Below, piece by piece: positions 1-64,000 of a stretch of 64,000 nucleotides of DNA. The DNA lies in contig NZ_JAQNDL010000001.1 of NCBI RefSeq assembly GCF_028368995.1, forward strand, positions 2,240,001-2,304,000, written 5' to 3'. The position numbers were made by a program, and so were the translations under genes. Under the pieces are notes generated by a model, which was not told where the DNA came from, did no database searches, and was given only the letters and a program-made list of their open reading frames with translations. Positions within the stretch are counted from its first letter, which is position 1. Each line of letters begins with the position of its first letter. The stretch is from Nannocystis bainbridge (GTDB lineage: Bacteria; Myxococcota_A; Polyangia; Nannocystales; Nannocystaceae).

Positions 1-1505
1 GCCAGGCTCGCCAGATCGGGCCCGACCGCCGCGCCCGGGTTCGGCGTGTAGCTGCAGGCGCCGTCGTCCTCGCAGATCACGCCGTCGGTGCCGAGGCCGT
101 CGCCCATCAGCTCCGCGTCCTTCGGGCCCGCGAGGCTGAACATCAGCGGCGCCGTCGCGGCGAGGTTGGAGCTGTCACCGCTGCAGCCCGAGCCGTCGTC
201 GGTCGCCTCGGCGAGGCCCGGGCGGCTGACCAGCGTCACCGTCTCCGCCGCCGGCGACAGCAGCTTGATCGTCAGGTCGCCCGCGTAGCCGGTGTCGATC
301 CCGACCTCGACCTCCACCCCCGCGACCACGTCGAACTCCGACGGCGGCACCATCAGCGTCGCGCAGGCCATCGTCGCCGGCGTGCCGTCGTAAGCCCCGT
401 CCGCGAGCGCCATGCCGAGGTCGACCTCGGCGAACACCTCGACCTCGGTCGCGCCGGGGCAGTCCTCCGGATCGACCACCATCTCCGGGCACAGCGGCTC
501 GAGCGCCTTCTGCAGCGCCGCCGCGTCCTTGTCGTCAGCCTCGGTCAGCGCCGCGCCGAGGTGCCCCAGCATCGCCACGAAGTCCGCCGAAGTGATCGGC
601 GCCCCGCCCAGCATCTCGTTGCTGACCCCCATGTGCGCCGGCTGCATCGCCCGACACGGCGCCGCCGCGCTCACCCCCGGCTCGACGCCCGCCGGCGCAT
701 CGACCTCGGAGCCGTAGACCGCCGGCCCGTCGACGTCCGCCAGCTGCCTCACGAGACATGTCCCAAGGCGCACGTCGTCGACCCCGGCGAAGAACCCCGA
801 CAGCGCCGCGTCGCCCGTCACGCTCGCCAGCCACGCGCCCGTCACCGCCTGCAGCCCCGGCTTGCGACCGAGGCGCTGGTACAGCGTCGCGTCGTCGCCG
901 GGATCCTCGACCACCTCGCCGGCCAGCGCCGTCAGCGAGTCGAGCAGCGCCGCCCGGTCGGCCTCGGTCAGCTCCTGGCCCGGCCCGGCCTGGTGGGCGT
1001 CGAGCGCCGTCGCCACGTCGGCCACGAAGTCGGCGAAATCGATCGCCGACACCCCGAGCCCCGCGTGGGCCGACTGCATGCCCTTGCACGTGTAGGTCGC
1101 GCCCGGGCAGCCCGCGAGCGTCGCCAGTTGGTCGACCAGGCAGCCGAGGAAGCGGCCGCCGTCGAACTCCGCGTTGAGGAAATAGGCGTTGATGCGGTCG
1201 TCGGCGACCACCTGGCCGGCGATCGCCACCGCCAGCGCCTCGGCCCCGTCCGGCCCGCCGAGGCGCGTGCAAAGCCCGTCGTCGATCGGCCCGGTGGTCG
1301 TCCCGACCGTCGGCTCGCCCGTGCTCGTCTCGCTCGTGACCGTGCCGGTGCTCGTCGTCAGCGGCGGCGTCGTCGTCGAAGCCGTGGTCTCACCGCCGGT
1401 CGTCGCCTCGCTCGAGGTCGTCGGCTGCCCGGTCGGCTGGGCCACGTCGTCGGCGCAGCCGGCGGCCAGCGCGAGTGCGAGGGCGAGCCCAGGCTTGGTC
1501 CGCAT
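1..1505 (-). CDS. Lipoprotein with two tandem group I truncated-hemoglobin-like domains and a C-terminal proprotein-convertase P-domain-like region (3' end runs off the window)
   Basis: Manual translation from ATG 1505. Lipobox MRTKPGLALALALAAGC, then a Thr-rich linker. Globin 1: LCTRLGGPDGAEA..VVADDRINAYF..YTCKGMQSAHAGLGVSAIDF. Globin 2: LYQRLGRKPGLQAV..LSGFF..MQPAHMGV. Then VEVGIDTGYAGDLTIKLLSP. Absent from the ORF track because there is no stop in the window. Confidence 0.8.
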   Translation of the reverse strand, partial: MRTKPGLALALALAAGCADDVAQPTGQPTTSSEATTGGETTASTTTPPLTTSTGTVTSETSTGEPTVGTTTGPIDDGLCTRLGGPDGAEALAVAIAGQVVADDRINAYFLNAEFDGGRFLGCLVDQLATLAGCPGATYTCKGMQSAHAGLGVSAIDFADFVADVATALDAHQAGPGQELTEADRAALLDSLTALAGEVVEDPGDDATLYQRLGRKPGLQAVTGAWLASVTGDAALSGFFAGVDDVRLGTCLVRQLADVDGPAVYGSEVDAPAGVEPGVSAAAPCRAMQPAHMGVSNEMLGGAPITSADFVAMLGHLGAALTEADDKDAAALQKALEPLCPEMVVDPEDCPGATEVEVFAEVDLGMALADGAYDGTPATMACATLMVPPSEFDVVAGVEVEVGIDTGYAGDLTIKLLSPAAETVTLVSRPGLAEATDDGSGCSGDSSNLAATAPLMFSLAGPKDAELMGDGLGTDGVICEDDGACSYTPNPGAAVGPDLASL

Positions 1506-1622
1506 CTCCGCATCTAAGCACGAAGGCCGGGCGCGCGCCGCCGGCAAACCGTTCGCGCCGGGCCCATGCGCTGCCGGACCACGCCGCACTCCCGCATCCT
1601 CCCCGACGTCGGGTCGGGCCCG

Positions 1623-2435
1623 TCAGCCGGTCGCCACCAGCAGCGGCGCCGACGCCCGCGAGCGTTCGCGGCGCATGTCGCGGAACACCAGCGCGTAGCG
1701 GGCCCGGTCGGCGTGCACCCGCAGCCACGCGTCGAGGCTCGGCTGCGCGTGCGCGTCGAGCATCTGCCGCATCGCCGCGACCACGCTCTCGTGCAGCTCG
1801 GGCGGCGTCAGCGTGCCGTCCATGTAGCGGACCAGCGCCGGCGCCCGGGCGGCGCTCTGCTCGCGCAGGCCCTGCCACTTGTCGCTCGTGAACTCGACCG
1901 ACGAGTCGCAGTGGTCGGCGGCCAGGCGCGCCATCTGGGCCCAGTCACCCTCCTCCGCGAGCCGCCGGATCTGCGCCCCGATCAGCCCGAACACCTCCGG
2001 GTGGATCGCCAGGATCTCGTGCGTCGGCTCGGCCGACAGCCACGCGTCGGGCTCCTCGACGAACACCGCCCCGACCAGGCCGGAGGCCAGCGGCAGGGCG
2101 CAGGTCAGGTGCTGCAGCCCGAACGAGATGGCCCGCCAGCGGTCGCGGATCTCGTGCTGCCACAGCGTGTTGACCAGCGGCGCCAGCTGATCGGGCGCGG
2201 CCATCATCCGCGCCACTCGCCGCTGCGGGCTCCCGATCGTCGGTCGGTAGGCCTCGAGCACGCGCGGCTGGGTGAACAGCAGGCGCCACTCACCGCTCAG
2301 CAGCTCGACGCGACGAAAGTCGCGGCCGATCAGGTCCAGGACCTGATCGCGGCTGGCCGTGGCCAGCTGGTGCAGCAGAACGTCCTCGATGTCGAGGTAG
2401 CGCTCGCTGCGTATGAGGTACGCGTGGCAGCGCAA
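1623..2435 (-). CDS. Hypothetical protein
   Basis: The C-terminal ~270 aa of ORF 1623..2816 has normal protein composition. TTG 2435 is a plausible start, but the start is uncertain. Confidence 0.7.
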   Translation of the reverse strand: MRCHAYLIRSERYLDIEDVLLHQLATASRDQVLDLIGRDFRRVELLSGEWRLLFTQPRVLEAYRPTIGSPQRRVARMMAAPDQLAPLVNTLWQHEIRDRWRAISFGLQHLTCALPLASGLVGAVFVEEPDAWLSAEPTHEILAIHPEVFGLIGAQIRRLAEEGDWAQMARLAADHCDSSVEFTSDKWQGLREQSAARAPALVRYMDGTLTPPELHESVVAAMRQMLDAHAQPSLDAWLRVHADRARYALVFRDMRRERSRASAPLLVATG

Positions 2436-2692
2436 GGCGCAGACGCTACCAGATTTGCCGCCCGACCTCAGCAGGAGACCCCGACCGGTCGAGAAAACTC
2501 CGGCCGCGGCCCGGTCGCTCGCCGTGGTTTTGCCGCCGAACGCCGCCACCGGCCTCGCAGCGGCCTTACGGGCCCGCGGGGACTCGAGCCCTCGCGCCTC
2601 GCTCCGGCCGCCATTCCACGGATCCGGCCGGTCAAAACGAGCCCGGGAGATCGCACATCCGCGCATCACCCCCCACCGCGGCGGCGCCGCCC

Positions 2693-2970
2693 CGCCTGTC
2701 CGAACGGACATGCCCCGAACCCGCGGCCGCCACACTCGTGCAATGGGACACACGTCCCGCGAGACATGGGCTCGCCCGCGCGGCCTCGTGCATCTTGCTC
2801 TCGGGACATGTCCCATTCGCCATGTTTTTTAAGACTTCCGCAGCATCGACGACATGTCCTTCACGACATGTCCATTCTGCCATCTGACCGCACTCCTGCC
2901 TCGTGCCGCCCCGCGACGCGACCCCGGAGCGCACCGCCTGTCCCGAGGCACATGTCCCAAACGCCAGATC
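2693..2970. repeat. Degenerate 14-bp-phased array of TGTC-N6-GACA palindromes (GACATGTC-like junctions)
   Basis: Junction octamers lie at 2693, 2707, 2749, 2763, 2805 and 2819 (one register mod 14) and at 2851, 2865, 2879, 2935, 2949 and 2963 (a second register). Exact palindromes are at 2697-2710 and 2855-2868. Confidence 0.8.
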
Positions 2971-3202
2971 CCCGGGCCCGCCGGCGCGCTCGCGCGCGAT
3001 CGTTCGCCGCGACACCGTGCAGCCGGCGGCACCGGGGCGAAAAGTCACTCCTCCCCGCCCCTGCCCCGCGAGCCGCCGCCACGCCCCTCTGCGGGCCTCC
3101 GTGACAATTTGCGCGGAATCGCGCGGCGAGGGCCCGTGCGTACCCGGGAGCACCCGGGCCCGCGTCGGGGGCGGCCCCGCGATATCCTCCGCTCCTCGCC
3201 AC

Positions 3203-4891
3203 ATGATCCAGCTCCACTCCGATCCCGCCATCGCCGAGCAGCAGATCGAGGCCCTGATCTTCTACCTCACGACCCTCGGCTACATCGACACCGAGTTCGA
3301 CATCCGCGAGAAGGCGTTCGTGCGGGCCTTCCTGCGCGAGCTGGTGACGGCGCGCATCGACGAGGGCGGCCCGCTCGACGCCGAGCTGCGGTTCGAGCGG
3401 ATCGAGAACCAGCACGAGCACTACCTCCAGCGGTTCCAGGAGATCGATCGCGAGATCAAGAGCCTGCTGACCGAGGCCGTCGCCGACGGCGAGGACCCGC
3501 AGCGGTTCGTCGTCTCGCAGCTCAAGCTGCGCTGCTTCGAGATGTTCCAGGGGCTCGACGAGGCGGGCCGGCAGCACCTGCTCGAGGTCGTCGACCGCTT
3601 CATCGAGGCCGACGGCCAGGTCCACCCGGACGAGGCCTCGTTCCGCAACGACCTCGCCGAGCTGCTCGGCGCCGAGCTGATCCTCGACGACAGCGCGCTC
3701 GAGAGCGTCAGCATCGAAGTCAAGGACCCGATCCAGCTGAGCGTGCCGGCGCAGGACAACCACCCGTTCTTCGCCAAGTTCGAGTACCACTACTCCGCCG
3801 ACCCGAGTCAGCTGCAGCGGCAGTTCGCCGTCGACCTCGCGCTGCTCGACAAGGTCGAGGAGAAGTGGGAGGAGTACCGCGTCCGCGGCCGCGGCCGGCT
3901 CGAGGGTCACGCCAGCGTGGCCGACTTCGCCGGAGGCGACGAGTTCCTCGACGAGCACGTCTACGTCCTCCCGGCCAAACCCGGCCGCCACTACGAGCTC
4001 ATCGTGCTCGGCGACCTGCACGGCTGCTACTCGTGCCTCAAGGCCGCCGTCCACCAGAGCAACTTCTTCGAGAAGGTCCGCCGCTTCAAGGCCGACCCCG
4101 AAAACAACCCCGACGTCCGCCTGGTCCTGCTCGGCGACTACATCGACCGCGGACGCTTCAGCTACAACGGCGTCCTGCGCACGATCTTGAACCTGTTCCT
4201 CGCCGCACCCGACCACGTGTTCGTGCTGCGCGGCAACCACGAGTACTACATCGAGTACCAGGGCAAGGTGTACGGCGGCGTGCGCCCGGCCGAGGCGATC
4301 AACACCCTCACCCCGCACCTCGGCGCCGACGTGTTCGGCCGCTTCCTCGACTTCTTCGACGCCATGCCGAACATGCTGCTGTTCGACCAGATGCTGTTCG
4401 TGCACGCCGGCATCCCGCGTGACAGCCTGGTGGCCGAGAAGTGGACCGACCTGGCGTCGCTGAACCGCGAGGACATTCGCTTCCAGATGCTGTGGAGCGA
4501 CCCGAGCAGGGCCGACATGGTCCCCGACGAGCTGCAAAAGGCCTCCGCCCGGTTCGCCTTCGGCCGCCTGCAGTTCCGCAAGTTCATGCAGCGGATCGGC
4601 TGCAACGTGCTGGTGCGCGGCCACGAGAAGGTCAACGCCGGCTTCAAGAACCACTACGGCGACGCCGACATCCGCCTGTTCACCCTGTTCTCCGCCGGCG
4701 GCGTCAACAACGACGACCTGCCGCAGGACAGCAACTACCGCGACGTCCGGCCGATGGCGCTCACCGTCACCAGCAAGGACGGCCTCGTCGAGGCCGTCCC
4801 GTGGGCCATCGACTACGACCGCTACCAGGACCCGCAGCGCAACAACTTCTTCAGCAGCGCCCCCGAGATCGACATCACCCCGCACGGGTGA
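3203..4891 (+). CDS. TerB-like domain fused to a PPP-family (calcineurin-like) Ser/Thr protein phosphatase
   Basis: PPP motifs GDLHG, GDYIDRG, RGNHE, VHAG and VRGHE. N-terminal GYIDTEFDIRE and ADGQVHPDE resemble the two TerB acidic motifs. Confidence 0.8.
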   Translation: MIQLHSDPAIAEQQIEALIFYLTTLGYIDTEFDIREKAFVRAFLRELVTARIDEGGPLDAELRFERIENQHEHYLQRFQEIDREIKSLLTEAVADGEDPQRFVVSQLKLRCFEMFQGLDEAGRQHLLEVVDRFIEADGQVHPDEASFRNDLAELLGAELILDDSALESVSIEVKDPIQLSVPAQDNHPFFAKFEYHYSADPSQLQRQFAVDLALLDKVEEKWEEYRVRGRGRLEGHASVADFAGGDEFLDEHVYVLPAKPGRHYELIVLGDLHGCYSCLKAAVHQSNFFEKVRRFKADPENNPDVRLVLLGDYIDRGRFSYNGVLRTILNLFLAAPDHVFVLRGNHEYYIEYQGKVYGGVRPAEAINTLTPHLGADVFGRFLDFFDAMPNMLLFDQMLFVHAGIPRDSLVAEKWTDLASLNREDIRFQMLWSDPSRADMVPDELQKASARFAFGRLQFRKFMQRIGCNVLVRGHEKVNAGFKNHYGDADIRLFTLFSAGGVNNDDLPQDSNYRDVRPMALTVTSKDGLVEAVPWAIDYDRYQDPQRNNFFSSAPEIDITPHG

Positions 4892-4895
4892 GCGG

Positions 4896-5663
4896 TCACG
4901 GGCCGGTGACCGTGTCGCCGGCGCAGTTGATCGTGACCTCGAGCGGCAGGTCGTTCGGGTCGTCGACGCGGACCGCCGCGAACGTCGACCCGTCGAGGGA
5001 CGACATGAGCGGGCTCAGCAGGTCGCCCGTGATCGCCCCGCAGTAAAAATCGTCTGTGAAGACGGCGCTGGTCATGGTGAGCGCGGCGACGATGTCGCCC
5101 CCGGTGATCGGGTTGGCCGCGCCGGAGACGAACACCTCGCCGAGGTCGAGCACGAACACCCCGTCCTCGACCACGACCGCCTCGAACACCAGCGCCTCGC
5201 CGACCGGCGTGCGCGGCTTCGTCACCTGGCCCTGATCCAGCGCCAGCGGCTGCAGCTCGGTGCGCAGCAGCAGCTGGCCGCCCTGACCGGTCCAGGTGTT
5301 GGAGGCGAGGAACTGGACCGGCAGCTCGGGAGAGATGATGGTCGACACCGCCAGCAAGTACCGCCCCGACTGCTCCGGCAGGTCGTCCGTGGTCGTGTCC
5401 GGGAGCGTCGGGTCGCCGGTGTCGAGCGCCGTCGTCGAGGTCGGCAGCGAAGTCGTCGAGGTCGAGGTCGAGGTCGTGCCCGGAGCGGGCGGCGGATCCA
5501 CGGGCGGATCCACGGGCGGATCCACGGTCGACCCACCGGTCGACCCGCTCGCCTCGCCGGTGCCGCCCAGCGTCGCGCTGTCGAGCGGGTCGCGGTCGGT
5601 GCAGGCAGAGGTCGCTATCACCAGGGAGATCAGGGCGCACAGGCGCGGCGCAAGCAAAGCCAT
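4896..5663 (-). CDS. Hypothetical lipoprotein with Thr/Pro-rich linker
   Basis: Signal/lipobox MALLAPRLCALISLVIATSAC, a low-complexity linker and a beta-rich C-terminal domain. Confidence 0.75.
   Translation of the reverse strand: MALLAPRLCALISLVIATSACTDRDPLDSATLGGTGEASGSTGGSTVDPPVDPPVDPPPAPGTTSTSTSTTSLPTSTTALDTGDPTLPDTTTDDLPEQSGRYLLAVSTIISPELPVQFLASNTWTGQGGQLLLRTELQPLALDQGQVTKPRTPVGEALVFEAVVVEDGVFVLDLGEVFVSGAANPITGGDIVAALTMTSAVFTDDFYCGAITGDLLSPLMSSLDGSTFAAVRVDDPNDLPLEVTINCAGDTVTGP
5491..5526. repeat. 12-bp tandem repeat x3 (encodes VDPP repeats)
   Basis: GGCGGATCCACG x3 inside the lipoprotein linker. Confidence 0.85.
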
Positions 5664-6251
5664 GTCTGCGGCAATATCAACAAGGGCGGCCGCGCGCAAG
5701 CGATCGCCCGCGCCGCCCCCCGCAGCGCCGCCTCCGCGCCGGCCGAGACGTGGTCGCCCGCTGGTCTTCGACATGTCTCTCGGACCAGATCACGTCCGCG
5801 CCGTCCATCGGCCCCCGGGTCGGGCATCGCAGCCCCGCGACTGGCACGAATCCCCGGCCCGAAATCATGGCCCGCCCACTCCTTCGATTCGCCCGGGCCC
5901 GCCCGCGAGCCGGGCGCCCTCGGGCGCCCACGGGCGACCTCGTGGCGGCCGACGGGCGCCGCGAGTCGGCTCGCCCGGGTCGCCGTTCCTCGCCCGAACC
6001 GGCAAAGATCACCGCTCGCCGTTCGCCGAGAATGCGCGGACCTGCCGTCGCCGGCGAATCATCATACCGGTGACGTGCGACACCCGTCACCCGGCTGCAT
6101 ACGCAATGGACACCGACCTTATGGCGGTGTTCGGCCCACACCTCGGCGGGCCGACGACCCCACGCGGGGTTACCCGTGTTCCTGTGTCCAGAGCCGTTTC
6201 CGACCCGTAGCTTGCGTATCTTCGCATTCCGATCCTAGCCTTGGGTCGTCG

Positions 6252-8720
6252 GTGCTGCTGTCCACGACGAACGCAGACTCCTCCCCCGACATCACCGACC
6301 CCAGTGAGGTCGTGAGGATCGGGCGGTACGTCGTGCTCGGCCGCGAAGGCGCCGGCGCGATGGGGGTGGTGTATCGCGCCTACGACGAGGCGCTCGACCG
6401 CAAGGTCGCGCTCAAGCTGCTGCGCGCCCCGGGGGCCGATCACAGCCAGGCGCGGGCTCGACTGCTGCGCGAGGCCAAGGCGCTGGCCCAGCTGTCGCAT
6501 CCCAACGTGGTCCAGGTCTACGACGTCGGCGAGTGGGGCGGCCTCGACTTCATCGCCCTCGAGTTCGTGCAGGGCCAGACGCTGCGCGCGTGGCAGTCGG
6601 AGCAGACGCGGAGCTGGCCGGAGATCCTTCAAGTGTTCGCGCAGGCGGGCCGCGGGCTGGCGGCGGCCCACGCGGCGGGCATGGTGCACCGCGACTTCAA
6701 GCCGGAGAACGTGCTGATCGACGGCCAGGGCCGGGTGTTCGTCGCCGACTTCGGCCTGGCGCGCTCGGTCGATTCGCCGCTGCCGGAGCAGTCGGTGGCG
6801 TCGCGCTCGAGCACCTCGCTGGCTCGCCTGACGGCGATGGGCTCGCTGGTCGGCACGCCCAAGTACATGGCGCCGGAGCAGTTCATGCGCATCCCGGCCG
6901 ACGCGCGCAGCGACCAGTTCGCGTTCTGCGTCGCCCTCTACGAGGCGCTGTTCGATCGGCGACCGTTCGTCGGCGAGACCGTCGACGACCTGCGCCACAG
7001 CGTCCTGCTCGGCAAGGTGCTGCCGCCGCCGGTGCTGACGATGGTGCCGCAGTGGTTGCAGGACCTGACGATGCGCGGCCTGGCCCGCGACCCGACCCGC
7101 CGCTTCCCTTCGATGGACGCGCTCCTCGCCGAGCTCGACCGCGTGCGCGGGCGCAGGCGCCTGATCGCCGCCGGCGTGCTCGCCCTCGGCCTCGGCGCCG
7201 CCTTCGCGTTCACGCGGACCGCCCCCGTGTGCCAGGGCAGCGACGACAAGCTCGCCGGCGTGTGGGACGAACGCCGCAGCCTCGCGCTGCACGAGGCCTT
7301 CCTCGCCACCGAGCTCCCGTTCGCCGCCCGGACCTCGAACCTGGCCCGCGAGGCGCTCGACGAATACGCCCGCGACTGGAAGACCACGCACAAGGAGGCG
7401 TGCCTGGAGCACCACCGCGGCGAGCAGTCGGACGCGGTGCTCGACCTGCGCATGACGTGCCTGCAGCGGCGGCTGACCGAGCTGGGCGCGCGCGTCGACG
7501 TGCTGGCCGAGGCCGAGGGCTCGACGGTGATCCACGCCGTCGACGCGGTCCGCTCGCTGACCCCGGTGACCGTCTGCAACGACCCGGCCCAGCTCTCCGA
7601 CGAGTGGCAGCGGATCGACGGCCTGCGCGCGCCGACCGAGGCGGCGCGGGTGCAGACGCTGCGCCTCAAGCTGGCCCACATCGTCGCCCTCGGGCGCGCC
7701 GGCCAGCTCCCGCGCGGCCTGGCCCTCGCCGAGGAGGCGGTGCGCGACGCCCAGGCGCTCGACCACCGCACCCTGCTGGCCGAGGCCCAACTGCAGCGGG
7801 GCTCGCTGCTGGCCGAATCGAGCGACGTCCTGGCGGCCGAGTCCGAGCTGCGGCGCGCCATCGTCACCGCCACCCGCAGCGACCACGAGGAGGTGCTGGC
7901 GCGGGCGATGGTCAAGGAGGTGTTCGTATTGGCCCACGCCGCCGACTCGTTCGCGGCCGCCGACCGCATGGCCGAACAGGCCGGCGCCCTGCTCGACCGG
8001 ATCGCCCCGCGCAGCCGCCTCGTCGGCGAGCTGCGCAACAACCTGGCCGTCTTGCGGTTTCAGCAAGGCCGCCGCGACGAGTCCGAGGCGCTCCATCAGG
8101 AGAACCTTCAGTTTCGCCGGGCGATCCTCCCGACCCACGATCCCGAGATCGCCATGACCCTCTGCAACCTCGGGGTCGACCTGCAGGAGCGGCGCCGCTT
8201 CGCCGAGGCCGCGGCGCTCCTCCGCGAATCGATGGACGTCTTCAGCGACGCCGTCGGCGAGCAGCACCCCTACACCTTGCAGTCGCTGGCCAACCTCGCG
8301 CTCGTGCAATTCGACAGCGGCGAATACGAGCTGGCCGCCGAGTCGCTGGCCGACTCGCTCGACGCCTGGATCGCCATCGTCGGCCTCGACAACCCCAGCA
8401 CCGCCGAGCCGCAATGCGTGGCCGGGCTGCTCGCCATCCGCGGCGGCGACGTCGTCGGCGGCCTCGGCAAGCTGCGACAAGCCCGCGAGCTGGGCGAGCG
8501 GCGCGGCCACTCGGCGGCCCGCTACCGCACCCGCCTGTCGCTCGCGCAGGCGCTGTGGGACCACGCGCCCGAGGAGCGCTCGTGGGCGCTCGTGCTGGCC
8601 CACGCGGCCGAGCACGACGCGATCGTGCTGGGCGACGCGCACCGGCGCCACGTCGCCCGCGAGTGGCTGGCCACGCGCGCGCACGGCGGGGCGACCGAGC
8701 CGAAGCTCTCCGCCCGTTAG
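6252..8720 (+). CDS. Hanks-type Ser/Thr protein kinase with TM segment and TPR repeats
   Basis: Kinase motifs GAGAMGVV, VALK, HRDFKPEN, DFG and GTPKYMAPE, then a hydrophobic segment and TPR-like repeats (LRNNLA, TLCNLG, SLANLA). Start approximate. Confidence 0.92.
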   Translation: MLLSTTNADSSPDITDPSEVVRIGRYVVLGREGAGAMGVVYRAYDEALDRKVALKLLRAPGADHSQARARLLREAKALAQLSHPNVVQVYDVGEWGGLDFIALEFVQGQTLRAWQSEQTRSWPEILQVFAQAGRGLAAAHAAGMVHRDFKPENVLIDGQGRVFVADFGLARSVDSPLPEQSVASRSSTSLARLTAMGSLVGTPKYMAPEQFMRIPADARSDQFAFCVALYEALFDRRPFVGETVDDLRHSVLLGKVLPPPVLTMVPQWLQDLTMRGLARDPTRRFPSMDALLAELDRVRGRRRLIAAGVLALGLGAAFAFTRTAPVCQGSDDKLAGVWDERRSLALHEAFLATELPFAARTSNLAREALDEYARDWKTTHKEACLEHHRGEQSDAVLDLRMTCLQRRLTELGARVDVLAEAEGSTVIHAVDAVRSLTPVTVCNDPAQLSDEWQRIDGLRAPTEAARVQTLRLKLAHIVALGRAGQLPRGLALAEEAVRDAQALDHRTLLAEAQLQRGSLLAESSDVLAAESELRRAIVTATRSDHEEVLARAMVKEVFVLAHAADSFAAADRMAEQAGALLDRIAPRSRLVGELRNNLAVLRFQQGRRDESEALHQENLQFRRAILPTHDPEIAMTLCNLGVDLQERRRFAEAAALLRESMDVFSDAVGEQHPYTLQSLANLALVQFDSGEYELAAESLADSLDAWIAIVGLDNPSTAEPQCVAGLLAIRGGDVVGGLGKLRQARELGERRGHSAARYRTRLSLAQALWDHAPEERSWALVLAHAAEHDAIVLGDAHRRHVAREWLATRAHGGATEPKLSAR

Positions 8721-8817
8721 TCGACCGCGCGACTCTCGGTATTTCCTCTACGTATTTCCCCGAATGTGGGCAGGCGACCGCGAGCCGGCGCACCGGCTCG
8801 CGACGACATGTCGGCGC

Positions 8818-9795
8818 TCAACTCGGCGCGGCCTGAGACTTCAGCAGCCCGTGCACGCCGGGCGCGTCACAGGTGGGCAGCACACCGCGGCCGGCGGCCT
8901 GGCACTCGGCGACCACCGCGGCGCGCGAATGGGTCAGCTTGCGCGGCTGATTGAGGCACACCGCCCCGTGCGGCCCCCACTCGGCCTCGACCGCCCAATC
9001 CGTCTCCGGCTCGAGGATCGCCGGCGACAGCCGGTCCGACACGTCGATCGGCGTGCCGTTCTCCGTGTGGGCGACGTTGGTGCCGCAGTAGTCGGCGCGG
9101 ACCATGCGAGTACAGGCGCGATAGTGGTCGGCGAGCGATATCCCGCCGTGCTTCGCCCACATACGGTAACCCCATTCTAGGCACTTGGCCGAGGCCGTCC
9201 CGCGACAGGCGAACGCCAATTCGCCGTGCTCGCCCGGCAGCCAGTCGGCGGTGGCCGTATCGAAGTATCCCGGCACCACGATCGCCGAAGTCGGCTCGCC
9301 CTCGCCGTCGGTGCACACGGACTCCCACTTACCGTCATTCATGCGGAAGTCGATGTCCGTAAAATAAATATCAGGTCGGTCCGCGCTCTGCGTCACCGCC
9401 ACGATCTTGAGCTGCACATCGACGAGCTCCTTGCCGCCGTCGTCGGCCAGCCAGTGCAGTCGCGCGCCCTCGAGGGCCTCGCCGCGGTACAGCACCCCCT
9501 TGTTGCCGACCGCCTGCAGCTCGCTCGTGCCCGGCACCAGCGACCAGCCGGTCAGCGACGACTTGGCCGCCCCCTGACCGATGCTCGCGCCGACCAGCTT
9601 CACGCCGTTGAACCAGGTCCCGTTGAAACGGGTTCCATTGAATCGAGTCCCGTTCAGCTCGACCCCGTTGTCGTGGAGCGCCCGCAGCCGCGTCTCCTCG
9701 CCCCCGCCGACGTCCTCGAACGCGACGTCTTCGCAGCCACCACCACAAACGGTCATCACGACCGTCATCGCTTGTATATGCCGATACATCCGCAT
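8818..9795 (-). CDS. ADYC-domain secreted protein/lipoprotein with NGxxF/L pentapeptide repeats
   Basis: ACTRMVRADYCG signature, KCLEWGY, and NGVEL-NGTRF-NGTRF-NGTWF-NGVKL. Confidence 0.85.
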   Translation of the reverse strand: MRMYRHIQAMTVVMTVCGGGCEDVAFEDVGGGEETRLRALHDNGVELNGTRFNGTRFNGTWFNGVKLVGASIGQGAAKSSLTGWSLVPGTSELQAVGNKGVLYRGEALEGARLHWLADDGGKELVDVQLKIVAVTQSADRPDIYFTDIDFRMNDGKWESVCTDGEGEPTSAIVVPGYFDTATADWLPGEHGELAFACRGTASAKCLEWGYRMWAKHGGISLADHYRACTRMVRADYCGTNVAHTENGTPIDVSDRLSPAILEPETDWAVEAEWGPHGAVCLNQPRKLTHSRAAVVAECQAAGRGVLPTCDAPGVHGLLKSQAAPS

Positions 9796-10152
9796 GCTGA
9801 GTTCCCTCTCGCCCATCAGCGTACTTGGGTCGCGATGAATCCTCGGCGGCGCGGGCGACCCGACGGGTGGTCGCTGCGACCGCCGGGCCCGACACGATTG
9901 ACATTTCATGCACTCGCAACATCGACGCAATCACATGAGCTGTCTGTGGCGTCGTCGATCTGCGCGGCAGCCGCGACGGCAGCGTCGGCGGTCGCGGCGC
10001 GCGATTCACCCGGCGCGCCCGCTGGCGACGCGTTTGCGGCTCGAAATCACCCGACCACGCGTCGCTAACGAATGTCCATACAGCCCCGCGAAGACGCGCA
10101 GGGGCTCGCGTCCCTCACCGACGCGAGCCCCTGCCGTCGCTACCACCCGCGA

Positions 10153-11856
10153 TCAGGGAGCCTTGCGTGACGCCACGAATTGCGCGAGCGCCTCGATCTG
10201 CTCCGTCGACAGCTTGTCGGCGAATTTCGGCATCTCCGCGGTATCGCCGTACAGGTCCTTCTGGCTGCTGTCGCGGATGATGCGGGCGATCCACGCCGGC
10301 GAGCCGCGGCCGGCCAGCGTCGGGCCGGCGCCCTCCTTGCCCGCCTCGAGCTCGTGGCACGACGAGCACTCGAGCTTCTTGTCCCACAGCTCCTTGCCGC
10401 GAGCGACGGTCGCCGCGTCGACGCTCGCCGCCGCGCTCGCCCCCGACAGGCTGACCAGGTACTCCACCACCGCCGCCAGCTCCTCGTCGCTGGCCTGTTC
10501 GGCGGTCAGCGGCTCCATCGTATTGTGCTTGGTCGCGCCGTAGAAGCGGCGGTCTCGCGGGCTGCGGACCAGGGCCGCCAGCCACTCGCGGCTGGTGAAG
10601 CCGTCGAGGGTCGGCGCCTCTTCGCTGCCCTTGCCCTCGAGCGTATGGCAGGTCGCGCACTGCTCCTTGAACAGGTTGCGGGTCTTCTGCTCCGGATCGT
10701 TGTCGAACACGGCGACGCCGCCGACCGGCGCCACGCCCTCTCGCGCGAGCTCGCGCGCCCGCGCGGCCTCGGCGTGGGCCTGCTCGACGCCGTGCTGGAA
10801 CGACTCGTTGCCCCCGTCCTCGACGATCGCCACCGCCGTCAGCGCCGTCACCCCGGCCATGAGGAGGCCGACCCCCGACAGCACCGACCAGCGCGAGCGC
10901 ACCGCTCGCGACTTCGACCGGTCGACGAACGGCAGCGCGAACAGATACGCCGCCGCCGCGCCCGGCAACAGCACCGTCGCCACGATCTGCAGCGGCCCCT
11001 GGAAGTACTTCAGCAGCTGGAACAGGAACAGGAAGTACCACTCCGGCCGGGCCACGAAATTGCTCGCAGGGTCGGCGGGCGCGAACAGCTCGGCGCCGTG
11101 GGTCTGGACCGTGAGGCCGACCAACACCGCCGCGCACACCGCCATCGCCAGCACGTCGAGGAACAGCTGGTTGGGCCAGAACGGCTGGGTCTTGCGCCGC
11201 AGCTCCGGCTCCGGCAGGTCCGGCGGCGTCACCCCGTGCTTGCGGAACAGCAGCAGGTGGACCCCGAGCAGCCCCGCGAGCGCGATCGGCAGCACGAACA
11301 CGTGCAGCGCGAAGAACCGCGTCAGCGTCAGGTTGCCGTACTCGGAACCGCCCTGCACGAATTGCTGCATGGGCTCGCCCCCGGGCACCGACCCCATGAT
11401 CCCGGTCGCCACCTGCGTGGCCCAGTAACCCTTCTGATCCCACGGCAGCAGATAGCCGGTGAGCGCGAACGCCAGCACGATCGCGCCCATCAACAGGCCG
11501 GTCCACCAGTTGACCTCGCGCGGCTTGCGATAGGCCCCGGCGAACACCACCTGCAAGAGGTGCAGCACCACGACCACCACCATCGCCGACGAGCCGTGGT
11601 GATGCAGGCCGCGGAGGAACCACCCGTACGTGACCTGATCGTTGAGGTACGCCGTGCTGGCCCACGCGTCGGTCGCCGAGGGGCTGTAATAAAACGCCAG
11701 CAGGATGCCGAGCACCACCTGTTGCATGAACAGGAACACCAGCACCGAGCCGAACACGTAGCGCAGCCGCGCGCCGCCCGGCACGTCCTCCTCGAGCATG
11801 AGGCGGGTGGCCGAGCGGATCCCGGTGCGTTCGTCGAGCCAGTCGAGCAGCGCCAT
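10153..11856 (-). CDS. Cytochrome b (b6 plus subunit IV) fused to a di-heme cytochrome c; bc complex subunit
   Basis: GWFLRGLHH, TGYLLPWDQKGYWA, TLTRFFALH, PEWY, and two CxxCH motifs (CATCH, CSSCH). Confidence 0.92.
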   Translation of the reverse strand: MALLDWLDERTGIRSATRLMLEEDVPGGARLRYVFGSVLVFLFMQQVVLGILLAFYYSPSATDAWASTAYLNDQVTYGWFLRGLHHHGSSAMVVVVVLHLLQVVFAGAYRKPREVNWWTGLLMGAIVLAFALTGYLLPWDQKGYWATQVATGIMGSVPGGEPMQQFVQGGSEYGNLTLTRFFALHVFVLPIALAGLLGVHLLLFRKHGVTPPDLPEPELRRKTQPFWPNQLFLDVLAMAVCAAVLVGLTVQTHGAELFAPADPASNFVARPEWYFLFLFQLLKYFQGPLQIVATVLLPGAAAAYLFALPFVDRSKSRAVRSRWSVLSGVGLLMAGVTALTAVAIVEDGGNESFQHGVEQAHAEAARARELAREGVAPVGGVAVFDNDPEQKTRNLFKEQCATCHTLEGKGSEEAPTLDGFTSREWLAALVRSPRDRRFYGATKHNTMEPLTAEQASDEELAAVVEYLVSLSGASAAASVDAATVARGKELWDKKLECSSCHELEAGKEGAGPTLAGRGSPAWIARIIRDSSQKDLYGDTAEMPKFADKLSTEQIEALAQFVASRKAP

Positions 11857-12386
11857 CAGACCGGCTCCTTCTGGGCCACACCCTGGCGGTATCGCACCAG
11901 CTTGATCGCCACCAGCCCGTTCTCCTCCTGCACCTCGAGCGCGTCGAGCGGCCGCGGCGACGGCCCGGCCTCGACCGCGCCGTCGAGCGCGAACGCCGAG
12001 CGGTGGCACGGGCACTTGAACTTCTGCGCCTCGGGGTCGTAGTCGACCGCGCAGCCGAGGTGCGGGCACACCGTCGAGAACGCCTGCAGCGCCCCGTCGC
12101 GCTCGAGCACCCAGCACGAGCCCAGCTTCACGTCGGGCGTCTTGTTCCACGCGTCGACCTTGTCGGCGTGGAGCTCGACCCGCACCGGCACCGAACCGGC
12201 GAACGCCGAGCGCTTGCCCGCTGGCAAGAACGCCCCCTCGCCGCCCTTCGACCCGGTCGGGAACAGCAGATAACCGACCGCCGGCACCACCGGCACCGCC
12301 GCCAGCCCCAACCCCAATGCCCCGATCCCCAGCTTCAACACCCCGCGACGGCCGGCGTCCGGCTCCCCTCCTGACCCAGAGGACAT
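11856..12386 (-). CDS. Rieske 2Fe-2S subunit of the bc complex
   Basis: CPHLGC and CPCHRS boxes and a TAT-like GRRGVLK anchor. Overlaps the cytochrome b start. Confidence 0.92.
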   Translation of the reverse strand: MSSGSGGEPDAGRRGVLKLGIGALGLGLAAVPVVPAVGYLLFPTGSKGGEGAFLPAGKRSAFAGSVPVRVELHADKVDAWNKTPDVKLGSCWVLERDGALQAFSTVCPHLGCAVDYDPEAQKFKCPCHRSAFALDGAVEAGPSPRPLDALEVQEENGLVAIKLVRYRQGVAQKEPV

Positions 12387-12510
12387 GTCCCGAGATTCAG
12401 CTTCGTGCTCCGCTCCGTGACCGCGTTCTCGGCTCGACATGGGCCTCCTGCCGCCCACGGCGGCCCCCGCAGGATACCCGACCGGCCGCGACCCACGCTA
12501 CCCTGCGCGC

Positions 12511-13419
12511 ATGCCCGCCGCCGTCCCCGCGCTGCTCCGCCCCGAGCTCGCCCCCGCGACGATCAAGGACACCCGCTGGGGCGGCCACCGCCTCGCCGCG
12601 CGGCTGAGCGACGAACCGACCACGCGCGGCGCGTTCGCCGGGCGCAGCATCGGCGAGCTGTGGCAGTTCTCGACCCTGCCCGGCAGCGAGAGCCTGGCCC
12701 TCGGCGGCCGCGGCCTCGGCGACGTCCTCGGCAGGCCGCTGCCCTTCCTCGCCAAACTCATCGACACCGCGCTGCCGCTCAGCGTTCAGGTCCACCCCGA
12801 AGATCGCCCCGATCCCGCACGCCCCGGCGCGATCCTGCCTGGCAAGGAAGAGGCGTGGATCGTGCTCGCCGCCGACCCCGACGCCCGACTGTGGGCCGGT
12901 GTCCGCCCCGGCGTCAGCCGCGACGACCTCGCCCGCGCCGCGGCCGACGGCACGATCGTCGCCTGTCTCGAAGAACATGTCGTCACCCCGGGCCTGGTGG
13001 TGCTCGTCCCCGCAGGCACGGTCCACGCGATCGGCGCCGGGATCCTGCTGGCGGAGATCCAGCAACCATCGGACTGCACGTATCGTCTTTACGACTACGA
13101 CAGCGGTCGACCGCTGCACGTCGAGGCGGCGCTGGCGACGCTGGACGTCGCCGCCCGACCTCAGGTGTGGCGCCCCGGCGACGCCTCGCCACATTTGCGC
13201 GGGACCCATGTCGAGCTCGAGCTGCTCGGTCCGGGGGAACACCGGCGCGCGCTCGCCGAGCCGACCCTGATCGTCGGCACGCGCGGGACCGCGAGCGTGC
13301 GCGCCGACGACTGCGAGGCAAAGCTCGACGAGACCCAGCTCCTGCTCGCCGTCCGCGGACCGCTCATCCTCACCATCCCCGAAGCCGGCCTCGTCGCCGT
13401 CGGCCGCGTCCACGCCTGA
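12511..13419 (+). CDS. Class I mannose-6-phosphate isomerase (cupin)
   Basis: LAKLIDTALPLSVQVHP, GKEEAW, VPAGTVHAIG, EIQQPSDCTYRLYDY. Confidence 0.88.
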   Translation: MPAAVPALLRPELAPATIKDTRWGGHRLAARLSDEPTTRGAFAGRSIGELWQFSTLPGSESLALGGRGLGDVLGRPLPFLAKLIDTALPLSVQVHPEDRPDPARPGAILPGKEEAWIVLAADPDARLWAGVRPGVSRDDLARAAADGTIVACLEEHVVTPGLVVLVPAGTVHAIGAGILLAEIQQPSDCTYRLYDYDSGRPLHVEAALATLDVAARPQVWRPGDASPHLRGTHVELELLGPGEHRRALAEPTLIVGTRGTASVRADDCEAKLDETQLLLAVRGPLILTIPEAGLVAVGRVHA

Positions 13420-13754
13420 CCGTCGATTGCGAGGACGTCGCCCCGCCGACGGTTGCGCGTACAACGGCGCGCTCGCTCGACCCCGTCCCCACGGCGGTCG
13501 GCCCGACCGACCGTTCGCATCATCATCGTCGCCGCCGCGCTCCGCAGGCCCACGCACGACCTGCCCCTTGAGACAGCTCGGCGCGGGTTCGCCCGGGTCC
13601 ACGCACGCGGGCGCGAGCGGCTCGAAGCGGCCCTCCGAGCCCTCCAGCGCCAGCGCCCGGCCCGCCGGCGCCGCCGCTTCCTGACGCCGCCGTCACCCGC
13701 ACAGGCACCCTCGCGCCCTCGCGTCGGCCCGGCTCGCTGGCGTATAGTGGCCGC

Positions 13755-14657
13755 ATGACCTCGCCCTATCGCCTACTCTCGTGCGCCCTCCTGCTCGTCG
13801 TCGCGTGCGGCGACAACGGCCAGACCACCACGGCCACCCCGAGCACCGAGACCGACGGCCCCACGACCACGCCCGTCACCACCACCACGACGACCACGGG
13901 CGAGCCCACGAGCACCAGCACGACCGGCACCCCGACCACCACCGACGACACGGCGAGCACCACCGACGACACCACCACCGGCCCGCCGCCGGCCAACTGT
14001 TCGCAGTACGCCAACGCCATGGCGTGCGGCCAGAACGGCTGCGAATGGACGCAGGTCGTCGGTTACACCCACGGCACCCAGGGCTGTCAGGGCGCCATCC
14101 GCGACTTCTGCGTGCCCGTCGACGCCTCGGGCGGCCTCACCAGCGTGTGGCGCGACGACGGCGGCGACATCGAGGTCGTGCAGTTCCCGTTCACCCCCAC
14201 CGATCTCGGCCCCGAGTGGAACACCTGCGACTGCGACAGCCCGCTCGCCTGCCTCTGCACCTCCGCCACCCTCGACTGTCCCGAGCGGCTCGGCGAGTTC
14301 TGCGGCGCGATCACCAGCGAGAACAGCTGCAGCAACGCCGCCGCCGGCGGCCAGTTCGCCTGCGGGTGGTTCACCGTCTCCCAGGAGGGCCCGCTCGACA
14401 ACGCCTGCGACGACCCGCCGTGGCAGAAGGTCTGCCTCCCGGGCACGGACCTCGGCACCAAGACCTGCGACCCGATCAGCCTGCCCTACGTCGACCAGGG
14501 CTATTGCATGGGCTGGACCGACCCCGTCTATTGGCGCGAGGTCGACGGCATCGTCGAGGTCACCACCATCTGCGGGCCCAAGCCAGCCGGCTGGAACCTG
14601 TGCGTCGCCGACGACCCCGACCAGCCCGAAGAGTGCAAGTGCGGCTGCAAGATCTGA
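13755..14657 (+). CDS. Cys-rich lipoprotein with Thr-rich linker and an internally duplicated domain
   Basis: Lipobox LLLVVAC, a poly-Thr linker, and two similar Cys/Trp-rich modules. Confidence 0.8.
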   Translation: MTSPYRLLSCALLLVVACGDNGQTTTATPSTETDGPTTTPVTTTTTTTGEPTSTSTTGTPTTTDDTASTTDDTTTGPPPANCSQYANAMACGQNGCEWTQVVGYTHGTQGCQGAIRDFCVPVDASGGLTSVWRDDGGDIEVVQFPFTPTDLGPEWNTCDCDSPLACLCTSATLDCPERLGEFCGAITSENSCSNAAAGGQFACGWFTVSQEGPLDNACDDPPWQKVCLPGTDLGTKTCDPISLPYVDQGYCMGWTDPVYWREVDGIVEVTTICGPKPAGWNLCVADDPDQPEECKCGCKI

Positions 14658-14681
14658 GCGGCAATCCGCGCGGCTGACCGT

Positions 14682-15713
14682 TCAGGTCAGCAGCACCAAC
14701 TTCCCGATCGTGCGCCCCGACTCGAGGTCGCGGTGCGCCTGCGCCACCTGCTCCAAAGGATAGGTCGTGATCGGCGGCGGGCGCAGCTCCTCGGCTGCCA
14801 GCCCGCCGGCGATCGCCGCCATCCCCTCGATCAGCAGCGGCGCGCGATGGAACATGTACGACAGGTTGAACCCGAGCACCCCGCGGTTCTCGTTGGTCAG
14901 CGCCAGCGGCGAGAACCACGGCGTGCGCACGAACCCGAACGCCAGCTTGAGCAGGTTGGGCTTGCCACCTGTCCTCGGGAGCATGGTGTGAAAGCCATAC
15001 ACGATCAGCCGCCCGCCCCCCGCCAGGTGCTTGTAGCTGCTGCGCAGCGTCTCCGGCCCGTTGGCGTCGCAGGCCACGTCGACGCCCCCGGGCGCCGCAG
15101 CCTCCACGGCCGGCCACAGCGGTGTGCTCGACTTGTCGATCACCACCTCGGCCCCGGCGGCCCGCGCCGCCGCGACCTTGTGCGGGCCGCCGACCACCCC
15201 GATCACGCGGCAGCCGGCGCGGCGTCCGAACTGACACAGCGCCCCGCCGACCCCGCCTGCGGCCGAATGGACCAGCACCGACTCGCCCGCCCGCGCGTGC
15301 GCCAGCGCGTGCAGCGCGTACCAGGCCGTCAAGTACACCGCCGGCACCGCCGCGGCCTCGGCCAGCGACAGCCCGGCCGGCACCGCGAACACCTGATGCT
15401 CCGGCACGCAGACCGCCGTCGCGTAGCCGCCGAAGCGAGTCACCGCCACCACCTCCGCCCCGATCGTCAGCCCCGTCACGCCCTCGCCGACGGCGTCGAT
15501 CACCCCCGCGACCTCGAAGCCCGGCGTGATCGGCCAGCCGACGAAATCCTGCGCCGACTTGTAGAGCCCCATGCGGACCACGCAATCGGCGTAGTTGACC
15601 CCGATCGCCTGCACCGCGATCCGGACCTCGCCGGGCCCGGGTCGGGGCGCCTCCGTCTCGACCAGCGTCAGCCGCTCATGTCCGCCCGCGGCCGCGATCA
15701 CAACCTTGCGCAT
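14682..15713 (-). CDS. NADPH:quinone oxidoreductase / MDR family (VAT-1-like)
   Basis: GVNYAD, PGFEVAG, HSAAGGVG, GRTIGKLVL. Confidence 0.9.
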   Translation of the reverse strand: MRKVVIAAAGGHERLTLVETEAPRPGPGEVRIAVQAIGVNYADCVVRMGLYKSAQDFVGWPITPGFEVAGVIDAVGEGVTGLTIGAEVVAVTRFGGYATAVCVPEHQVFAVPAGLSLAEAAAVPAVYLTAWYALHALAHARAGESVLVHSAAGGVGGALCQFGRRAGCRVIGVVGGPHKVAAARAAGAEVVIDKSSTPLWPAVEAAAPGGVDVACDANGPETLRSSYKHLAGGGRLIVYGFHTMLPRTGGKPNLLKLAFGFVRTPWFSPLALTNENRGVLGFNLSYMFHRAPLLIEGMAAIAGGLAAEELRPPPITTYPLEQVAQAHRDLESGRTIGKLVLLT

Positions 15714-15819
15714 GCGCATGCGCCGACCCTCGCCCGGGAGCGCGCGTGCGGTCAAGTCGTGAACTTGTAGCGACAAAGGCCCACCCCTGTGACGCCGATG
15801 GTGCTAGCTTGCCCCGCGC

Positions 15820-17235
15820 ATGACCGCAGGCGCAAAGGGCGACAGCCGCACCGAGACCGACAGCATGGGCCCGATCGAAGTGGCCAAGGACCGCTACTGG
15901 GGGGCCCAGACCGAGCGTTCGCTGCATCACTTCGACATCGGCGACGATCGCTTCTCGCGGCCGATGATCCGCGCGCTCGGCGTCCTCAAGAAGGCCGCCG
16001 CGCTGGCCAACGGCGAGCTCGGCACCCTCGCCAAGGACAAGGTCGACCTGATCGTGCGCGCCGCCGACGAGGTCATCGCCGGCGACCTCGACGCTCACTT
16101 CCCGCTGCGCGTGTGGCAGACGGGCAGCGGCACGCAGACCAACATGAACGCCAACGAGGTCATCGGCAACCGCGCGATCGAGCTCGCCGGCGGCGTGATG
16201 GGCAGCAAGAAGCCGGTCCACCCCAACGACGACGTCAACCGCGGCCAGTCGTCGAACGACACCTTCCCGACGGCCATGCACATCGCCGCCGCCGAGCAGA
16301 TCGTGCATCACCTGCTGCCGCGGCTGGGCGCCCTGCGCGACGTGCTCGCGGCCAAGAGCGCCGCCTTCGCCGACATCGTCAAGGTCGGCCGCACCCACCT
16401 GCAGGACGCCACCCCGATCACCCTCGGCCAGGAGTTCTCGGGCTACGTCCAGCAGCTCGACGACGCCCGCCGCGCCCTCGAGGCCACCTTGCCGCGGGTC
16501 TACGAGCTCGCGCTCGGCGGCACCGCCGTCGGCACCGGCCTCAACACCCACAAGGACTACGCCGTCACCAGCGCCCGGCAGATCGCCGCGCTGACCGGTC
16601 TGCCCTTTGTCACCGCGCCCAACAAGTTCGCCGCCCTCGCCGGCCACGAGGCGCTCGTCGGCCTCCACGGCGCGCTCAAGACCCTCGCCTGCGCCCTGAC
16701 CAAGATCGCCAACGACATCCGCTGGCTCGCCTCCGGCCCGCGCTGCGGCTTCGGCGAGCTCACCATCCCCGAGAACGAGCCCGGCTCCTCGATCATGCCC
16801 GGCAAGGTCAACCCGACCCAGTGCGAGGCCATGACGATGGTGTGCGCCCAGGTGCTCGGCAACGACGTCGCCGTCAACATCGGCGGCATGAGCGGCAACT
16901 TCGAGCTCAACGTCTACAAGCCGCTCATCATCCACAACACCTTGCACTCGACCCGCCTGCTCGGCGACGCCTGCCGCAACTTCCGCGAGTTCTGCGCCGA
17001 GGGCATCGAGCCGGTCCGCGAGAAGCTGGCGCACAACCTCGAGCAGAGCCTGATGAACGTCACCGCGCTGAACCCGTACATCGGCTACGACAACGCCGCC
17101 AAGATCGCCAAGAAGGCCCACAAGGACGGCTCCTCGCTCAAGGAGGCCGCCGTCGCGCTCGGCCTGCTGACGGCCGAGGACTTCGACCGCTACGTCCGCC
17201 CCGAGGCCATGATCGCGCCCGAGGGCGACCGCTAG
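15820..17235 (+). CDS. fumC: Class II fumarate hydratase
   Basis: [26 protein letters not shown], and the [11 protein letters not shown] signature. Confidence 0.97.
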
Positions 17236-17242
17236 GATCCCC

Positions 17243-18349
17243 TTGAGCCACCAGCCTTACATCTCGATCCTCATCCCGCTGCTCGACGAGCTGCGATCGA
17301 TCCCCGAGATGCACGCGCAGGTCACCGACGCCTGCACCCGGCTCGGTCGCACCTACGAGATCTTGTGGATCGACGACGGCAGCCGCGACGGCTCGGCGCA
17401 CGCGCTCGACGACCTCGCCGCGCGCGACCCACGCTCGCGCGTGGTCCATTTCCGCCGCAACTTCGGCAAGTCGTCGGCGCTGGCCGCCGGCTTCGAGCGG
17501 GTGCGCGGGCAGATCGTCATCACCATGGACGCCGACCTGCAGGACGACCCGGCCATGATCGACGACTTCGTCAAGCGCATCGAGGCCGGCGCCGATTTGG
17601 TGTCGGGGTGGAAGAAGCGGCGCCACGACCCGCTCGACAAGACCTTGCCCTCGCGATTCTTCAACGCCGTCGTCAGCCGGCTGTCGGGCGTGCGGCTGCA
17701 CGACTTCAACTGCGGCTTCAAGGCCTACCGGGCCGACTGCGTGCGCGAGCTGGCCGTCTACGGCGGCTTTCACCGGTTCCTCCCGGTCCTCGCCCACCAC
17801 CGCGGCTTCCGCGTCGAGGAGCTGATCGTCAACCATCGCGCGCGCAAGCACGGCAAGAGCAAGTACGGCTTCATGCGCATGTTCGACGGCCTGCTCGACC
17901 TGCTGACGGTCCTGCTGGTCACCCGCTACCGCACCCGGCCGCTGCATTTCTTCGGCATCCCCGGCCTGGTCCTCGGCGGACTCGGCGTGCTGATCCTGGT
18001 CTACCTCAGCTTCCTGTGGCTGTTCGGCTACGCGATCGGCGAGCGCCCGCTGCTCACGCTCGGCGTCCTGCTCACGATCGTGGCCATGCAGTTCGTCGGC
18101 GTCGGCCTGCTCGGCGAGCTGCTGGTGCGCACCACCATCCGCTCGCAAGAGGTCTTCTCGATCCGCGACGAGCGCGAGGCGCCCGCGGCCACCCGCGCCG
18201 CCATCTACGCCCAGCCGAGCCCGCAGCTCGGCCCCTCGGCCCCGCCGCTGGCCGGCCGTCAGCTGCCCGTCTCGGCCGCCGAGGTCATCAGCGAAGAGGC
18301 GCAGACCGTCACTGTCCCGGGCAAGCCGAACCCGCCCGCGCGCCGCTGA
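17243..18349 (+). CDS. GT2 glycosyltransferase (ArnC/polyprenol-phosphate type)
   Basis: IDDGSRDGS, RNFGKS, MDADLQDDP, HDFNCGFKAYR, and two C-terminal TM helices. Confidence 0.92.
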   Translation: MSHQPYISILIPLLDELRSIPEMHAQVTDACTRLGRTYEILWIDDGSRDGSAHALDDLAARDPRSRVVHFRRNFGKSSALAAGFERVRGQIVITMDADLQDDPAMIDDFVKRIEAGADLVSGWKKRRHDPLDKTLPSRFFNAVVSRLSGVRLHDFNCGFKAYRADCVRELAVYGGFHRFLPVLAHHRGFRVEELIVNHRARKHGKSKYGFMRMFDGLLDLLTVLLVTRYRTRPLHFFGIPGLVLGGLGVLILVYLSFLWLFGYAIGERPLLTLGVLLTIVAMQFVGVGLLGELLVRTTIRSQEVFSIRDEREAPAATRAAIYAQPSPQLGPSAPPLAGRQLPVSAAEVISEEAQTVTVPGKPNPPARR

Positions 18350-18362
18350 CTCCGGGACCCGC

Positions 18363-18962
18363 ATGACCAGCGGCAACAAGCAGAAGCACGAGAGCAAGAA
18401 CCCGGTCCAGCGCGCCCTCATCGCCCGCTTCAAGCGCGAGGCCGCGGCGCTGGTGCGGCAGGCCGCCCCGCGCACGATCCTCGACCTCGGCTGCGGCGAG
18501 GGCTTCATGATCGAGGCCCTGCTGCAGGCCGGCATCGCCGCCGAGTTCACCGGCATCGACCTGTCCCACGGCGCGATCGCCGACGCCCGCGCGCGCATCG
18601 GCGGGCGCGCCAACCTCGAAGTCATGGACGCGCGCCAGCTCGTCGACGACGGCCGCAGCTTCGACCTGGTGATGATGCTCGAGGTCCTCGAGCACATCCC
18701 CGCGCCGGCGCAGATGCTGCCGGTGTTGCGCCGCCTGGCCCGCCAGCACGTGCTGCTCAGCGTCCCGCGCGAGCCGTTCTTCTGCGCCCTCAACTTCATG
18801 CGCGGCAAGAACCTCGTGCGCCTCGGCAACGACCCCGAGCACGTCAACCACTGGGGCCGCGCCGGCTTCCACCGCTTCGTCGCCCGCGACTTCGAGGTCC
18901 TCGCCGCCCCCGGCGTGTTCCCGTGGACGATGATCCTCGCCCGCCCGCGCAAGCGCGACTGA
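18363..18962 (+). CDS. Class I SAM-dependent methyltransferase
   Basis: ILDLGCGEG and LEVLEHIP. Confidence 0.88.
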   Translation: MTSGNKQKHESKNPVQRALIARFKREAAALVRQAAPRTILDLGCGEGFMIEALLQAGIAAEFTGIDLSHGAIADARARIGGRANLEVMDARQLVDDGRSFDLVMMLEVLEHIPAPAQMLPVLRRLARQHVLLSVPREPFFCALNFMRGKNLVRLGNDPEHVNHWGRAGFHRFVARDFEVLAAPGVFPWTMILARPRKRD

Positions 18963-19091
18963 CGACGACGCGCCGACGTCGGGCCTCGATGCCCGCCACG
19001 CGGGCATCACGATCGCCGCCTCCGGGCGCGCCGCCATCACGACGATGACCGTCGTGACAGCGGGGCCGCAGCCGGCGCGCTCGACCGGGCG

Positions 19092-19448
19092 TCAATCGAC
19101 GTCGACGACTTCGCTGCACCCGTAGACGTCGCGCGCGACCTTCCAGCAGTCCGGAAAGCCCGCCGGCGCGACGCCGCCGTCGTGGCTGCGCAGGCACTTC
19201 CAGGGCTCGCGGGAAGAGGGCCAGACGGTCGCCCATTGCCGGCGCGTCGGACTGGCGTCGGACGACGCCGAGCAAGCTCGGGCCCGCGGGAGCTCCGTCT
19301 CGCTGCCCTCGGGTTGTGGCTGGGCGAACTCGTCGGGCTGAGCCGCCTCGGTCTCGGGCTCGACAAAAGCGGCGACGGCGCTCAGCAGCGCCGCCTGGAT
19401 ACTGGAAACGAACAACATCGGATCTACCTCCTGTGATTTCGCAGCCAT
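19092..19448 (-). CDS. Possible small hypothetical protein
   Basis: A 118-aa ORF filling an intergenic gap, with a Cys/Trp-rich C-terminus and no recognisable family. Confidence 0.3.
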   Translation of the reverse strand: MAAKSQEVDPMLFVSSIQAALLSAVAAFVEPETEAAQPDEFAQPQPEGSETELPRARACSASSDASPTRRQWATVWPSSREPWKCLRSHDGGVAPAGFPDCWKVARDVYGCSEVVDVD

Positions 19449-19631
19449 CGCAGCATGGTCGACGGCAGTCCAACGATGAGGAGGTTCCTCCGTACCCGCC
19501 AGCGACCGACCGCAAAAATTGATCCGTGCCTGCCGAGCAGGCTCGGCCTGTTCGACCCGGGTTCAAGGATGGCCTCGCGCGCGAGCGACCGCCCAGATAG
19601 GCGGAGCGCCTGCAACGTCCGGTCGACGCCG

Positions 19632-19769
19632 TCGCAGTGTCACCGAGCCTCACGCGCCACCTCGCGCGGCCTCGACTTCACGCGAACGGCAGATCGATCA
19701 CCACCATCGCAGTGTCACCGGGCCTCACGCGCCACCTCGGCTTCACGCGAACGGCTGATGATCACCACC
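19632..19769. repeat. Imperfect ~75-bp direct repeat x2
   Basis: TCGCAGTGTCACCG(A/G)GCCTCACGCGCCACCTCG..CTTCACGCGAACGGC..GATCACCACC starts at 19632 and 19707. Confidence 0.85.
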
Positions 19770-19775
19770 GATGTC

Positions 19776-20726
19776 TCATCGTTCCGCTCCACGCCCGAGC
19801 TGCTCGCGCGCCGCCACCAATCGTGCCACCGCCGCGTGCGTCGGCGCGGACAGCCCGTGCCGCTCCGCCAGCCGGGCCACCGCCCCATTTAAAAAGGCCA
19901 TCTCCGTCGCCGCCCCGCGCCGCAGGTCTTGCAGCATCGCGTTGTCGTTCGCGCGCGTCTTCTCGGTCGACGTGAACACGCGCCCCAGGTCCTCGTCGCG
20001 CAGCGTCACCCCCTCCGCGGCCGCCACCACCCGCGCCTCCGCCAGCAACGTCCCGGCCAGCGCCCGCAGCTCGGGCACGTCGAGGATCGCCCCGTTGGCC
20101 GCGCCGAGCAGCGCACACGGCCCGCTGACCGCCAGGTTCCACAGCGACTTGCGCCACTCGCACGCCGCGATCGACGTCGCCACCGTCACCGGGTAACCCG
20201 CGCCCGCCAGCAGGCCTTGCATTTCGGACATGTGCGAACAGGCAGGTTCGTCGTCGGCCGCCAGCTCGAGCTGGAACACCCCGGCCACGCGCACCGTCGT
20301 CGGCCCCGTCAGCCCCGCCCCGAGCCAGCAGGCTACCCGCACCAGCGCCGCCCCGGCCAGCCGCTCGCGGGCGAGCCCCGCGATCCCGAGCCCGTTCTGA
20401 CACAGCCCGATCGCCTGCCCCGGCCTCACCCGCGACCGCAAAGCATCGAGCGTCTCGCCCAGCTGCGTCGCCTTGACCGCGACCAGCACGATCGCCTCCG
20501 CCGGCACCGTCCACGCCCCCGCGAAATCGACCACCGGCACCCGCGCCTGCCGCTCCTCCGCCCCTGTCAGCGCGAACCCCTCGCTGTTCAGCGTCACCAC
20601 CCGCGGCCCGCGAGCGACCAGCGTCACCGCGGCCACCTCGCTCAGCCGCGCCGCCAGGTGCAGGCCGACTGCACCGGCGCCGAAGATCCAGATCGCTCGA
20701 GGAGGGGTCGCGCTCGTGAGCTGCAC
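19776..20726 (-). CDS. panE: 2-dehydropantoate 2-reductase (ketopantoate reductase)
   Basis: FGAGAVG, VAVKA, CQNGLG, WRKSLWN, AMLQDL..TEMAFLNGAV. Confidence 0.88.
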   Translation of the reverse strand: MQLTSATPPRAIWIFGAGAVGLHLAARLSEVAAVTLVARGPRVVTLNSEGFALTGAEERQARVPVVDFAGAWTVPAEAIVLVAVKATQLGETLDALRSRVRPGQAIGLCQNGLGIAGLARERLAGAALVRVACWLGAGLTGPTTVRVAGVFQLELAADDEPACSHMSEMQGLLAGAGYPVTVATSIAACEWRKSLWNLAVSGPCALLGAANGAILDVPELRALAGTLLAEARVVAAAEGVTLRDEDLGRVFTSTEKTRANDNAMLQDLRRGAATEMAFLNGAVARLAERHGLSAPTHAAVARLVAAREQLGRGAER

Positions 20727-20832
20727 CCGTACGCCTTAGCACATCACGCGACGTCACGTGCCCCGGCGAAAATCCTTCGCGCGCCACCGCGGCGGCGACC
20801 GACCATCTTCATGCACGTCCGAGGTGACGCGC

Positions 20833-20952
20833 ATGTTGGTCGCATTCTCCACCGTCTCGATCCTCTCCATCGTCGCATTTTATAACGGGCTCCTGCTGGC
20901 CGCGCTGGCCCACTATCTCTGGCGCCACCGCGGCCTCCCGTGGCAGCGCTGA
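20833..20952 (+). CDS. Putative 39-aa single-pass membrane protein
   Basis: GAGG lies 8 nt upstream of the ATG. MLVAFSTVSILSIVAFYNGLLLAALAHYLWRHRGLPWQR is a hydrophobic helix plus a basic tail. Confidence 0.55.
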   Translation: MLVAFSTVSILSIVAFYNGLLLAALAHYLWRHRGLPWQR

Positions 20953-21100
20953 AGCAGGTGCCACGCGCCTCGCGTCCCATCGCAAGGAGGCGATCGCTTT
21001 TGCCCGCACGCACCACGCCGTGAACCCCGCGGCGCCCCTCACCCGGAGCGCCGCAACGGCGCGCCGAGGTTCCAAACGGGCTCACCCGTGCGCGCTCGTC

Positions 21101-21730
21101 TCAGCCGTGGACTGCGCGTGGGTCGTCGCTCATCAGCAGCGGCCCCTCTTCGGGCGCGTCGATCACCAGCACCCGCCGACCGTCGCGGATCTCCGCGCGC
21201 ACCAGCCCGAGCACCGTCACCTCTTCGCCCGGCTCGATCACCCCCTCCTCGTAGCGAATGGCGATGTTGAGCCCGATCATGTTGACGCTCTTCAGCTCGT
21301 GGCGGCGCAGGAACGCCTCCTCGATCTCGCTCGCGTCGTCGAATGTGCCCGAGCGCGTGTGCAGGTCGCGGACCACCGCCACCCGCGGCACGCTCGTCAC
21401 CACCTGCAGCCTGCCGGTCCCGTCGTCGATCGAAAAATCGACGTAGCGCTCCTCGCGGGCCACCTCGCGCCAGTAGTTGCGCCCCGTCTCCTGGTCCACC
21501 GTCGCCAGGTAGTACACGCTCGCGCGGCCGGACAGCGGCGCCTGCAGCACGCGCTCGCCGGCCACCACCCGCCCGCTCACCCGCGCCACCTCGCCCTCGC
21601 GCAGCCCGCGGATCGGCGTCAAGGGCCGCCGCTTCAGCGTGCGCCGCGTGCGGGCGTCGTTCGACAGCGCAAAGGACAGCCCGGCCCCGACGATGAGCGC
21701 GGCGGCGACGACGAGGATCGGTGCAGGCAT
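21101..21730 (-). CDS. Membrane-anchored GIDE-domain-like protein
   Basis: N-terminal TM helix, then LQAPLSGR.SVYY, FSIDDGTG, RYEEGVIEPGEEVTVLG and PLLMSD. Confidence 0.7.
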   Translation of the reverse strand: MPAPILVVAAALIVGAGLSFALSNDARTRRTLKRRPLTPIRGLREGEVARVSGRVVAGERVLQAPLSGRASVYYLATVDQETGRNYWREVAREERYVDFSIDDGTGRLQVVTSVPRVAVVRDLHTRSGTFDDASEIEEAFLRRHELKSVNMIGLNIAIRYEEGVIEPGEEVTVLGLVRAEIRDGRRVLVIDAPEEGPLLMSDDPRAVHG

Positions 21731-21866
21731 CGGCGCCGCATCCTAGCACGACCGCCGGCGGGCCTGTCTGGGCCCGCCACCGCCCCGGCGAGCCCTCCGA
21801 GCCCCGTCCTGCGCGCCGGCGAGCCCCCGCGCGCCCTCGCCCCGCTCGCCCGGGCGAGGCCCGAAG

Positions 21867-22148
21867 GCCATGTCCCTCGAGACACATCATCTCCCGCGCA
21901 GTCGGGGCGATGACTCGAAGAATTATCCCTCGCCCTACCATACACATGTCCCCGAGACCATGTCTCGAAGGACATGTCATCCTACCCCCTCCTCACCCCG
22001 CGCACCCCATGCCCCTTGCGACCTGGGACGTTGGCGACGCGCCCGACGTCGCGAATCACATGTCCCATGCGACATGTGATTCGGACCGACACCCACGTCT
22101 CCACCTCCCAAAGTACATGTCCTTCGCGACATGTCCCGAGAAACATCA

Positions 22149-22149
<1 letters not shown>
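21867..22149. repeat. Cluster of 14-bp-phased TGTC-N6-GACA palindromes
   Basis: Exact palindromes at 21871, 21961, 22061 and 22118. Phased junction sets 21867/21881, 21943/21957/21971, 22057/22071 and 22114/22128/22142. Confidence 0.85.
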
Positions 22150-25634
<3,485 letters not shown>

Positions 25635-25704
25635 CGCCAGGCGAGTGCTGGTTGTCGCGAGTTTGATCGGTGAAAAACGCCGACTTTGGCGCGCGCGATC
25701 TCGC

Positions 25705-26361
25705 TCACTTGCGAGCGCGCAGGTAGCCGTCGATCTTGTCGCCGATGCTGCGCATCGCGCTGTCGAGGTCGCGCACCTGGCTGTCCCTCAGGTCAGGTTG
25801 GGCCAGCAGCAATTCCGTCGCCTCGCGCAGCCGCTCCCGCGCCCGCGCGATCCGACCGGCCATCGTCCCGCCTGGCACCGCGAACAGCTCGGCCAGCTCG
25901 CGCGCCGTCAGCTGCTCGTACTCCTTCAGCTCGAGCACGATCCGGTCGTCGAGGCTCAGCCCGCGCAGCGCCTGCGACACCACGTGCTCGATCTGCCGGT
26001 CGGCCAGCAGCGACGACAGCGACCCCTCCGTCGCCGGATCGATCACGCTCTCCTCGGCCGGGTCGAACGTCGGCCCGCGGCGCGAGCGGTGGCGGATGTG
26101 CTCGAGCAGCTTGTTGCGGGCGATGCCGAACACGAACCCCTTGAACGACGCCGTCCCGCCGCGGAACGCGTCGCGGCGGCGGCACAGCGCCTCGAAGGTC
26201 CCCTGGGTCAGGTCCTCGCAGGCGTCGCCGCTGACCTTCGAGAAGAAGAACCGGTACACGCTCGCGTAGTGGCGGGCGATCAGCGCCCGCCCGGCCGCGA
26301 TCGTCCCGGCTTGCCACGCGTGGAGGAGCGAGAGGTCGTCTTCGCCGGGCTCGGGTCCCAC
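25705..26361 (-). CDS. ECF sigma-70 factor
   Basis: ACEDLTQGTF, FVFGIARNKLL, and a region-4 HTH ELAELF..GTMAGRIARAR. The GTG start is inferred. Confidence 0.9.
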   Translation of the reverse strand: MGPEPGEDDLSLLHAWQAGTIAAGRALIARHYASVYRFFFSKVSGDACEDLTQGTFEALCRRRDAFRGGTASFKGFVFGIARNKLLEHIRHRSRRGPTFDPAEESVIDPATEGSLSSLLADRQIEHVVSQALRGLSLDDRIVLELKEYEQLTARELAELFAVPGGTMAGRIARARERLREATELLLAQPDLRDSQVRDLDSAMRSIGDKIDGYLRARK

Positions 26362-26371
26362 GCGACGATCA

Positions 26372-27859
26372 CTACTCGATCGCCGGCTCCGCGTCACGCG
26401 GCGGCGGCTTCAGGGCCGCCGACAGCGAGCGCGGCGTGATCCCCTCGGCCACCACCAGCAGCGCCACGAACGTCGCCATCGCCGCCCCCGCGGCCGCCAG
26501 CGCGCGCACCACCGGCAGCTCGACCCCGGCCACCAGCGCCCGCGCCACCGTGCCCGCGGCGATCGCCAGACCTGTCCACAAGGCCAGGCGCAGCATCGCC
26601 GCCGCGTAGCGACCGGCGCCGATCTCGAGGTGACGCAGGGCGAACCGCAGCAGCACCCAGAACGCGATCGGGTAGCCGATCACCCACGCCCACGCCACCG
26701 ACGCGTAGCCCAGCCGGTCGCCGAGCAGCACCGCCGCGATCGCGAACCACAGCGGCATCGTCACCGCCGCCACCGCCATGTACGTCAGCGTCAGGCTCGG
26801 GCGGCCGACCCCGTCGAGCAGCGGGGGCACCACCGCGCTGAGCGCCCGCAGCAGCGCCGCGATCGCCAGCACCCGCACCGCCACCGCCGCGCCGACCCAC
26901 TGCGCGTCGAGCAGCAGCAGCAGGTCGGGCGCCGCCGGGACCACGATCACCAGGAAGCCGGCGACGACGATGAAGCTGAGCCGCGACAGCTTCAAGAACT
27001 GCTCCGCCAGCACCGCCGGCCGGCCCCGCGCGCGCGAGAACGCCGGGAACGCCACCGACACCACCACCGTGCTGATGATGCGCGCCGGGTCGAGCGCCAG
27101 GTCGGCCGCCGCCTTGTAGAGCCCGAGCGCCGTGCGGCCGAAGAAGTGGCCGACGATGTAGAAATCGAGGCCGGTGTAGACGAAGAACAGGATCCGGCTG
27201 AACGAGGTCTTGAGCCCGAACAGCACCGCCTCGCGGGTCGCCGCCCAGTCGAACAGCAGCCGCGGCAGCCACGGCTGGAAGTACTGCACCCCCGCCGTCG
27301 TCACCAGCGTGCGCCCGATCGCCCCGGCGATGAAGCACCAGATCCCGACCAGCGGCGCCGCCACCAGCAGGGCCACGTTCTCGGCCACGCTGGCGAGGAA
27401 GCGGATCAGCGAGAACTCGCGGAACCGCAGCTCGCGGATCATCAGCGCCCCCGGCACCATGTAGAGGTTCTGCAGCAGCAGCTTGACGCAGTGCGCCTGC
27501 AGCATCCAGCCGACGATCGGCGCCTGGTAGTGGCTGGCGAGCAGCGGCGCCACGACGAAGAAGATCGCCGCCACGATCGTGAGCGACAGCAGCAGGTTGA
27601 GCCAGAACACCGTCGAGAGGCGCGCCGGCGTGTGGTCGCCCTGCTGCACCAGCGCCCCCGGCAGCCCCAGCTCGGTCGCCAGGTCGAGGATCGGGATCGC
27701 CGCCAGCGCCAGCGTGGCCACCCCGTACTCCTCGGGGGTGATCCAGATCGCCAGCAGCACCGCCTTGGTCGCCACGTCGCCCACGCCCATCAGCGCCGTG
27801 GCCGTGCCGACCCACGCCAGGCTCTGGTTGACGCGGACCTGCTCCTCGCGCTCCGACAT
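26372..27859 (-). CDS. Wzx/PST-family oligosaccharide flippase
   Basis: Multi-TM protein with ITPEEYGV, GLPGALVQ, LSTVFWLN and ALGLY. Confidence 0.88.
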   Translation of the reverse strand: MSEREEQVRVNQSLAWVGTATALMGVGDVATKAVLLAIWITPEEYGVATLALAAIPILDLATELGLPGALVQQGDHTPARLSTVFWLNLLLSLTIVAAIFFVVAPLLASHYQAPIVGWMLQAHCVKLLLQNLYMVPGALMIRELRFREFSLIRFLASVAENVALLVAAPLVGIWCFIAGAIGRTLVTTAGVQYFQPWLPRLLFDWAATREAVLFGLKTSFSRILFFVYTGLDFYIVGHFFGRTALGLYKAAADLALDPARIISTVVVSVAFPAFSRARGRPAVLAEQFLKLSRLSFIVVAGFLVIVVPAAPDLLLLLDAQWVGAAVAVRVLAIAALLRALSAVVPPLLDGVGRPSLTLTYMAVAAVTMPLWFAIAAVLLGDRLGYASVAWAWVIGYPIAFWVLLRFALRHLEIGAGRYAAAMLRLALWTGLAIAAGTVARALVAGVELPVVRALAAAGAAMATFVALLVVAEGITPRSLSAALKPPPRDAEPAIE

Positions 27860-27861
27860 CC

Positions 27862-28515
27862 TCACTCCCGCCGCAGCACCGCGCAGCTGACCTGGTACGG
27901 GCGCGTCAGCCAGCGCAGCCGCGAGCCCGCGGTCCCGCTCGGGCTGTCCCGAAGGCCAGCCAGCTTGCGGAGGTCGCGGACCAGCAGCCACGGCCGGCGC
28001 AGCAGCTCGGGCGCGTAGCTCGGCCCGTCGACGACCTCGGCGCGGACCCGGCGCAGCTGCGGGAACAGCTCGCGTGACATGTCCTCGGGGTCAGGTCGAT
28101 AGTACGTGTCGATCGGGTCCGGGTGGTACGGGTAGCTGAACGGCACCGTGACGATCAGCAGCCCGCCGGCGGGCACCAGCGCCGCCAGCCCGCGGGCCAG
28201 CGCCGCGCGGTCGGTCACGTGCTCGAGCATGTTGCAGCACAGGATCGCCCGCGCCCCGACCGCCTGCAGCCGCGCGTGCCCCTCCGGGCTCAGCGCGTCC
28301 GCGGCGATGTCGACCCCTGGCAGCTGCTTCAGGTCGCTGTGCACCACCTCGGCCCCGCGGGCCCGCAGCGGCGCGAACACCTCGCGGTCGATCCACGGCT
28401 GCACGGCTGTCCTGAAGTGCAGGTCACTGCTGCCGAGGTTGAGCAGCGGCGTCAGCTCCGCGTCGCCCAGCTCCTGCAGCCGCGCCCGCAGCCACCGCGC
28501 CTCGACCTCAAGCAC
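27862..28515 (-). CDS. Methyltransferase-like protein
   Basis: LLNLGS, CNMLEHV, VTVPFSYPYHPDPID. Confidence 0.75.
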   Translation of the reverse strand: MLEVEARWLRARLQELGDAELTPLLNLGSSDLHFRTAVQPWIDREVFAPLRARGAEVVHSDLKQLPGVDIAADALSPEGHARLQAVGARAILCCNMLEHVTDRAALARGLAALVPAGGLLIVTVPFSYPYHPDPIDTYYRPDPEDMSRELFPQLRRVRAEVVDGPSYAPELLRRPWLLVRDLRKLAGLRDSPSGTAGSRLRWLTRPYQVSCAVLRRE

Positions 28516-29344
28516 GGACCTGCTCCTCGGGCCAGCTCGCCACCGACTCGAGCCCGCCGGCCAGCGCGATCTCGGCGACGAAGCCGAGCCGCTCCTTCGC
28601 GCGGGTCGGGTCGAGCACGTAGCGCATCACCTCGCTGCCGCGGTACGGCAGCGCACCGAGGTCGACCAGCTCGGTGCGACCGACGCGCCACGCCAGCGCG
28701 CGCACCACCATCGCCACCGCCGACTCGATCCCCGTGCCCGCGTTGTAGACCCCGACCGGCGCGTCGGCCTCGGTGCAGCGCGCCAGCAGGCGGGCCACGT
28801 CGCGCACGTGCACGAAATCGCGGGTCTGCTCGCCGGGCGTGCACGCGAACCGCTCGCCGGCCCGCAGCGCCGCCAGCAGCGACGGGATCAGCATCCCTGG
28901 CCGCTGACCGGGCCCGTAGACCACCCCGGGCCGCACGATCACCGCCTCGATCCCCAGCCTCGCCGCCGCCGCGCGCACCTCGTCCTCGCCGCGGATCTTC
29001 GCCCGCGCGTACGGCGTGTCGCCGAGCCGCTGCGCGTCCTCGACGAACGGCACCGGCTGCAGCCCGTACACCTCGCCCGAGCTGACGTAGACCACCCGCC
29101 GGGCCCCGCGGGCCGCCGCGATCGCCAGCGCCCGCAGCGGCGCCGCCACGTGCGCTTCAGTCAACGCCGCCTCGCCGCCCTCGCGGCCGCCGCCGGCCCA
29201 GATCAGCGCATGAACTTCAGGACATGTCCGTTCCGCCAGGCCCTCGCGGCCGAACGCGACCACCGGCGCCGCCGCCAACGCGTCCGCCGCGGCGCGGCCG
29301 ATGAAGCCCCCGCCGCCGCCGATCGCCACGGCGGTGACCGTCAC
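28508..29344 (-). CDS. NAD-dependent epimerase/dehydratase
   Basis: GGGGFIG, SSGEVYG, YARAK, RDFVHV. Confidence 0.88.
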
Positions 29345-30318
29345 GCCGCCCCCAGCAGCTCGCGATACCAGGCGATCGTGCGCTGCAGACCTTCGTCGAG
29401 CCCGTGGCGGGGGCGCCAGCCGAGCACCCGCCGCGCCTTCTCGGACGCCAGGAATTGCTCGCGGATCTCCCGCGACGCCTCGCCGAGGATCACCGGCGCC
29501 AGCGCGCGTGCGTCCATGTGGCCGAGCACGCGGTCGACGATCTCGAGCACGCTCTGCGGCCGCTCGTCGGAGAAGTTGAACGCCTCGCCGACCACCTCGG
29601 GCCGGTCCATCTGCTCGGCCAGCTCGAGGTACGCCGCCACCGCGTCGCCGACGTACACGTAGTCGCGTACGAACGTCCCGTCGCTGCGCACCACCGGCCG
29701 CTCGCCGCGGACCACCGAGCGCACCGTGCCCGGGATGATGCGGTTCCAGTTGAGGTCACCCGGGCCGAACAGGTTGCCGCAGCGGGTCACGCACACCGGC
29801 AGCTGGTAGCTGTCGAAGTAGCAGCGCGCGATCAGGTCGGTGCAGCTCTTCGAGCAGTCGTACGGGAACCGGCCCTCGAGCGGCGACGCCTCGGTGTACG
29901 GCAGCACCGGCTGGTCGCCGTAGGCCTTGTCCGAGCTGGCGACCACGACCCGCCGGACCTTGCGCTCGTTGCGTCGGCACGCCTCGAGCAGGTTGTACGA
30001 GCCGCGCACGTTGGCCTCCCACGTCGAGAGCGGGTTGCGCCCGGCGGTGCCGACGATCGTCTGCGCCCCGAGGTGGAACACCGCCTCGATCTCGTGCTCG
30101 TTGATCACCCGCTCGAGCAGCGGGTAGTCCTCGAGCTGGCCCTGCACGCTGACGCAGCGGCGGTCGAGCCCGCGCCCGTGGAACAGGCTGCGCGGGACCC
30201 CGTCGCGGACCAGGCACACCGGCGCCGCCCCGCGGGCCAGCAGCTCCTCGACCATGTGGCTGCCGAGCAGCCCGGTCGCCCCGGTGACGAGCACGTTCTT
30301 GTCTGTCCAAAAGGACAT
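29341..30318 (-). CDS. NDP-sugar 4,6-dehydratase (CDP-glucose 4,6-dehydratase, RfbG-like)
   Basis: [31 protein letters not shown]. Adjacent to rfbF. Confidence 0.85.
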
Positions 30319-30319
30319 A

Positions 30320-31093
30320 TTACCAATTCCTCCACGGCGCCGCGCCGCCGGCCCACGCGCGCTCGAGCAGCTGCAGGTCGCGATAGGTGTCCATGCACTG
30401 CCAGAAGCCCTCGTGCCGGTGCACGCGCAGTTGGTCGTCGGCGGCCAGCCGCTCGAGCGGCTCGCGCTCGAGCGTGCAGGCGTCGTCGTCGCGCACGTAC
30501 TCGAGCATCGCCTTGCGGAACACGAAGAAGCCGCCGTTGATCCACCCCTCGGTGACCGCCGGCTTCTCGCTGAAGCTGTCGACGCGCTCGCCGTCGGTCA
30601 GCAGCTCGCCGAAGCGGCTCTGCGGCCGCACCCCGGTGACCGTCCCGATCTTGCCGTGGCTGCGGTGGTACGCCAGCAGCGCCTTGAGGTCGACGTCGCA
30701 CAGCCCGTCGCCGTACGTCAGCATGAAGTCGTCCTCGCCGAGGTGGCGGCCGACCCGGTGCAGCCGCGCCCCGGTCATCGCCTCCTCGCCGGTGTCGACG
30801 CAGGTCACTCGCCAGCGCGCCTCGGGCGGGTTGTGCAGCGTCAGCTTGCCGCCCTGCCCGAGGTCGACCGTGAAGTCGCCCGACAGCGCCGCGAAGTCGA
30901 GGAAGTAGCGCTTGATCACCTCGGCCCGGTAGCCGAGGCACAGCACGAAGTCGTCGAACCCGTGCGACGCGTAGTAGCTCATGATGTGCCAGAGGATCGG
31001 TCGCCCCGCGACCTCGATCATCGGCTTGGGACGCAGCTCCGTCTGCTCTTTGAAGCGGGTCCCCTTGCCCCCGCACAGGATGACGACCTTCAT
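30320..31093 (-). CDS. rfbF: Glucose-1-phosphate cytidylyltransferase
   Basis: [44 protein letters not shown]. Confidence 0.93.
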
Positions 31094-32220
31094 CGCGACC
31101 TCCCCAGGACCTCGTCGTAAACCGCCTGGAGGCGCTCGCGGTGGGCCTCCACGCTGTATTCTGCCTGCATCTTGCGCCGCCCGGCCTCGCCGAGGGCGCG
31201 CCGCTCGTCTGTACTTCGGGACAGGCGCACCAGGTGCCCCGCCAGCCCGGCGACGTCGCGCTCGCCCGCGAGCAGCCCCGTGACCTCGTGCTCGACCTGC
31301 TCCGGGATCCCCGCGTGCCGCGTCGCCACGATCGGCAACTCCGCCGCCGAGCCCTCGCAGATCACCGTCGGCGTGCCCTCCTGGTCGCCGTCGCGGGCCG
31401 TCCGGCTCGGCACCAGCAGCACGTCCGCGTCCTGCATGGCCGCAGGCACCGCCGTCGCCGGCGCCGCCCACGTCACGTCGAGCCGCAGCGACTCGGCCAG
31501 CGCGCGCAGCGGCCCGGCCCCCGCCGAACCTGTCCCAAGGAGCATGACCTCGAGGTCAGCCCCAGCCGCACGCGCTGCGGCGCACGCTCGCAAGCCATCA
31601 TCAAAACCCTTCTTCTCGACCTCGCGCCCGACCATCAGCACCCGCGTGCGCGCCCGCGTGGCCCGCGGCGCCGGCTGGAACCGCGACAGGTCGACGCCGA
31701 GCGGCACCACGCGGATCTTGCTCGCGGGGCAGCCCTGGGCCACCAGTTGGTCGCGCATGTGCTGCGACAGCGCGAGGAAGCGGTCGCCGCGGCGGAACAG
31801 CGCCGGCGCCAGCGCGGCGAAGTGCCAGTAGGCCGGCAACAGCCGCAGCCGCGAGCCGCGGACCGTCACGTCCTTGCCGTAGAAGCTGGTCACCAGCGGC
31901 AGCCCGCAGCGGGCCGCTGTCAGCAGCGCGTGCGCCCCCGTCTGCCCGAGGTGCGCGTGGATCAGCGACACCCCGCGGGCCCACCGCGACAGCCGCGGCG
32001 ACAGCGTGGTCGCGCGGTACAGCAGCGCCTCGAGCGCGCCCAGCGGCAGGTCGCGCAGCGCCGTCACCTCGCCCTCGGGGAACTTCTCCCGCGACAGCCG
32101 CTCGACCGCGAACACGCGCACCGCGTAGCGCCGCAGCGACCGCATCGACGTGTAGATGAACGTCTCCGACGGCGGCAGAAATTCGTGGCGCACAAAGCCG
32201 ACAATCGGCGAGTTCGACAT
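31090..32220 (-). CDS. GT4 glycosyltransferase (WcaL-like)
   Basis: SETFI, VGREVEKKG, PSRTARDGDQEGTP, TRHAGIPE. Confidence 0.9.
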   Translation of the reverse strand: MSNSPIVGFVRHEFLPPSETFIYTSMRSLRRYAVRVFAVERLSREKFPEGEVTALRDLPLGALEALLYRATTLSPRLSRWARGVSLIHAHLGQTGAHALLTAARCGLPLVTSFYGKDVTVRGSRLRLLPAYWHFAALAPALFRRGDRFLALSQHMRDQLVAQGCPASKIRVVPLGVDLSRFQPAPRATRARTRVLMVGREVEKKGFDDGLRACAAARAAGADLEVMLLGTGSAGAGPLRALAESLRLDVTWAAPATAVPAAMQDADVLLVPSRTARDGDQEGTPTVICEGSAAELPIVATRHAGIPEQVEHEVTGLLAGERDVAGLAGHLVRLSRSTDERRALGEAGRRKMQAEYSVEAHRERLQAVYDEVLGRSR

Positions 32221-32507
32221 GCCGAGCGAACGGCCGCGAACGTACGCTCCGGCGCGCGAGGGTGTCAACCGGCCGGTGCAGCCATGACTTGCCGCACGCC
32301 CTCCCGCGAGGCTCTCGGCACGCAGCCCTCGTCCGCCTCTGGTATCGCGCCAGGACCCGCGATGCTCCTGCCCGATCGCTCCACCGAGCGCGCCTGCGGC
32401 CCGCACCAGCCCCCCACGCACCGGCCCGCCCGCACGACCGGGCCCGCCTGCCACCCGCGGCCCCGCGTCACTTCTGGGCCCGCCTGCGGCCGAATCGAGG
32501 ACCCGCG

Positions 32508-33647
32508 ATGATCCTGCCCGACCTCACCACCCGGGACGCGTGGGAGCTGCGGCGGCAGCCCGAGATCGACGAGGACGACCTGTGGCAGACGCCGGGGCCC
32601 GTCGTGTGGCAGGCCGAGCGCTTCCGCGGCCCGCCGCCGATGTTCTACCCCGTCTATCGCAGCGGTGACCTCTACGCCACCTCGCCGCTGCCGCTCATCG
32701 CCCGCCACGGCGCGCTCGAGCTCGACGCGGAGTTCGCTCGCCAGGTCGGCTCGTCCGTCCGCTACCTCGCCACCAACGCCACCATCGATCGCCGCGTCCG
32801 TCGCGTCGGTTGCCCCGAGCTCTCGACCCTCGAGCTGGCGGACCCGCGCGAGTTCATCGCCGCCATCGCCGCCGCCCTGCGCAGCGACCTCGCCCGCATC
32901 GAGGCGCGGCAGCCGGGCCTCACCAACCTCGTCCTGTGCGGCGGGCGCGACAGCCTCAACCTGCTGCTGCTGCCGTGGCAGAACCCGGTCATCGCCGTCA
33001 GCGCCCGGCCAAACTTCCCGCTCGTGCAGCAGTTCGTCAAGGACAACCGGCTGGCGATCGACGTCGTCGAGCTCGTCGATCACGACGCCTCGCTGCTGGA
33101 CAGCGAGATCGCCGTCAACGCCTGCCGGATCGGCCTCGATCACGTGCGGTGGGTCGCCGAGCTGCGCCAGCTCGCCGCTCGCTTCGAGCGGCGCGCCATC
33201 TTCTGGGTCGGCGCCCTGGGCGACACCTTCACCACCCCGAAGTGGCGCTCCTACAACCATTCGCTGGCGCTCGCGCGCCTGCGGGCCTTGCCCGGCCTGC
33301 GCGGCCTGACCGCGACCGAAGCCGGCCAGGGCCTGTTCTCGTGGACCGCCTACTACCGCGGCGGCATGTGGCAGGGCGGCAACATGTCGCTGCTCAAGGA
33401 GATCACCGACGCGCTGGTGCTCTCGGCCTACCACGGGCCTGCGATGCGCGCCGTGCTCGCGCGCGTCGACCTGCGCGGCGCGGTGCCCCGCGACATCCGC
33501 CCCGAGCTCGGCGAGGCGCTGGCCGGCGCCCCGGTCGTCTACCCGACCAGCAACCCCTCGCCCGCGCCCTCGTCCTTCCGCAAGCGCCGCTCGCACGTGG
33601 CCGCCTTCGTCGAGGTCCTGGCCCGCCACGGCATCCGCACCGCCTGA
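32508..33647 (+). CDS. Hypothetical protein with a PP-loop-like (adenine-nucleotide alpha-hydrolase) motif
   Basis: VLCGGRDS resembles SGGxDS. Transcribed divergently from the polysaccharide operon. Confidence 0.7.
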   Translation: MILPDLTTRDAWELRRQPEIDEDDLWQTPGPVVWQAERFRGPPPMFYPVYRSGDLYATSPLPLIARHGALELDAEFARQVGSSVRYLATNATIDRRVRRVGCPELSTLELADPREFIAAIAAALRSDLARIEARQPGLTNLVLCGGRDSLNLLLLPWQNPVIAVSARPNFPLVQQFVKDNRLAIDVVELVDHDASLLDSEIAVNACRIGLDHVRWVAELRQLAARFERRAIFWVGALGDTFTTPKWRSYNHSLALARLRALPGLRGLTATEAGQGLFSWTAYYRGGMWQGGNMSLLKEITDALVLSAYHGPAMRAVLARVDLRGAVPRDIRPELGEALAGAPVVYPTSNPSPAPSSFRKRRSHVAAFVEVLARHGIRTA

Positions 33648-33669
33648 GCCTCGTCCCGCGGTGATTCGG

Positions 33670-33719
33670 CGCATGTCCCTGAGGGCATGTCTCTCCAGAC
33701 ATATCCTCGAGGACATTGC
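33670..33719. repeat. 14-bp-phased palindrome array (4 junctions)
   Basis: CGCATGTC 33670, GGCATGTC 33684, GACATATC 33698, GACATTGC 33712. Confidence 0.8.
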
Positions 33720-33754
33720 TGTTTGGTCATCCCACCGAACTGGCGAACGCGACG

Positions 33755-34100
33755 AGGCCGGCCTCCTACCCACCGCCCCATCGACGCTGCGGCCGGCACC
33801 GCACGAACGAGCCGGCCTCCTACCTACCGCCTTGCCCGATCGACGCTGCGGCCGGCACCGCCCGAACGAGAGGCGGCCTCCGGTCTACCGCCTGGCCACA
33901 CTGCGGCCGGCACCGCGCGAACGAAGCGGCCTCCTACCCACCGCCCCATCGACGCTGCGGCCGGCGCCGCACGAACGAGTCGGCCTCCTACCTACCGCCT
34001 TGCCCCATCGGCGCTGTGGCCAGCACCGCACGAACGAGAGCCGGCCTCCGACCTACCGCCTGGCCACACTGCGGCCGGCACCGCGCGAACGAAGCGGCGC
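33755..34100. repeat. Higher-order tandem repeat: six 53-61 bp units arranged (ABC)x2, 168-bp period
   Basis: GGCCTCC unit starts at 33760, 33814, 33875, 33928, 33982 and 34043. Shared core CTGCGGCCGGCACCGCnCGAACGA. Confidence 0.92.
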
Positions 34101-34127
34101 CGCCCGAGACCTGCCCTTTCGGCCAGC

Positions 34128-35456
34128 TCAGCTCAGCGCCTGCATCGCGCGGGCGAGGCGGGGCAGCGCCGCCTTGATCTCGTCCTCCGAGACCGCGCCG
34201 ACGCTGAGGCGGAACCAGCCCTCGTCACCCGGCACGCCGAACGCCTGGAACGGGACGATGCCGATGCCGGCGTCGGTCAGCAGGTACTTGCGGACATCCT
34301 CGTTCGTCTGCAGCACCTGGCCGGCGGGCGTGCGGCGGCCGAACGGGTTGATGCGCACCGTCAGATAGATCGCGCCCATCGGCGGGATGCTGTCGACCTG
34401 CAGGCCGTCCTTCTTGAGGCCCTGGAAGCCGGTGTGGAGCAGCTCGAGCCGGCGGTCGAGGCCGTGCAGGAAATGGTCCGCGTAGGTGTGGATCGCCGCG
34501 GTGTCGTTGAGCAGGTCGACGGTCGCCATCTGCTCGGGCCGCGGCGCCCAGGCGCCGACGTGGCCGAGCACGGCCGACATCTGCTTGATGATGTCGACCG
34601 GGCCGACCGCCCAGCCGACGCGCAGGCCGGTGGCCGCGAACGCCTTGCTGATGCCGTCGACGAACACGGTGTAGCGGGCCATCTCCGGCCGCAGCCCTGG
34701 CGGCGTCACGTGCTTGGTGTCGCCGAAGCGCAGCATCCAGTAGATGTGGTCGTACATCAGGTAGACCGGCCGCTCGCCGCGTTGCTCGCGCTTGCGGTTC
34801 TCCTCGAGGATCGCGTCGCAGATGCCGCGCAGCGCGTCAGGGGTGATCGCCGTGCCGGTCGGGTTGAGCGGCGAGTTGAGGCACACCAGGCGCGCCGACG
34901 GCAGCTCGGACAGCAGCGCCTCGCCGGTCGGCAGGAATCGGGTCTCGGGCCCGCACACCACCGGCACCCCACGGGCGCCGCACATGTGCACGTAGTGGTT
35001 GTTGTTCCAGCTCGGCACCGGATAGATCACGGTGTCGCCGGCGTCGACCACCGTGCGGTAGAGGCCGTAGATCACCGGGCGCGCGCCGCCGGCGACCAGG
35101 AAGCTGTCGAGCGGGTAGCGCAGCCCCAGCTCGCGCTCGTAGAACCGCTGGATCGCCTCGCGCAGCTCGACCTGGCCGTTGGCCGCCGGGTAGTTGGTCT
35201 CGCTGCGCTCGAGCGCCCGGAGGATCGCCTTTTGCAGCACCTCGGGGATCGGGAACTGCTTGGGGCTGAAGTCGCCGACCGTGAGGTTGCAGACCGGCAC
35301 GCCCTGACCCATCAGCGCCCGGATCTCGGCCGCGATCTTGAGGATCTCCGAGCCGACCAGCGCCCCGGCCATCGTCGACAGCCGGGCGGCCGGGTCGGGG
35401 CCCGCGGCGTTGGCGTGGGCGGTGAGGTCGGTCTGCGCGCTCTGGACGTCCTGCAT
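34128..35456 (-). CDS. PLP-dependent aminotransferase class I/II (AspC-like)
   Basis: NLTVGDF, NSPLNPTG, YDHIY, DGISKAFAATGLRVGW. Confidence 0.9.
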   Translation of the reverse strand: MQDVQSAQTDLTAHANAAGPDPAARLSTMAGALVGSEILKIAAEIRALMGQGVPVCNLTVGDFSPKQFPIPEVLQKAILRALERSETNYPAANGQVELREAIQRFYERELGLRYPLDSFLVAGGARPVIYGLYRTVVDAGDTVIYPVPSWNNNHYVHMCGARGVPVVCGPETRFLPTGEALLSELPSARLVCLNSPLNPTGTAITPDALRGICDAILEENRKREQRGERPVYLMYDHIYWMLRFGDTKHVTPPGLRPEMARYTVFVDGISKAFAATGLRVGWAVGPVDIIKQMSAVLGHVGAWAPRPEQMATVDLLNDTAAIHTYADHFLHGLDRRLELLHTGFQGLKKDGLQVDSIPPMGAIYLTVRINPFGRRTPAGQVLQTNEDVRKYLLTDAGIGIVPFQAFGVPGDEGWFRLSVGAVSEDEIKAALPRLARAMQALS

Positions 35457-35486
35457 CGCCACAACTATGCCACACTCCTGCGCCCC

Positions 35487-36683
35487 ATGAGCAGCGCTCG
35501 CCAGCCGCACCTCACAGCTCGCCTCCAAGGATTCGGCACCACGATCTTCACCGAGATGACGCGCCTTGCGATTCAATTCGGCGCAGTCAACCTCGGCCAG
35601 GGCTTCCCCAACTTTGATGGGCCCGACTTCATCAAAGAGGCCGCGATCGCTGCGATCCGCGCCGGCGCCAACCAGTACTGCCGCATGAGCGGGCTGCCCG
35701 AGCTGAATCGCGCGATCGCGGCGCATCAGCAGCGCTTCTACGACCTCTCTTACGATCCCGACAGCGAGGTCACCGTGTACTCGGGCGCGACCGAGGCCAT
35801 CTGCGCGACGCTGCAAGCGCTGTGCGACACCGGCGACGAGGTCGTGTTGTTCGAGCCCTTCTACGACTCCTATCGCGCCAGCGTCACCATGGCCGGCGCG
35901 GTCCCGAAGGTCGTCACGCTGCACGCGCCCGACTTCGCGTACCGCCCCGAAGAGCTCGAAGCCGCCATTACCCCCAAGACCCGGGCAATTCTCCTGAATA
36001 CCCCGCACAACCCCACGGGGAAGGTTTTCACGCGCGGCGAGCTCGAGCATGTCGCGAGCCTCTGCAAGCGCTTCGACCTCATCGCCATCACCGACGAAGT
36101 CTACGAGCACCTCGTGTATGAGGGCTCGCACGTGCCGCTGGCGACGCTGCCGGGGATGCGAGAGCGCACCGTGCTGATCTCCTCGTCGGGCAAGACCTTC
36201 AGCTTCACCGGCTGGAAGGTCGGGCATACCTGCGCGCCCCCGGCGCTCAGCGCTGCGATTCGCTGTGCGCACCAATTCGTGACCTTCTGCACGGCCACGC
36301 CGTTTCAGCACGCGCTCGCCAAGGCCTTCGTCGCCGATGACGCCTTCTTCACCGGCCTCGTCGCCGAGTACCGCGCGCGCCGCGATCGCCTGTGCCAGGG
36401 CCTGCGCGAGCTCGGCTTCGGCGTGCTCGCGCCGGCCGGCGCCTACTTCGTCATGACCGACATCCGCCCGCTCGGTTACGCCGACGACGTCGAGTTCTGC
36501 CGCATGTTGCCGGAGCAGGTCGGCGTCGCCGCCATCCCGCCGTCGTCGTTCTACGAGCACCCGGCCGCCGGCCGTCACCTGGTGCGCTGGGCCTTCTGCA
36601 AGACCGACGACGTGCTCGACGAGGGCCTGCGCCGGCTGCAGAAGCTGCCGCGTCGCCCGCCGCTGGTCGGCGCCGCCGGATGA
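35487..36683 (+). CDS. PLP-dependent methionine/glutamine aminotransferase (YbdL/kynurenine aminotransferase-like)
   Basis: TTIFTEM, AVNLGQGFP, NTPHNPTG, DEVYEH, SSGKTFSFTGWKVG, RWAFCK. Confidence 0.92.
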   Translation: MSSARQPHLTARLQGFGTTIFTEMTRLAIQFGAVNLGQGFPNFDGPDFIKEAAIAAIRAGANQYCRMSGLPELNRAIAAHQQRFYDLSYDPDSEVTVYSGATEAICATLQALCDTGDEVVLFEPFYDSYRASVTMAGAVPKVVTLHAPDFAYRPEELEAAITPKTRAILLNTPHNPTGKVFTRGELEHVASLCKRFDLIAITDEVYEHLVYEGSHVPLATLPGMRERTVLISSSGKTFSFTGWKVGHTCAPPALSAAIRCAHQFVTFCTATPFQHALAKAFVADDAFFTGLVAEYRARRDRLCQGLRELGFGVLAPAGAYFVMTDIRPLGYADDVEFCRMLPEQVGVAAIPPSSFYEHPAAGRHLVRWAFCKTDDVLDEGLRRLQKLPRRPPLVGAAG

Positions 36684-36728
36684 CCTATCAGACATGACCC
36701 GAAGGACAGCACGCAGGGAGACCGGAGC

Positions 36729-37493
36729 ATGAAGATCGCGGCGATCCAGAGCGACATCGCGTGGGAGGACCCGGAGGCCAACTTCACCCGCTTGCGCCCG
36801 TGGGTGGCCGCGGCGGCCGCCGCCGGCGCCGGGCTGGTAGTGCTGCCGGAGATGTTCGCCTGCGGCTTCTCGATGACCACCGCCAAGATCGCCGAGCCGC
36901 CGGGCGGGCCCTCGACCCGCTTCCTCGAGCACCAGGCGCGCCAGCACGGCCTGTGGATCTGCGGCAGCGTGCCCGAGGTCCCGCACGACGAGGCCAAGCC
37001 CTACAACACCCTGGTGCTCGCCAGCCCGCACGGCCAGGTCGTCCGCTACCGCAAGATCCACCCGTTCTCGTTCGCCAGGGAGGACGAGCACTACGGCGCC
37101 GGCAGCGACCACGTCACCGTCGACGTCGACGGCCTGCGCTGCACCCTGTTCGTCTGCTACGACCTCCGCTTCGCGGACGAGTTCTGGGGCCGCGCCGAGC
37201 AGACCGACGCGTACATCGTGGTCGCCAACTGGCCCGAGCGCCGGCGCCACCACTGGACCACCCTGCTGCAGGCCCGCGCGATCGAGAACCAGGCCTACGT
37301 CGTCGGCGTCAACCGCGTCGGTCAGGGCAACGGCCTCGACTACAGCGGCGACAGCCGGATCGTCGACCCCTGGGGCGAGGTGCTCGCATCCGCCGCCGGC
37401 GGCGAGACCATGGTGCTCGCCGACGTCCGCCCCGAGGTGGTCCGCGACGCGCGCGAGCGCTTCCCTGTCCTCAAGGACAGGCGCAAGCCGTAG
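36729..37493 (+). CDS. Carbon-nitrogen hydrolase (omega-amidase, YafV/Nit2-like)
   Basis: E-K-C triad in LPEMF, YRKIH and CYDLRF, plus ARAIENQ. Confidence 0.92.
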   Translation: MKIAAIQSDIAWEDPEANFTRLRPWVAAAAAAGAGLVVLPEMFACGFSMTTAKIAEPPGGPSTRFLEHQARQHGLWICGSVPEVPHDEAKPYNTLVLASPHGQVVRYRKIHPFSFAREDEHYGAGSDHVTVDVDGLRCTLFVCYDLRFADEFWGRAEQTDAYIVVANWPERRRHHWTTLLQARAIENQAYVVGVNRVGQGNGLDYSGDSRIVDPWGEVLASAAGGETMVLADVRPEVVRDARERFPVLKDRRKP

Positions 37494-37510
37494 CCCCGCG
37501 GCCGCGCGCC

Positions 37511-37996
37511 TCATGTCCGAACGGACATGTCCCATCCGCCATCCTCCGCCAGCGCCAGCAACGCGGCGCGGGTGACCACCAGCGGCGTGAACGTCAGCGC
37601 CCCGAAGCCGCACGCGATCGTCTGCCGGGCCCAGCCCACGTCCTCGTCGCCGACGATCGCCAGCAGCCCCGCCGGCCCGCCGCGGCGCAGCCCCAGCAGG
37701 GCGGCGTAGCACGGCCACAGGTACGCCCGCGCCTGCTCCTCGCGCGCCTGCGGGGCCACGATCGCCAGCCACGTCGAGGGCCCGCCGACCCGGCGCAGCG
37801 CGAACGCCAGGTCGGCCGCCCACTCGTGGCCGTACGCGTAGAGCTGGGTGTCGCCGACGTCGACCGCCTCGGCGCGGGCCGGCTGCTCGAGCTCCCAGCC
37901 GAGCAGCCGGTGCAGGGCGACGATCAGCAGCTCGGGCCGGCGTTGCAGGAGGTCGAGGACGGGGTCGACGGGCGAGGCGCACACCGGCCTCGCCAT
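37511..37996 (-). CDS. Hypothetical protein; degenerate Rpn/PD-(D/E)XK-like N-terminal domain
   Basis: LLQRRPEL..ADLAF..IVAPQ..YLWPCYAALL..WARQTI resembles, from recall, the myxobacterial RPEL..ADLV..VEVQ..WP.Y..WA..PI family. Confidence 0.55.
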   Translation of the reverse strand: MARPVCASPVDPVLDLLQRRPELLIVALHRLLGWELEQPARAEAVDVGDTQLYAYGHEWAADLAFALRRVGGPSTWLAIVAPQAREEQARAYLWPCYAALLGLRRGGPAGLLAIVGDEDVGWARQTIACGFGALTFTPLVVTRAALLALAEDGGWDMSVRT

Positions 37997-38090
37997 GCAC
38001 GCCGCGCCGCCGCGAATTCCTCAACGCTCTCGCGCCGCCTCCCTGCGGGCCCGGCCAGCCCGCGGGACGCCCGGCCCGCCCGCGGGCCGC

Positions 38091-38600
38091 TCACTCGGCC
38101 GGCACGTGGACCACCAGGTCGGCGCCCTTGCGCTTCAGGCACACGGCGCACGCGTCGGGCACCAGCGGCTCCTCGTAGCGCGGCTCGAAGGTCTCCTCGA
38201 CCACCGTCACGCCGTCGCGCTCGACCGCGACCACGAACTTCGCCGGGCCGCTCCAGATGTTGCCGCGCGTCTCCAGCACCTCGAGCTCGAGCCCGGTCTC
38301 GCCGGCCCGGGCCAGCACCGACAGCGTGCCGTCGTCCTCGCCGTCAGCGAAGTCAGTGAAGAAATCGAGCGCGCAGTCATCCGCCGGCAGCGCGCAGCTC
38401 CACGACTTCTCGGCGTAGTCGGTGACGACGCGGAACGTGTACGCCCCGGGCCGCAGGCGCCCGCCGGGCCCGCCGTCGTCGACCACCGCCACCGGCACCG
38501 AGGCCTCGCAGCCCGGGGTCATGCAGATGCCCGACGACTTGTTGCAGCCGAGCGGCGCCGCCGCGATGACCAGTCCCAAGAGCCATGTCCGTTGCAGCAT
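38091..38600 (-). CDS. Hypothetical lipoprotein
   Basis: Lipobox APLGC, paired Cys residues, and a GAAGGAGAGG RBS. Confidence 0.75.
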   Translation of the reverse strand: MLQRTWLLGLVIAAAPLGCNKSSGICMTPGCEASVPVAVVDDGGPGGRLRPGAYTFRVVTDYAEKSWSCALPADDCALDFFTDFADGEDDGTLSVLARAGETGLELEVLETRGNIWSGPAKFVVAVERDGVTVVEETFEPRYEEPLVPDACAVCLKRKGADLVVHVPAE

Positions 38601-38777
38601 GTCCTCTCCTTCATGACCTTACGAGCAGGTCCCAGCGCCGGCCCTCGGCCCGCTCGCCGGCGTTCGACGCCGTGCGGGGCGCCGATTCGCGCCGCGGAGC
38701 GGCCGCAGGAGCGTCTGCTGGGGGCTCGCCAGGCCCGGCCGGCATACCAGGGCGGGCGCGGCGCAGCAACCGCCGGT

Positions 38778-39398
38778 TCACAGGACCGAGCGCACGAGCG
38801 CGACCAGCCGCGGCGCCTCGCGCACGAGCTCGGTCAGCGCGACGTCGCGGCGCGAGCGGAACACGAAGCCGATCAGCCGGTCATGCTGGCGCCACATCAC
38901 CAGGTACGCCGACTCGGAGGTCGAGCGGCCGGCGTCGAGGCTCGACAGCTGCTTGAAGCCGACCGACAGGCCGTCGATGAGCTCGACGCGCGGCATGTCC
39001 TGGATCGCCGCGTCGGCCTCGGCTCGCCGCACCGCCAGCTCCGTCGAGCCGCCCGGGACCTCCTGGTAGATCGGCTCGAATTGCGTGCTGGTGTCGACCG
39101 CGCCGCCGAGCGCTCGCCCGATCTCCACCGCCACCGGCACCACCTGCTCGCCCTTCGCCAGCACCGCCTCGATGCCCGACGACGACGCGCTGGCGCCCTG
39201 CCGCAGCCAGCCCCTGGCCGCCTCCGACAGCTCGCCGAGGTTCAGCTGCCCCGCCCACGCGCGGGCCGCCCGCGCCGCCTCCGCGGTCCGCGAGCCGGCC
39301 ATCTCGGCCATCTCCGCGGCCCGCGTGCGGCTCTCGGACCCGTCGCAGCCGCACAGGCCCGCTCCGACCAGGAGCCATGTCCACAGCCGACTTCGCAC
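38778..39398 (-). CDS. Hypothetical lipoprotein
   Basis: Signal ending GLCGC, with a GGAGG RBS upstream. Confidence 0.7.
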   Translation of the reverse strand: MRSRLWTWLLVGAGLCGCDGSESRTRAAEMAEMAGSRTAEAARAARAWAGQLNLGELSEAARGWLRQGASASSSGIEAVLAKGEQVVPVAVEIGRALGGAVDTSTQFEPIYQEVPGGSTELAVRRAEADAAIQDMPRVELIDGLSVGFKQLSSLDAGRSTSESAYLVMWRQHDRLIGFVFRSRRDVALTELVREAPRLVALVRSVL

Positions 39399-39458
39399 GC
39401 CTCCAGTCTAGCAGATCCGTCGCCGCTGCCTGACGCCGGTCTCGTATACTGCGCGCGC

Positions 39459-41147
39459 GTGTCCGTCCTGCGCACGATCGTCAGCTCCTCGCGCGCCCTC
39501 GTCACGGGCGCCAAGGACGTCGCCCGCTTCCGCGAGATCGCCACCGTCTTCGTCCGTCACGGCTTCGGCTGGTGGGTCGCCCAGCTCAAGCTGCGCCGCG
39601 AGCTGCAGATCGAGCTCTCGGGCGGCGAGCTGACCCGCGCCGCCGTCGGCAACGCCGACTCCGGCAAGCGCCTCGTGGCCGCGTTTACGCAGCTCGGCCC
39701 GACCTTCGTCAAGCTCGGCCAGATCCTCTCGACCCGCCCCGACCTGCTGTCCGACGCCGTCATCGCCGAGCTGACCTGTCTGCAAGACCAGGTGTCGCCG
39801 CTGCCCTTCGAGCAGATCGAGGGCCAGCTGCGCAGCAACCTCGGGCCCAAGTGGCGCGAGCAGTTCAGCGAGATCGACGAGGCCCCGCTGGCCTCGGCCA
39901 GCATCGCCCAGGTCCACCGCGCCACCCTCACGACCGGCGAGCGCGTGGCCCTCAAGGTCCAGCGGCCCGGGCTGCGGCCGAAGATCGTCAGCGACCTCAA
40001 CATCTTGCTGGCGACCGCCGGCTACGTCGAGGAGGCCTTCCCCGAGGCCGCGGCGATGGACCTCGTCGGCGTCATCCGCGGGTTCGCCAAGTCGCTGGCG
40101 CAGGAGCTCGACTTCTGCGTCGAGGCGCGCAACATCGCCCGCTTCCACCGCAACTTCGCCAGCGACGACAACGTCCGCGTGCCCGCGGTCTACGACGCCC
40201 TCAGCACCGAGGAGGTGCTGTGCATGGAGTTCATCGAGGGCCGCAAGTTCAGCGAGGTGCTGCAGTCGGGCGAGGACACCCGGCCGCTGGTCGAGGTCTA
40301 CTTCAAGACCGCCTACAAGATGCTGTTCATCGACGGCTTCTTCCACGGCGACCTGCACCCCGGCAACGTGCTCGTGCAGGAGGGCGGGCGCCTGGCGATC
40401 ATCGACTGCGGCATGGTCGGCCGGCTGTCGCCGTCGATGAAGGACAAGCTGATCGACATCCTGTGGGCGGTGATGTCAGAGGACATGGAGGCGCTGGCGC
40501 GCTCGTTCTACGCCCTGGCGATCCCGACCGCCGGCAAGGTCGACTACGCCGCGTTCGAGGCCGACGTGGTCGAGATCGCCGAGCGCTACCTCGGCGGCAT
40601 GCCGCTGTCCGAGCTGCAGATCGGCGAGCTGTTCGGCGAGCTGGTGGCCGGCGCCACGCGCCACCGCGTGCGCATGCCGACCGACTTCACGATGATGTTC
40701 AAGGCGATCCTCACCACCGAGGGCCTGGCCCGCTCGATCGCCCCCGACGTCGACCCGCTCGAGCAGGCGCGCCCGTTCATCTCGCAGATGATCCAGGACC
40801 GCTACAGCAGCGAACGGATCAAGCAGACCCTGCTCTCCGACTTTCACCTGCTGTCACGCGCGGCCCACAGCCTGCCGCAGCGGCTGCCGGCGCTGCTCGA
40901 GGACATCCACGAGGGCCGGCTCGCCGTCGGCCTCGCGCCGGCGTCGTTGGCGGCGCTCGACAAGGCCTCCGAGCGCCGCATGAACCAGGGCGTACGCGCC
41001 GCGCTGACGATCACTTGCATCGCCTGCGGCACGTACGCCCTCGGCCTCGGACTGCCGGCCACGTCGCCGATCGGGATCCCGTGGATCTCGACCCTGTTCT
41101 TCGCGGCCGCCGCCTACGGCGTGATCGGCCTGCGCTGGCGCTCGTGA
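39459..41147 (+). CDS. ABC1/UbiB (AarF) atypical kinase
   Basis: LGPTFVKLGQILSTRPD, ASASIAQVH, KVQRPG, HGDLHPGN, IDCGMVG. Confidence 0.93.
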   Translation: MSVLRTIVSSSRALVTGAKDVARFREIATVFVRHGFGWWVAQLKLRRELQIELSGGELTRAAVGNADSGKRLVAAFTQLGPTFVKLGQILSTRPDLLSDAVIAELTCLQDQVSPLPFEQIEGQLRSNLGPKWREQFSEIDEAPLASASIAQVHRATLTTGERVALKVQRPGLRPKIVSDLNILLATAGYVEEAFPEAAAMDLVGVIRGFAKSLAQELDFCVEARNIARFHRNFASDDNVRVPAVYDALSTEEVLCMEFIEGRKFSEVLQSGEDTRPLVEVYFKTAYKMLFIDGFFHGDLHPGNVLVQEGGRLAIIDCGMVGRLSPSMKDKLIDILWAVMSEDMEALARSFYALAIPTAGKVDYAAFEADVVEIAERYLGGMPLSELQIGELFGELVAGATRHRVRMPTDFTMMFKAILTTEGLARSIAPDVDPLEQARPFISQMIQDRYSSERIKQTLLSDFHLLSRAAHSLPQRLPALLEDIHEGRLAVGLAPASLAALDKASERRMNQGVRAALTITCIACGTYALGLGLPATSPIGIPWISTLFFAAAAYGVIGLRWRS

Positions 41148-41154
41148 GCGCGGC

Positions 41155-41922
41155 TCACTGGCAGAAGCCAGCCTGGCCCGGGAACGGCTGGTCGCAGGCG
41201 TTGCTCAGGCAGTCGGCGTTGCTGTTGCACGGCGCGAACGTGCCGCCGTCGCTGCAATAGCCGACCACCGCGTTGGGCTGGTCCTTGATGCACTTCCAGT
41301 CGGTCGGGCAGTTCGACGCCTCGGTGCACACACCGATCAGGCAGATCTTGTCCTTGTCGGGCAGGAGGCCGTTGTTGCACACCGCGCCCTCGGTGCCGGT
41401 CGGGCAGGTGCCGTCCTGCGAGCAGTACGGCAGCGTGTAGCAGCTCGCCTTGTCCTCCGTCTCCTGGAAGCAGACCGCGTTCGACTCGCAGCCGTCGTCG
41501 ACCGGCGAGGGCGTGCACTGGGTCGGCGGCGGCGGGGTGCTGCAGAAGCCGCTCTTGCACACCTGGCCCTCCTCGCACGGCACCTCGGGGCAGGTGGTGA
41601 CCTCCTTGTTGTGGCACAGCATGTCGGTGTCGGTCGCGCAGAACTGATCCTCCGCGCAGTCACCGTTGCTGGTGCAGCCGATCGCGCAGATGCCGTTCCA
41701 GCAGAACTGGCCGTCCGGGCACGGGTTGGACGAGCTGCACGGGCCCGGCTCACCGCCGCCGTCGGTGGGGTTACCCGAGGGGTTGCCCGTGGGGTCGCCC
41801 TGGGACGCGGCGCTGTCGGTCTCGTCCGCGGTGTCGGTGCCGTCGCCGAGCGAGGCGTTGCAGGCCGCGAGGCACAGGGCGGCGAAGATCGAGCGGAGCT
41901 TCAAGGTGGTAGTGATCGTCAT
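41155..41922 (-). CDS. Cys-rich repeat lipoprotein
   Basis: Lipobox LCLAAC and repeated C-x4-C-x4-C modules. Confidence 0.8.
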   Translation of the reverse strand: MTITTTLKLRSIFAALCLAACNASLGDGTDTADETDSAASQGDPTGNPSGNPTDGGGEPGPCSSSNPCPDGQFCWNGICAIGCTSNGDCAEDQFCATDTDMLCHNKEVTTCPEVPCEEGQVCKSGFCSTPPPPTQCTPSPVDDGCESNAVCFQETEDKASCYTLPYCSQDGTCPTGTEGAVCNNGLLPDKDKICLIGVCTEASNCPTDWKCIKDQPNAVVGYCSDGGTFAPCNSNADCLSNACDQPFPGQAGFCQ

Positions 41923-42066
41923 TGGCGTCGTTCTCTCGTTCCGTCTATTCGTTACCGTCGCGGCGATTTTTCAGCGGCCCAGACCCGCGAGGTTCCTCAA
42001 TCGGCGGGCGGCGTGAGCCGATGAATACCGGCGCAGGCGGACTCATGTCCGCGAATTCCATCTCAG

Positions 42067-42116
42067 GACATGGTTAAACGGACATGTACCATCATACATG
42101 TCTCACAGGACATCAG
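42067..42116. repeat. 14-bp-phased palindrome array (4 junctions)
   Basis: GACATGGT 42067, GACATGTA 42081, TACATGTC 42095, GACATCAG 42109. Confidence 0.8.
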
Positions 42117-42124
42117 GGCGTTCT

Positions 42125-42880
42125 TCACGCACCGGCGCAGCTGCTCTTGACCCGCGGCGCGTGCGTCGAGTCGGGCCACTTCGCCAGCATGTCGCGAGCC
42201 ACCCGCCGCGCGTCGGCGACGCGACCGGCGGCGCACAGCGCCTCGACGTGATAGGCGATCCGCTCCTGCACCAGCTGCCCGCCCGCGAACCGCCGCGCGT
42301 GCTCGTCCACCCCGGCCAGCGCGCGGGCGCTGTCGTTGCGCTTGAGCGCGCCGCGGATCTCGGCGATGAGCTTGAGCTCGGCGGCGAAGTCCGCGGGCTC
42401 TTCCTCCACAGGCGGGGCGTCGATGCGAGGCCTGGGACGCGACTTCTTGCGCGCCTCGGTCGGCTCCTCGGGCGCAGGCTCGGGCGCTTCCACGACCGCA
42501 GGCGCGGGCGTGACGCTCGGCGTCACGACCGGCTCCGGCGCGGGTGCGAGCGGCGCAGGCGTGGCGATGTTCGGCCTGGCCTCGGGGACAGCTTCGATCG
42601 CGGCCACGGACACCACCTGCGGCGCCTCGGGCCGATCGCGCGCGCTCCACAGGCCGACCGCGGCGGCGATCAGCGCGACCCCGGCGATGACCTTCAAGAC
42701 CACGCCGCCGCCCCCGGTGGCGCCTCCGAGCGCACCGGGGTCCACGTCGGCGCCGCCGGGCGGAGCTGGCCCATGGGCCAGGCGATGCTCGACGGCGGCC
42801 CAGATCCGGTCCTCCGCGCCCGCCTCGGGCACGGCCTCGCGCTCGCCGCGGAGCAGGTCTTCGAGCCGGTCGGACTGCAT
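42125..42880 (-). CDS. Putative anti-sigma-like membrane protein with Pro-rich linker and C-terminal TPR-like helices
   Basis: Coupled to the ECF stop codon. One TM helix, a Pro-rich linker, and HARRFAGGQLVQER..ALC..WPDSTHA. Confidence 0.7.
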   Translation of the reverse strand: MQSDRLEDLLRGEREAVPEAGAEDRIWAAVEHRLAHGPAPPGGADVDPGALGGATGGGGVVLKVIAGVALIAAAVGLWSARDRPEAPQVVSVAAIEAVPEARPNIATPAPLAPAPEPVVTPSVTPAPAVVEAPEPAPEEPTEARKKSRPRPRIDAPPVEEEPADFAAELKLIAEIRGALKRNDSARALAGVDEHARRFAGGQLVQERIAYHVEALCAAGRVADARRVARDMLAKWPDSTHAPRVKSSCAGA

Positions 42881-43416
42881 CAGCGCACCTCCTTGGCCGC
42901 CGCCACAAACAACGCACGCTCGAGCTGCTGCCGAGCCGCGCGCAGCCGCGAGTACACGGTGTTGACGTTGAGCCCGAGCCCGACGGCGATCTCCTGCGCC
43001 GTCATGCCCTCGAGCTCGGCCAGCACGAACACCGCCCGCCGCTCGTCGTCGAGCTGGTCGAGCAATTTTAATAATGTGTCGGTCGCGTCCTTGCGCGCGT
43101 AAGGGTCGGAGCCGCCGCCCTCGGCGTGAGCCTCGGCGAACGCCTCGACCCGCCGCAGGTGCCGCGAGGCGCTGCGCCGATGGACCTGGACCACGCGCAT
43201 GGTGATGGCGAACAGCCAGGTCCGCATCGAGGCCTCGCCGCGGAACTCGGCCAGCCGGCGAGCGACGATCAGGAACACGTCCTGGACGACGTCGTCGAGC
43301 GCGGGCGCGGGCGCGCCGAGCCGCCGGGCGCTGCGCCACACGAACTGGAAGTGCTCGCGATAGGCCGCCACCAGCGCGGGGCTGGGCGGGGCGGCGGCTT
43401 GAGCGGCGGCGGTCAT
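42880..43416 (-). CDS. ECF sigma-70 factor
   Basis: FVWRSARRLG, DDVVQDVF, RTWLFAI, EIAVGLGLNVNTVYSRL. Confidence 0.92.
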   Translation of the reverse strand: MTAAAQAAAPPSPALVAAYREHFQFVWRSARRLGAPAPALDDVVQDVFLIVARRLAEFRGEASMRTWLFAITMRVVQVHRRSASRHLRRVEAFAEAHAEGGGSDPYARKDATDTLLKLLDQLDDERRAVFVLAELEGMTAQEIAVGLGLNVNTVYSRLRAARQQLERALFVAAAKEVR

Positions 43417-43463
43417 CGGATCGGGGGTTTGTGACCGGCTCCGCGATTTATCATCACGGGTCA

Positions 43464-44516
43464 TCACGGAAATCGGACTTCGACCGCGAGCAGGGCGCGA
43501 AAGCTCGCCAGGGCGCCACGGTAAATCTCCCCCAGATTCGCCACGACGAACCGGGGCCTCACGACGTGGACGGCGCCCTCGACGATCGCGCCGACGGCGA
43601 CGCGCGGGTGGGCCGCGTAGAACACGCCCGGGGCCAGATGGAGGGCCACGAACAGCTGGCGCGCCTCGCTGGTGATCGTGTAGCCGACCCCGCGGCCATA
43701 CATGGCGCCGAGCTCGAGGCCGGCGCACAGCGGGAACTCGAACTTGCGCGCGTGCAGCAGCGGACACCCACGCACCGCGCCGACCGCGAGCTGGAGGTCG
43801 GCCCCGCGATCGGGGATGTCGTCGAAGCGGGCCCGTCGCAGCGGCCCGTAGCCGACCTCGAACTCGAGCCGCGCGCGCGGCCAGATCAGCGCCGGCGTGA
43901 GCCGCAAGAGCGCGCCGACGCCCGGTAAGTCGCCGAAGCTCAGGCCGGCGCCGAGCCGCACGCCGCCGCGCACGCGCCTCTCCTTCTTCTGCTTCACCTC
44001 GGGCCGCGGCTGCGGCTCGGGCCGCGGCGGCTCCGGCTGCACCACCGGCTCCGGCGGCGGCTCGGGTTCGAGCGGTGGTTCGAATTCCTCGACCGTTTTG
44101 GCCTCGGCCGCGACCTCGGCGGCGTCTGTCTCTTCGGACATGCGATCGAGGACCGACGGATCGATCGCCATCGCCGCGATCAGGGCCCCGGCGCGCGCGA
44201 GCGCGTCGCACTGCGCATGCGTCAACGAGCGCTGCAGGGTGCCCTCGTCGCTGACCGTCCACAGCCGCAGGTCGAACTCGCCGCCGGGATCCTGGCGGAC
44301 GCGGGCGATCGCCGTCAGCCGCGGGCCCTTGCGCTCCGTCAGCGGCCCGCCGAGCAGGCGCTCGAGCTCGGCGACGACCTCGGCCTCGGCGGGGCAGGTC
44401 GTGGGCGCGTCCCAGCGGAACTCGACGACCGGTCGCGGGCTCGCGGGCGCCGCTGCGGCCGGGCCCATCGCTCCCGCGAGCAGCAGCGCCACCAGCCCGC
44501 CGTGAAGCATCGCCAC
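43464..44516 (-). CDS. Secreted protein with a probable C-terminal outer-membrane beta-barrel
   Basis: Signal peptide, WDAPTTCP N-domain, Pro/Glu linker, and amphipathic beta-strands ending VEVRFP. Confidence 0.7.
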   Translation of the reverse strand: MAMLHGGLVALLLAGAMGPAAAAPASPRPVVEFRWDAPTTCPAEAEVVAELERLLGGPLTERKGPRLTAIARVRQDPGGEFDLRLWTVSDEGTLQRSLTHAQCDALARAGALIAAMAIDPSVLDRMSEETDAAEVAAEAKTVEEFEPPLEPEPPPEPVVQPEPPRPEPQPRPEVKQKKERRVRGGVRLGAGLSFGDLPGVGALLRLTPALIWPRARLEFEVGYGPLRRARFDDIPDRGADLQLAVGAVRGCPLLHARKFEFPLCAGLELGAMYGRGVGYTITSEARQLFVALHLAPGVFYAAHPRVAVGAIVEGAVHVVRPRFVVANLGEIYRGALASFRALLAVEVRFP

Positions 44517-44581
44517 GCGGCGGAGGATGGTCCGCCGCCGCCGCGATTACAACGGCGAAACGCGGCGCGCACGCGCGCGCC

Positions 44582-45397
44582 CTAGGACATCCCGCGACGG
44601 CGCATGAACGCCGCCTTGTTCTTGGCCCCGCGCCGCTCGAGGGCCGGTCGCAGCCACGCGCGCAGGCGCGGCGAAAGGTAGCCGAGCGTCGCCAGCTTGC
44701 CCGACGCGAACGGCAGATCGATCTCCGTCGGGCTGCGCGGATCCTGGATGCACGCCAGCACCGCCGCTGCGCACTGCTCGGGGCTGCTCATCGGCTGCGA
44801 GAAGGTAAGGTCGCTGACGCCGTGGATGTCGGCGTCGAAGAAGCCGCTGTCGACCGGCCCGGGGTTGACGTTGGCGATCCGGATGTCGCGCCGCGCCAGG
44901 TCCTCGGCGGCTGCGAGGGCCCAGAAGCGCAGGCCGGCCTTGGTCCCCGAGTACACCGCCGAGCCGGGCACGCCGAGCTTGCCGGCCAGGCTGGCGACGT
45001 TGACGACGCAGCCGCCGGCGCGCATGTGGTCGGCGGCGATCCGCGTCAGCACCACCGGCGCCGTCAGGTTGACCGCGACCATGTCGGCCAGCGCCTCCGG
45101 CGGGTGTTGCAGCATGTCGCCGCGGTGATGCAGGCCGGCGTTGTTGACCAGCACGTCGAGGCCGCCGAAGCGCGCGACCACCTGGTCGATGAGCCATGGC
45201 AATCGGGACAGGTCGCCGACGTCGCACGCGATCGCCACGGCGCCCTCGCCCAGCTCGGCGGCCGCGGCCTCGAGCTTGTCGGCCGTGCGCGCGACCATCA
45301 CGACGCGCATGCCCGACCTGTGCAGCAACTTGGCCGTCGCCAGGCCGATGCCCGACGACGCCCCGGTGACGAGCGCGACCCTGTCCTTGAGCTCCAC
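44582..45397 (-). CDS. Short-chain dehydrogenase/reductase
   Basis: TGASSGIG, NNAG, YSGTK. Confidence 0.92.
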   Translation of the reverse strand: MELKDRVALVTGASSGIGLATAKLLHRSGMRVVMVARTADKLEAAAAELGEGAVAIACDVGDLSRLPWLIDQVVARFGGLDVLVNNAGLHHRGDMLQHPPEALADMVAVNLTAPVVLTRIAADHMRAGGCVVNVASLAGKLGVPGSAVYSGTKAGLRFWALAAAEDLARRDIRIANVNPGPVDSGFFDADIHGVSDLTFSQPMSSPEQCAAAVLACIQDPRSPTEIDLPFASGKLATLGYLSPRLRAWLRPALERRGAKNKAAFMRRRGMS

Positions 45398-45533
45398 GCG
45401 GCGACGCTAGCAAAACCCCGCCCAAAAAGGACGGACCTCGCCGACGTCGATGCGCACGGCGGTGACTTCCAACGAAGAGCCCGCTCCACGAACGAGCCGA
45501 CACAGCGGGACCGCGACGCCGCGACGACCGACC

Positions 45534-45571
45534 AAAAAGGCCGAGCCCCGACCCTGGTGGATCGGGGCTCG
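45534..45571 (-). terminator. Intrinsic terminator after groEL
   Basis: Stem CGAGCCCCGA/TCGGGGCTCG followed by a T5 tract on the minus strand. Confidence 0.75.
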
Positions 45572-45604
45572 TACGCGCGCGCAGTCAGCGAGCGCGGGCC
45601 GGGC

Positions 45605-47600
<1,996 letters not shown>

Positions 47601-47726
47601 CTGCGGTCTCTCCTGATTTCCGAATGCAGGCCCCGTGGGGGGAAAGATGCTGTTCGTGGTTGCGAGCGTTCCCGCGCGACTCCGCTTAACTCTGCGGAAT
47701 CGCCGTGAAAATTTGCGGGGGCTCCG

Positions 47727-47754
47727 TTAGCAATCACCCATGTAGGAGTGCTAA
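47727..47754 (-). promoter_or_regulatory. CIRCE-like HrcA operator
   Basis: The minus strand reads TTAGCACTC-N10-GATTGCTAA upstream of groES; the canonical form is TTAGCACTC-N9-GAGTGCTAA. Confidence 0.85.
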
Positions 47755-47764
47755 CGCGGCGCGG

Positions 47765-47792
47765 AGTGTAAAGCGAGTCGGTACCCGGTCAA
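47765..47792 (-). promoter_or_regulatory. Putative sigma-70 promoter of groESL
   Basis: TTGACC-N16-TACACT immediately upstream of the CIRCE element. Confidence 0.6.
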
Positions 47793-47898
47793 CCCCTCCG
47801 CGCGGGACGTTCAACGGTCAGAACTCGTGCGGTTAACTCACATAATTCGCTTGCCTGGCCGGTCGTCTCTGGTAGCGTGGGAAAATAGGAAACCTCCC

Positions 47899-48450
47899 AT
47901 GCCCGAGCCAGAACTTCGTTTTGCAGGAACCCTCGAGTCCTTCTTCTACGACCGCGTGGCCCAGGGAAAGACCGGCAGCTCGTTGCCCACCGAGGTGGGG
48001 GCGTACGTGGTCCACATGCTCGCCGACCACGTGCGGCGGACCAGCGTCGCCGGTCGCACCGCCGGGCCGCTCGCGCTGCAGTACCTGGCCGCCCGCGAGC
48101 AACAGGGGGCGCGCCGGACCCAGGCGCTGCGGGCTGTCGGCGACCGGGCCCTCTTCATCGCCGGGGTCGTCCCGCACAGCATCGACCGCACCCCCGTCGA
48201 CCTGCGCTATGTGCGCTCGCTCGGCGCCAGCGCCTACCGCCAGATCGGCGAACCGGCCGTGTTTCGCACCCTCGCCGTCAGCTTCGAGGCTGCGGCCGAG
48301 GCGATCTCGGAGGCCACCGACAGTTGTCCGGACGGCGACCTGCTCGGCCTCTACGAGCGCTGGCAGAAGTACGGCGATCGCCGTGACGAACAGCGCCTGG
48401 GCGCCGCCGGCGTCGTCCTGGTGCGGGGCCGGCGCGACGTGATCCAGTGA
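47899..48450 (+). CDS. Conserved hypothetical protein
   Basis: Normal composition. LRAVGDRALFIAG..DLRYVRSLGASAY..LLGLYERW looks like a conserved uncharacterised helical family. Confidence 0.75.
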   Translation: MPEPELRFAGTLESFFYDRVAQGKTGSSLPTEVGAYVVHMLADHVRRTSVAGRTAGPLALQYLAAREQQGARRTQALRAVGDRALFIAGVVPHSIDRTPVDLRYVRSLGASAYRQIGEPAVFRTLAVSFEAAAEAISEATDSCPDGDLLGLYERWQKYGDRRDEQRLGAAGVVLVRGRRDVIQ

Positions 48451-48512
48451 GTCGGTGACTGACTCGGCGAACCCGGGTTCGCCGACCGCGGCCACCGGGA
48501 CCCGCGACGTGG

Positions 48513-49349
48513 TCAGGGCCGCAGCACGGTGTTGTCGATCAGGCGCACCCCGCCGAAGAACGCCGCCACGGCGCACAGGGCCGGTCGCTCGACCCCGGTC
48601 ACCGGTTGCAAGTCCGCGGCGTCGACCAGCGACGCGTAGTCGACCCGGCCCGGCGCCAGGGCAGCGCCCGGATCGCCGAGCAGCGCCGCGGCCTCGCGCT
48701 CGCCCGCGGCGAAGCGCGAGCGGACCTCGGCCAGCCAGCGCGCGATGGCCAGCGCCTGCGCGCGTGCCTCCGGCGACAGGTTGGTGTTGCGGCTCGACAT
48801 CGCCAGACCGTCGGCCTCGCGCACGATCGGCATGCCCACCACCTCGCCGCCGAGGAACAGGTCCGCGTGCATGCGGCGGAGGATCGCCAGCTGCTGGAAG
48901 TCTTTCTCGCCGAACAGCGCCGCGTCCGGGCGGACCAGCCCCCACAGCTTGGCCACCACCGTACAGACCCCGCGGAAGTGGCCCGGGCGCGACGCGCCGC
49001 ACAGGTGCTGGTCGAGGCCCTGCACCTCCACCCACGTGTTCGTCCCGTGCGGATACAGCTCGCGCGGGTCGGTCGGGCAGAACGCGACGTCGACCCCGCA
49101 CTCGCGCGCCTTGGCCAGATCGCCGGCCTCGTCGCGGGGGTAGCGGGCGAGGTCTTCGCTCGGGCCGAACTGGGTCGGGTTGACGAAGATCGAGAGCACC
49201 AGGCGATCGCCGCGCTGCCTGGCCGCGCGCAGCAACGACAGGTGGCCGTCGTGGAGATAGCCCATCGTCGGCACGAACGCGACGCGCGTCGCGGGGCCGA
49301 GCGAGGCTCGCCACGCCTGCATCTCCGAACATGTCCGAACGACCAGCAT
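48513..49349 (-). CDS. panC: Pantoate-beta-alanine ligase
   Basis: FVPTMGYLHDGH, SIFVNPTQF, FGEKDFQQ, GLAMSSRN, RLIDN. Confidence 0.97.
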   Translation of the reverse strand: MLVVRTCSEMQAWRASLGPATRVAFVPTMGYLHDGHLSLLRAARQRGDRLVLSIFVNPTQFGPSEDLARYPRDEAGDLAKARECGVDVAFCPTDPRELYPHGTNTWVEVQGLDQHLCGASRPGHFRGVCTVVAKLWGLVRPDAALFGEKDFQQLAILRRMHADLFLGGEVVGMPIVREADGLAMSSRNTNLSPEARAQALAIARWLAEVRSRFAAGEREAAALLGDPGAALAPGRVDYASLVDAADLQPVTGVERPALCAVAAFFGGVRLIDNTVLRP

Positions 49350-49352
49350 GCT

Positions 49353-50240
49353 CTACTCCGTCGCCGAGGGCGGCCCACCCGGGCTCGTGGGCCCGGCGGA
49401 GAAGCTGTGCTCGTCGCCCGGGAAGCTGCCCTCGCGGACCTCGCGGCCGTAGGTGGCGAACGCGTCGCGCACCACGCCTGCGAGCTCCGCGAAGCGCTTG
49501 ACGAAGCGCGGCTTGAAGCGGTCGTCGAGCCCGAGCAGGTCCTGCATCACCAGCACCTGGCCATCGCAGCCGACCCCTGCCCCGATCCCGATCGTCGGGA
49601 TCGCCAGCGATTGCGAGATCTGCCGCGCCAGCGCCGCCGGGATGCCTTCGAGCACCACGGCATAAGCGCCGGCCTCTTGCAGTTGCAGCGCGTCCTGTCG
49701 CAGGCGCTCCGCCGCCGCGTCCTCGCGACCCTGCACGCGGAAGCCCCCGAACTCGTGGACGCTCTGAGGCGTGAGGCCGAGGTGACCCATCACGGGGATA
49801 CCCGCCTGCACGATCTTGCGCACCGCATCCGCCCGGCCGCCGCCCTCGAGCTTGACCGCCTCGGCGCCACCTTCTTGCACGAGCCGACCCGCGGACAGGA
49901 GCGCTTGCTCGGCGCTCACCTGGTAGCTCATGAACGGCAGGTCGACGACCAGATGCGCTCGCTGGACCGCACGGCGGACGCAGCGGGCGTGGTAGCACAT
50001 GTGCTCGAGAGTGACCTCGAGCGTGTGCGGATGGCCTTGCATCACCATGCCCAGGCTGTCCCCGACCAGCACCACATCCGCGCCTGACTCGTCGACGAGG
50101 CGAGCGAAGGTCGCGTCGTAGGCCGTGATCATGACGATGCGCTGGCCTTGGCGCTTGTATTGATGGAGCACCGGCGCGGTCACGCGGCGCGTCGTCGCGG
50201 GGATCTCCCCGGTTGCTGCGGGCTTGGCTCCGAGGGTCAT
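49353..50240 (-). CDS. panB: 3-methyl-2-oxobutanoate hydroxymethyltransferase
   Basis: [35 protein letters not shown]. Confidence 0.97.
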
Positions 50241-50532
50241 ATGTGCTCGCGCGAAGCATATCGCAGAGCAGCGAGGTCGCGGTCCATGAAGAATTTGCTC
50301 GCCGTGCTCCGGCGTCGGCTCGCGCCTCGGCGCATGACATGTGTGCGGGGCGATGCACGCCTCGCCTCATGAGCTGGACACCTCGTGTCCGCGCGGCTGT
50401 GACGATGAATTCGCGGTCGACGAGCTCGCGATTCGCGGTGCGCTGTTTCGCGGGACAGCGGTGACAAAAATCACCCAAGTGTGAAGTTCCCGCCGTGTCT
50501 TCGCGGAGATTTATTTTCTTCGCTGGGAAAAG

Positions 50533-51597
50533 ATGACTTTGATGGGAAGGGCTGATCGACGTTCTTCTCGCACGAATGTGCGGGCGACATCGCTGCTTCG
50601 CGGCACCTGGCCTCTCGGGCAGGTCCTCTGTGCCATGTCCTTGTGGGCTTGTGGGGCCGACGACGGCGGCACCGGGGACAGCGAAGCGACCACGGTGGCC
50701 GAGACCACCGACGACGGCACCGGCGGCACCGACAGCACCGGCGGCACCGACACGCCGACCACCGGCACCACCGGAGCGACCGACACCTCGGGCACCACCG
50801 GCGTCGACGTCGGCCGCGCCAAGGGTCTGCTCAACTTCACCTTCTATCCCGAGACCGCGGGCGGCCTCCCGGCCGAGCTGGGCATGGCAGGCGCCTGGCG
50901 CACCGAGCCGCTCACCACCGACGACTTCTTCGCCGTCCAGGCCTGGGGCATGCACCTCCCGCCGGCGCCGGACGAGCCCAACACCATCGCCAACAACGCG
51001 ATCCCCGCGCCCTACGAATGGGGCAAGGACGAGACGTGGGTCGTCGGCGGCAACGCGCTCAAGCTGCGCGGCGCCGCCGGTGAGTCGCTGGCCTGCCTCA
51101 TGATGGTGCAGGACACCTTCCCGGTCTACTTCAGCGACGACGCCGAGTTCTTCGACCCGCTGTGCGCCCCCGACCCCGCGCGCTGGGTCGCTGGCGACGT
51201 CTACGACGTGATCGCCTTCGGCGGCGACGGCAAGGACGACATCGTCCTGCCCGCGGCCGTCACGGCTCCGACCGCGCTGACCGTCACCGCGCCCGACGTC
51301 GGCGTCTCGCTGTTCGACCACGACCGCGCCACCGACCTGAAGCTCACCTGGGACGCCAACGGCGGCCAGCCGAACCGGATCGTCGTCCGCCTCATCGACA
51401 CCTACGGCCAGATGCTCACCGCTCACGCCGTCGACGACGGCAGCTTCACCATCCCGAGCGCCGAGCTGCTCCAGCTCGCCCCCGGCCCCGCCACCCTCAC
51501 CATCGCCCGCGAGCAGAGTTTCGACCTCGGCCTCCCGGACGGCGACCTGCGGGTCGTCCTCCGCTACGAAGTCTGGGCCGACCCCGATCTGATTTAA
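50533..51597 (+). CDS. Hypothetical lipoprotein
   Basis: Lipobox SLWAC, a Thr/Gly-rich linker, and a C-terminal beta domain DDGSFTIP. Start uncertain. Confidence 0.75.
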   Translation: MTLMGRADRRSSRTNVRATSLLRGTWPLGQVLCAMSLWACGADDGGTGDSEATTVAETTDDGTGGTDSTGGTDTPTTGTTGATDTSGTTGVDVGRAKGLLNFTFYPETAGGLPAELGMAGAWRTEPLTTDDFFAVQAWGMHLPPAPDEPNTIANNAIPAPYEWGKDETWVVGGNALKLRGAAGESLACLMMVQDTFPVYFSDDAEFFDPLCAPDPARWVAGDVYDVIAFGGDGKDDIVLPAAVTAPTALTVTAPDVGVSLFDHDRATDLKLTWDANGGQPNRIVVRLIDTYGQMLTAHAVDDGSFTIPSAELLQLAPGPATLTIAREQSFDLGLPDGDLRVVLRYEVWADPDLI

Positions 51598-51618
51598 AGG
51601 ACCCCCACGAGACGGACC

Positions 51619-53127
51619 ATGCAGCGCAGAACCTTCATGAAGTCCCTCGGCGTCGCCACGGCGGCCGGCGCCTCCTTCGGCATTCTTCGTCATCCACGGC
51701 GCGCGGAGGCGTACTGGGGCGAGTGGCCGGCCGACAAGCTCGACGCCATGATCCCCGTCGAGCGTCAGGCCAAGAACGTGCTCGAGCTCTACCTCTACGG
51801 GGGTATGAGCGCGTTCGACACCTTCTACGCGGTGCCTGACTGGGGGAAGAACGACGAGCGGTTCCTCCACGCGTTCTACAACCAGACCCAGACGCGCTTC
51901 GGCCAGTGCGGCTTCGGCAACGAGCTGACCGAGGCGTTCGCCGAGGACGCCAAGGGCACTCTGGTCCACCTCGGCCCGTGGGTCTCGCCGCTGCGGGCCC
52001 GGCCCGACATCGTCGCGCGCATGCGGGTGCTCGTGCAGCGCCACGACCTCCTGCCGCACGAGGGCGCCAACCCCTACGCGCTGACCGGCAGCCGCCTCGG
52101 CTCGCCGCGCCTCGCCGGCGTCGGTGCGTCGATCCAGCGCCACTTCCTCGAGCAGCCCGGCGGCCTGCGCCCGACCCCGTACGCCTACGTCCTCTACCCC
52201 GGCGTCGAGTTCCCGACCGACAACGTGCTCGCCGCCTCCGCCATCGGCCTCCACCCCGGCTCCGCGCGCCCGCTCAGCGTCACCGTCGATCCCAACTCGT
52301 CGCTGTCGCAGCTGCTCGCCCGCCCCAGCGTCGGTGAGGGTCGTGACGACTACGACGCCGCCGTCGACCACTACCTCGCCGCCTACCAGCAGCGCTTCCG
52401 GCCCGGTGGCAAGGGCCAGCTGACCCGCTCGGCCGAGCGCAGCAACTTCGAGTTCGCCCACTTCGCCCGCCGCGGCGCCGGCGAGCTGTCGAGCGTGCTC
52501 TCGGCCGACCTGTTCGAGGACGTCGCCGGCACCCAGTGCAACGACATGTCCGGCAACGACAAGCCGCGCATGCAGGCCCGCATGGCCGCCAGCCTGCTGA
52601 CCCGCGCCCAGGATCAGGCCCGCTACGTCCACTGGATCGACGGCGGCCTCAAGCCCAACCCCTCGGCCGGCCACGACACCCACGACAGCCACGTCGAGGA
52701 CTCCTCGCGCAACGTCTCGCACACCCTGCAGTGCCTGGCCGACATCATCAACGCGCCGAACGAGAACGACCCCGGCAAGATCAACCTCGACGAGACGATG
52801 ATCGTCATCAACACCGAGTTCGGCCGCACGCCGCACCGGCAGGGCCAGTCGGGCCTCAACCACTGGCCGCAGGGCATGGTCAACGTCGTCATCGGCGGCC
52901 CCATCACCGAGGCCGAACGCGGCATCTACGGCGCCATCACCGAGGCCGACGGCTTCGCCGACACTTACATCAGCCCGGCCGAGAACCGCATGCTCGTGAT
53001 GATGGCCCTCGGCATCTACCCGTTCAGCTCGCAGACCTTCGCCGTCGGCGACGTGGCCGGCGGCGTCAAGAACCAGGCCGAGGCAGCCCAGCGGCTGCGC
53101 GACGTCTACATGGGGCTCAAGCTCTGA
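51619..53127 (+). CDS. TAT-exported DUF1501-like protein
   Basis: TAT motif MQRRTFMK, then LYGGMSAFDTF, HDTH, TEFGRTP and NHW. Confidence 0.85.
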   Translation: MQRRTFMKSLGVATAAGASFGILRHPRRAEAYWGEWPADKLDAMIPVERQAKNVLELYLYGGMSAFDTFYAVPDWGKNDERFLHAFYNQTQTRFGQCGFGNELTEAFAEDAKGTLVHLGPWVSPLRARPDIVARMRVLVQRHDLLPHEGANPYALTGSRLGSPRLAGVGASIQRHFLEQPGGLRPTPYAYVLYPGVEFPTDNVLAASAIGLHPGSARPLSVTVDPNSSLSQLLARPSVGEGRDDYDAAVDHYLAAYQQRFRPGGKGQLTRSAERSNFEFAHFARRGAGELSSVLSADLFEDVAGTQCNDMSGNDKPRMQARMAASLLTRAQDQARYVHWIDGGLKPNPSAGHDTHDSHVEDSSRNVSHTLQCLADIINAPNENDPGKINLDETMIVINTEFGRTPHRQGQSGLNHWPQGMVNVVIGGPITEAERGIYGAITEADGFADTYISPAENRMLVMMALGIYPFSSQTFAVGDVAGGVKNQAEAAQRLRDVYMGLKL

Positions 53128-53145
53128 ACGAGAGGAGGCGCGACC

Positions 53146-55329
53146 ATGACTCGACTTCACCACTCCAACGCTCCTCTCCTCGCGTCTGTCTTTGCGTGCA
53201 TGTCCCTCACGGCATGTCCCAACGACCAGACCGACTCCGACACCGCCACCAGCGGCGACACCAAGACCAGCGGCGACTCGACCGAGACTGACGCGACCGA
53301 CAGCGCCGCCCCGACCACCACCGACACCCCGACCACCGCGGCCACCGACGGCACCAGCGACGGCACCGGTGACCCCGGCGAGGAGCCGCCGCCCGCGGGC
53401 GACGGCGAAGAGTCGTGCGACGCCGGCGACGAGGCGTTCGTCAAGCGCGTCATCCCGCTGCTGCAGGGGCGCAAGCCCGAGGGCATGCGCGAGGTCCAGC
53501 TGCTCGTCAGCGCGATCGAGCAGCTCGACGCCAAGGGCCAGGACGGGCGAGCGATCGTCGCCCGCGGGCTCGCGTCCGGCGACCTCTACCTCAACCGCTG
53601 GCGCACCTTCTTCTGGGAGCAGCTGAAGATCAACCGGTTCGAGATGAAGTCGAACTACGGCTGCTACTCGCAGATGACCGGCGCCGCCGACGACGACGAC
53701 CTCGCGGCCTACATCCGCGACAACGACGCCCAGGGCTCGAGCTTCGGCCCGCCGTTCACCATGGGCGACGTCATGATGAGCGCCCTGCGGCTCGACGACC
53801 TGAGCCCGATGTACCGCGCCGACATGTTCGCGCGCATGGCCCGGCCGCTGTCCGGCGCCAACATCACGCAGGAAGAGTTCGAGATCAACGCCCGCTCCAA
53901 CTACGGCGAGATCTTCGAGTCGAGCTACCTCGGCCGGCGCAGCGGCTGCCTCGAGTGCCATACCAGCACCGAGTCGGTCACCTACAACCCCGACCCCAAG
54001 TACAACCACTTCTGGGCCCTCCCCGGAGACTTCGAGGGCGCCATCTACGGCGACCCGAAGGGCCGGCCGGAGGAAGAAGTGTACGCCGCCTTCCGCTGGA
54101 CCGGCTTCGTCGACAACGACGGCGCGGTCGAGCCGTGGGGGTGGAGCAACAGCTGCGGCCGCTTCAACCCCGGCAACCAGGGCGACATCCTCGGCATCCC
54201 CGGCTACCTCGGCGGCGCGCTGCCCGAGGGCGGCCAGCTGTTCGACATCGATCCGCTGTTCAAGACCGGCTTCGCCACCCTCGCCAGCGAGGGCCTCATG
54301 GTCGACGGCAACCTGTCCGTCGCCCCCGACCAGGCGCTCGCGTACCTCACCGCCGTCAACATCGCCAACGGCGTGTGGAAGGAGATGCTCGGCTACCCGC
54401 TGACGCTCGCGCACAGCTTCCCGCGCAACGAGAAGCAGCGCGACATCCTCGGCGAGCTCGCCGACGCCTTCATCTCCGACGAGTACTCGCTGCGGACGCT
54501 CCTGGTCGAGATCGTCACGCACCCGTACTTCAACCAGGAGGCGCCGGACCTGTGCGACGCCTCGAACTCGTACCACATGAAGCCGGTGTTCGACCCGTTC
54601 TCGGTCACCGCCGCCGACCCCAACATGCGCGGCAACGGCGTCGGCGACCGCATCCAGCGCTACAGCGCGTGGGTGCTGGTCGAGTCGGCCATGCGGGCGA
54701 TGTGGTGGGAGCTGCCGGTGCAGCAGGTCCAGGACAACGAGTGGAACTACCCCAGCGTCAACTTCCTGCGCGACCAGGGCGTGTTCCTCAAGGACGCGAT
54801 CAACGGCTTCAACGGCGTCGACTTCAACGGCCTGCTGTCGTGGGAGAACCAGCTCGCCGCCGGCACCAAGCAGTCGATGCAGGGCAGCTGCACCGGCCCG
54901 CTCGGCCAGCCGTGCGCGCCGTACGAATGGATCGAGCTCATGCTGGTCGAGGCCAGCATGGTCCCGGGCGCCACCGTGGGTGACATCGCGGCCGCGATCA
55001 AGGACCGCCTGATCACCGAGCCGACCATCGCCGGCCCGGCCGAGGCCGCCGCCATCGAGGGCGTCATCGGCCTCCCGCTCGACACGCCGATGAGCCAGGC
55101 CGACACCGGTCAGCTCGAGGCCGGCGCGCGCCGGTTCGCCGGCATGCTGCTCAGCACCCCGCAGTTCATGCTCTCGGGCGTGCCCAGCCGCGATCAGGAC
55201 CCGGCGGCGATCCCCGCCTTCGCCGTCCCCGGCACCGACATCGAGTCGCTTTGCAACGTCCACGCCCCGCTGCTCCTGGGCGGCCAGTTCTCGTGGAGCT
55301 GCAGCGCCGACGGGCTCAAGCTGCGCTGA
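53146..55329 (+). CDS. Large lipoprotein with a single CxxCH heme motif (DUF1549/DUF1553-like partner)
   Basis: Lipobox SLTAC, DEAFVKRV..LQGRKP, YLGRRSGCLECH, and YSLRTLLVEIVTHPYF. GAGGAGG RBS. Confidence 0.8.
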   Translation: MTRLHHSNAPLLASVFACMSLTACPNDQTDSDTATSGDTKTSGDSTETDATDSAAPTTTDTPTTAATDGTSDGTGDPGEEPPPAGDGEESCDAGDEAFVKRVIPLLQGRKPEGMREVQLLVSAIEQLDAKGQDGRAIVARGLASGDLYLNRWRTFFWEQLKINRFEMKSNYGCYSQMTGAADDDDLAAYIRDNDAQGSSFGPPFTMGDVMMSALRLDDLSPMYRADMFARMARPLSGANITQEEFEINARSNYGEIFESSYLGRRSGCLECHTSTESVTYNPDPKYNHFWALPGDFEGAIYGDPKGRPEEEVYAAFRWTGFVDNDGAVEPWGWSNSCGRFNPGNQGDILGIPGYLGGALPEGGQLFDIDPLFKTGFATLASEGLMVDGNLSVAPDQALAYLTAVNIANGVWKEMLGYPLTLAHSFPRNEKQRDILGELADAFISDEYSLRTLLVEIVTHPYFNQEAPDLCDASNSYHMKPVFDPFSVTAADPNMRGNGVGDRIQRYSAWVLVESAMRAMWWELPVQQVQDNEWNYPSVNFLRDQGVFLKDAINGFNGVDFNGLLSWENQLAAGTKQSMQGSCTGPLGQPCAPYEWIELMLVEASMVPGATVGDIAAAIKDRLITEPTIAGPAEAAAIEGVIGLPLDTPMSQADTGQLEAGARRFAGMLLSTPQFMLSGVPSRDQDPAAIPAFAVPGTDIESLCNVHAPLLLGGQFSWSCSADGLKLR

Positions 55330-55344
55330 GCGGTCCCGCCGCCA

Positions 55345-55528
55345 AACATGGCCCCTGCGACATGGCGCTTTCGCCATGTTCAGGGGCCTCGTCGCGAGCG
55401 GCCGCGGACCGGCATGGATGCGCGCCCCTCGAGACATGTCTCTCTCGCCATGCTCAATAACTCCATGGCAAGCGGCCACGGACGCGCACCGATGCATGCC
55501 CCTTGAGACATGTCTCTTACGACATGTC
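55345..55528. repeat. Cluster of 14-bp-phased palindrome junctions between convergent genes
   Basis: Phased sets 55345/55359/55373, 55433/55447 and 55493/55507/55521. Confidence 0.8.
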
Positions 55529-55584
55529 CCGTAAAACTCGTCCCGAGGAGCCGGGAGCGAAGTTCCTCTTCCTGACCCCGATGC

Positions 55585-55770
55585 CCCCCACGGCGCCGGC
55601 GTCACATCGAGCGCAGCTCGGCCATTCGCCGCTCGGCCATTCGCAGCTCGGCCATCCGCCGCTCGACCAGCTTTCGCTCCGCCTCTTCCGCCCGCGACCC
55701 GACCCCACGGCGCCGGCGTCACATCGGGCGCAGCTCGGCCATCCGCCGCTCGACCAGCTTTCGCTCCGCC
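55585..55770. repeat. Duplication of the 3' end of the adjacent gene with internal 12-15 bp expansions
   Basis: CCCCACGGCGCCGGCGTCACATCG(A/G)GCGCAGCTCGGCCAT..CCGCCGCTCGACCAGCTTTCGCTCCGCC occurs at about 55585 and 55703. Confidence 0.9.
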
Positions 55771-56639
55771 GCTTCGGGCTCCGGACACGCCAGATAGCTC
55801 TTGAACAACAAGCTCGCGTTGGCGGGGTTCTTGAACGCGATCTGCTCGATCGCAGCGAGGTAGAGCCGCTCGTGCAGCGGCAGCAGCGCGTCGACCGCCA
55901 TCCGTTCGCCGCTCGAGGCCAACGACTTCAGCAACCCCAGCTCGCGCTGCGCCGCATCGGCCGCGCCGCTGCGGTCGTACACCAGGGCCAGGAGCAGCGA
56001 CGTGCGCACCTGATCGCGCGAGGCCGCCCGCTCGCGGGCCCGATGCGACAGCTCCAGCGCCTGGGCCAGATCTCCGGCCAGCAGCGCCGCGACCGCCGCC
56101 AGCCGATCGAGGCGATAGCCCTCGACCTCCGCCCGTGCCTCCGCCTGCGCCAACGCCGACCGGGCCAGCGCCGGCTCGCCGAGGCCGATCGCCGCGATCG
56201 CCGTCATCACCCACGTCATCGGCGGCGGCGCTTGCCCGCGCCGGCTCGCCTCGCTCCGCGCCGTCGCCAGCCACTGCGCCGCCCGCTTGCGGCTCTGTCG
56301 CTGCGCCTCCGCCAGCGCCTCGACTTCGCTGGCCAGGTTCGACAGCGGCGGCAAACCCGGCACCTGCGTCAGCTCCAGCATCGCCGCCGCCACCAACACC
56401 GCCGGCGCCCCCGGACACAACCGGGCCCGCTCCGCCCACAAGTTCGTTCCATCCGCGCCGACCAACTGCTTGGCGACGGCGATCTCCGCGGTCCGCTCGA
56501 GCTCGCGGCACTGACTCCACGGACGGCTGCCCGCCTGAGCCCAGACCGTGGGCGGATCGGGCGGCCGGGGTTGCCACCCCGCGGGCGCGAGCGTCAGCCA
56601 GATCGCCGCCACGAACGACATCGAACGCGAGCCTAGCAC
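55719..56639 (-). CDS. Secreted TPR-like helical protein
   Basis: Signal-like N-terminus and Ala/Leu-rich helical repeats (LALVYDRSG). Confidence 0.7.
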   Translation of the reverse strand: MLGSRSMSFVAAIWLTLAPAGWQPRPPDPPTVWAQAGSRPWSQCRELERTAEIAVAKQLVGADGTNLWAERARLCPGAPAVLVAAAMLELTQVPGLPPLSNLASEVEALAEAQRQSRKRAAQWLATARSEASRRGQAPPPMTWVMTAIAAIGLGEPALARSALAQAEARAEVEGYRLDRLAAVAALLAGDLAQALELSHRARERAASRDQVRTSLLLALVYDRSGAADAAQRELGLLKSLASSGERMAVDALLPLHERLYLAAIEQIAFKNPANASLLFKSYLACPEPEAAERKLVERRMAELRPM

Positions 56640-56725
56640 CTCGCATCGCCCGCTGCGGGCGCCCCGGCATCAGCACTTCGCGCCGAATTTTTGGTCCTCG
56701 CCCGCCCACGTCGCACACTCGCCGC

Positions 56726-57472
56726 GTGACTCCCCGGCCTTCCGTTCGCGCCGGCCAGGGCAACCGGCGGCGCCGGCCTCCCGCCCAGGCGGCAGCTCGC
56801 CGACACACGCGCTGGCTCGTGAACCAACTCCGCCGCGGCGCGCTCGTCGTGCGCGGCCTGCCCGCTCGCCTGCAGACCCGGATCGCCTGGCGCAGGGCCG
56901 GGCAGCTCGTGGCCGAACAGGGCCGGGCGCTCGTACCCGCGGCCCAGCGCGCCTTTGCCGGCGTCGGCAAGGGCCTCGACCGCGGCGCCAGCGAGCTCGG
57001 CCGCTCCGCCGTCGCCAGTGGACGCGGCCTCAACAGCCTGTCCCAGCTGAGCGCGGGCTGCTTGCGTCGCTTCTCGCACCTGAGCCTGCGCGGCTTCGCC
57101 CAGCTCGCTCGCCTGTCGCGGATCGCCGGTCTCGCCCTGGGCCGCGGCGCTCGCCGATTTGGCGTCGCCAGCGCTGTCCTGGCTCGCCATGTCGGAGCCT
57201 TCCTGTGGGCGCGACGCACGATCCTGCGCGCGCTGGCGCTCCGCGGCGCCTGGTGGGGTGCCCTGGCCCTGTTGTGGTTCGGCGGCCGGGCCCTCCTCGA
57301 CCTGCAGGTCCCGCTCGCCCAGGACGCCCTCCCCCTGTTCCTCGTCGGCCTGGCCCTGTGCTTGCCGCTCTTCTTCGCGGGTGCTGCGCGCCTGCGCTGG
57401 GCCGGCTTTGCTCTCGGAGCCGGCCACGCCGCGCTCGCGGTGCTGGTCTGGACCATCACGACGACCGGCTGA
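56726..57472 (+). CDS. Hypothetical membrane protein (basic N-terminus, three C-terminal TM helices)
   Basis: C-terminal hydrophobic helices in ORF 56135..57472. Start inferred. Confidence 0.55.
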   Translation: MTPRPSVRAGQGNRRRRPPAQAAARRHTRWLVNQLRRGALVVRGLPARLQTRIAWRRAGQLVAEQGRALVPAAQRAFAGVGKGLDRGASELGRSAVASGRGLNSLSQLSAGCLRRFSHLSLRGFAQLARLSRIAGLALGRGARRFGVASAVLARHVGAFLWARRTILRALALRGAWWGALALLWFGGRALLDLQVPLAQDALPLFLVGLALCLPLFFAGAARLRWAGFALGAGHAALAVLVWTITTTG

Positions 57473-57513
57473 CACCCCTTGGCGAGCCCGTGCGCACGCG
57501 ATACGCCTGATGC

Positions 57514-59136
57514 GTGCTCCCTCGTGGGCCTCTGCGTCCCGTCGTGCTGACCCTCTCGGCCGGCCTCCTCGCGCTCGGCTGCCGGGCCGATGGCGCGCCG
57601 ATCGACGACGACACCGGCAGCGACACCGGCACCGGCAGCGACACCGAGGCCAGCGACGTCCCGAGCCCCGGCTTCCTCAACCCGGCGCTCGGCGACTTCA
57701 TCGTCTCCAGCACGCAATATGTCCCAAAGGACATCGTCGTCCAGAAGATCACCGTGGGCAACACCCAGCTGATCATCGACGGCCAGACCGCCGGCACGCT
57801 CGGCCCGGGTAGCGCGCTCGGCGAACTGACCGGCGATCGTCTGCGGATCTTCCTCCACGGCGCCCTCGCGCTCGGCACCCACACCCTGCAGATGGCCTCG
57901 CACACCCCCGAAGGCCCGCTGTTTTCGGCCGAGCTGACCATGAACGTCACGGCGCCGGAGATCCAGTTGCCGCGGGTCTGGACCGAGCTCGAGCCCGACC
58001 CGCGCGATGTCGGCGACGCCCTGCTCGTCAGCGGCGCCGGCTCTGACAGCCTCCTCGGCGTCCTCGCTCGCGGCCCCGTCCCGACGCTCCGCCTCTACCG
58101 CGCGGATGCCGACACCTGGGCCGAGACGCCCTTGCTCGAGACTACACTCAAGGGACATGTCCCGGAGGCCATGGCCTTCGCGCCAGGTATCGCCGCGCTC
58201 GCGCTGCCGCCGACGCCCGGCAGTGACATCAGCGTCGTGCGCATCGCCTATCGCCGCGGCATGCCGGGCGACGCCATCGTCACCCACGACTTCACGATCG
58301 CCCCCGAGGCGGGCATCGGCCCCCTGCAGACGGCCGTCGACCTGTCGGCCGACATCTTCGGCCACGCCGAGTTCACCATGCTCGGTCGGCCCTTCCTCCT
58401 CGGCGACGTCCTGTTCGCGGAGTTCATCGCCGCCGACGACGCCGAGATCCCTCACCCCGGCGATCGCGGCATCGCCTACGTGCGACGAAGCAGCGATCGC
58501 AGCAACTGGTCGCCGCCGGAGCGGGTCCCGACCGCGAAACCGCTCGATCTCGACGCACTCGGCCCCGCGCTCTCCCTGCCACACCTCAGCCTCGGCGCCG
58601 GCATCTCCGTGCGCCTCGGTCAGCGCCTCACCGGCATTCTCTCCCTCTCGGACGCCGGCGCCGCCCTCGTCTCCGAGCCGGGCGAGGACATCGACCTGCT
58701 GCCCGGCGTGCCCGCGGTCCTCAGCACGATCTCCAGCAACCTCGGCGCCCGCACCGTCGCCGCCGTCACCCCCGATCGAGGCGTCGGCATCGCGTTCCTC
58801 GGCACCACCGGCAAGCCCGACAACACCGCCGTCACCGTCCCCCGCGAGAAGCTGCCCGACGCCCGCATCACCGCCCAGCCCGCCGCCGGCGTCCTCCTCG
58901 GCTACTCCGTGTTCCTCCTGCCCTACGGCGACGCCGCGCCCGTGCACCTGGTGTTCGGCGACGGCATGCGCACCTACGTCTTTCCGCTCGTCGACCCCGA
59001 GCCGCTGTCGTGCCGCGCCGTCGCGCTGATGCCCAGCCTCGGGGGGAACCTCGACGCCCCGGGCATCCCGCTCGCCTGCCTTCAGGGCGAATCGCTGCGC
59101 GTCGGCGTCCTCAAGGCGGGCCCCGCCGAGCTCTGA
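57514..59136 (+). CDS. Hypothetical lipoprotein
   Basis: Lipobox LALGC, a DTG linker, and a beta-rich body. Confidence 0.75.
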   Translation: MLPRGPLRPVVLTLSAGLLALGCRADGAPIDDDTGSDTGTGSDTEASDVPSPGFLNPALGDFIVSSTQYVPKDIVVQKITVGNTQLIIDGQTAGTLGPGSALGELTGDRLRIFLHGALALGTHTLQMASHTPEGPLFSAELTMNVTAPEIQLPRVWTELEPDPRDVGDALLVSGAGSDSLLGVLARGPVPTLRLYRADADTWAETPLLETTLKGHVPEAMAFAPGIAALALPPTPGSDISVVRIAYRRGMPGDAIVTHDFTIAPEAGIGPLQTAVDLSADIFGHAEFTMLGRPFLLGDVLFAEFIAADDAEIPHPGDRGIAYVRRSSDRSNWSPPERVPTAKPLDLDALGPALSLPHLSLGAGISVRLGQRLTGILSLSDAGAALVSEPGEDIDLLPGVPAVLSTISSNLGARTVAAVTPDRGVGIAFLGTTGKPDNTAVTVPREKLPDARITAQPAAGVLLGYSVFLLPYGDAAPVHLVFGDGMRTYVFPLVDPEPLSCRAVALMPSLGGNLDAPGIPLACLQGESLRVGVLKAGPAEL

Positions 59137-59289
59137 GGGGCCCTCGCCACCGCCGCCGGAGCCGCGGGAGGGCGCATCGCTCGTGATCGATCGCTCACGC
59201 CGTCGCCGCGGCGGTGGCGACCGATCTGCCGCCGCTGCCGCCGCCCGCGAAGTGGCGCCCACGGGAGCCGCCGATATACTGCCCACCTC

Positions 59290-60327
59290 GTGTCGGTGCT
59301 CCGCAAGATCGCCCTCGGACTCGTCCTCCTCGTCCTGATCCTCCTCGGCCTCGCCGCCTGGATGTTGCGCTCGCGCGCCGAGGCGATTCCCGACGAACTG
59401 CCCGCGATCAACGTCGCCGAGGCCGACCCGCAAAAGCTCGTCATCCCCGGGAGCGGCGGCCTCGGCGACCTCGTGCTCGCCGACCTCAAGGGTCGCACCG
59501 TCTACCTGATCGTCGAGGACCGCGAGAGCATGGCTGCCCGCGAATCGTCCGCGATGAGCCGCGCCATGGCCCGCTGGGGCTATCCGGACACCGTGTCCGG
59601 TTTCGCCGTCGGCGACGCCGACGGCTTCGCCCTCCTCGCCTCGAAGATCGAAGAGTTCGTCGGACCGATGCGGCCCGAGCTGCGGCTGCCGCTCTACATC
59701 GACTTTCAGGGCGCCGTCACCAAGACTTTCAAACTCCCGAAAGGCCACGTCGGGATCGTCGTCATCGACCCGACCGGCGCCGTCGCCTATCGCCACAGCG
59801 GCAAGATGGAGCCGGCCGAGATTGAGAAGCTGCGCGGCCTCCTGGGAGCGACGCTCCCAGTCGTGAGCCCCGCCCCCGCGTTCAAGGTCGGCGAGCTCGA
59901 CAACGCCGCCTGCGCGGGCCGCACCTGCGCCATGGTCTTCCTCGGAGGTCCGGTCGCCCGCAAGGACATCCCCGGCGGCAAGCAGGGCTTCGAAGGCAGC
60001 AACGACGACAGCATGAAGCAGTTCGCCAAGCCCGACGTTCGCCTGGCCGGGATCGTCGTCGACAGCGACACGAAGCTCGATTCGGGCAAGGTCGGCGCCC
60101 AGCTCGTCGGCCAGATCGACGGCGCCGAGCTCAAGCACTGGAAGACCGCCCCCGACAGCAGCGAGGCCCGCGCAGCCTTCCAGATCCCCGCCGGCGAGGC
60201 TGCCCTCGTCGTCCTCGATCCGCAGGGCAACGTCGTCATGCGCGAGCTCGGCCGCGTGCCGATGTACAAGTTCGGCATCCTCTCCGAGTTCATCGGCGTC
60301 GAGCTCAGCGACCGCGACGAGCCCTGA
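59290..60327 (+). CDS. Membrane-anchored protein with two putative thioredoxin-like folds
   Basis: N-terminal TM helix. LADLKGRTVYL..IVVIDPTGAVAYRHSG is repeated as APAF..LVVLDPQGNVV. Confidence 0.7.
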   Translation: MSVLRKIALGLVLLVLILLGLAAWMLRSRAEAIPDELPAINVAEADPQKLVIPGSGGLGDLVLADLKGRTVYLIVEDRESMAARESSAMSRAMARWGYPDTVSGFAVGDADGFALLASKIEEFVGPMRPELRLPLYIDFQGAVTKTFKLPKGHVGIVVIDPTGAVAYRHSGKMEPAEIEKLRGLLGATLPVVSPAPAFKVGELDNAACAGRTCAMVFLGGPVARKDIPGGKQGFEGSNDDSMKQFAKPDVRLAGIVVDSDTKLDSGKVGAQLVGQIDGAELKHWKTAPDSSEARAAFQIPAGEAALVVLDPQGNVVMRELGRVPMYKFGILSEFIGVELSDRDEP

Positions 60328-60482
60328 TCTCCGGGGCCGCCGCCGTCCTGCCGTCGCAACCTCGTCCGGGGCGACGACCGGCCTCTCGACCTCGTGCTTC
60401 ACGCTCGCCGGTCTCTCGACCTCGTCCGCCGCGCCGAGCGGCTGCGCCGCCGAGTCCTGCTGCCGATCGAGCTCGCGGCGTC

Positions 60483-61202
60483 TCAGCAGAGCGCCGAGAG
60501 GCCCTCGACGTCGACGAGCACGACCGTGCGTCCGAGCAGATTGACGAGGCCTCGCTTGCGAAAGCTCGCCAGCGCCAGCGAAATGGTCTCGCGGGTCGAC
60601 CCGATCAAGTTGGCCATCTCTTGATGCGTGATCTTGAGGTCGACCTTGATCCCATCGTCGGTCTCGTGCCCGTACTCGCGGCCGAGCTCGAGTAGCAGCG
60701 CCGCCAGCTTGGCGTGGACGTCGCGGAACACGAAGTGCTCGAGCCTGGTCTCCGCGGTGCGCCGCCGCTGGGCCAGCACCTGGGAGAAGCGGAACGCGAG
60801 CACCGGGTCGGAGAAGATGAGGTCTCGCAGGGGTTCTCGCGGCAGTAGCGCCACGATCGCGTGCTTCATCACCTCCGCCATCTCTTCGCGCGGCGCGCCC
60901 GTAAATACGCACAGCTCCCCGAAGAACGCCCCTGGCCCGTGGTAGTCGAGGGTCAGCTCCTTGTCGTCGCGCGACACCTTGCTGCACTTGACCCGGCCGC
61001 CCTGCAGGAAGAACACGTGCTCGCCCGGGTCGCCCGGCAAGTACACGATCTGTCGCCGGCGAAATTCCTTGATCTCCACCACCGCGGCGAGCGCCCTCAA
61101 GTGCTCGCCGCCCACGCCCTCGAACAGTGGGATCTTGCGCAGGTACCAGAGCACCCGGCGCTCGTCCCTGGGCGGAGCAGGCTCCTTGGCGGCTTGATGC
61201 AT
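60483..61202 (-). CDS. Crp/Fnr family transcriptional regulator
   Basis: cNMP domain GAFFGELC..PRE and HTH ITHQEMANLIGSTRETIS. Confidence 0.93.
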   Translation of the reverse strand: MHQAAKEPAPPRDERRVLWYLRKIPLFEGVGGEHLRALAAVVEIKEFRRRQIVYLPGDPGEHVFFLQGGRVKCSKVSRDDKELTLDYHGPGAFFGELCVFTGAPREEMAEVMKHAIVALLPREPLRDLIFSDPVLAFRFSQVLAQRRRTAETRLEHFVFRDVHAKLAALLLELGREYGHETDDGIKVDLKITHQEMANLIGSTRETISLALASFRKRGLVNLLGRTVVLVDVEGLSALC

Positions 61203-61305
61203 GCGCGCTCTCGCTACCTCCTAAACTACGAGGCTTTGCGGATCCGCGCAATCTGGGAAACGCTCCGCCATCAGCGGCCTGCGCTGCTACCCTGAGAGTT
61301 CCCCC

Positions 61306-62847
61306 ATGTCGATCGCCAGCGGGCTCCCGTCTCCCATCCGCAGAGTGCTTCAGGAGGGCGAGCTCGTCCTCGAAGCTCCGTTCACCCGCCGGATCTTCAC
61401 CAACCGCGACCTCGCGTTCGACCAGATCGGCGTCATCGGCTTCGACATGGATTACACCCTGGCGCTCTATCGCCAGGAAGAGCTCGAGGCGCTGTCGATC
61501 CGCTGCACCCTCGACAAGCTGATCGCCCGCGGCTACCCCGAAGCGCTGCGCGACACGCAGGCCGATCCTGCGTTCGCGATCCGCGGCCTCGTGGTCGACA
61601 AGACGTACGGCAACATCATCAAGATGGACCGGCACGGTTACGTCGGGCGCGCCTATCACGGCAAGAACCTGCTGCCCAAGCCGACGCGCAAGGCCCTCTA
61701 CCGCGCCCAGCGCCTCGGTACCGAGCGCGAGCGCTTCGCCCCGGTCGACACCCTGTTCGCGCTGCCCGAAGTCACCATGTACGCCGAGGTCGTCGACTGC
61801 ATCGACCAGCGACCCGACCTGTGGCCCTCCGGCCCGCCGACGTACACGCAGGCGTGGACCGACGTGCGCGAGTGCATCGACCAGGCTCATCAAGACGGCT
61901 CGCTCAAGGACCTGATCCAGGCCGACCTCCCGCGCTACTTCCAGCTCGACCTCGAGCTCGGACCGACGCTCCACAAGTTCCGCTCGGCCGGCAAGCGCCT
62001 GTTCCTCCTCACCAACAGCCTCCTGCCCTACACCGAGTCGGTGCTCGGCTACGTCCTCGGCGGGCAGATGTCGGCCTACGCCACCTGGCGCGACTACTTC
62101 GACTGGGTCATCGTCGGCGCGCGCAAGCCGGAGTTCTTCACCGGCAACAATCCGTTCCAGGAGCTCGACGCGACCGCCAACCCGCTCGGACGCCCCACCG
62201 GCGAGCCGCGCCGCGGCCGGATCTACAACGGAGGCAATCAGCTCGGGCTGCAAGCCGCGCTCGGTGTCCACCCCGACGAGGTGCTCTACGTGGGCGACCA
62301 CATCTACGGCGACATCGTCCGCAGCAAGAAGAGCTCCGGCTGGCGCACCGCGCTGGTCGTCGAGGACCTCGAGCACGAGCTCGGCATCCGCCGCGACCGC
62401 CAGATCCCGCTCAAGGAGGTCGAACAATTGTCGTCCCTCCGGATCTCGCTCGCCGACGAGCTCTCGGCGCAACGCTATCTGTCGCGCCTGCTCGCGCGCA
62501 TGACTCCCGACGATCTGGTCCGCCAGGGCGTCGCCCCCGAGGCGGCGGAGAGCCTGCTCGCCGACACCCGAATCCAGGTCCGGCGCCGCTTCGACCGCCT
62601 CCGCAAGTACGAGGAAGAGATGGCTGCCACCCTGGAGCGCCGAATCGCCGATGTCGACGAGGCCTTCAACCCCTACTGGGGCTCGGTGTTCGCCGCTCGC
62701 CGCGATTCGAGCCGCTTCGGCGCGCAGGTCGAGAGCTACGCCTGCATCTACACCAGCCGCGTCACCAACTTTCGCTACATCTCGCCGACCCGCTACTTCC
62801 ATTCGCCCCACGGCTCGATGTCCCACTGGCACTCGTCCGCCAAGTGA
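61306..62847 (+). CDS. HAD-IG family 5'-nucleotidase (cN-II type)
   Basis: GFDMDYTLA, LLTNS, ARKPEFF, YVGDHIYGDI, FNPYWG. Confidence 0.93.
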   Translation: MSIASGLPSPIRRVLQEGELVLEAPFTRRIFTNRDLAFDQIGVIGFDMDYTLALYRQEELEALSIRCTLDKLIARGYPEALRDTQADPAFAIRGLVVDKTYGNIIKMDRHGYVGRAYHGKNLLPKPTRKALYRAQRLGTERERFAPVDTLFALPEVTMYAEVVDCIDQRPDLWPSGPPTYTQAWTDVRECIDQAHQDGSLKDLIQADLPRYFQLDLELGPTLHKFRSAGKRLFLLTNSLLPYTESVLGYVLGGQMSAYATWRDYFDWVIVGARKPEFFTGNNPFQELDATANPLGRPTGEPRRGRIYNGGNQLGLQAALGVHPDEVLYVGDHIYGDIVRSKKSSGWRTALVVEDLEHELGIRRDRQIPLKEVEQLSSLRISLADELSAQRYLSRLLARMTPDDLVRQGVAPEAAESLLADTRIQVRRRFDRLRKYEEEMAATLERRIADVDEAFNPYWGSVFAARRDSSRFGAQVESYACIYTSRVTNFRYISPTRYFHSPHGSMSHWHSSAK

Positions 62848-62862
62848 GCGACGCTCGCGCGC

Positions 62863-63282
62863 ATGAAGTCGTACCGCGAAGAGCTGTGGTTCCAGACCGA
62901 CTCCCGACGCGCCTACCTCAACATCACCGGGCAGGTCGAGGCCGCGGTCCGCAAGAGCGGCGTGCGTGAGGGGCTCTGCCTCGTCAACGCGATGCACATC
63001 ACCGCCAGCGTCTACATCAACGACGACGAGCCCGGCCTGCTGCAGGACTATGACGACTTCCTCGAGCGCCTGGCACCGCACGCGCCGACCAGCCACTACC
63101 GGCACAACCGCACCGGCGAGGACAACGGCGACGCCCACATCAAGCGCCAGTTGATGGGGCGGGAGGTGGTCGTGGCCATCACCGAAGGCAAGCTCGACTT
63201 CGGCCCCTGGGAGCAGATCTTCTACGCCGAGTTCGACGGCCGCCGCCGCAAGCGAGCGCTGATCAAGATCATCGGCGAGTGA
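62863..63282 (+). CDS. yjbQ: YjbQ/UPF0047 family protein
   Basis: [36 protein letters not shown]. Confidence 0.92.
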
Positions 63283-64000
63283 TGCCGCGACGTCATCGAG
63301 GCGACCGCCGATACAAGCGGCGACCCGAGGACCCAGCAGGGCCCGTCGCCGCGGCCCGGAGGCCTGATCGCCGACCGGGCGAGAAGCCCCACACTCCGAG
63401 CCCGAAGGCTGCCATGCCGGGAACCGTTCGTATCGCTCGCTCCTGACTGTGACACGAATCGTCGCGTCGTCCGGAGTTGGGCGCAGCGCTGCCCGGGCGA
63501 AGGCGGTTCTTTCCACGCCGCCCTTCGGCATCACAGTCTCGGACATGTGAATCGCCCTGGCCACGGCACCAGAGTATCGCCTCCCCCGCGGCGCGCCAGG
63601 TCCGACGATTCGTGCTTCCTCACCAAATATCGTTGGGTACACCCAATCGCAGCAGTTCATCCCCAATCACGCTTGCATGCATTAAATCGTGGCACTGCGG
63701 ATCCGCATCGATTAGCTTGTCGACATGGCTCGCGTTCGCGCCATTGTTGGAGTCACCCATGCTCGCGCCGATCCCCCCGTCGCCAGGCTTTCGCTCGCAC
63801 CTCGGCTCCGACTCTTCGGGGCACAGCCATCGCGCCGCTTTGTCAGCATGGCAATGACCTGTCTCTGAAGCCATGGCATCCCCAACTCCAGTGGGTCCCC
63901 CCCCGCCCGCGCTGCCCAACGCTACTTGGGTGCACTCCTGCAAACAGGCTCTCACGCCCTCTATGACCCTGTTTACGCTTGGCAAGCTCCGTGCAGAGGC

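Follow-up and report, generated by a model that had tools for sequence, protein, structure and literature searches.

A 14-bp palindrome stacked past gene ends and conserved within genes of Nannocystis, a candidate site for a dimeric DNA-binding protein

The window analysed here, a stretch of 64,000 nucleotides from the genome of Nannocystis bainbridge with a GC content of 0.67-0.74 along its length, contains 16 exact copies of TGTC-N6-GACA and 17 of the octamer GACATGTC. All lie at the starts listed in the original prediction, against a chance expectation of about 0.8 for each pattern; shuffled sequences gave means of 0.74 (maximum 3) and 0.83 respectively, with none of 100 shuffles reaching 16 in the one case or 17 in the other. 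The base 3' of TGTC is, as had been claimed, always C (10 dyads) or T (6 dyads).

All sites are listed without strand, and the species counts given here come from a comparison with sister species. A single GACATGTC within ORF 1-1505(-) (755..762) is kept in 4/4 species, as are the copies within ORF 27862-28515(-) (28076..28083) and the epimerase-like ORF 28508-29344(-) (29221..29228). The same holds for the operon-junction dyad that overlaps the initiation codon of gene 29341-30318(-) (30304..30317), the dyad within ORF 43464-44516(-) (44127..44140) and the GGACATGTCC found approximately 40 bp upstream of the Rieske gene (12382..12389). For dyad TGTCCGAACGGACA (2697..2710) TGTC/GACA, and for dyad ATGTCCCAAAGGACAT in ORF 57544-59136(+) (57720..57733) TGTC-N6-GACA, is kept in 4/4 species. 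A bare dyad in the final 30 nt of the nitrilase-family gene (37466..37479) is kept in 3/4; the GACATGTC within the DUF1501 gene (52543..52550), the GGGACATGTCCC in ORF 57544-59136(+) (58154..58161), the dyad just past the 3' end of ORF 42125-42880(-) (42099..42112) and a single GACATGTC in a divergent intergenic region (5770..5777) are each kept in 1/4; and a single GACATGTC situated where the kinase/TPR and ADYC genes converge (8805..8812) is kept in none of the four.

Several sites fall in stretches that could not be aligned with the sister species. These include an intergenic GGGACATGTCCC unit before the metallophosphoesterase gene (2805..2812), a dyad 40 nt past the stop of gene 32508-33647(+) (33688..33701) and a unit about 100 nt past the stop of gene 53200-55329(+) (55433..55440), while two abutting units in a 14-bp register, GACATGTCC-TTCAC-GACATGTCC (2851..2872), occupy a species-specific segment. 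Two further abutting units, GACATGTCT-CTTAC-GACATGTCC, are situated in a convergent intergenic region (55507..55528), with no sites in the orthologous segments of four other species, and a dyad plus unit (37514..37531) is placed in the 17 bp that separate the convergent genes 36729-37493(+) and 37511-37984(-).

A cluster is found downstream of the Ser/Thr kinase gene 22149-25634(-). It starts with a dyad at 21871..21884 and continues with three units in a 14-bp register, ACATGTCC-ccga-GACCATGTCT-cgaa-GGACATGTCA (21940..21978), within a stretch of roughly 230 bp that is missing from genomes G005 and G007; dyad ACATGTCCCATGCGACATGT follows at 22061..22074. The dyad plus unit about 14 nt past the kinase stop codon (22118..22135) has a degenerate but recognisable copy in the same place in five other species. 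The kinase coding sequence itself contains a dyad at 23414..23427, kept in 5/5 orthologues, and another in the kinase domain directly past the DWG motif (24990..25003), of which TGTC/GACA is kept in 5/5 orthologues despite a change of spacer.

Scanning the 11.05-Mb genome for TGTC-Nk-GACA reveals a specific peak at k=6, with 3663 copies, compared with 78 at k=5, 120 at k=7 and 29-175 over all other values of k from 0 to 19. A secondary peak at k=20 (984 copies) is an echo of the 14-bp register in which sites are stacked. The excess at k=6 survives a 5th-order Markov model (128 and 131 copies in two simulations) and a synonymous-codon shuffle of high-confidence coding DNA, in which 703 dyads are observed against 47.3±4.9 expected. 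There are 2237 copies of GACATGTC genome-wide against 1661-1668 under the 5th-order model; the count is for the most part absorbed because the model learns the motif's own hexamers, and the reversed word CTGTACAG occurs only 30 times. The motif represents the sole outlying palindrome family in this large genome of a soil myxobacterium, with thousands of copies at about one per 3 kb. Its proposed genome-wide distribution is borne out across the five contigs, where each 200-kb bin contains 23-105 sites.

Both patterns belong to a single 14-bp element, GACATGTC being the junction between two abutting sites. The dyad has an informative core of T-G-n-C-Y-N4-R-G-n-C-A within an extended consensus of rACATGTCC-N4-GGACATGTy, comprising at least 10 informative positions. 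Its spacing is rigid: perfect TGTCC-N4-GGACA occurs 1987 times, as opposed to a mean of 6.8 at N2, 3, 5, 6 and 7, and ATGT-N8-ACAT reaches 2000 copies where other spacings have a median of 32. Stacking is equally strict, as evident from the counts of GACA-N0-TGTC (2237), GACA-N14-TGTC (1305) and TGTC-N20-GACA (984), and from dominant site-to-site distances of 14, 28, 42 and 56 bp (144, 88, 61 and 36 cases). Tolerance of mismatches is graded by position (G2>C 0.1x, G2>T 1.2x, any T3 change about 30x, C5>T 170x) and does not follow a mutation spectrum. The 14-bp stacking unit has no counterpart in the original prediction, and nor do the placement at gene ends and the turnover of intergenic sites as opposed to the conservation of those within genes.

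According to gene calls from our own crude GC3/codon model (84% coding), the density of sites is 3.13 kb-1 in convergent, 1.25 kb-1 in tandem and 0.44 kb-1 in divergent intergenic regions, and 0.14 kb-1 in coding DNA. Intergenic DNA is enriched 11-fold, density is 7 times higher in convergent than in divergent regions, and 38% of convergent intergenic regions contain at least one site. The sites form about 3300 clusters, chiefly downstream of genes, and begin 2-25 nt past stop codons, with peaks of the first base at +2, +11 and +16. By contrast, sites within genes are solitary, distributed along the length of the gene and conserved.

Such positioning just past stop codons could indicate that the dyads act as RNA, either as terminators lacking a tail or as hairpins stabilising mRNA 3' ends. 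Hairpin-plus-T terminators are indeed rare (181 of 5423 downstream regions, compared with 95 on the antisense control strand), while the motif is present in 1758 of these regions and shows a weak negative association with terminators (odds ratio 0.72, p = 0.06); furthermore, the dyads can adopt hairpins of -7.8 to -11.7 kcal/mol (z-scores -2.7 to -4.5). However, these hairpins are weak relative to the canonical groEL terminator (-28.7 kcal/mol), and only a single loop length is tolerated. The frequency of Watson-Crick pairing, at flanking as well as inner pairs, is near the expectation from the margins (0.64 vs 0.54, 0.57 vs 0.54 and 0.52 vs 0.53), which implies that compensatory change is absent and that the two arms are independent. 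When 1199 sites were aligned in the direction of transcription, no RNA-strand signal was apparent: their logo shows symmetry and lacks a T-run, G.T and A.C mispairs are balanced (149 vs 161 and 192 vs 192), and loop orientation is unbiased. A dyad is found within 150 bp downstream of only 5 of 102 tRNA genes, and four of these five stretches, read by eye, contain a GC-rich hairpin followed by T-rich sequence. Given in addition the conserved coding sites spread along genes, a function in RNA appears very unlikely.

Comparison between species reveals two different modes of evolution. At codon third positions within the motif, 140/140 bases are identical across four species, compared with 62109/73207 (84.8%) at other third positions, although these species are not independent, so that the significance is overstated, and part of this conservation may stem from protein constraint or from the ascertainment of sites in the genome under study (G000). 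Aligned non-coding motif bases, by contrast, are no more conserved than their surroundings (132/160, or 82.5%, vs 81.4%). Intergenic arrays turn over rapidly and are species-specific: those of the window have 4-6 sites where orthologous segments have 0-2, and they lie in segments that cannot be aligned between species sharing 85-90% coding identity. Such a pattern is as compatible with turnover or selfish spread as with a function.

The dyads might alternatively constitute a selfish family resembling REP or REPIN elements, in which palindromes forming single-stranded hairpins are copied by a transposase and any host function is secondary. Besides the species-specific arrays, the concentration of clusters downstream of genes and in convergent regions would be expected of such a family, as would the location of some arrays within local tandem duplications and the number of perfect 20-mers, which is 142 in G000 but 56-69 in sister genomes. 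Yet a search for the Y1/RAYT transposase family (PF01797) gave no hits in 6/6 genomes of the genus, while control genomes scored. The 605 distinct N6 spacers between perfect arms are a poor fit to copying from a master element, no conservation extends outside the dyad of roughly 25-35 bp, and the symmetric logo is devoid of the asymmetric head of REP sequences. Nor would this origin readily account for the 703 high-confidence coding sites with their frozen synonymous bases, or for the pair of species at 94.7% identity, in which 24/28 sites are kept and, counting in both directions, 7/7 differences in aligned sequence are substitutions, with no indels. A selfish origin is accordingly regarded as unlikely.

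The proposal that the motif is lineage-specific is upheld by its phyletic distribution. TGTCC-N4-GGACA is present in about 1550-2090 copies per complete genome of the genus and 67-169 copies in two other genera, and is at background in 33 genomes of ten further genera. One genus of Polyangia carries the motif on a massive scale and two carry it at lower levels, whereas the ten other genera sampled in the family do not rise above background. Genus specificity with weaker representation in relatives, thousands of copies at the density noted above, enrichment after genes and DNA-level excess and conservation in coding and non-coding sequence would also suit an uptake signal of the Neisseria DUS or Pasteurellaceae USS type, with inverted pairs giving hairpins at gene ends. 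However, ACATGTCC is rarely found alone, since for about 79% of its 3947 copies a partner arm with at most four mismatches lies at exactly N4 (65/3947 at N7), and to our knowledge a strict dyad and 14-bp arrays are not features of uptake sequences; such a role would be even more surprising than one in RNA. Least probable of all is that the motif is the by-product of biased repair, methylation or a restriction-linked process, without any reader protein. Such an origin has been discussed for cyanobacterial HIP1, likewise hyperabundant, and it could generate a palindrome whose excess, within and outside genes, withstands a codon-aware null; the bipartite 4-N6-4 form also resembles the targets of Type I methyltransferases. 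Nevertheless, the number of informative positions and the graded tolerance at each of them argue against it, and neither 14-bp arrays nor the intergenic and convergent enrichments would be expected from repair bias.

Independent arms, rigid spacing, strand symmetry, position-specific tolerance and frozen synonymous bases together point to a site on double-stranded DNA read by a dimer, rather than to an RNA hairpin or a mobile REP. We estimate a probability of roughly 55% for this explanation as a whole, namely one dyad element, recognised on double-stranded DNA by a putative sequence-specific homodimer and serving as an architectural mark at gene ends. Lone sites within genes are fixed down to synonymous positions, whereas in the promoter-free DNA past stop codons, foremost between convergent genes, sites abut head-to-tail in the strict 14-bp register. 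The most likely role would be an architectural or topological mark ending transcription units, perhaps as the target of a nucleoid protein, as an insulator or roadblock, or as a place where topoisomerase docks. The original prediction of a lineage-specific, chromosome-wide site for a dimeric protein thus stands as regards distribution, while the dimer is favoured indirectly, by the half-sites, N4 spacing, symmetry, tolerance and synonymous conservation, and the binder itself is putative.

The best candidate for this reader, though a rather unlikely one when taken alone, comes from stand-alone Fis-type HTH proteins of about 72 aa, here termed mini-Fis, which make up an expanded family. A lead is provided by the expansion of this family in exactly the three motif-bearing genera: Nannocystis genomes have 11-15 copies each (7 and 6 for a partial genome of 6.6 Mb), those of the two other genera have 6-9 and 5-7, and the count is 1-4 across the remaining 38 genomes. 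Counts agree between queries from the same genus and from a distant one, the control family HTH_17 is without such a split, and the paralogues of the genus form a separate clade (support 99/97). This co-variation may nonetheless reflect no more than two or three evolutionary events, and the near-invariance of the recognition helix LLGITRHALKRRI, motif-free genera included, counts against the candidate. Of the 11 paralogues in G000, one has an atypical site upstream, one has sites within 250 bp downstream and nine have none nearby. NifA, which also has a Fis-type HTH, reads TGT-N10-ACA, compared with the N8 spacing of the motif.

No exact match was found among the known regulator sites tested, in keeping with the earlier view of an unrecognised operator. 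Sites of the CRP family (MrpC, CooA, CRP), of the type TGTGA-N6-TCACA and read by dimers, share the TGT../..ACA half-sites, but would require TGTC and GACA to be 8 bp apart, and k=8 is the rarest of all spacings, with 29 copies. The PadR-family operator consensus, given as ATGT-N8-ACAT in PMC3506622, is identical in geometry; however, a search for PadR genes was negative in G000 and in the single-contig G001, both rich in the motif, and the thousands of sites avoid promoter regions. Like the motif, HIP1 (GCGATCGC) is described in PMC5861425 as a lineage-specific palindrome over-represented in coding and non-coding DNA of cyanobacteria, occurring about once per gene and having no known function; the motif differs in being bipartite with a free 4-bp centre, in its stacked arrays and in its strong bias to gene 3' ends.

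DUS and USS are genus-level words present in thousands of copies, in genes and as inverted pairs after genes, but here the unit is itself the inverted pair at fixed spacing. The REP and BIME sequences of enterobacteria and pseudomonads, associated with RAYT, are likewise short palindromes, repeated hundreds to thousands of times, that form regular intergenic arrays after genes, and E. coli BIME-2 arrays are strong gyrase sites independently of transcription (PMC6379681). By contrast, the motif is fully symmetric, with variable spacers between conserved arms, a strict 14-bp register, no RAYT in 6/6 genomes and about 700 conserved copies within genes. Fis-type HTH readers, such as NifA at its UAS and the nucleoid protein Fis, serve like CdbA as nucleoid proteins or activators; dimeric or tetrameric, they read TGT/ACA-type or repeated half-sites at hundreds to thousands of places. 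For the myxobacterial nucleoid protein CdbA, PMC7156744 reports 569 ChIP peaks, located both within and between genes and with little effect on transcription; its motif is a direct repeat rather than a dyad.

The two words singled out in the original prediction occur in the window exactly as often as claimed, with 16 copies of TGTC-N6-GACA and 17 of the octamer GACATGTC; dinucleotide-preserving shuffles gave means of 0.74 and 0.83 respectively, and none of 100 came near either count. That the dyad is always followed internally by C or T also holds, the fifth base being C in 10 and T in 6 of the 16 window sites. GC content is 67-74% in the window (C1:2240001-2304000) and 71.5% in the 11.05 Mb assembly (five contigs, 90.5% complete). 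Across this assembly the dyad is found 3663 times at a spacer length (k) of 6, compared with 29-175 times at other spacers from 0 to 19, a peak that confirms the proposed spacing. The single exception among non-6 spacers is TGTC-N20-GACA, with 984 copies; taken with the counts of GACA-N0-TGTC (2237), GACA-N14-TGTC (1305) and TGTC-N10-TGTC (3246, both strands), the whole pattern is a single 14-bp period.

This excess persists under stricter null models. Two genomes simulated from a fifth-order Markov model contained 128 and 131 copies at k = 6. The same model gave 1661-1668 copies of GACATGTC, against 2237 observed, because it had learnt the hexamers of the motif itself and so absorbed most of the octamer's excess; when the same words are written backwards as a control, the contrast is 2237 to 30 for GACATGTC and 3947 to 63 for ACATGTCC. 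A codon-aware null, in which synonymous codons were permuted gene by gene (5748 genes) and dyads scored over 5.78 Mb of high-confidence coding DNA, gave an expectation of 47.3 ± 4.9 dyads at k = 6, of which there are 703 (15-fold), and observed counts at k = 3, 9 and 12 were at or below expectation. When every 4-mer palindrome with a gap of 0-20 was counted de novo, the strongest outliers all proved to be forms of one dyad element, namely TGTC-N6-GACA, ATGT-N8-ACAT (2000 copies, where the median for other spacings is 32), ACAT-N12-ATGT, GACA-N0-TGTC, CATG-N10-CATG, CTGT-N8-ACAG and GTCC-N4-GGAC. A variant arm, ACCTGTCC...GGACAGGT, is enriched too, as reflected in the 779 copies of CTGT-N8-ACAG and exemplified at C2:1217477-1217801. 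The dyad system is therefore real, very strong and genome-wide, and apparently undescribed so far: a literature search of main texts returned no paper containing the motif strings and none linking REP elements with myxobacteria.

The sequence logo of the element reads r-A-C-(A/C)-T-G-T-C-C-y-n-n-r-G-G-A-C-A-(T/G)-G-T-y, outside which there is just a fading 14-bp echo and the flanks are unconserved. Approximately 79% of the 3947 copies of ACATGTCC are matched by a second arm at a spacing of exactly N4 (with up to four mismatches), compared with 65 copies at N7, which implies that the dyad is the unit and that GACATGTC arises where two dyads abut. The commonest distances between sites are 14 (144 cases), 28 (88), 42 (61) and 56 bp (36), and 28% of neighbouring sites lie less than 200 bp apart. 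Dyad centres group into about 3300 clusters; 1999 of these consist of one centre, and the biggest holds 14. Certain arrays lie within local tandem duplications of approximately 36 bp, with one dyad per unit. A larger mobile element or MITE can be dismissed, as intergenic segments that carry arrays match other places in the genome only over the 23-36 bp of a dyad. Similarly, the ATG within ACATGTC opens a good reading frame in just 7% of oriented cases, and hence is usually not a start codon.

Only one spacer length is tolerated, and T1, G2 and C4 of the half-site matter, with position 3 being free. Changing G2 to C reduces the count to 0.1 times that of the control and changing it to T gives 1.2 times the control, all three changes at T3 are approximately 30-fold enriched and C5>T is 170-fold enriched. 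This graded, position-specific profile, in which G2 cannot become C or T and which does not follow a transition/transversion pattern, counts against the last-ranked of four rival explanations of the dyad: a by-product of DNA repair or methylation.

The positions of the sites relative to genes were studied using 8250 genes (84% coding) from a purpose-built, crude caller based on GC3 and codon log-odds. By this annotation 2343 of the 3663 sites are intergenic, with a density of 3.13 per kb between convergent genes, 1.25 per kb between tandem genes and 0.44 per kb between divergent genes; at least one site is present in 38%, 17% and 11% of these regions respectively. In tandem regions, 71% of sites are closer to the upstream stop codon than to the next start codon. 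The first dyad bases concentrate 2-25 nt past the stop codon and are most frequent at +2, +11 and +16, the first of these peaks arising where the stop codon TGA merges straight into CATGTC. The density in coding DNA is 0.14 per kb, many of the 1320 sites called as coding being in doubtful ORFs that are really arrays. Strong reading frames contain 708 sites (703 in the codon-shuffle set), against 8-27 for other in-phase spacers; these are distributed approximately evenly along genes, with a depletion in the last fifth and no bias towards the 3' end. The motif was proposed to be chromosome-wide, and sites are indeed found in each 200-kb bin (23-105 per bin), with no concentration at the origin or terminus, including where GC skew flips sign. 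The genes of the window itself encode eukaryote-like kinases with TPR repeats, an ADYC domain protein, ECF sigma factors and a DUF1501 protein. This content agrees with GroEL, whose best named relatives come from Polyangia and Kofleriaceae metagenome-assembled genomes (75% identity), in assigning the organism to the myxobacterial class Polyangia.

Synteny with four other species of the genus extends over the whole window, with 82-95% identity in aligned blocks. Among 64 comparisons of TGTC-N6-GACA (16 sites in four species) 33 could be aligned, and 30 of these keep the pattern; for the octamer, 35 of 68 comparisons were aligned, of which 21 keep it. The remaining 64 comparisons fall in non-aligning segments, which are the array-bearing intergenic regions (2720-2941, 21871-22168, 33649-34123 and 55330-55709), each with 1-6 sites in the window and 0-2 in the orthologous segments. 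The dyad beside the kinase stop codon is recognisable in five other species, whereas the rest of that spacer is not. Both dyads inside the kinase gene are kept in all five orthologues, one of them retaining TGTC and GACA while its spacer changes. Where a motif-defining position in the window is a third-codon base, it is unchanged in 140 of 140 comparisons, against 84.8% at other third positions; for second-codon bases the figures are 128 of 128, against 94.3%. Because the species share ancestry and the source genome was used to pick the sites, the nominal p value of 1.5 × 10-10 overstates the case, though the direction is clear. By contrast, aligned non-coding motif bases show no special conservation (82.5% identical, compared with 81.4% in their surroundings). 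Between two sister genomes, G005 and G007 (94.7% identity), 24 of 28 sites are shared; counting in both directions, all seven differences in aligned sequence are substitutions, with three more sites in unaligned segments.

Several features lie close to sites in the window. The dyad at 33688 is directly followed, within a stretch that is unalignable across species, by a tandem array at 33752-34098 of approximately six copies of a 57-59-bp unit, including two 168-bp super-units that are 94% alike. This array is at the 5' end of a long ORF (33687-36683) in which the aminotransferase domain starts only at residue 634. A sugar-nucleotide and polysaccharide cluster at 26372-33647, encoding a flippase-like protein, epimerases/dehydratases, a nucleotidyl transferase and glycosyltransferases, has conserved dyads at 28076, 29221 and 30304, in genes and at one gene junction. 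On the reverse strand at 10153-12341, a Rieske gene precedes one that encodes a 567-aa fusion of cytochrome b with two c-type cytochrome domains, and a fully conserved GGACATGTCC lies upstream of the Rieske gene, approximately 40 bp from its called start.

In 51 genomes of the family, TGTCC-N4-GGACA was counted alongside the same pattern reversed, as a control. The five large genomes of Nannocystis contain 1550-2090 copies (control 3-6), and a 6.6-Mb partial genome of the genus 333 (control 4). Lower numbers are found in the genera g2 (87-169 in four genomes; control 2-10), g4 (67-161 in three; control 1-4) and g22 (6-20 in five; control 2-7), and the 33 genomes of ten further genera have 0-11 copies (control 0-7), in keeping with the predicted lineage specificity. 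By the identity of one gene, that for fumarase, to the source genome, g2 stands at 77-78%, g4 at 65% and a further genus, g28, at 78-81%. The strict 20-mer form is absent from 12 genomes of other families in the class. It occurs 142 times in the source genome and 56-69 times in the remaining large Nannocystis genomes, an approximately two-fold difference; the 14-bp core count of 1987 is inside the range for the genus, and this surplus with an ordinary core count suggests recent array growth or sharpening in the N. bainbridge lineage. No alternative hyperabundant palindrome, a 'dialect' of the dyad, could be found in 200 kb of a genome from a neighbouring genus (G041), which contained 15 TGTC-N6-GACA sites.

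The second rival is that the dyad is an RNA-level terminator or stabiliser. The arms, however, vary independently: the frequencies of Watson-Crick pairing at position pairs 4/9, -1/14 and -2/15 are 0.57, 0.64 and 0.52, against 0.54, 0.54 and 0.53 from the margins, and neither compensatory changes nor tolerance of G.U on the transcribed strand were found. Mispairs of G.T and A.C on the sense strand number 149 and 161 in one comparison and 192 each in the other, and the loop sequences have no orientation preference. When 1199 sites were oriented by their flanking genes, the logo was symmetric and had no T-run corresponding to a U-tract. Dyads thus differ from intrinsic terminators, in which a GC-rich hairpin precedes such a tract on the sense strand; dyad hairpins are also weak, with folding energies of -7.8 to -11.7 kcal/mol, compared with -28.7 kcal/mol for the groEL terminator at 45542-45571 on the reverse strand. 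The latter is canonical, with a 13-bp stem of which 10 pairs are G-C, a 4-nt loop and a T-rich tail, and so classic terminators coexist with dyads in this genome. Among 102 tRNA genes, just five are followed by a dyad within 150 bp, and in four of these the downstream stretch, read by eye, is a GC-rich hairpin and then T-rich sequence. Hairpin-plus-T terminators are rare, being detected in 181 of 5423 downstream regions compared with 95 on the antisense strand, and their association with dyads is weakly negative (odds ratio 0.72, p = 0.06), such that mutual exclusion of the two is weak; for these reasons some arrays may have a terminator-like role. Overall, several independent tests point the same way, to a protein site in double-stranded DNA rather than an RNA hairpin.

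In a search for the protein that might read this site, 23 proteins, mostly encoded beside dyads in divergent regions, were scanned. A DNA-binding domain was detected in one, a 72-aa stand-alone Fis-type helix-turn-helix (HTH) protein, and no other DNA-binding gene was found among the 23. It belongs to a family of small proteins (here 'mini-Fis', approximately 66-80 aa) whose LLGITRHALKRRI helix is almost unchanging. The source genome has about 11 copies of the family, including those at C1:1913456-1913674 (an example of the Nannocystis clade), C2:73091-73297, C1:1320087-1320287 and C2:2991539-2991775 (the ancestral type). Across 14 genera, copy number tracks motif load: 11-15 in Nannocystis (7 and 6 in the partial genome), 6-9 in g2, 5-7 in g4, and 1-4 both in g22 and in the other 33 genomes, so that the three dyad-bearing genera have 5-15 copies and most others 1-4. 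The counts agree whether the query is from the source genome or a distant genus, and the split is absent from HTH_17, a control family of small HTH proteins. A tree was built from 29 rows that a regular expression selected among 35 loci (60 columns, many open forks, at least seven copies missed). In it the Nannocystis paralogues fall into a clade of their own (support 99/97), as do three g2 copies, which implies that at least two expansions were independent. NifA, another Fis-type HTH protein, reads TGT-N10-ACA. Co-occurrence makes mini-Fis a candidate lead to the reader; counting against this, its recognition helix is almost invariant in all genera, including those free of the motif. Also against it, autoregulation is not apparent, as one of 11 paralogues has an atypical upstream dyad and one has two dyads within 250 bp downstream, and the genes flanking two of the paralogues are uninformative.

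The best reading of these data, to which a probability of roughly 0.55 is given, is that the dyad is an array-forming site of a dimeric protein binding double-stranded DNA, chiefly at the ends of transcription units. The lineage-specific and chromosome-wide parts of the original prediction stand, and its dimeric binder is retained at the strength of this reading. A topological or insulating role for the arrays is suggested only by analogy with BIME-2 arrays, which are described as binding gyrase, and with the accumulation of E. coli gyrase downstream of transcription units (PMC6379681). A more elaborate scheme, which seems improbable at present, is a sequence-coded punctuation of these 11-13 Mb chromosomes: the expanded mini-Fis family (approximately 72 aa) would bind thousands of 14-bp dyads and polymerise in 14-bp register on arrays at transcription-unit ends, the coated arrays would insulate neighbours or steer topoisomerases to colliding positive supercoils, and single in-gene dyads would act as conserved anchor points.

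Hyperabundant genome words are rare, and REP, HIP1 and DUS/USS each began work on genome organisation, mobility or DNA exchange. The grammar of the dyad is unusually clean, with fixed spacing, a 14-bp register and defined half-site letters, and it shows a rare pairing of fast-evolving arrays at gene ends with single in-gene copies frozen at synonymous sites. Experimental entry points to the organisation of large myxobacterial chromosomes are few, and dyad probes with a short candidate list offer a direct handle on that of very large, GC-rich ones. For annotation and the engineering of biosynthetic clusters, dyads mark gene ends and may alter expression if moved.

Among known regulators, the closest geometry is that of PadR operators, given as ATGT-N8-ACAT (PMC3506622), an inverted repeat that is identical in the dyad. 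Against PadR as the reader, its gene is missing from the source genome and from a single-contig sister genome with 2090 sites, PF03551 having no matches in either and 1-2 in four other genomes of the genus. Sites of CRP/FNR proteins such as MrpC have half-sites 8 bp apart in a 5-N6-5 geometry, unlike the k = 6 dyad; the original prediction likewise gave MrpC a longer spacer, and k = 8 is the rarest spacing, with 29 copies against 3663. CdbA of Myxococcus is described as reading a direct repeat (PMC7156744), and does not match an inverted dyad.

The remaining two rivals invoke known classes of genomic repeat. The first, a selfish REP-like family without a RAYT, draws on the likeness to REP/BIME elements of abundant short palindromes grouped in extragenic DNA, chiefly after genes. 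Unlike in REP/BIME-RAYT systems, however, no Y1 (RAYT) transposase was found: PF01797 had no matches in the source genome and five others of the genus (completeness 80-91%), whereas six control genomes scored. Nor do dyads share a loop or asymmetric head, having 605 distinct N6 spacers, a symmetric logo and no conservation outside the dyad, and they are not confined to extragenic DNA, with 703-708 in high-confidence coding sequence at 15 times the codon-aware expectation. The third rival is a DNA-uptake signal; such a signal is a single oriented word, by contrast with a unit of paired arms at N4 (about 79%). HIP1 resembles the dyad in being over-represented in coding DNA beyond codon usage (here 703 against 47.3 ± 4.9), but is contiguous, array-free and without gene-end bias, whereas the dyad is bipartite, builds arrays in a 14-bp register and is approximately 11-fold denser in intergenic DNA.

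Follow-up and report, generated by a model that had tools for sequence, protein, structure and literature searches.

Flanking genes and the intergenic region

The array studied here covers positions 2693-2970 of the window, by which we mean the whole 64-kb stretch of DNA that was analysed, and it lies between two divergent genes, as an earlier note on this DNA had placed it (Table 1). Genes in the window were called roughly, from third-position G+C (GC3), Pfam hits and orthologue alignments. The minus-strand gene encodes a conserved hypothetical protein for which no family was found in Pfam or NCBIfam. Its start codon is probably the TTG at 2435, since the longer ORF beginning at 2666 is broken in four of the six Nannocystis species compared and the orthologues align from that TTG, with tblastn matches starting at residue 1 in 51 of 80 loci. 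For the same reasons the conserved block at 2646-2683 was ruled out as the beginning of this gene. The hexamer TAGCGT at 2443-2448 may be its -10-like box, in which case the transcript would be leaderless; on this side of the region the word GCTACC is invariant in alignment A3.

The plus-strand gene encodes a metallophosphoesterase that is 96% identical to the proteins of Nannocystis sp. RBIL2, N. pusilla and N. punicea, which places the source organism in Nannocystis (Myxococcota); the TerB hit in its product is sub-threshold (21.9 bits against a cut-off of 24.4). TATCCT at 3183-3188 is a candidate -10-like box for this gene, and the block preceding its ATG is conserved in all six Nannocystis species. 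A scan of positions 2300-3300 for sigma-70 consensus promoters and for terminators, T-tracts included, found none.

The DNA sampled comprised 64 kb of the source genome and about 100 kb from close relatives. Relatives were represented by 80 loci from species-representative genomes, found with the metallophosphoesterase gene, and five other Nannocystis species were aligned with the window. Null expectations given below are from first-order Markov simulations or dinucleotide shuffles.

Table 1. Coordinates of the flanking genes and of the motif sites and arrays discussed in the text (window numbering; mismatches are those of the TGTCC-N4-GGACA core)
Feature	Position	Strand or register	Remarks
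Conserved hypothetical gene	1623-2435	minus	270 aa; divergent from the array
Non-coding block adjoining site 1	2646..2683		Nearly invariant in 6/6 Nannocystis species
Site 1, CCTGTCCGAACGGACATG	2695..2712	A	Core 2697-2710, 0 mismatches
Degenerate site, CACGTCCCGCGAGACATG	2751..2768	A	Core 2753-2766, 2 mismatches; in the species-specific insertion
Site, CATGTCCCATTCGCCATG	2807..2824	A	Core 2809-2822, 2 mismatches
Abutting pair, CATGTCCTTCACGACATG + CATGTCCATTCTGCCATC	2853..2884	B	Cores at 2855 (1 mismatch) and 2869 (2 mismatches)
Site 2, abutting pair, CCTGTCCCGAGGCACATG + CATGTCCCAAACGCCAGA	2937..2968	B	Cores at 2939 (1 mismatch) and 2953 (2 mismatches)
Metallophosphoesterase gene, TerB-like N-terminus	3203-4891	plus	Metallophos E 2.7e-19
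Site over Rieske gene start	12370..12387		CAT at 12384-12386 is ATG on the minus strand; kept in 4/4 species compared
Second dense cluster	21869..22147		Four sub-arrays of 2-3 units each, mutually out of register
Perfect 14-bp core over epimerase start codon	30302..30319		Gene 29341-30318, minus strand
Three-unit 14-bp array	33672..33717		Followed by a weaker fourth unit (by eye)
Perfect 18-bp palindromes, CCTGTCCTCAAGGACAGG (37464) and CATGTCCGAACGGACATG (37512)	37464..37543		Weaker site abutting
Three sub-arrays	55347..55540		On the 74-bp tandem duplication

The palindromic unit and its 14-bp step

The element that recurs across the window is the inverted repeat TGTCC-N4-GGACA, present in 27 copies with at most one mismatch against 1.2 expected; in Nannocystis DNA it has the best score among all 5-mer inverted repeats with spacers of 0-8 (18 against 0.15). 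The consensus of the 27 sites is an 18-bp palindrome, C(A/C)TGTCC-N4-GGACA(T/G)G, in which C occupies outer flank position -2 in 37 of 54 half-sites, A and C occupy position -1 in 30 and 23 of them, and the four spacer positions are nearly free. The word ACATGTCC is likewise in excess (27 copies in the window against 0.88 expected, with a maximum of 4 in 100 shuffles). Overall the window, whose G+C is about 71%, holds roughly one site per 2.4 kb. In 16 TGTC-N6-GACA sites the fifth bases of the two halves are C/C in six, C/T in five, C/G in three, and T/T and G/T in one each; the half-sites of one palindrome vary independently, and covariation of the hairpin type is absent.

The earlier note had described the unit as centred on CATG. 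The CATG junctions are there, but the unit itself is better described as an abutting palindrome of 14 or 18 bp with CATG as a by-product: CATG arises at array junctions because the GGACA of one site abuts the TGTCC of the next, and isolated sites are flanked by CCTG...CAGG, without CATG. A further shared word, CCTCGTGC, of which three copies had been noticed by eye, shows no enrichment (9 against 7.05 expected).

Neighbouring sites are set 14 bp apart. At this distance the window contains 21 pairs of CATG where 0.79 are expected (and no more than 4 in any of 100 null simulations), 13 pairs of TGTC against 0.44 and 5 pairs of GACA against 0.77. The autocorrelation that had been suggested as a check, with peaks to be looked for at 14, 28 and 42 bp, was run on the window and gave a sharp CATG peak at 14 bp and a weak one at 28 bp (5 pairs against 0.59), and was flat at 42, 56 and 70 bp (1, 2 and 0 pairs against about 0.6), with no signal of a 42-bp supercycle. 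The helical arithmetic behind the suggestion is correct, 14 bp being about 1.33 turns and three units about 4 turns.

Between the 82 sites with at most two mismatches, distances of 1-28 bp take only the values 14 (13 pairs), 16 (one pair) and 28 (two pairs), which is the pattern of arrays of the MetJ, Fur and omega type, with one strict register and other short spacings absent. Positions 14 bp to either side of strong sites average 5.3-5.7 mismatches against 7.7 off register, and four or fewer mismatches are found there in 30-37% of cases against a background of 2.4%. Left and right neighbours resemble the motif to about the same degree (5.74 and 5.30 mismatches), and a polarity of the arrays was rejected on this ground. 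The exact 14-bp abutment recurs at more than 10 independent loci of the window, mostly as arrays of two units and occasionally of three or four with degenerate ends. As a control, 75 loci of other Nannocystaceae, Kofleriaceae and relatives lack a peak at 14 bp, with 9 pairs there and a mean of 15.9 at other distances. Given the conserved half-sites, the free spacer and the neighbours at 14 bp, the units behave as protein-binding sites and not as copies of a repeat.

Within the focal array, the twelve coordinates listed by the earlier note proved real, each being the start of an 8-mer related to GACATGTC: the match is exact at 2805, 2851 and 2865, has one mismatch at 2707 and 2949 and, judged by eye, two mismatches at 2749, 2763 and 2819 and three at 2693, 2879, 2935 and 2963. 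The two registers that it had distinguished are also there, A with position mod 14 = 5 and B with position mod 14 = 9 (Table 1); a core with two mismatches lies off register at 2737. The perfect decamer GGACATGTCC, at 2804-2813, precedes the site at 2807..2824, and site 2 is a paralogue of site 1, with 79% identity over 33 nt (family D3).

The array keeps its register over gaps of 56, 56, 46 and 84 bp. That phase is conserved, as had been claimed, holds for direct neighbours at 14 bp and fails for long-range phase over gaps: of the 17 site pairs that are separated by 29-160 bp in the rest of the window, only 2 keep the register, and no shared register was found in the orthologous regions of the five other Nannocystis species. 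Register over gaps is peculiar to the focal locus and not general; it could there be due to chance (about 0.001, calculated post hoc and assuming uniform phase) or be a historical relic.

Conservation and location of the sites

The intergenic region of the six Nannocystis species aligns only in blocks, with a mean column identity of 55% and large indels. At site 1, TGTC and CGGACATG are invariant in all six species and the spacer varies (GAAC/GTAC/ATGC); at site 2, TGTCC and ACATG are invariant and the spacers differ, and the distance to the metallophosphoesterase start codon is 242-296 bp in all six. This suggests that sites 1 and 2 are under purifying selection. The dense middle, at about 2720-2930, is absent from two relatives (L001 and L007) and different in three more (L002, L003 and L004), and on the alignments it is an insertion specific to the species of the window; the degenerate site at 2751..2768 has no counterpart in L001 or L007. 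The region holds 2-4 sites in other Nannocystis species, other copies of the motif included, and 8 in the window, and the five other Nannocystis loci have 4-7 sites each against 0.6-1.4 expected. Near 5769, the left half-site TGTC of another site is kept in six of six species and the right half is variable.

In cultured Nannocystis the intergenic region is 570-825 bp long. Its length is roughly 150-400 bp in the majority of the other Nannocystaceae loci, and most other Nannocystaceae retain the divergent gene pair with an intergenic region devoid of sites. The motif is sporadic in a few MAGs of the Nannocystaceae (judged by eye, L015 with an array of three units, L006 and L009) and at background in the loci of Enhygromyxa, Plesiocystis and Kofleriaceae and in the 75 non-Nannocystis loci overall. 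The comparison thus presents arrays gained within an intergenic region that has grown over this range of lengths, and such a gain bears on the expansion of non-coding DNA in large bacterial genomes.

Intergenic DNA makes up 12% of the window by the rough gene calls, and about half of the 27 sites are located within it or at its borders. Nine sites fall in the interval from 20 bp inside to 200 bp upstream of a start, which takes in 14.6% of random positions, and ten are situated in a gene at a depth of more than 20 bp, compared with 66.6% of random positions. Thirteen are within coding calls, some of them in Pfam-covered domains. Genes on either strand have sites upstream of them, downstream of them or within them, and the distances of the sites to the nearest start span -1446 to +1690 bp without favouring any value. 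In five genes, by reading, the ATG forms part of the left CATG of a site (starts at 5774, 12386, 30318, 38600 and 53200). The second dense cluster is upstream of a GIDE-domain gene (21101-21730, minus strand), and the arrays at 33672, 37512 and 55347 lie between convergent genes.

Putative operators, a candidate binder and alternative explanations

Because the half-sites are conserved around free spacers, the two halves vary independently, sites are conserved across species and they are enriched in intergenic DNA and upstream of starts, we read the motif as a putative protein-binding site, and we consider this likely. We propose that the array is a cluster of overlapping operators for a sequence-specific homodimeric DNA-binding protein of Nannocystis, and from the sequence comparisons we put the probability of this at about 0.6. 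Four things are inferred here, namely protein binding, the family of the binder, cooperativity and repression.

One dimer would bind each 18-bp palindrome, its half-site centres, about 9 bp apart, lying in consecutive major grooves that face the same side of the helix. The following site of an array would begin 14 bp further on and share the 4-bp CATG; since the sites step by 14 bp, successive dyads would be rotated by about 120 degrees, and the monomers of neighbouring dimers, about 5 bp apart, would lie on roughly opposite faces, an arrangement in which co-occupancy may be allowed. A strong site could then nucleate binding at weaker in-register neighbours and turn the array into a high-avidity, probably cooperative platform. 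That adjacent sites are occupied simultaneously and cooperatively is a suggestion we make tentatively. Mutually exclusive binding in alternative registers is possible because adjacent 18-bp sites share 4 bp, and two winged-helix monomers may clash there, making neighbouring sites alternatives. The stacking at 14 bp is a clean case for the occupancy of overlapping operators, together on different faces or in alternative registers. The protein would occupy long intergenic regions and start-codon sites, where it would most likely repress or insulate transcription.

Abutting operator units that are bound cooperatively are known from the 8-bp metboxes of MetJ, the hexamer arrays of Fur, the 7-bp heptads of omega and the tandem binding of TrpR. 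The Nannocystis arrays resemble these in having short head-to-tail units whose strict register does not correspond to complete turns of the helix, with strong units flanked by weaker ones and 2-5 units per operator. They differ in that the unit is 14 bp long and is a palindrome in its own right, its 4-bp spacer being free, and in a copy number per genome that, by extrapolation, is much higher. For operator arrays, the strict 14-bp overlap, the genome-wide density and the lineage restriction are unusual. A search of the full-text literature that is openly searchable, a scope that leaves aside subscription-only papers and supplements, returned no description of the motif and no paper in which GGACATGTCC occurs together with myxobacteria.

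Our leading candidate for the binder is a protein of the PadR type, which is favoured because the motif has the geometry of a PadR operator; we offer it as a lead and not as an assignment to that family, and on the analogy with known operators the identification is doubtful. In passages of PMC3506622 and PMC5428041 the canonical PadR motif is given as ATGT-N8-ACAT, and a passage of PMC5728393 has the PadR of B. subtilis recognising the 18-bp sequence C-N-T-G-N-A-N6-T-N-C-A-N-G; LmrR, of the same family, binds its operator as two dimers per DNA according to a passage of PMC5428041. Compared with the operators as these passages describe them, the window consensus has the same 18-bp span, the outer C, the free second base, the TG and TGT-N8-ACA at identical positions, and with them the outer bases of the PadR inverted repeat. 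The match is confined to geometry and outer bases because, on the same descriptions, PadR needs A at half-site position 6 (A11 in the B. subtilis operator) and the motif has C there. Stacks in a 14-bp register do not appear in the PadR passages of PMC3506622, PMC5428041 and PMC5728393.

The candidate departs from the known pattern in its genetic setting as well. A PadR-family operator would be expected to have its cognate gene, usually an autoregulated one, close by. No PadR gene adjoins any site examined: Pfam searches found neither PadR (PF03551) nor another suitable regulator among the ORFs of the window (54 main ORFs and 59 in gaps), and no PadR gene among the 8 ORFs to the left of the window in L001, which are the ORFs in which a cognate gene was sought. 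The NCBIfam search covered 23 proteins without a Pfam family or with weak hits only. Of classical regulators, the window encodes no more than a single CRP-family protein and a pair of ECF sigma factors, and the flank in L001 has a 76-aa HTH_17 protein as the only regulator candidate there; by eye none of these adjoins a strong site, and they were rejected as binder. The gene for the binder may lie in another part of the genome. Known PadR proteins govern one or a few operons, in contrast to a motif that recurs about every 2.4 kb.

In the CRP/FNR family, operators have the geometry TGT-N10-ACA, and the site of the myxobacterial MrpC is GTGTC-N8-GACAC. The motif is similar in its TGTC/GACA half-sites and in the 5-4-5 layout of the FNR box, but its own geometry is TGT-N8-ACA, 2 bp shorter, which rules out the CRP/FNR layout. 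The CRP-family gene of the window is at 60483-61202, by eye with no site near it.

Several features count against operators that act locally under a dimeric regulator. The density of the motif is very high for a gene-specific regulator. Genes, too, contain more copies of the motif than expected, with 13 of the 27 sites in coding calls. The arrays between convergent genes have no promoter there to control. The word CATGTCC is commoner on the plus strand (18 against 9 in the window, and 26 against 10 for CATGTCC-N5-GCCA), a modest bias where a symmetric dimer site predicts none. A wider reading, which on the same sequence data we think unlikely, is that the motif constitutes a lineage-specific, genome-saturating operator code, with several thousand sites (extrapolated) in each Nannocystis genome of 11-13 Mb, that would be read by a sequence-specific, polymerising winged-helix silencer or nucleoid-structuring protein. 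Such an abundant protein would assemble in the 14-bp register, winding by 120 degrees per dimer, and the system would have colonised long intergenic regions and helped to expand them. If this were true, bacteria would have their own equivalent of cooperative repressor filaments, made from the PadR-like family, of which to our knowledge only local repressors have been described so far. A single protein that reads the motif would define, in Nannocystis, a regulon or nucleoid-organising system of very large size that has not been described before. In practical terms, the motif can serve for capturing the binder by DNA affinity and for annotating regulatory DNA in Nannocystis genomes.

A related explanation, distinctly less probable in our judgement, gives the sites a chromosome-level function, as targets of an abundant nucleoid-associated or organising protein, possibly polar relative to replication, that would coat or structure the DNA at every array. 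The density of sites, the 13 of 27 inside coding calls, the arrays between convergent genes and the absence of a preferred distance to starts all speak for it, as does the plus-strand excess of CATGTCC in a window where the GC skew is negative throughout. Chromosome-organising sites such as parS, matS and those of Noc and SlmA, however, number tens per genome and not thousands. The strand bias is also weak, with one replichore sampled, the neighbours on either side of a strong site are about equally motif-like, and the sites are enriched upstream of starts.

It is very unlikely that the palindromes act as hairpins or cruciforms, either as REP/BIME-like elements spread by a RAYT-type transposase or as RNA stem-loops for stability or translation. 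Each unit could form a stem of 5-7 bp with a 4-nt loop, five genes have their ATG within a site, and one cluster lies on a 74-bp tandem duplication. The focal region also folds better than its shuffles (z of -3.47 on the plus and -2.49 on the minus strand), but in the minimum-energy fold that is predicted, pairing between distant copies of the motif prevails over local hairpins, and the excess was rejected as evidence of structure, as it is expected of repeated palindromes and the region, with its dense middle, is not conserved between species. The fifth bases in the 16 sites show no compensatory changes, mixed C/T half-site pairs (five) outnumbering T/T (one). REP and BIME elements are likewise short lineage-specific palindromes in many copies, often in intergenic clusters and sometimes between convergent genes; REPs are 20-40 nt long, and the Nannocystis units are far shorter. 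A strictly extragenic location and a conserved loop, by which such elements are recognised, are not seen, as about half of the sites are intragenic and the spacer is nearly free, unlike the loops of mobile-element copies. The placement of sites upstream, downstream and within genes of both strands also counts against this reading, as does the lack of T-tract terminators in 2300-3300 and of any Rfam match at gathering score in the window.

Still less probable is an array without function of its own, made of decayed local duplications of a one-site segment whose register would merely be their history. The dense middle that differs between species, the 8 sites of the window against 2-4 in its relatives, the longer intergenic region of cultured Nannocystis and a register over gaps that is seen at the focal locus alone would all fit such an origin. 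A duplication is visible in the cluster at 55351-55517, where TRF reports a 74-bp tandem repeat of 2.3 copies with 74% matches, so duplication does contribute to arrays elsewhere than at the focal locus. Against this, TRF (score of at least 30) reports nothing in 2693-2970 and, once the half-sites are masked, self-identity at offsets of 14-112 bp is 0.21-0.32 around a mean of 0.27 (sd 0.054), that is, at background; the focal array thus shows no similarity over whole head-to-tail units such as defines a tandem repeat or VNTR, which bears out the view of the earlier note that it is not a recent tandem duplication. An origin by 56-bp duplication was rejected because no similarity is left after the masking. 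That the half-sites are kept though the similarity around them is gone implies selection on the half-sites, and the exact abutment recurs at more than 10 independent loci.

That the arrays are upstream activating sequences at which an enhancer-binding protein serves sigma-54 promoters of the flanking genes is scarcely credible: myxobacteria carry many sigma-54 enhancer-binding activators and the arrays lie at an enhancer-like 230-500 bp upstream of the metallophosphoesterase start, but the sigma-54 consensus, allowed two mismatches, has 15 matches in the window where 19.15 are expected, with the intergenic stretch 2436-3202 devoid of any, conserved candidate -10-like boxes lie near the starts of both flanking genes, and thousands of sites for a single activator are implausible.

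One further likeness concerns the eukaryotic p53 response element, whose half-site is RRRCATGYYY. As a coincidence of sequence only, in a bacterial host whose isolated sites have no CATG centre, GGACATGTCC is formally a perfect half-site of this kind, and such decamers recur with short spacers.

Conserved non-coding blocks and gene starts

Two blocks of the intergenic DNA between the minus-strand hypothetical gene and the TerB-like metallophosphoesterase (phosphatase) gene stand out in the alignment of six Nannocystis species. The first, which adjoins site 1, the copy of the TGTCC-N4-GGACA palindrome at 2695-2712, is conserved above the level of the intergenic DNA around it, and an ORF across it is interrupted in four of the six species. 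The second is kept in all six and ends in a -10-like hexamer lying ~15 nt upstream of the phosphatase ATG; this second block probably represents either the gene's core promoter or a short leader.

Many genes of the window carry a TAnnnT-type -10 box 6-8 nt ahead of the start codon and no Shine-Dalgarno sequence, an arrangement which, judged from sequence, suggests that leaderless mRNAs are common among them. Clear GGAG-type ribosome-binding sites were seen at other starts.

Features of the window and of a related locus
Feature	Position	Remarks
38-nt non-coding block	2646-2683	adjoins site 1; near-invariant in 6/6 Nannocystis species
Block ahead of phosphatase gene	3144-3188	palindrome CCCGGGAGCACCCGGG, then GGGGGCGGCCCC, then -10-like TATCCT
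Epimerase-family ORF	28508-29344	minus strand; Pfam model matched only from profile position 85
59-bp tandem repeat	33752-34098	between convergent genes; ~6 copies, 77% matches
74-bp tandem duplication	55351-55517	2.3 copies; carries three motif sub-arrays
15-bp tandem repeat	55612-55669	3.9 copies, 88% matches; follows the 74-bp duplication
Starts with TAnnnT-type -10 box, no Shine-Dalgarno (examples)	13755, 15820, 21730, 39398, 39459, 45397, 59290	
Starts with clear GGAG-type ribosome-binding sites	30318, 38600, 47600, 61202	
76-aa HTH_17 protein (E 1.4e-12)	L001 6336-6566	~230-460 bp left of window start

Tandem repeats and coding sequence beside the motif

A three-unit motif array (33672-33717) immediately precedes the 59-bp repeat, for which periods of 114 and 168 were scored as well; by eye, the motif is absent from the consensus unit of this repeat. 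A motif pair (29209/29223) falls within the 5' part of the epimerase-family ORF. Given where its Pfam match begins, this ORF lacks the N-terminal nucleotide-binding part; a full-length epimerase gene lies directly upstream, and the ORF may represent a gene that is truncated or was called wrongly. The motif match at 45605-45614 was rejected as a coding coincidence, being the end of groEL (…GGMGGMDM stop) on the opposite strand.

Strand bias and related loci

Across the whole window, which lies on one replichore, CATGTCC 8-mers number 18 on the plus strand versus 9 on the minus strand, and CATGTCC-N5-GCCA occurs 26 versus 10 times; GC skew is negative throughout, while CATGTCC favours the plus strand. 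In L001, a related phosphatase locus from another Nannocystis, the region upstream of the HTH_17 gene is without sites at ≤2 mismatches. In L011 (40-160), a related locus from a Nannocystis MAG, AACCTGTCC-N4-G(G/A)(G/C)CCAGCCCC occurs three times at 36-bp steps; this may be a variant form of the motif that repeats at another period.
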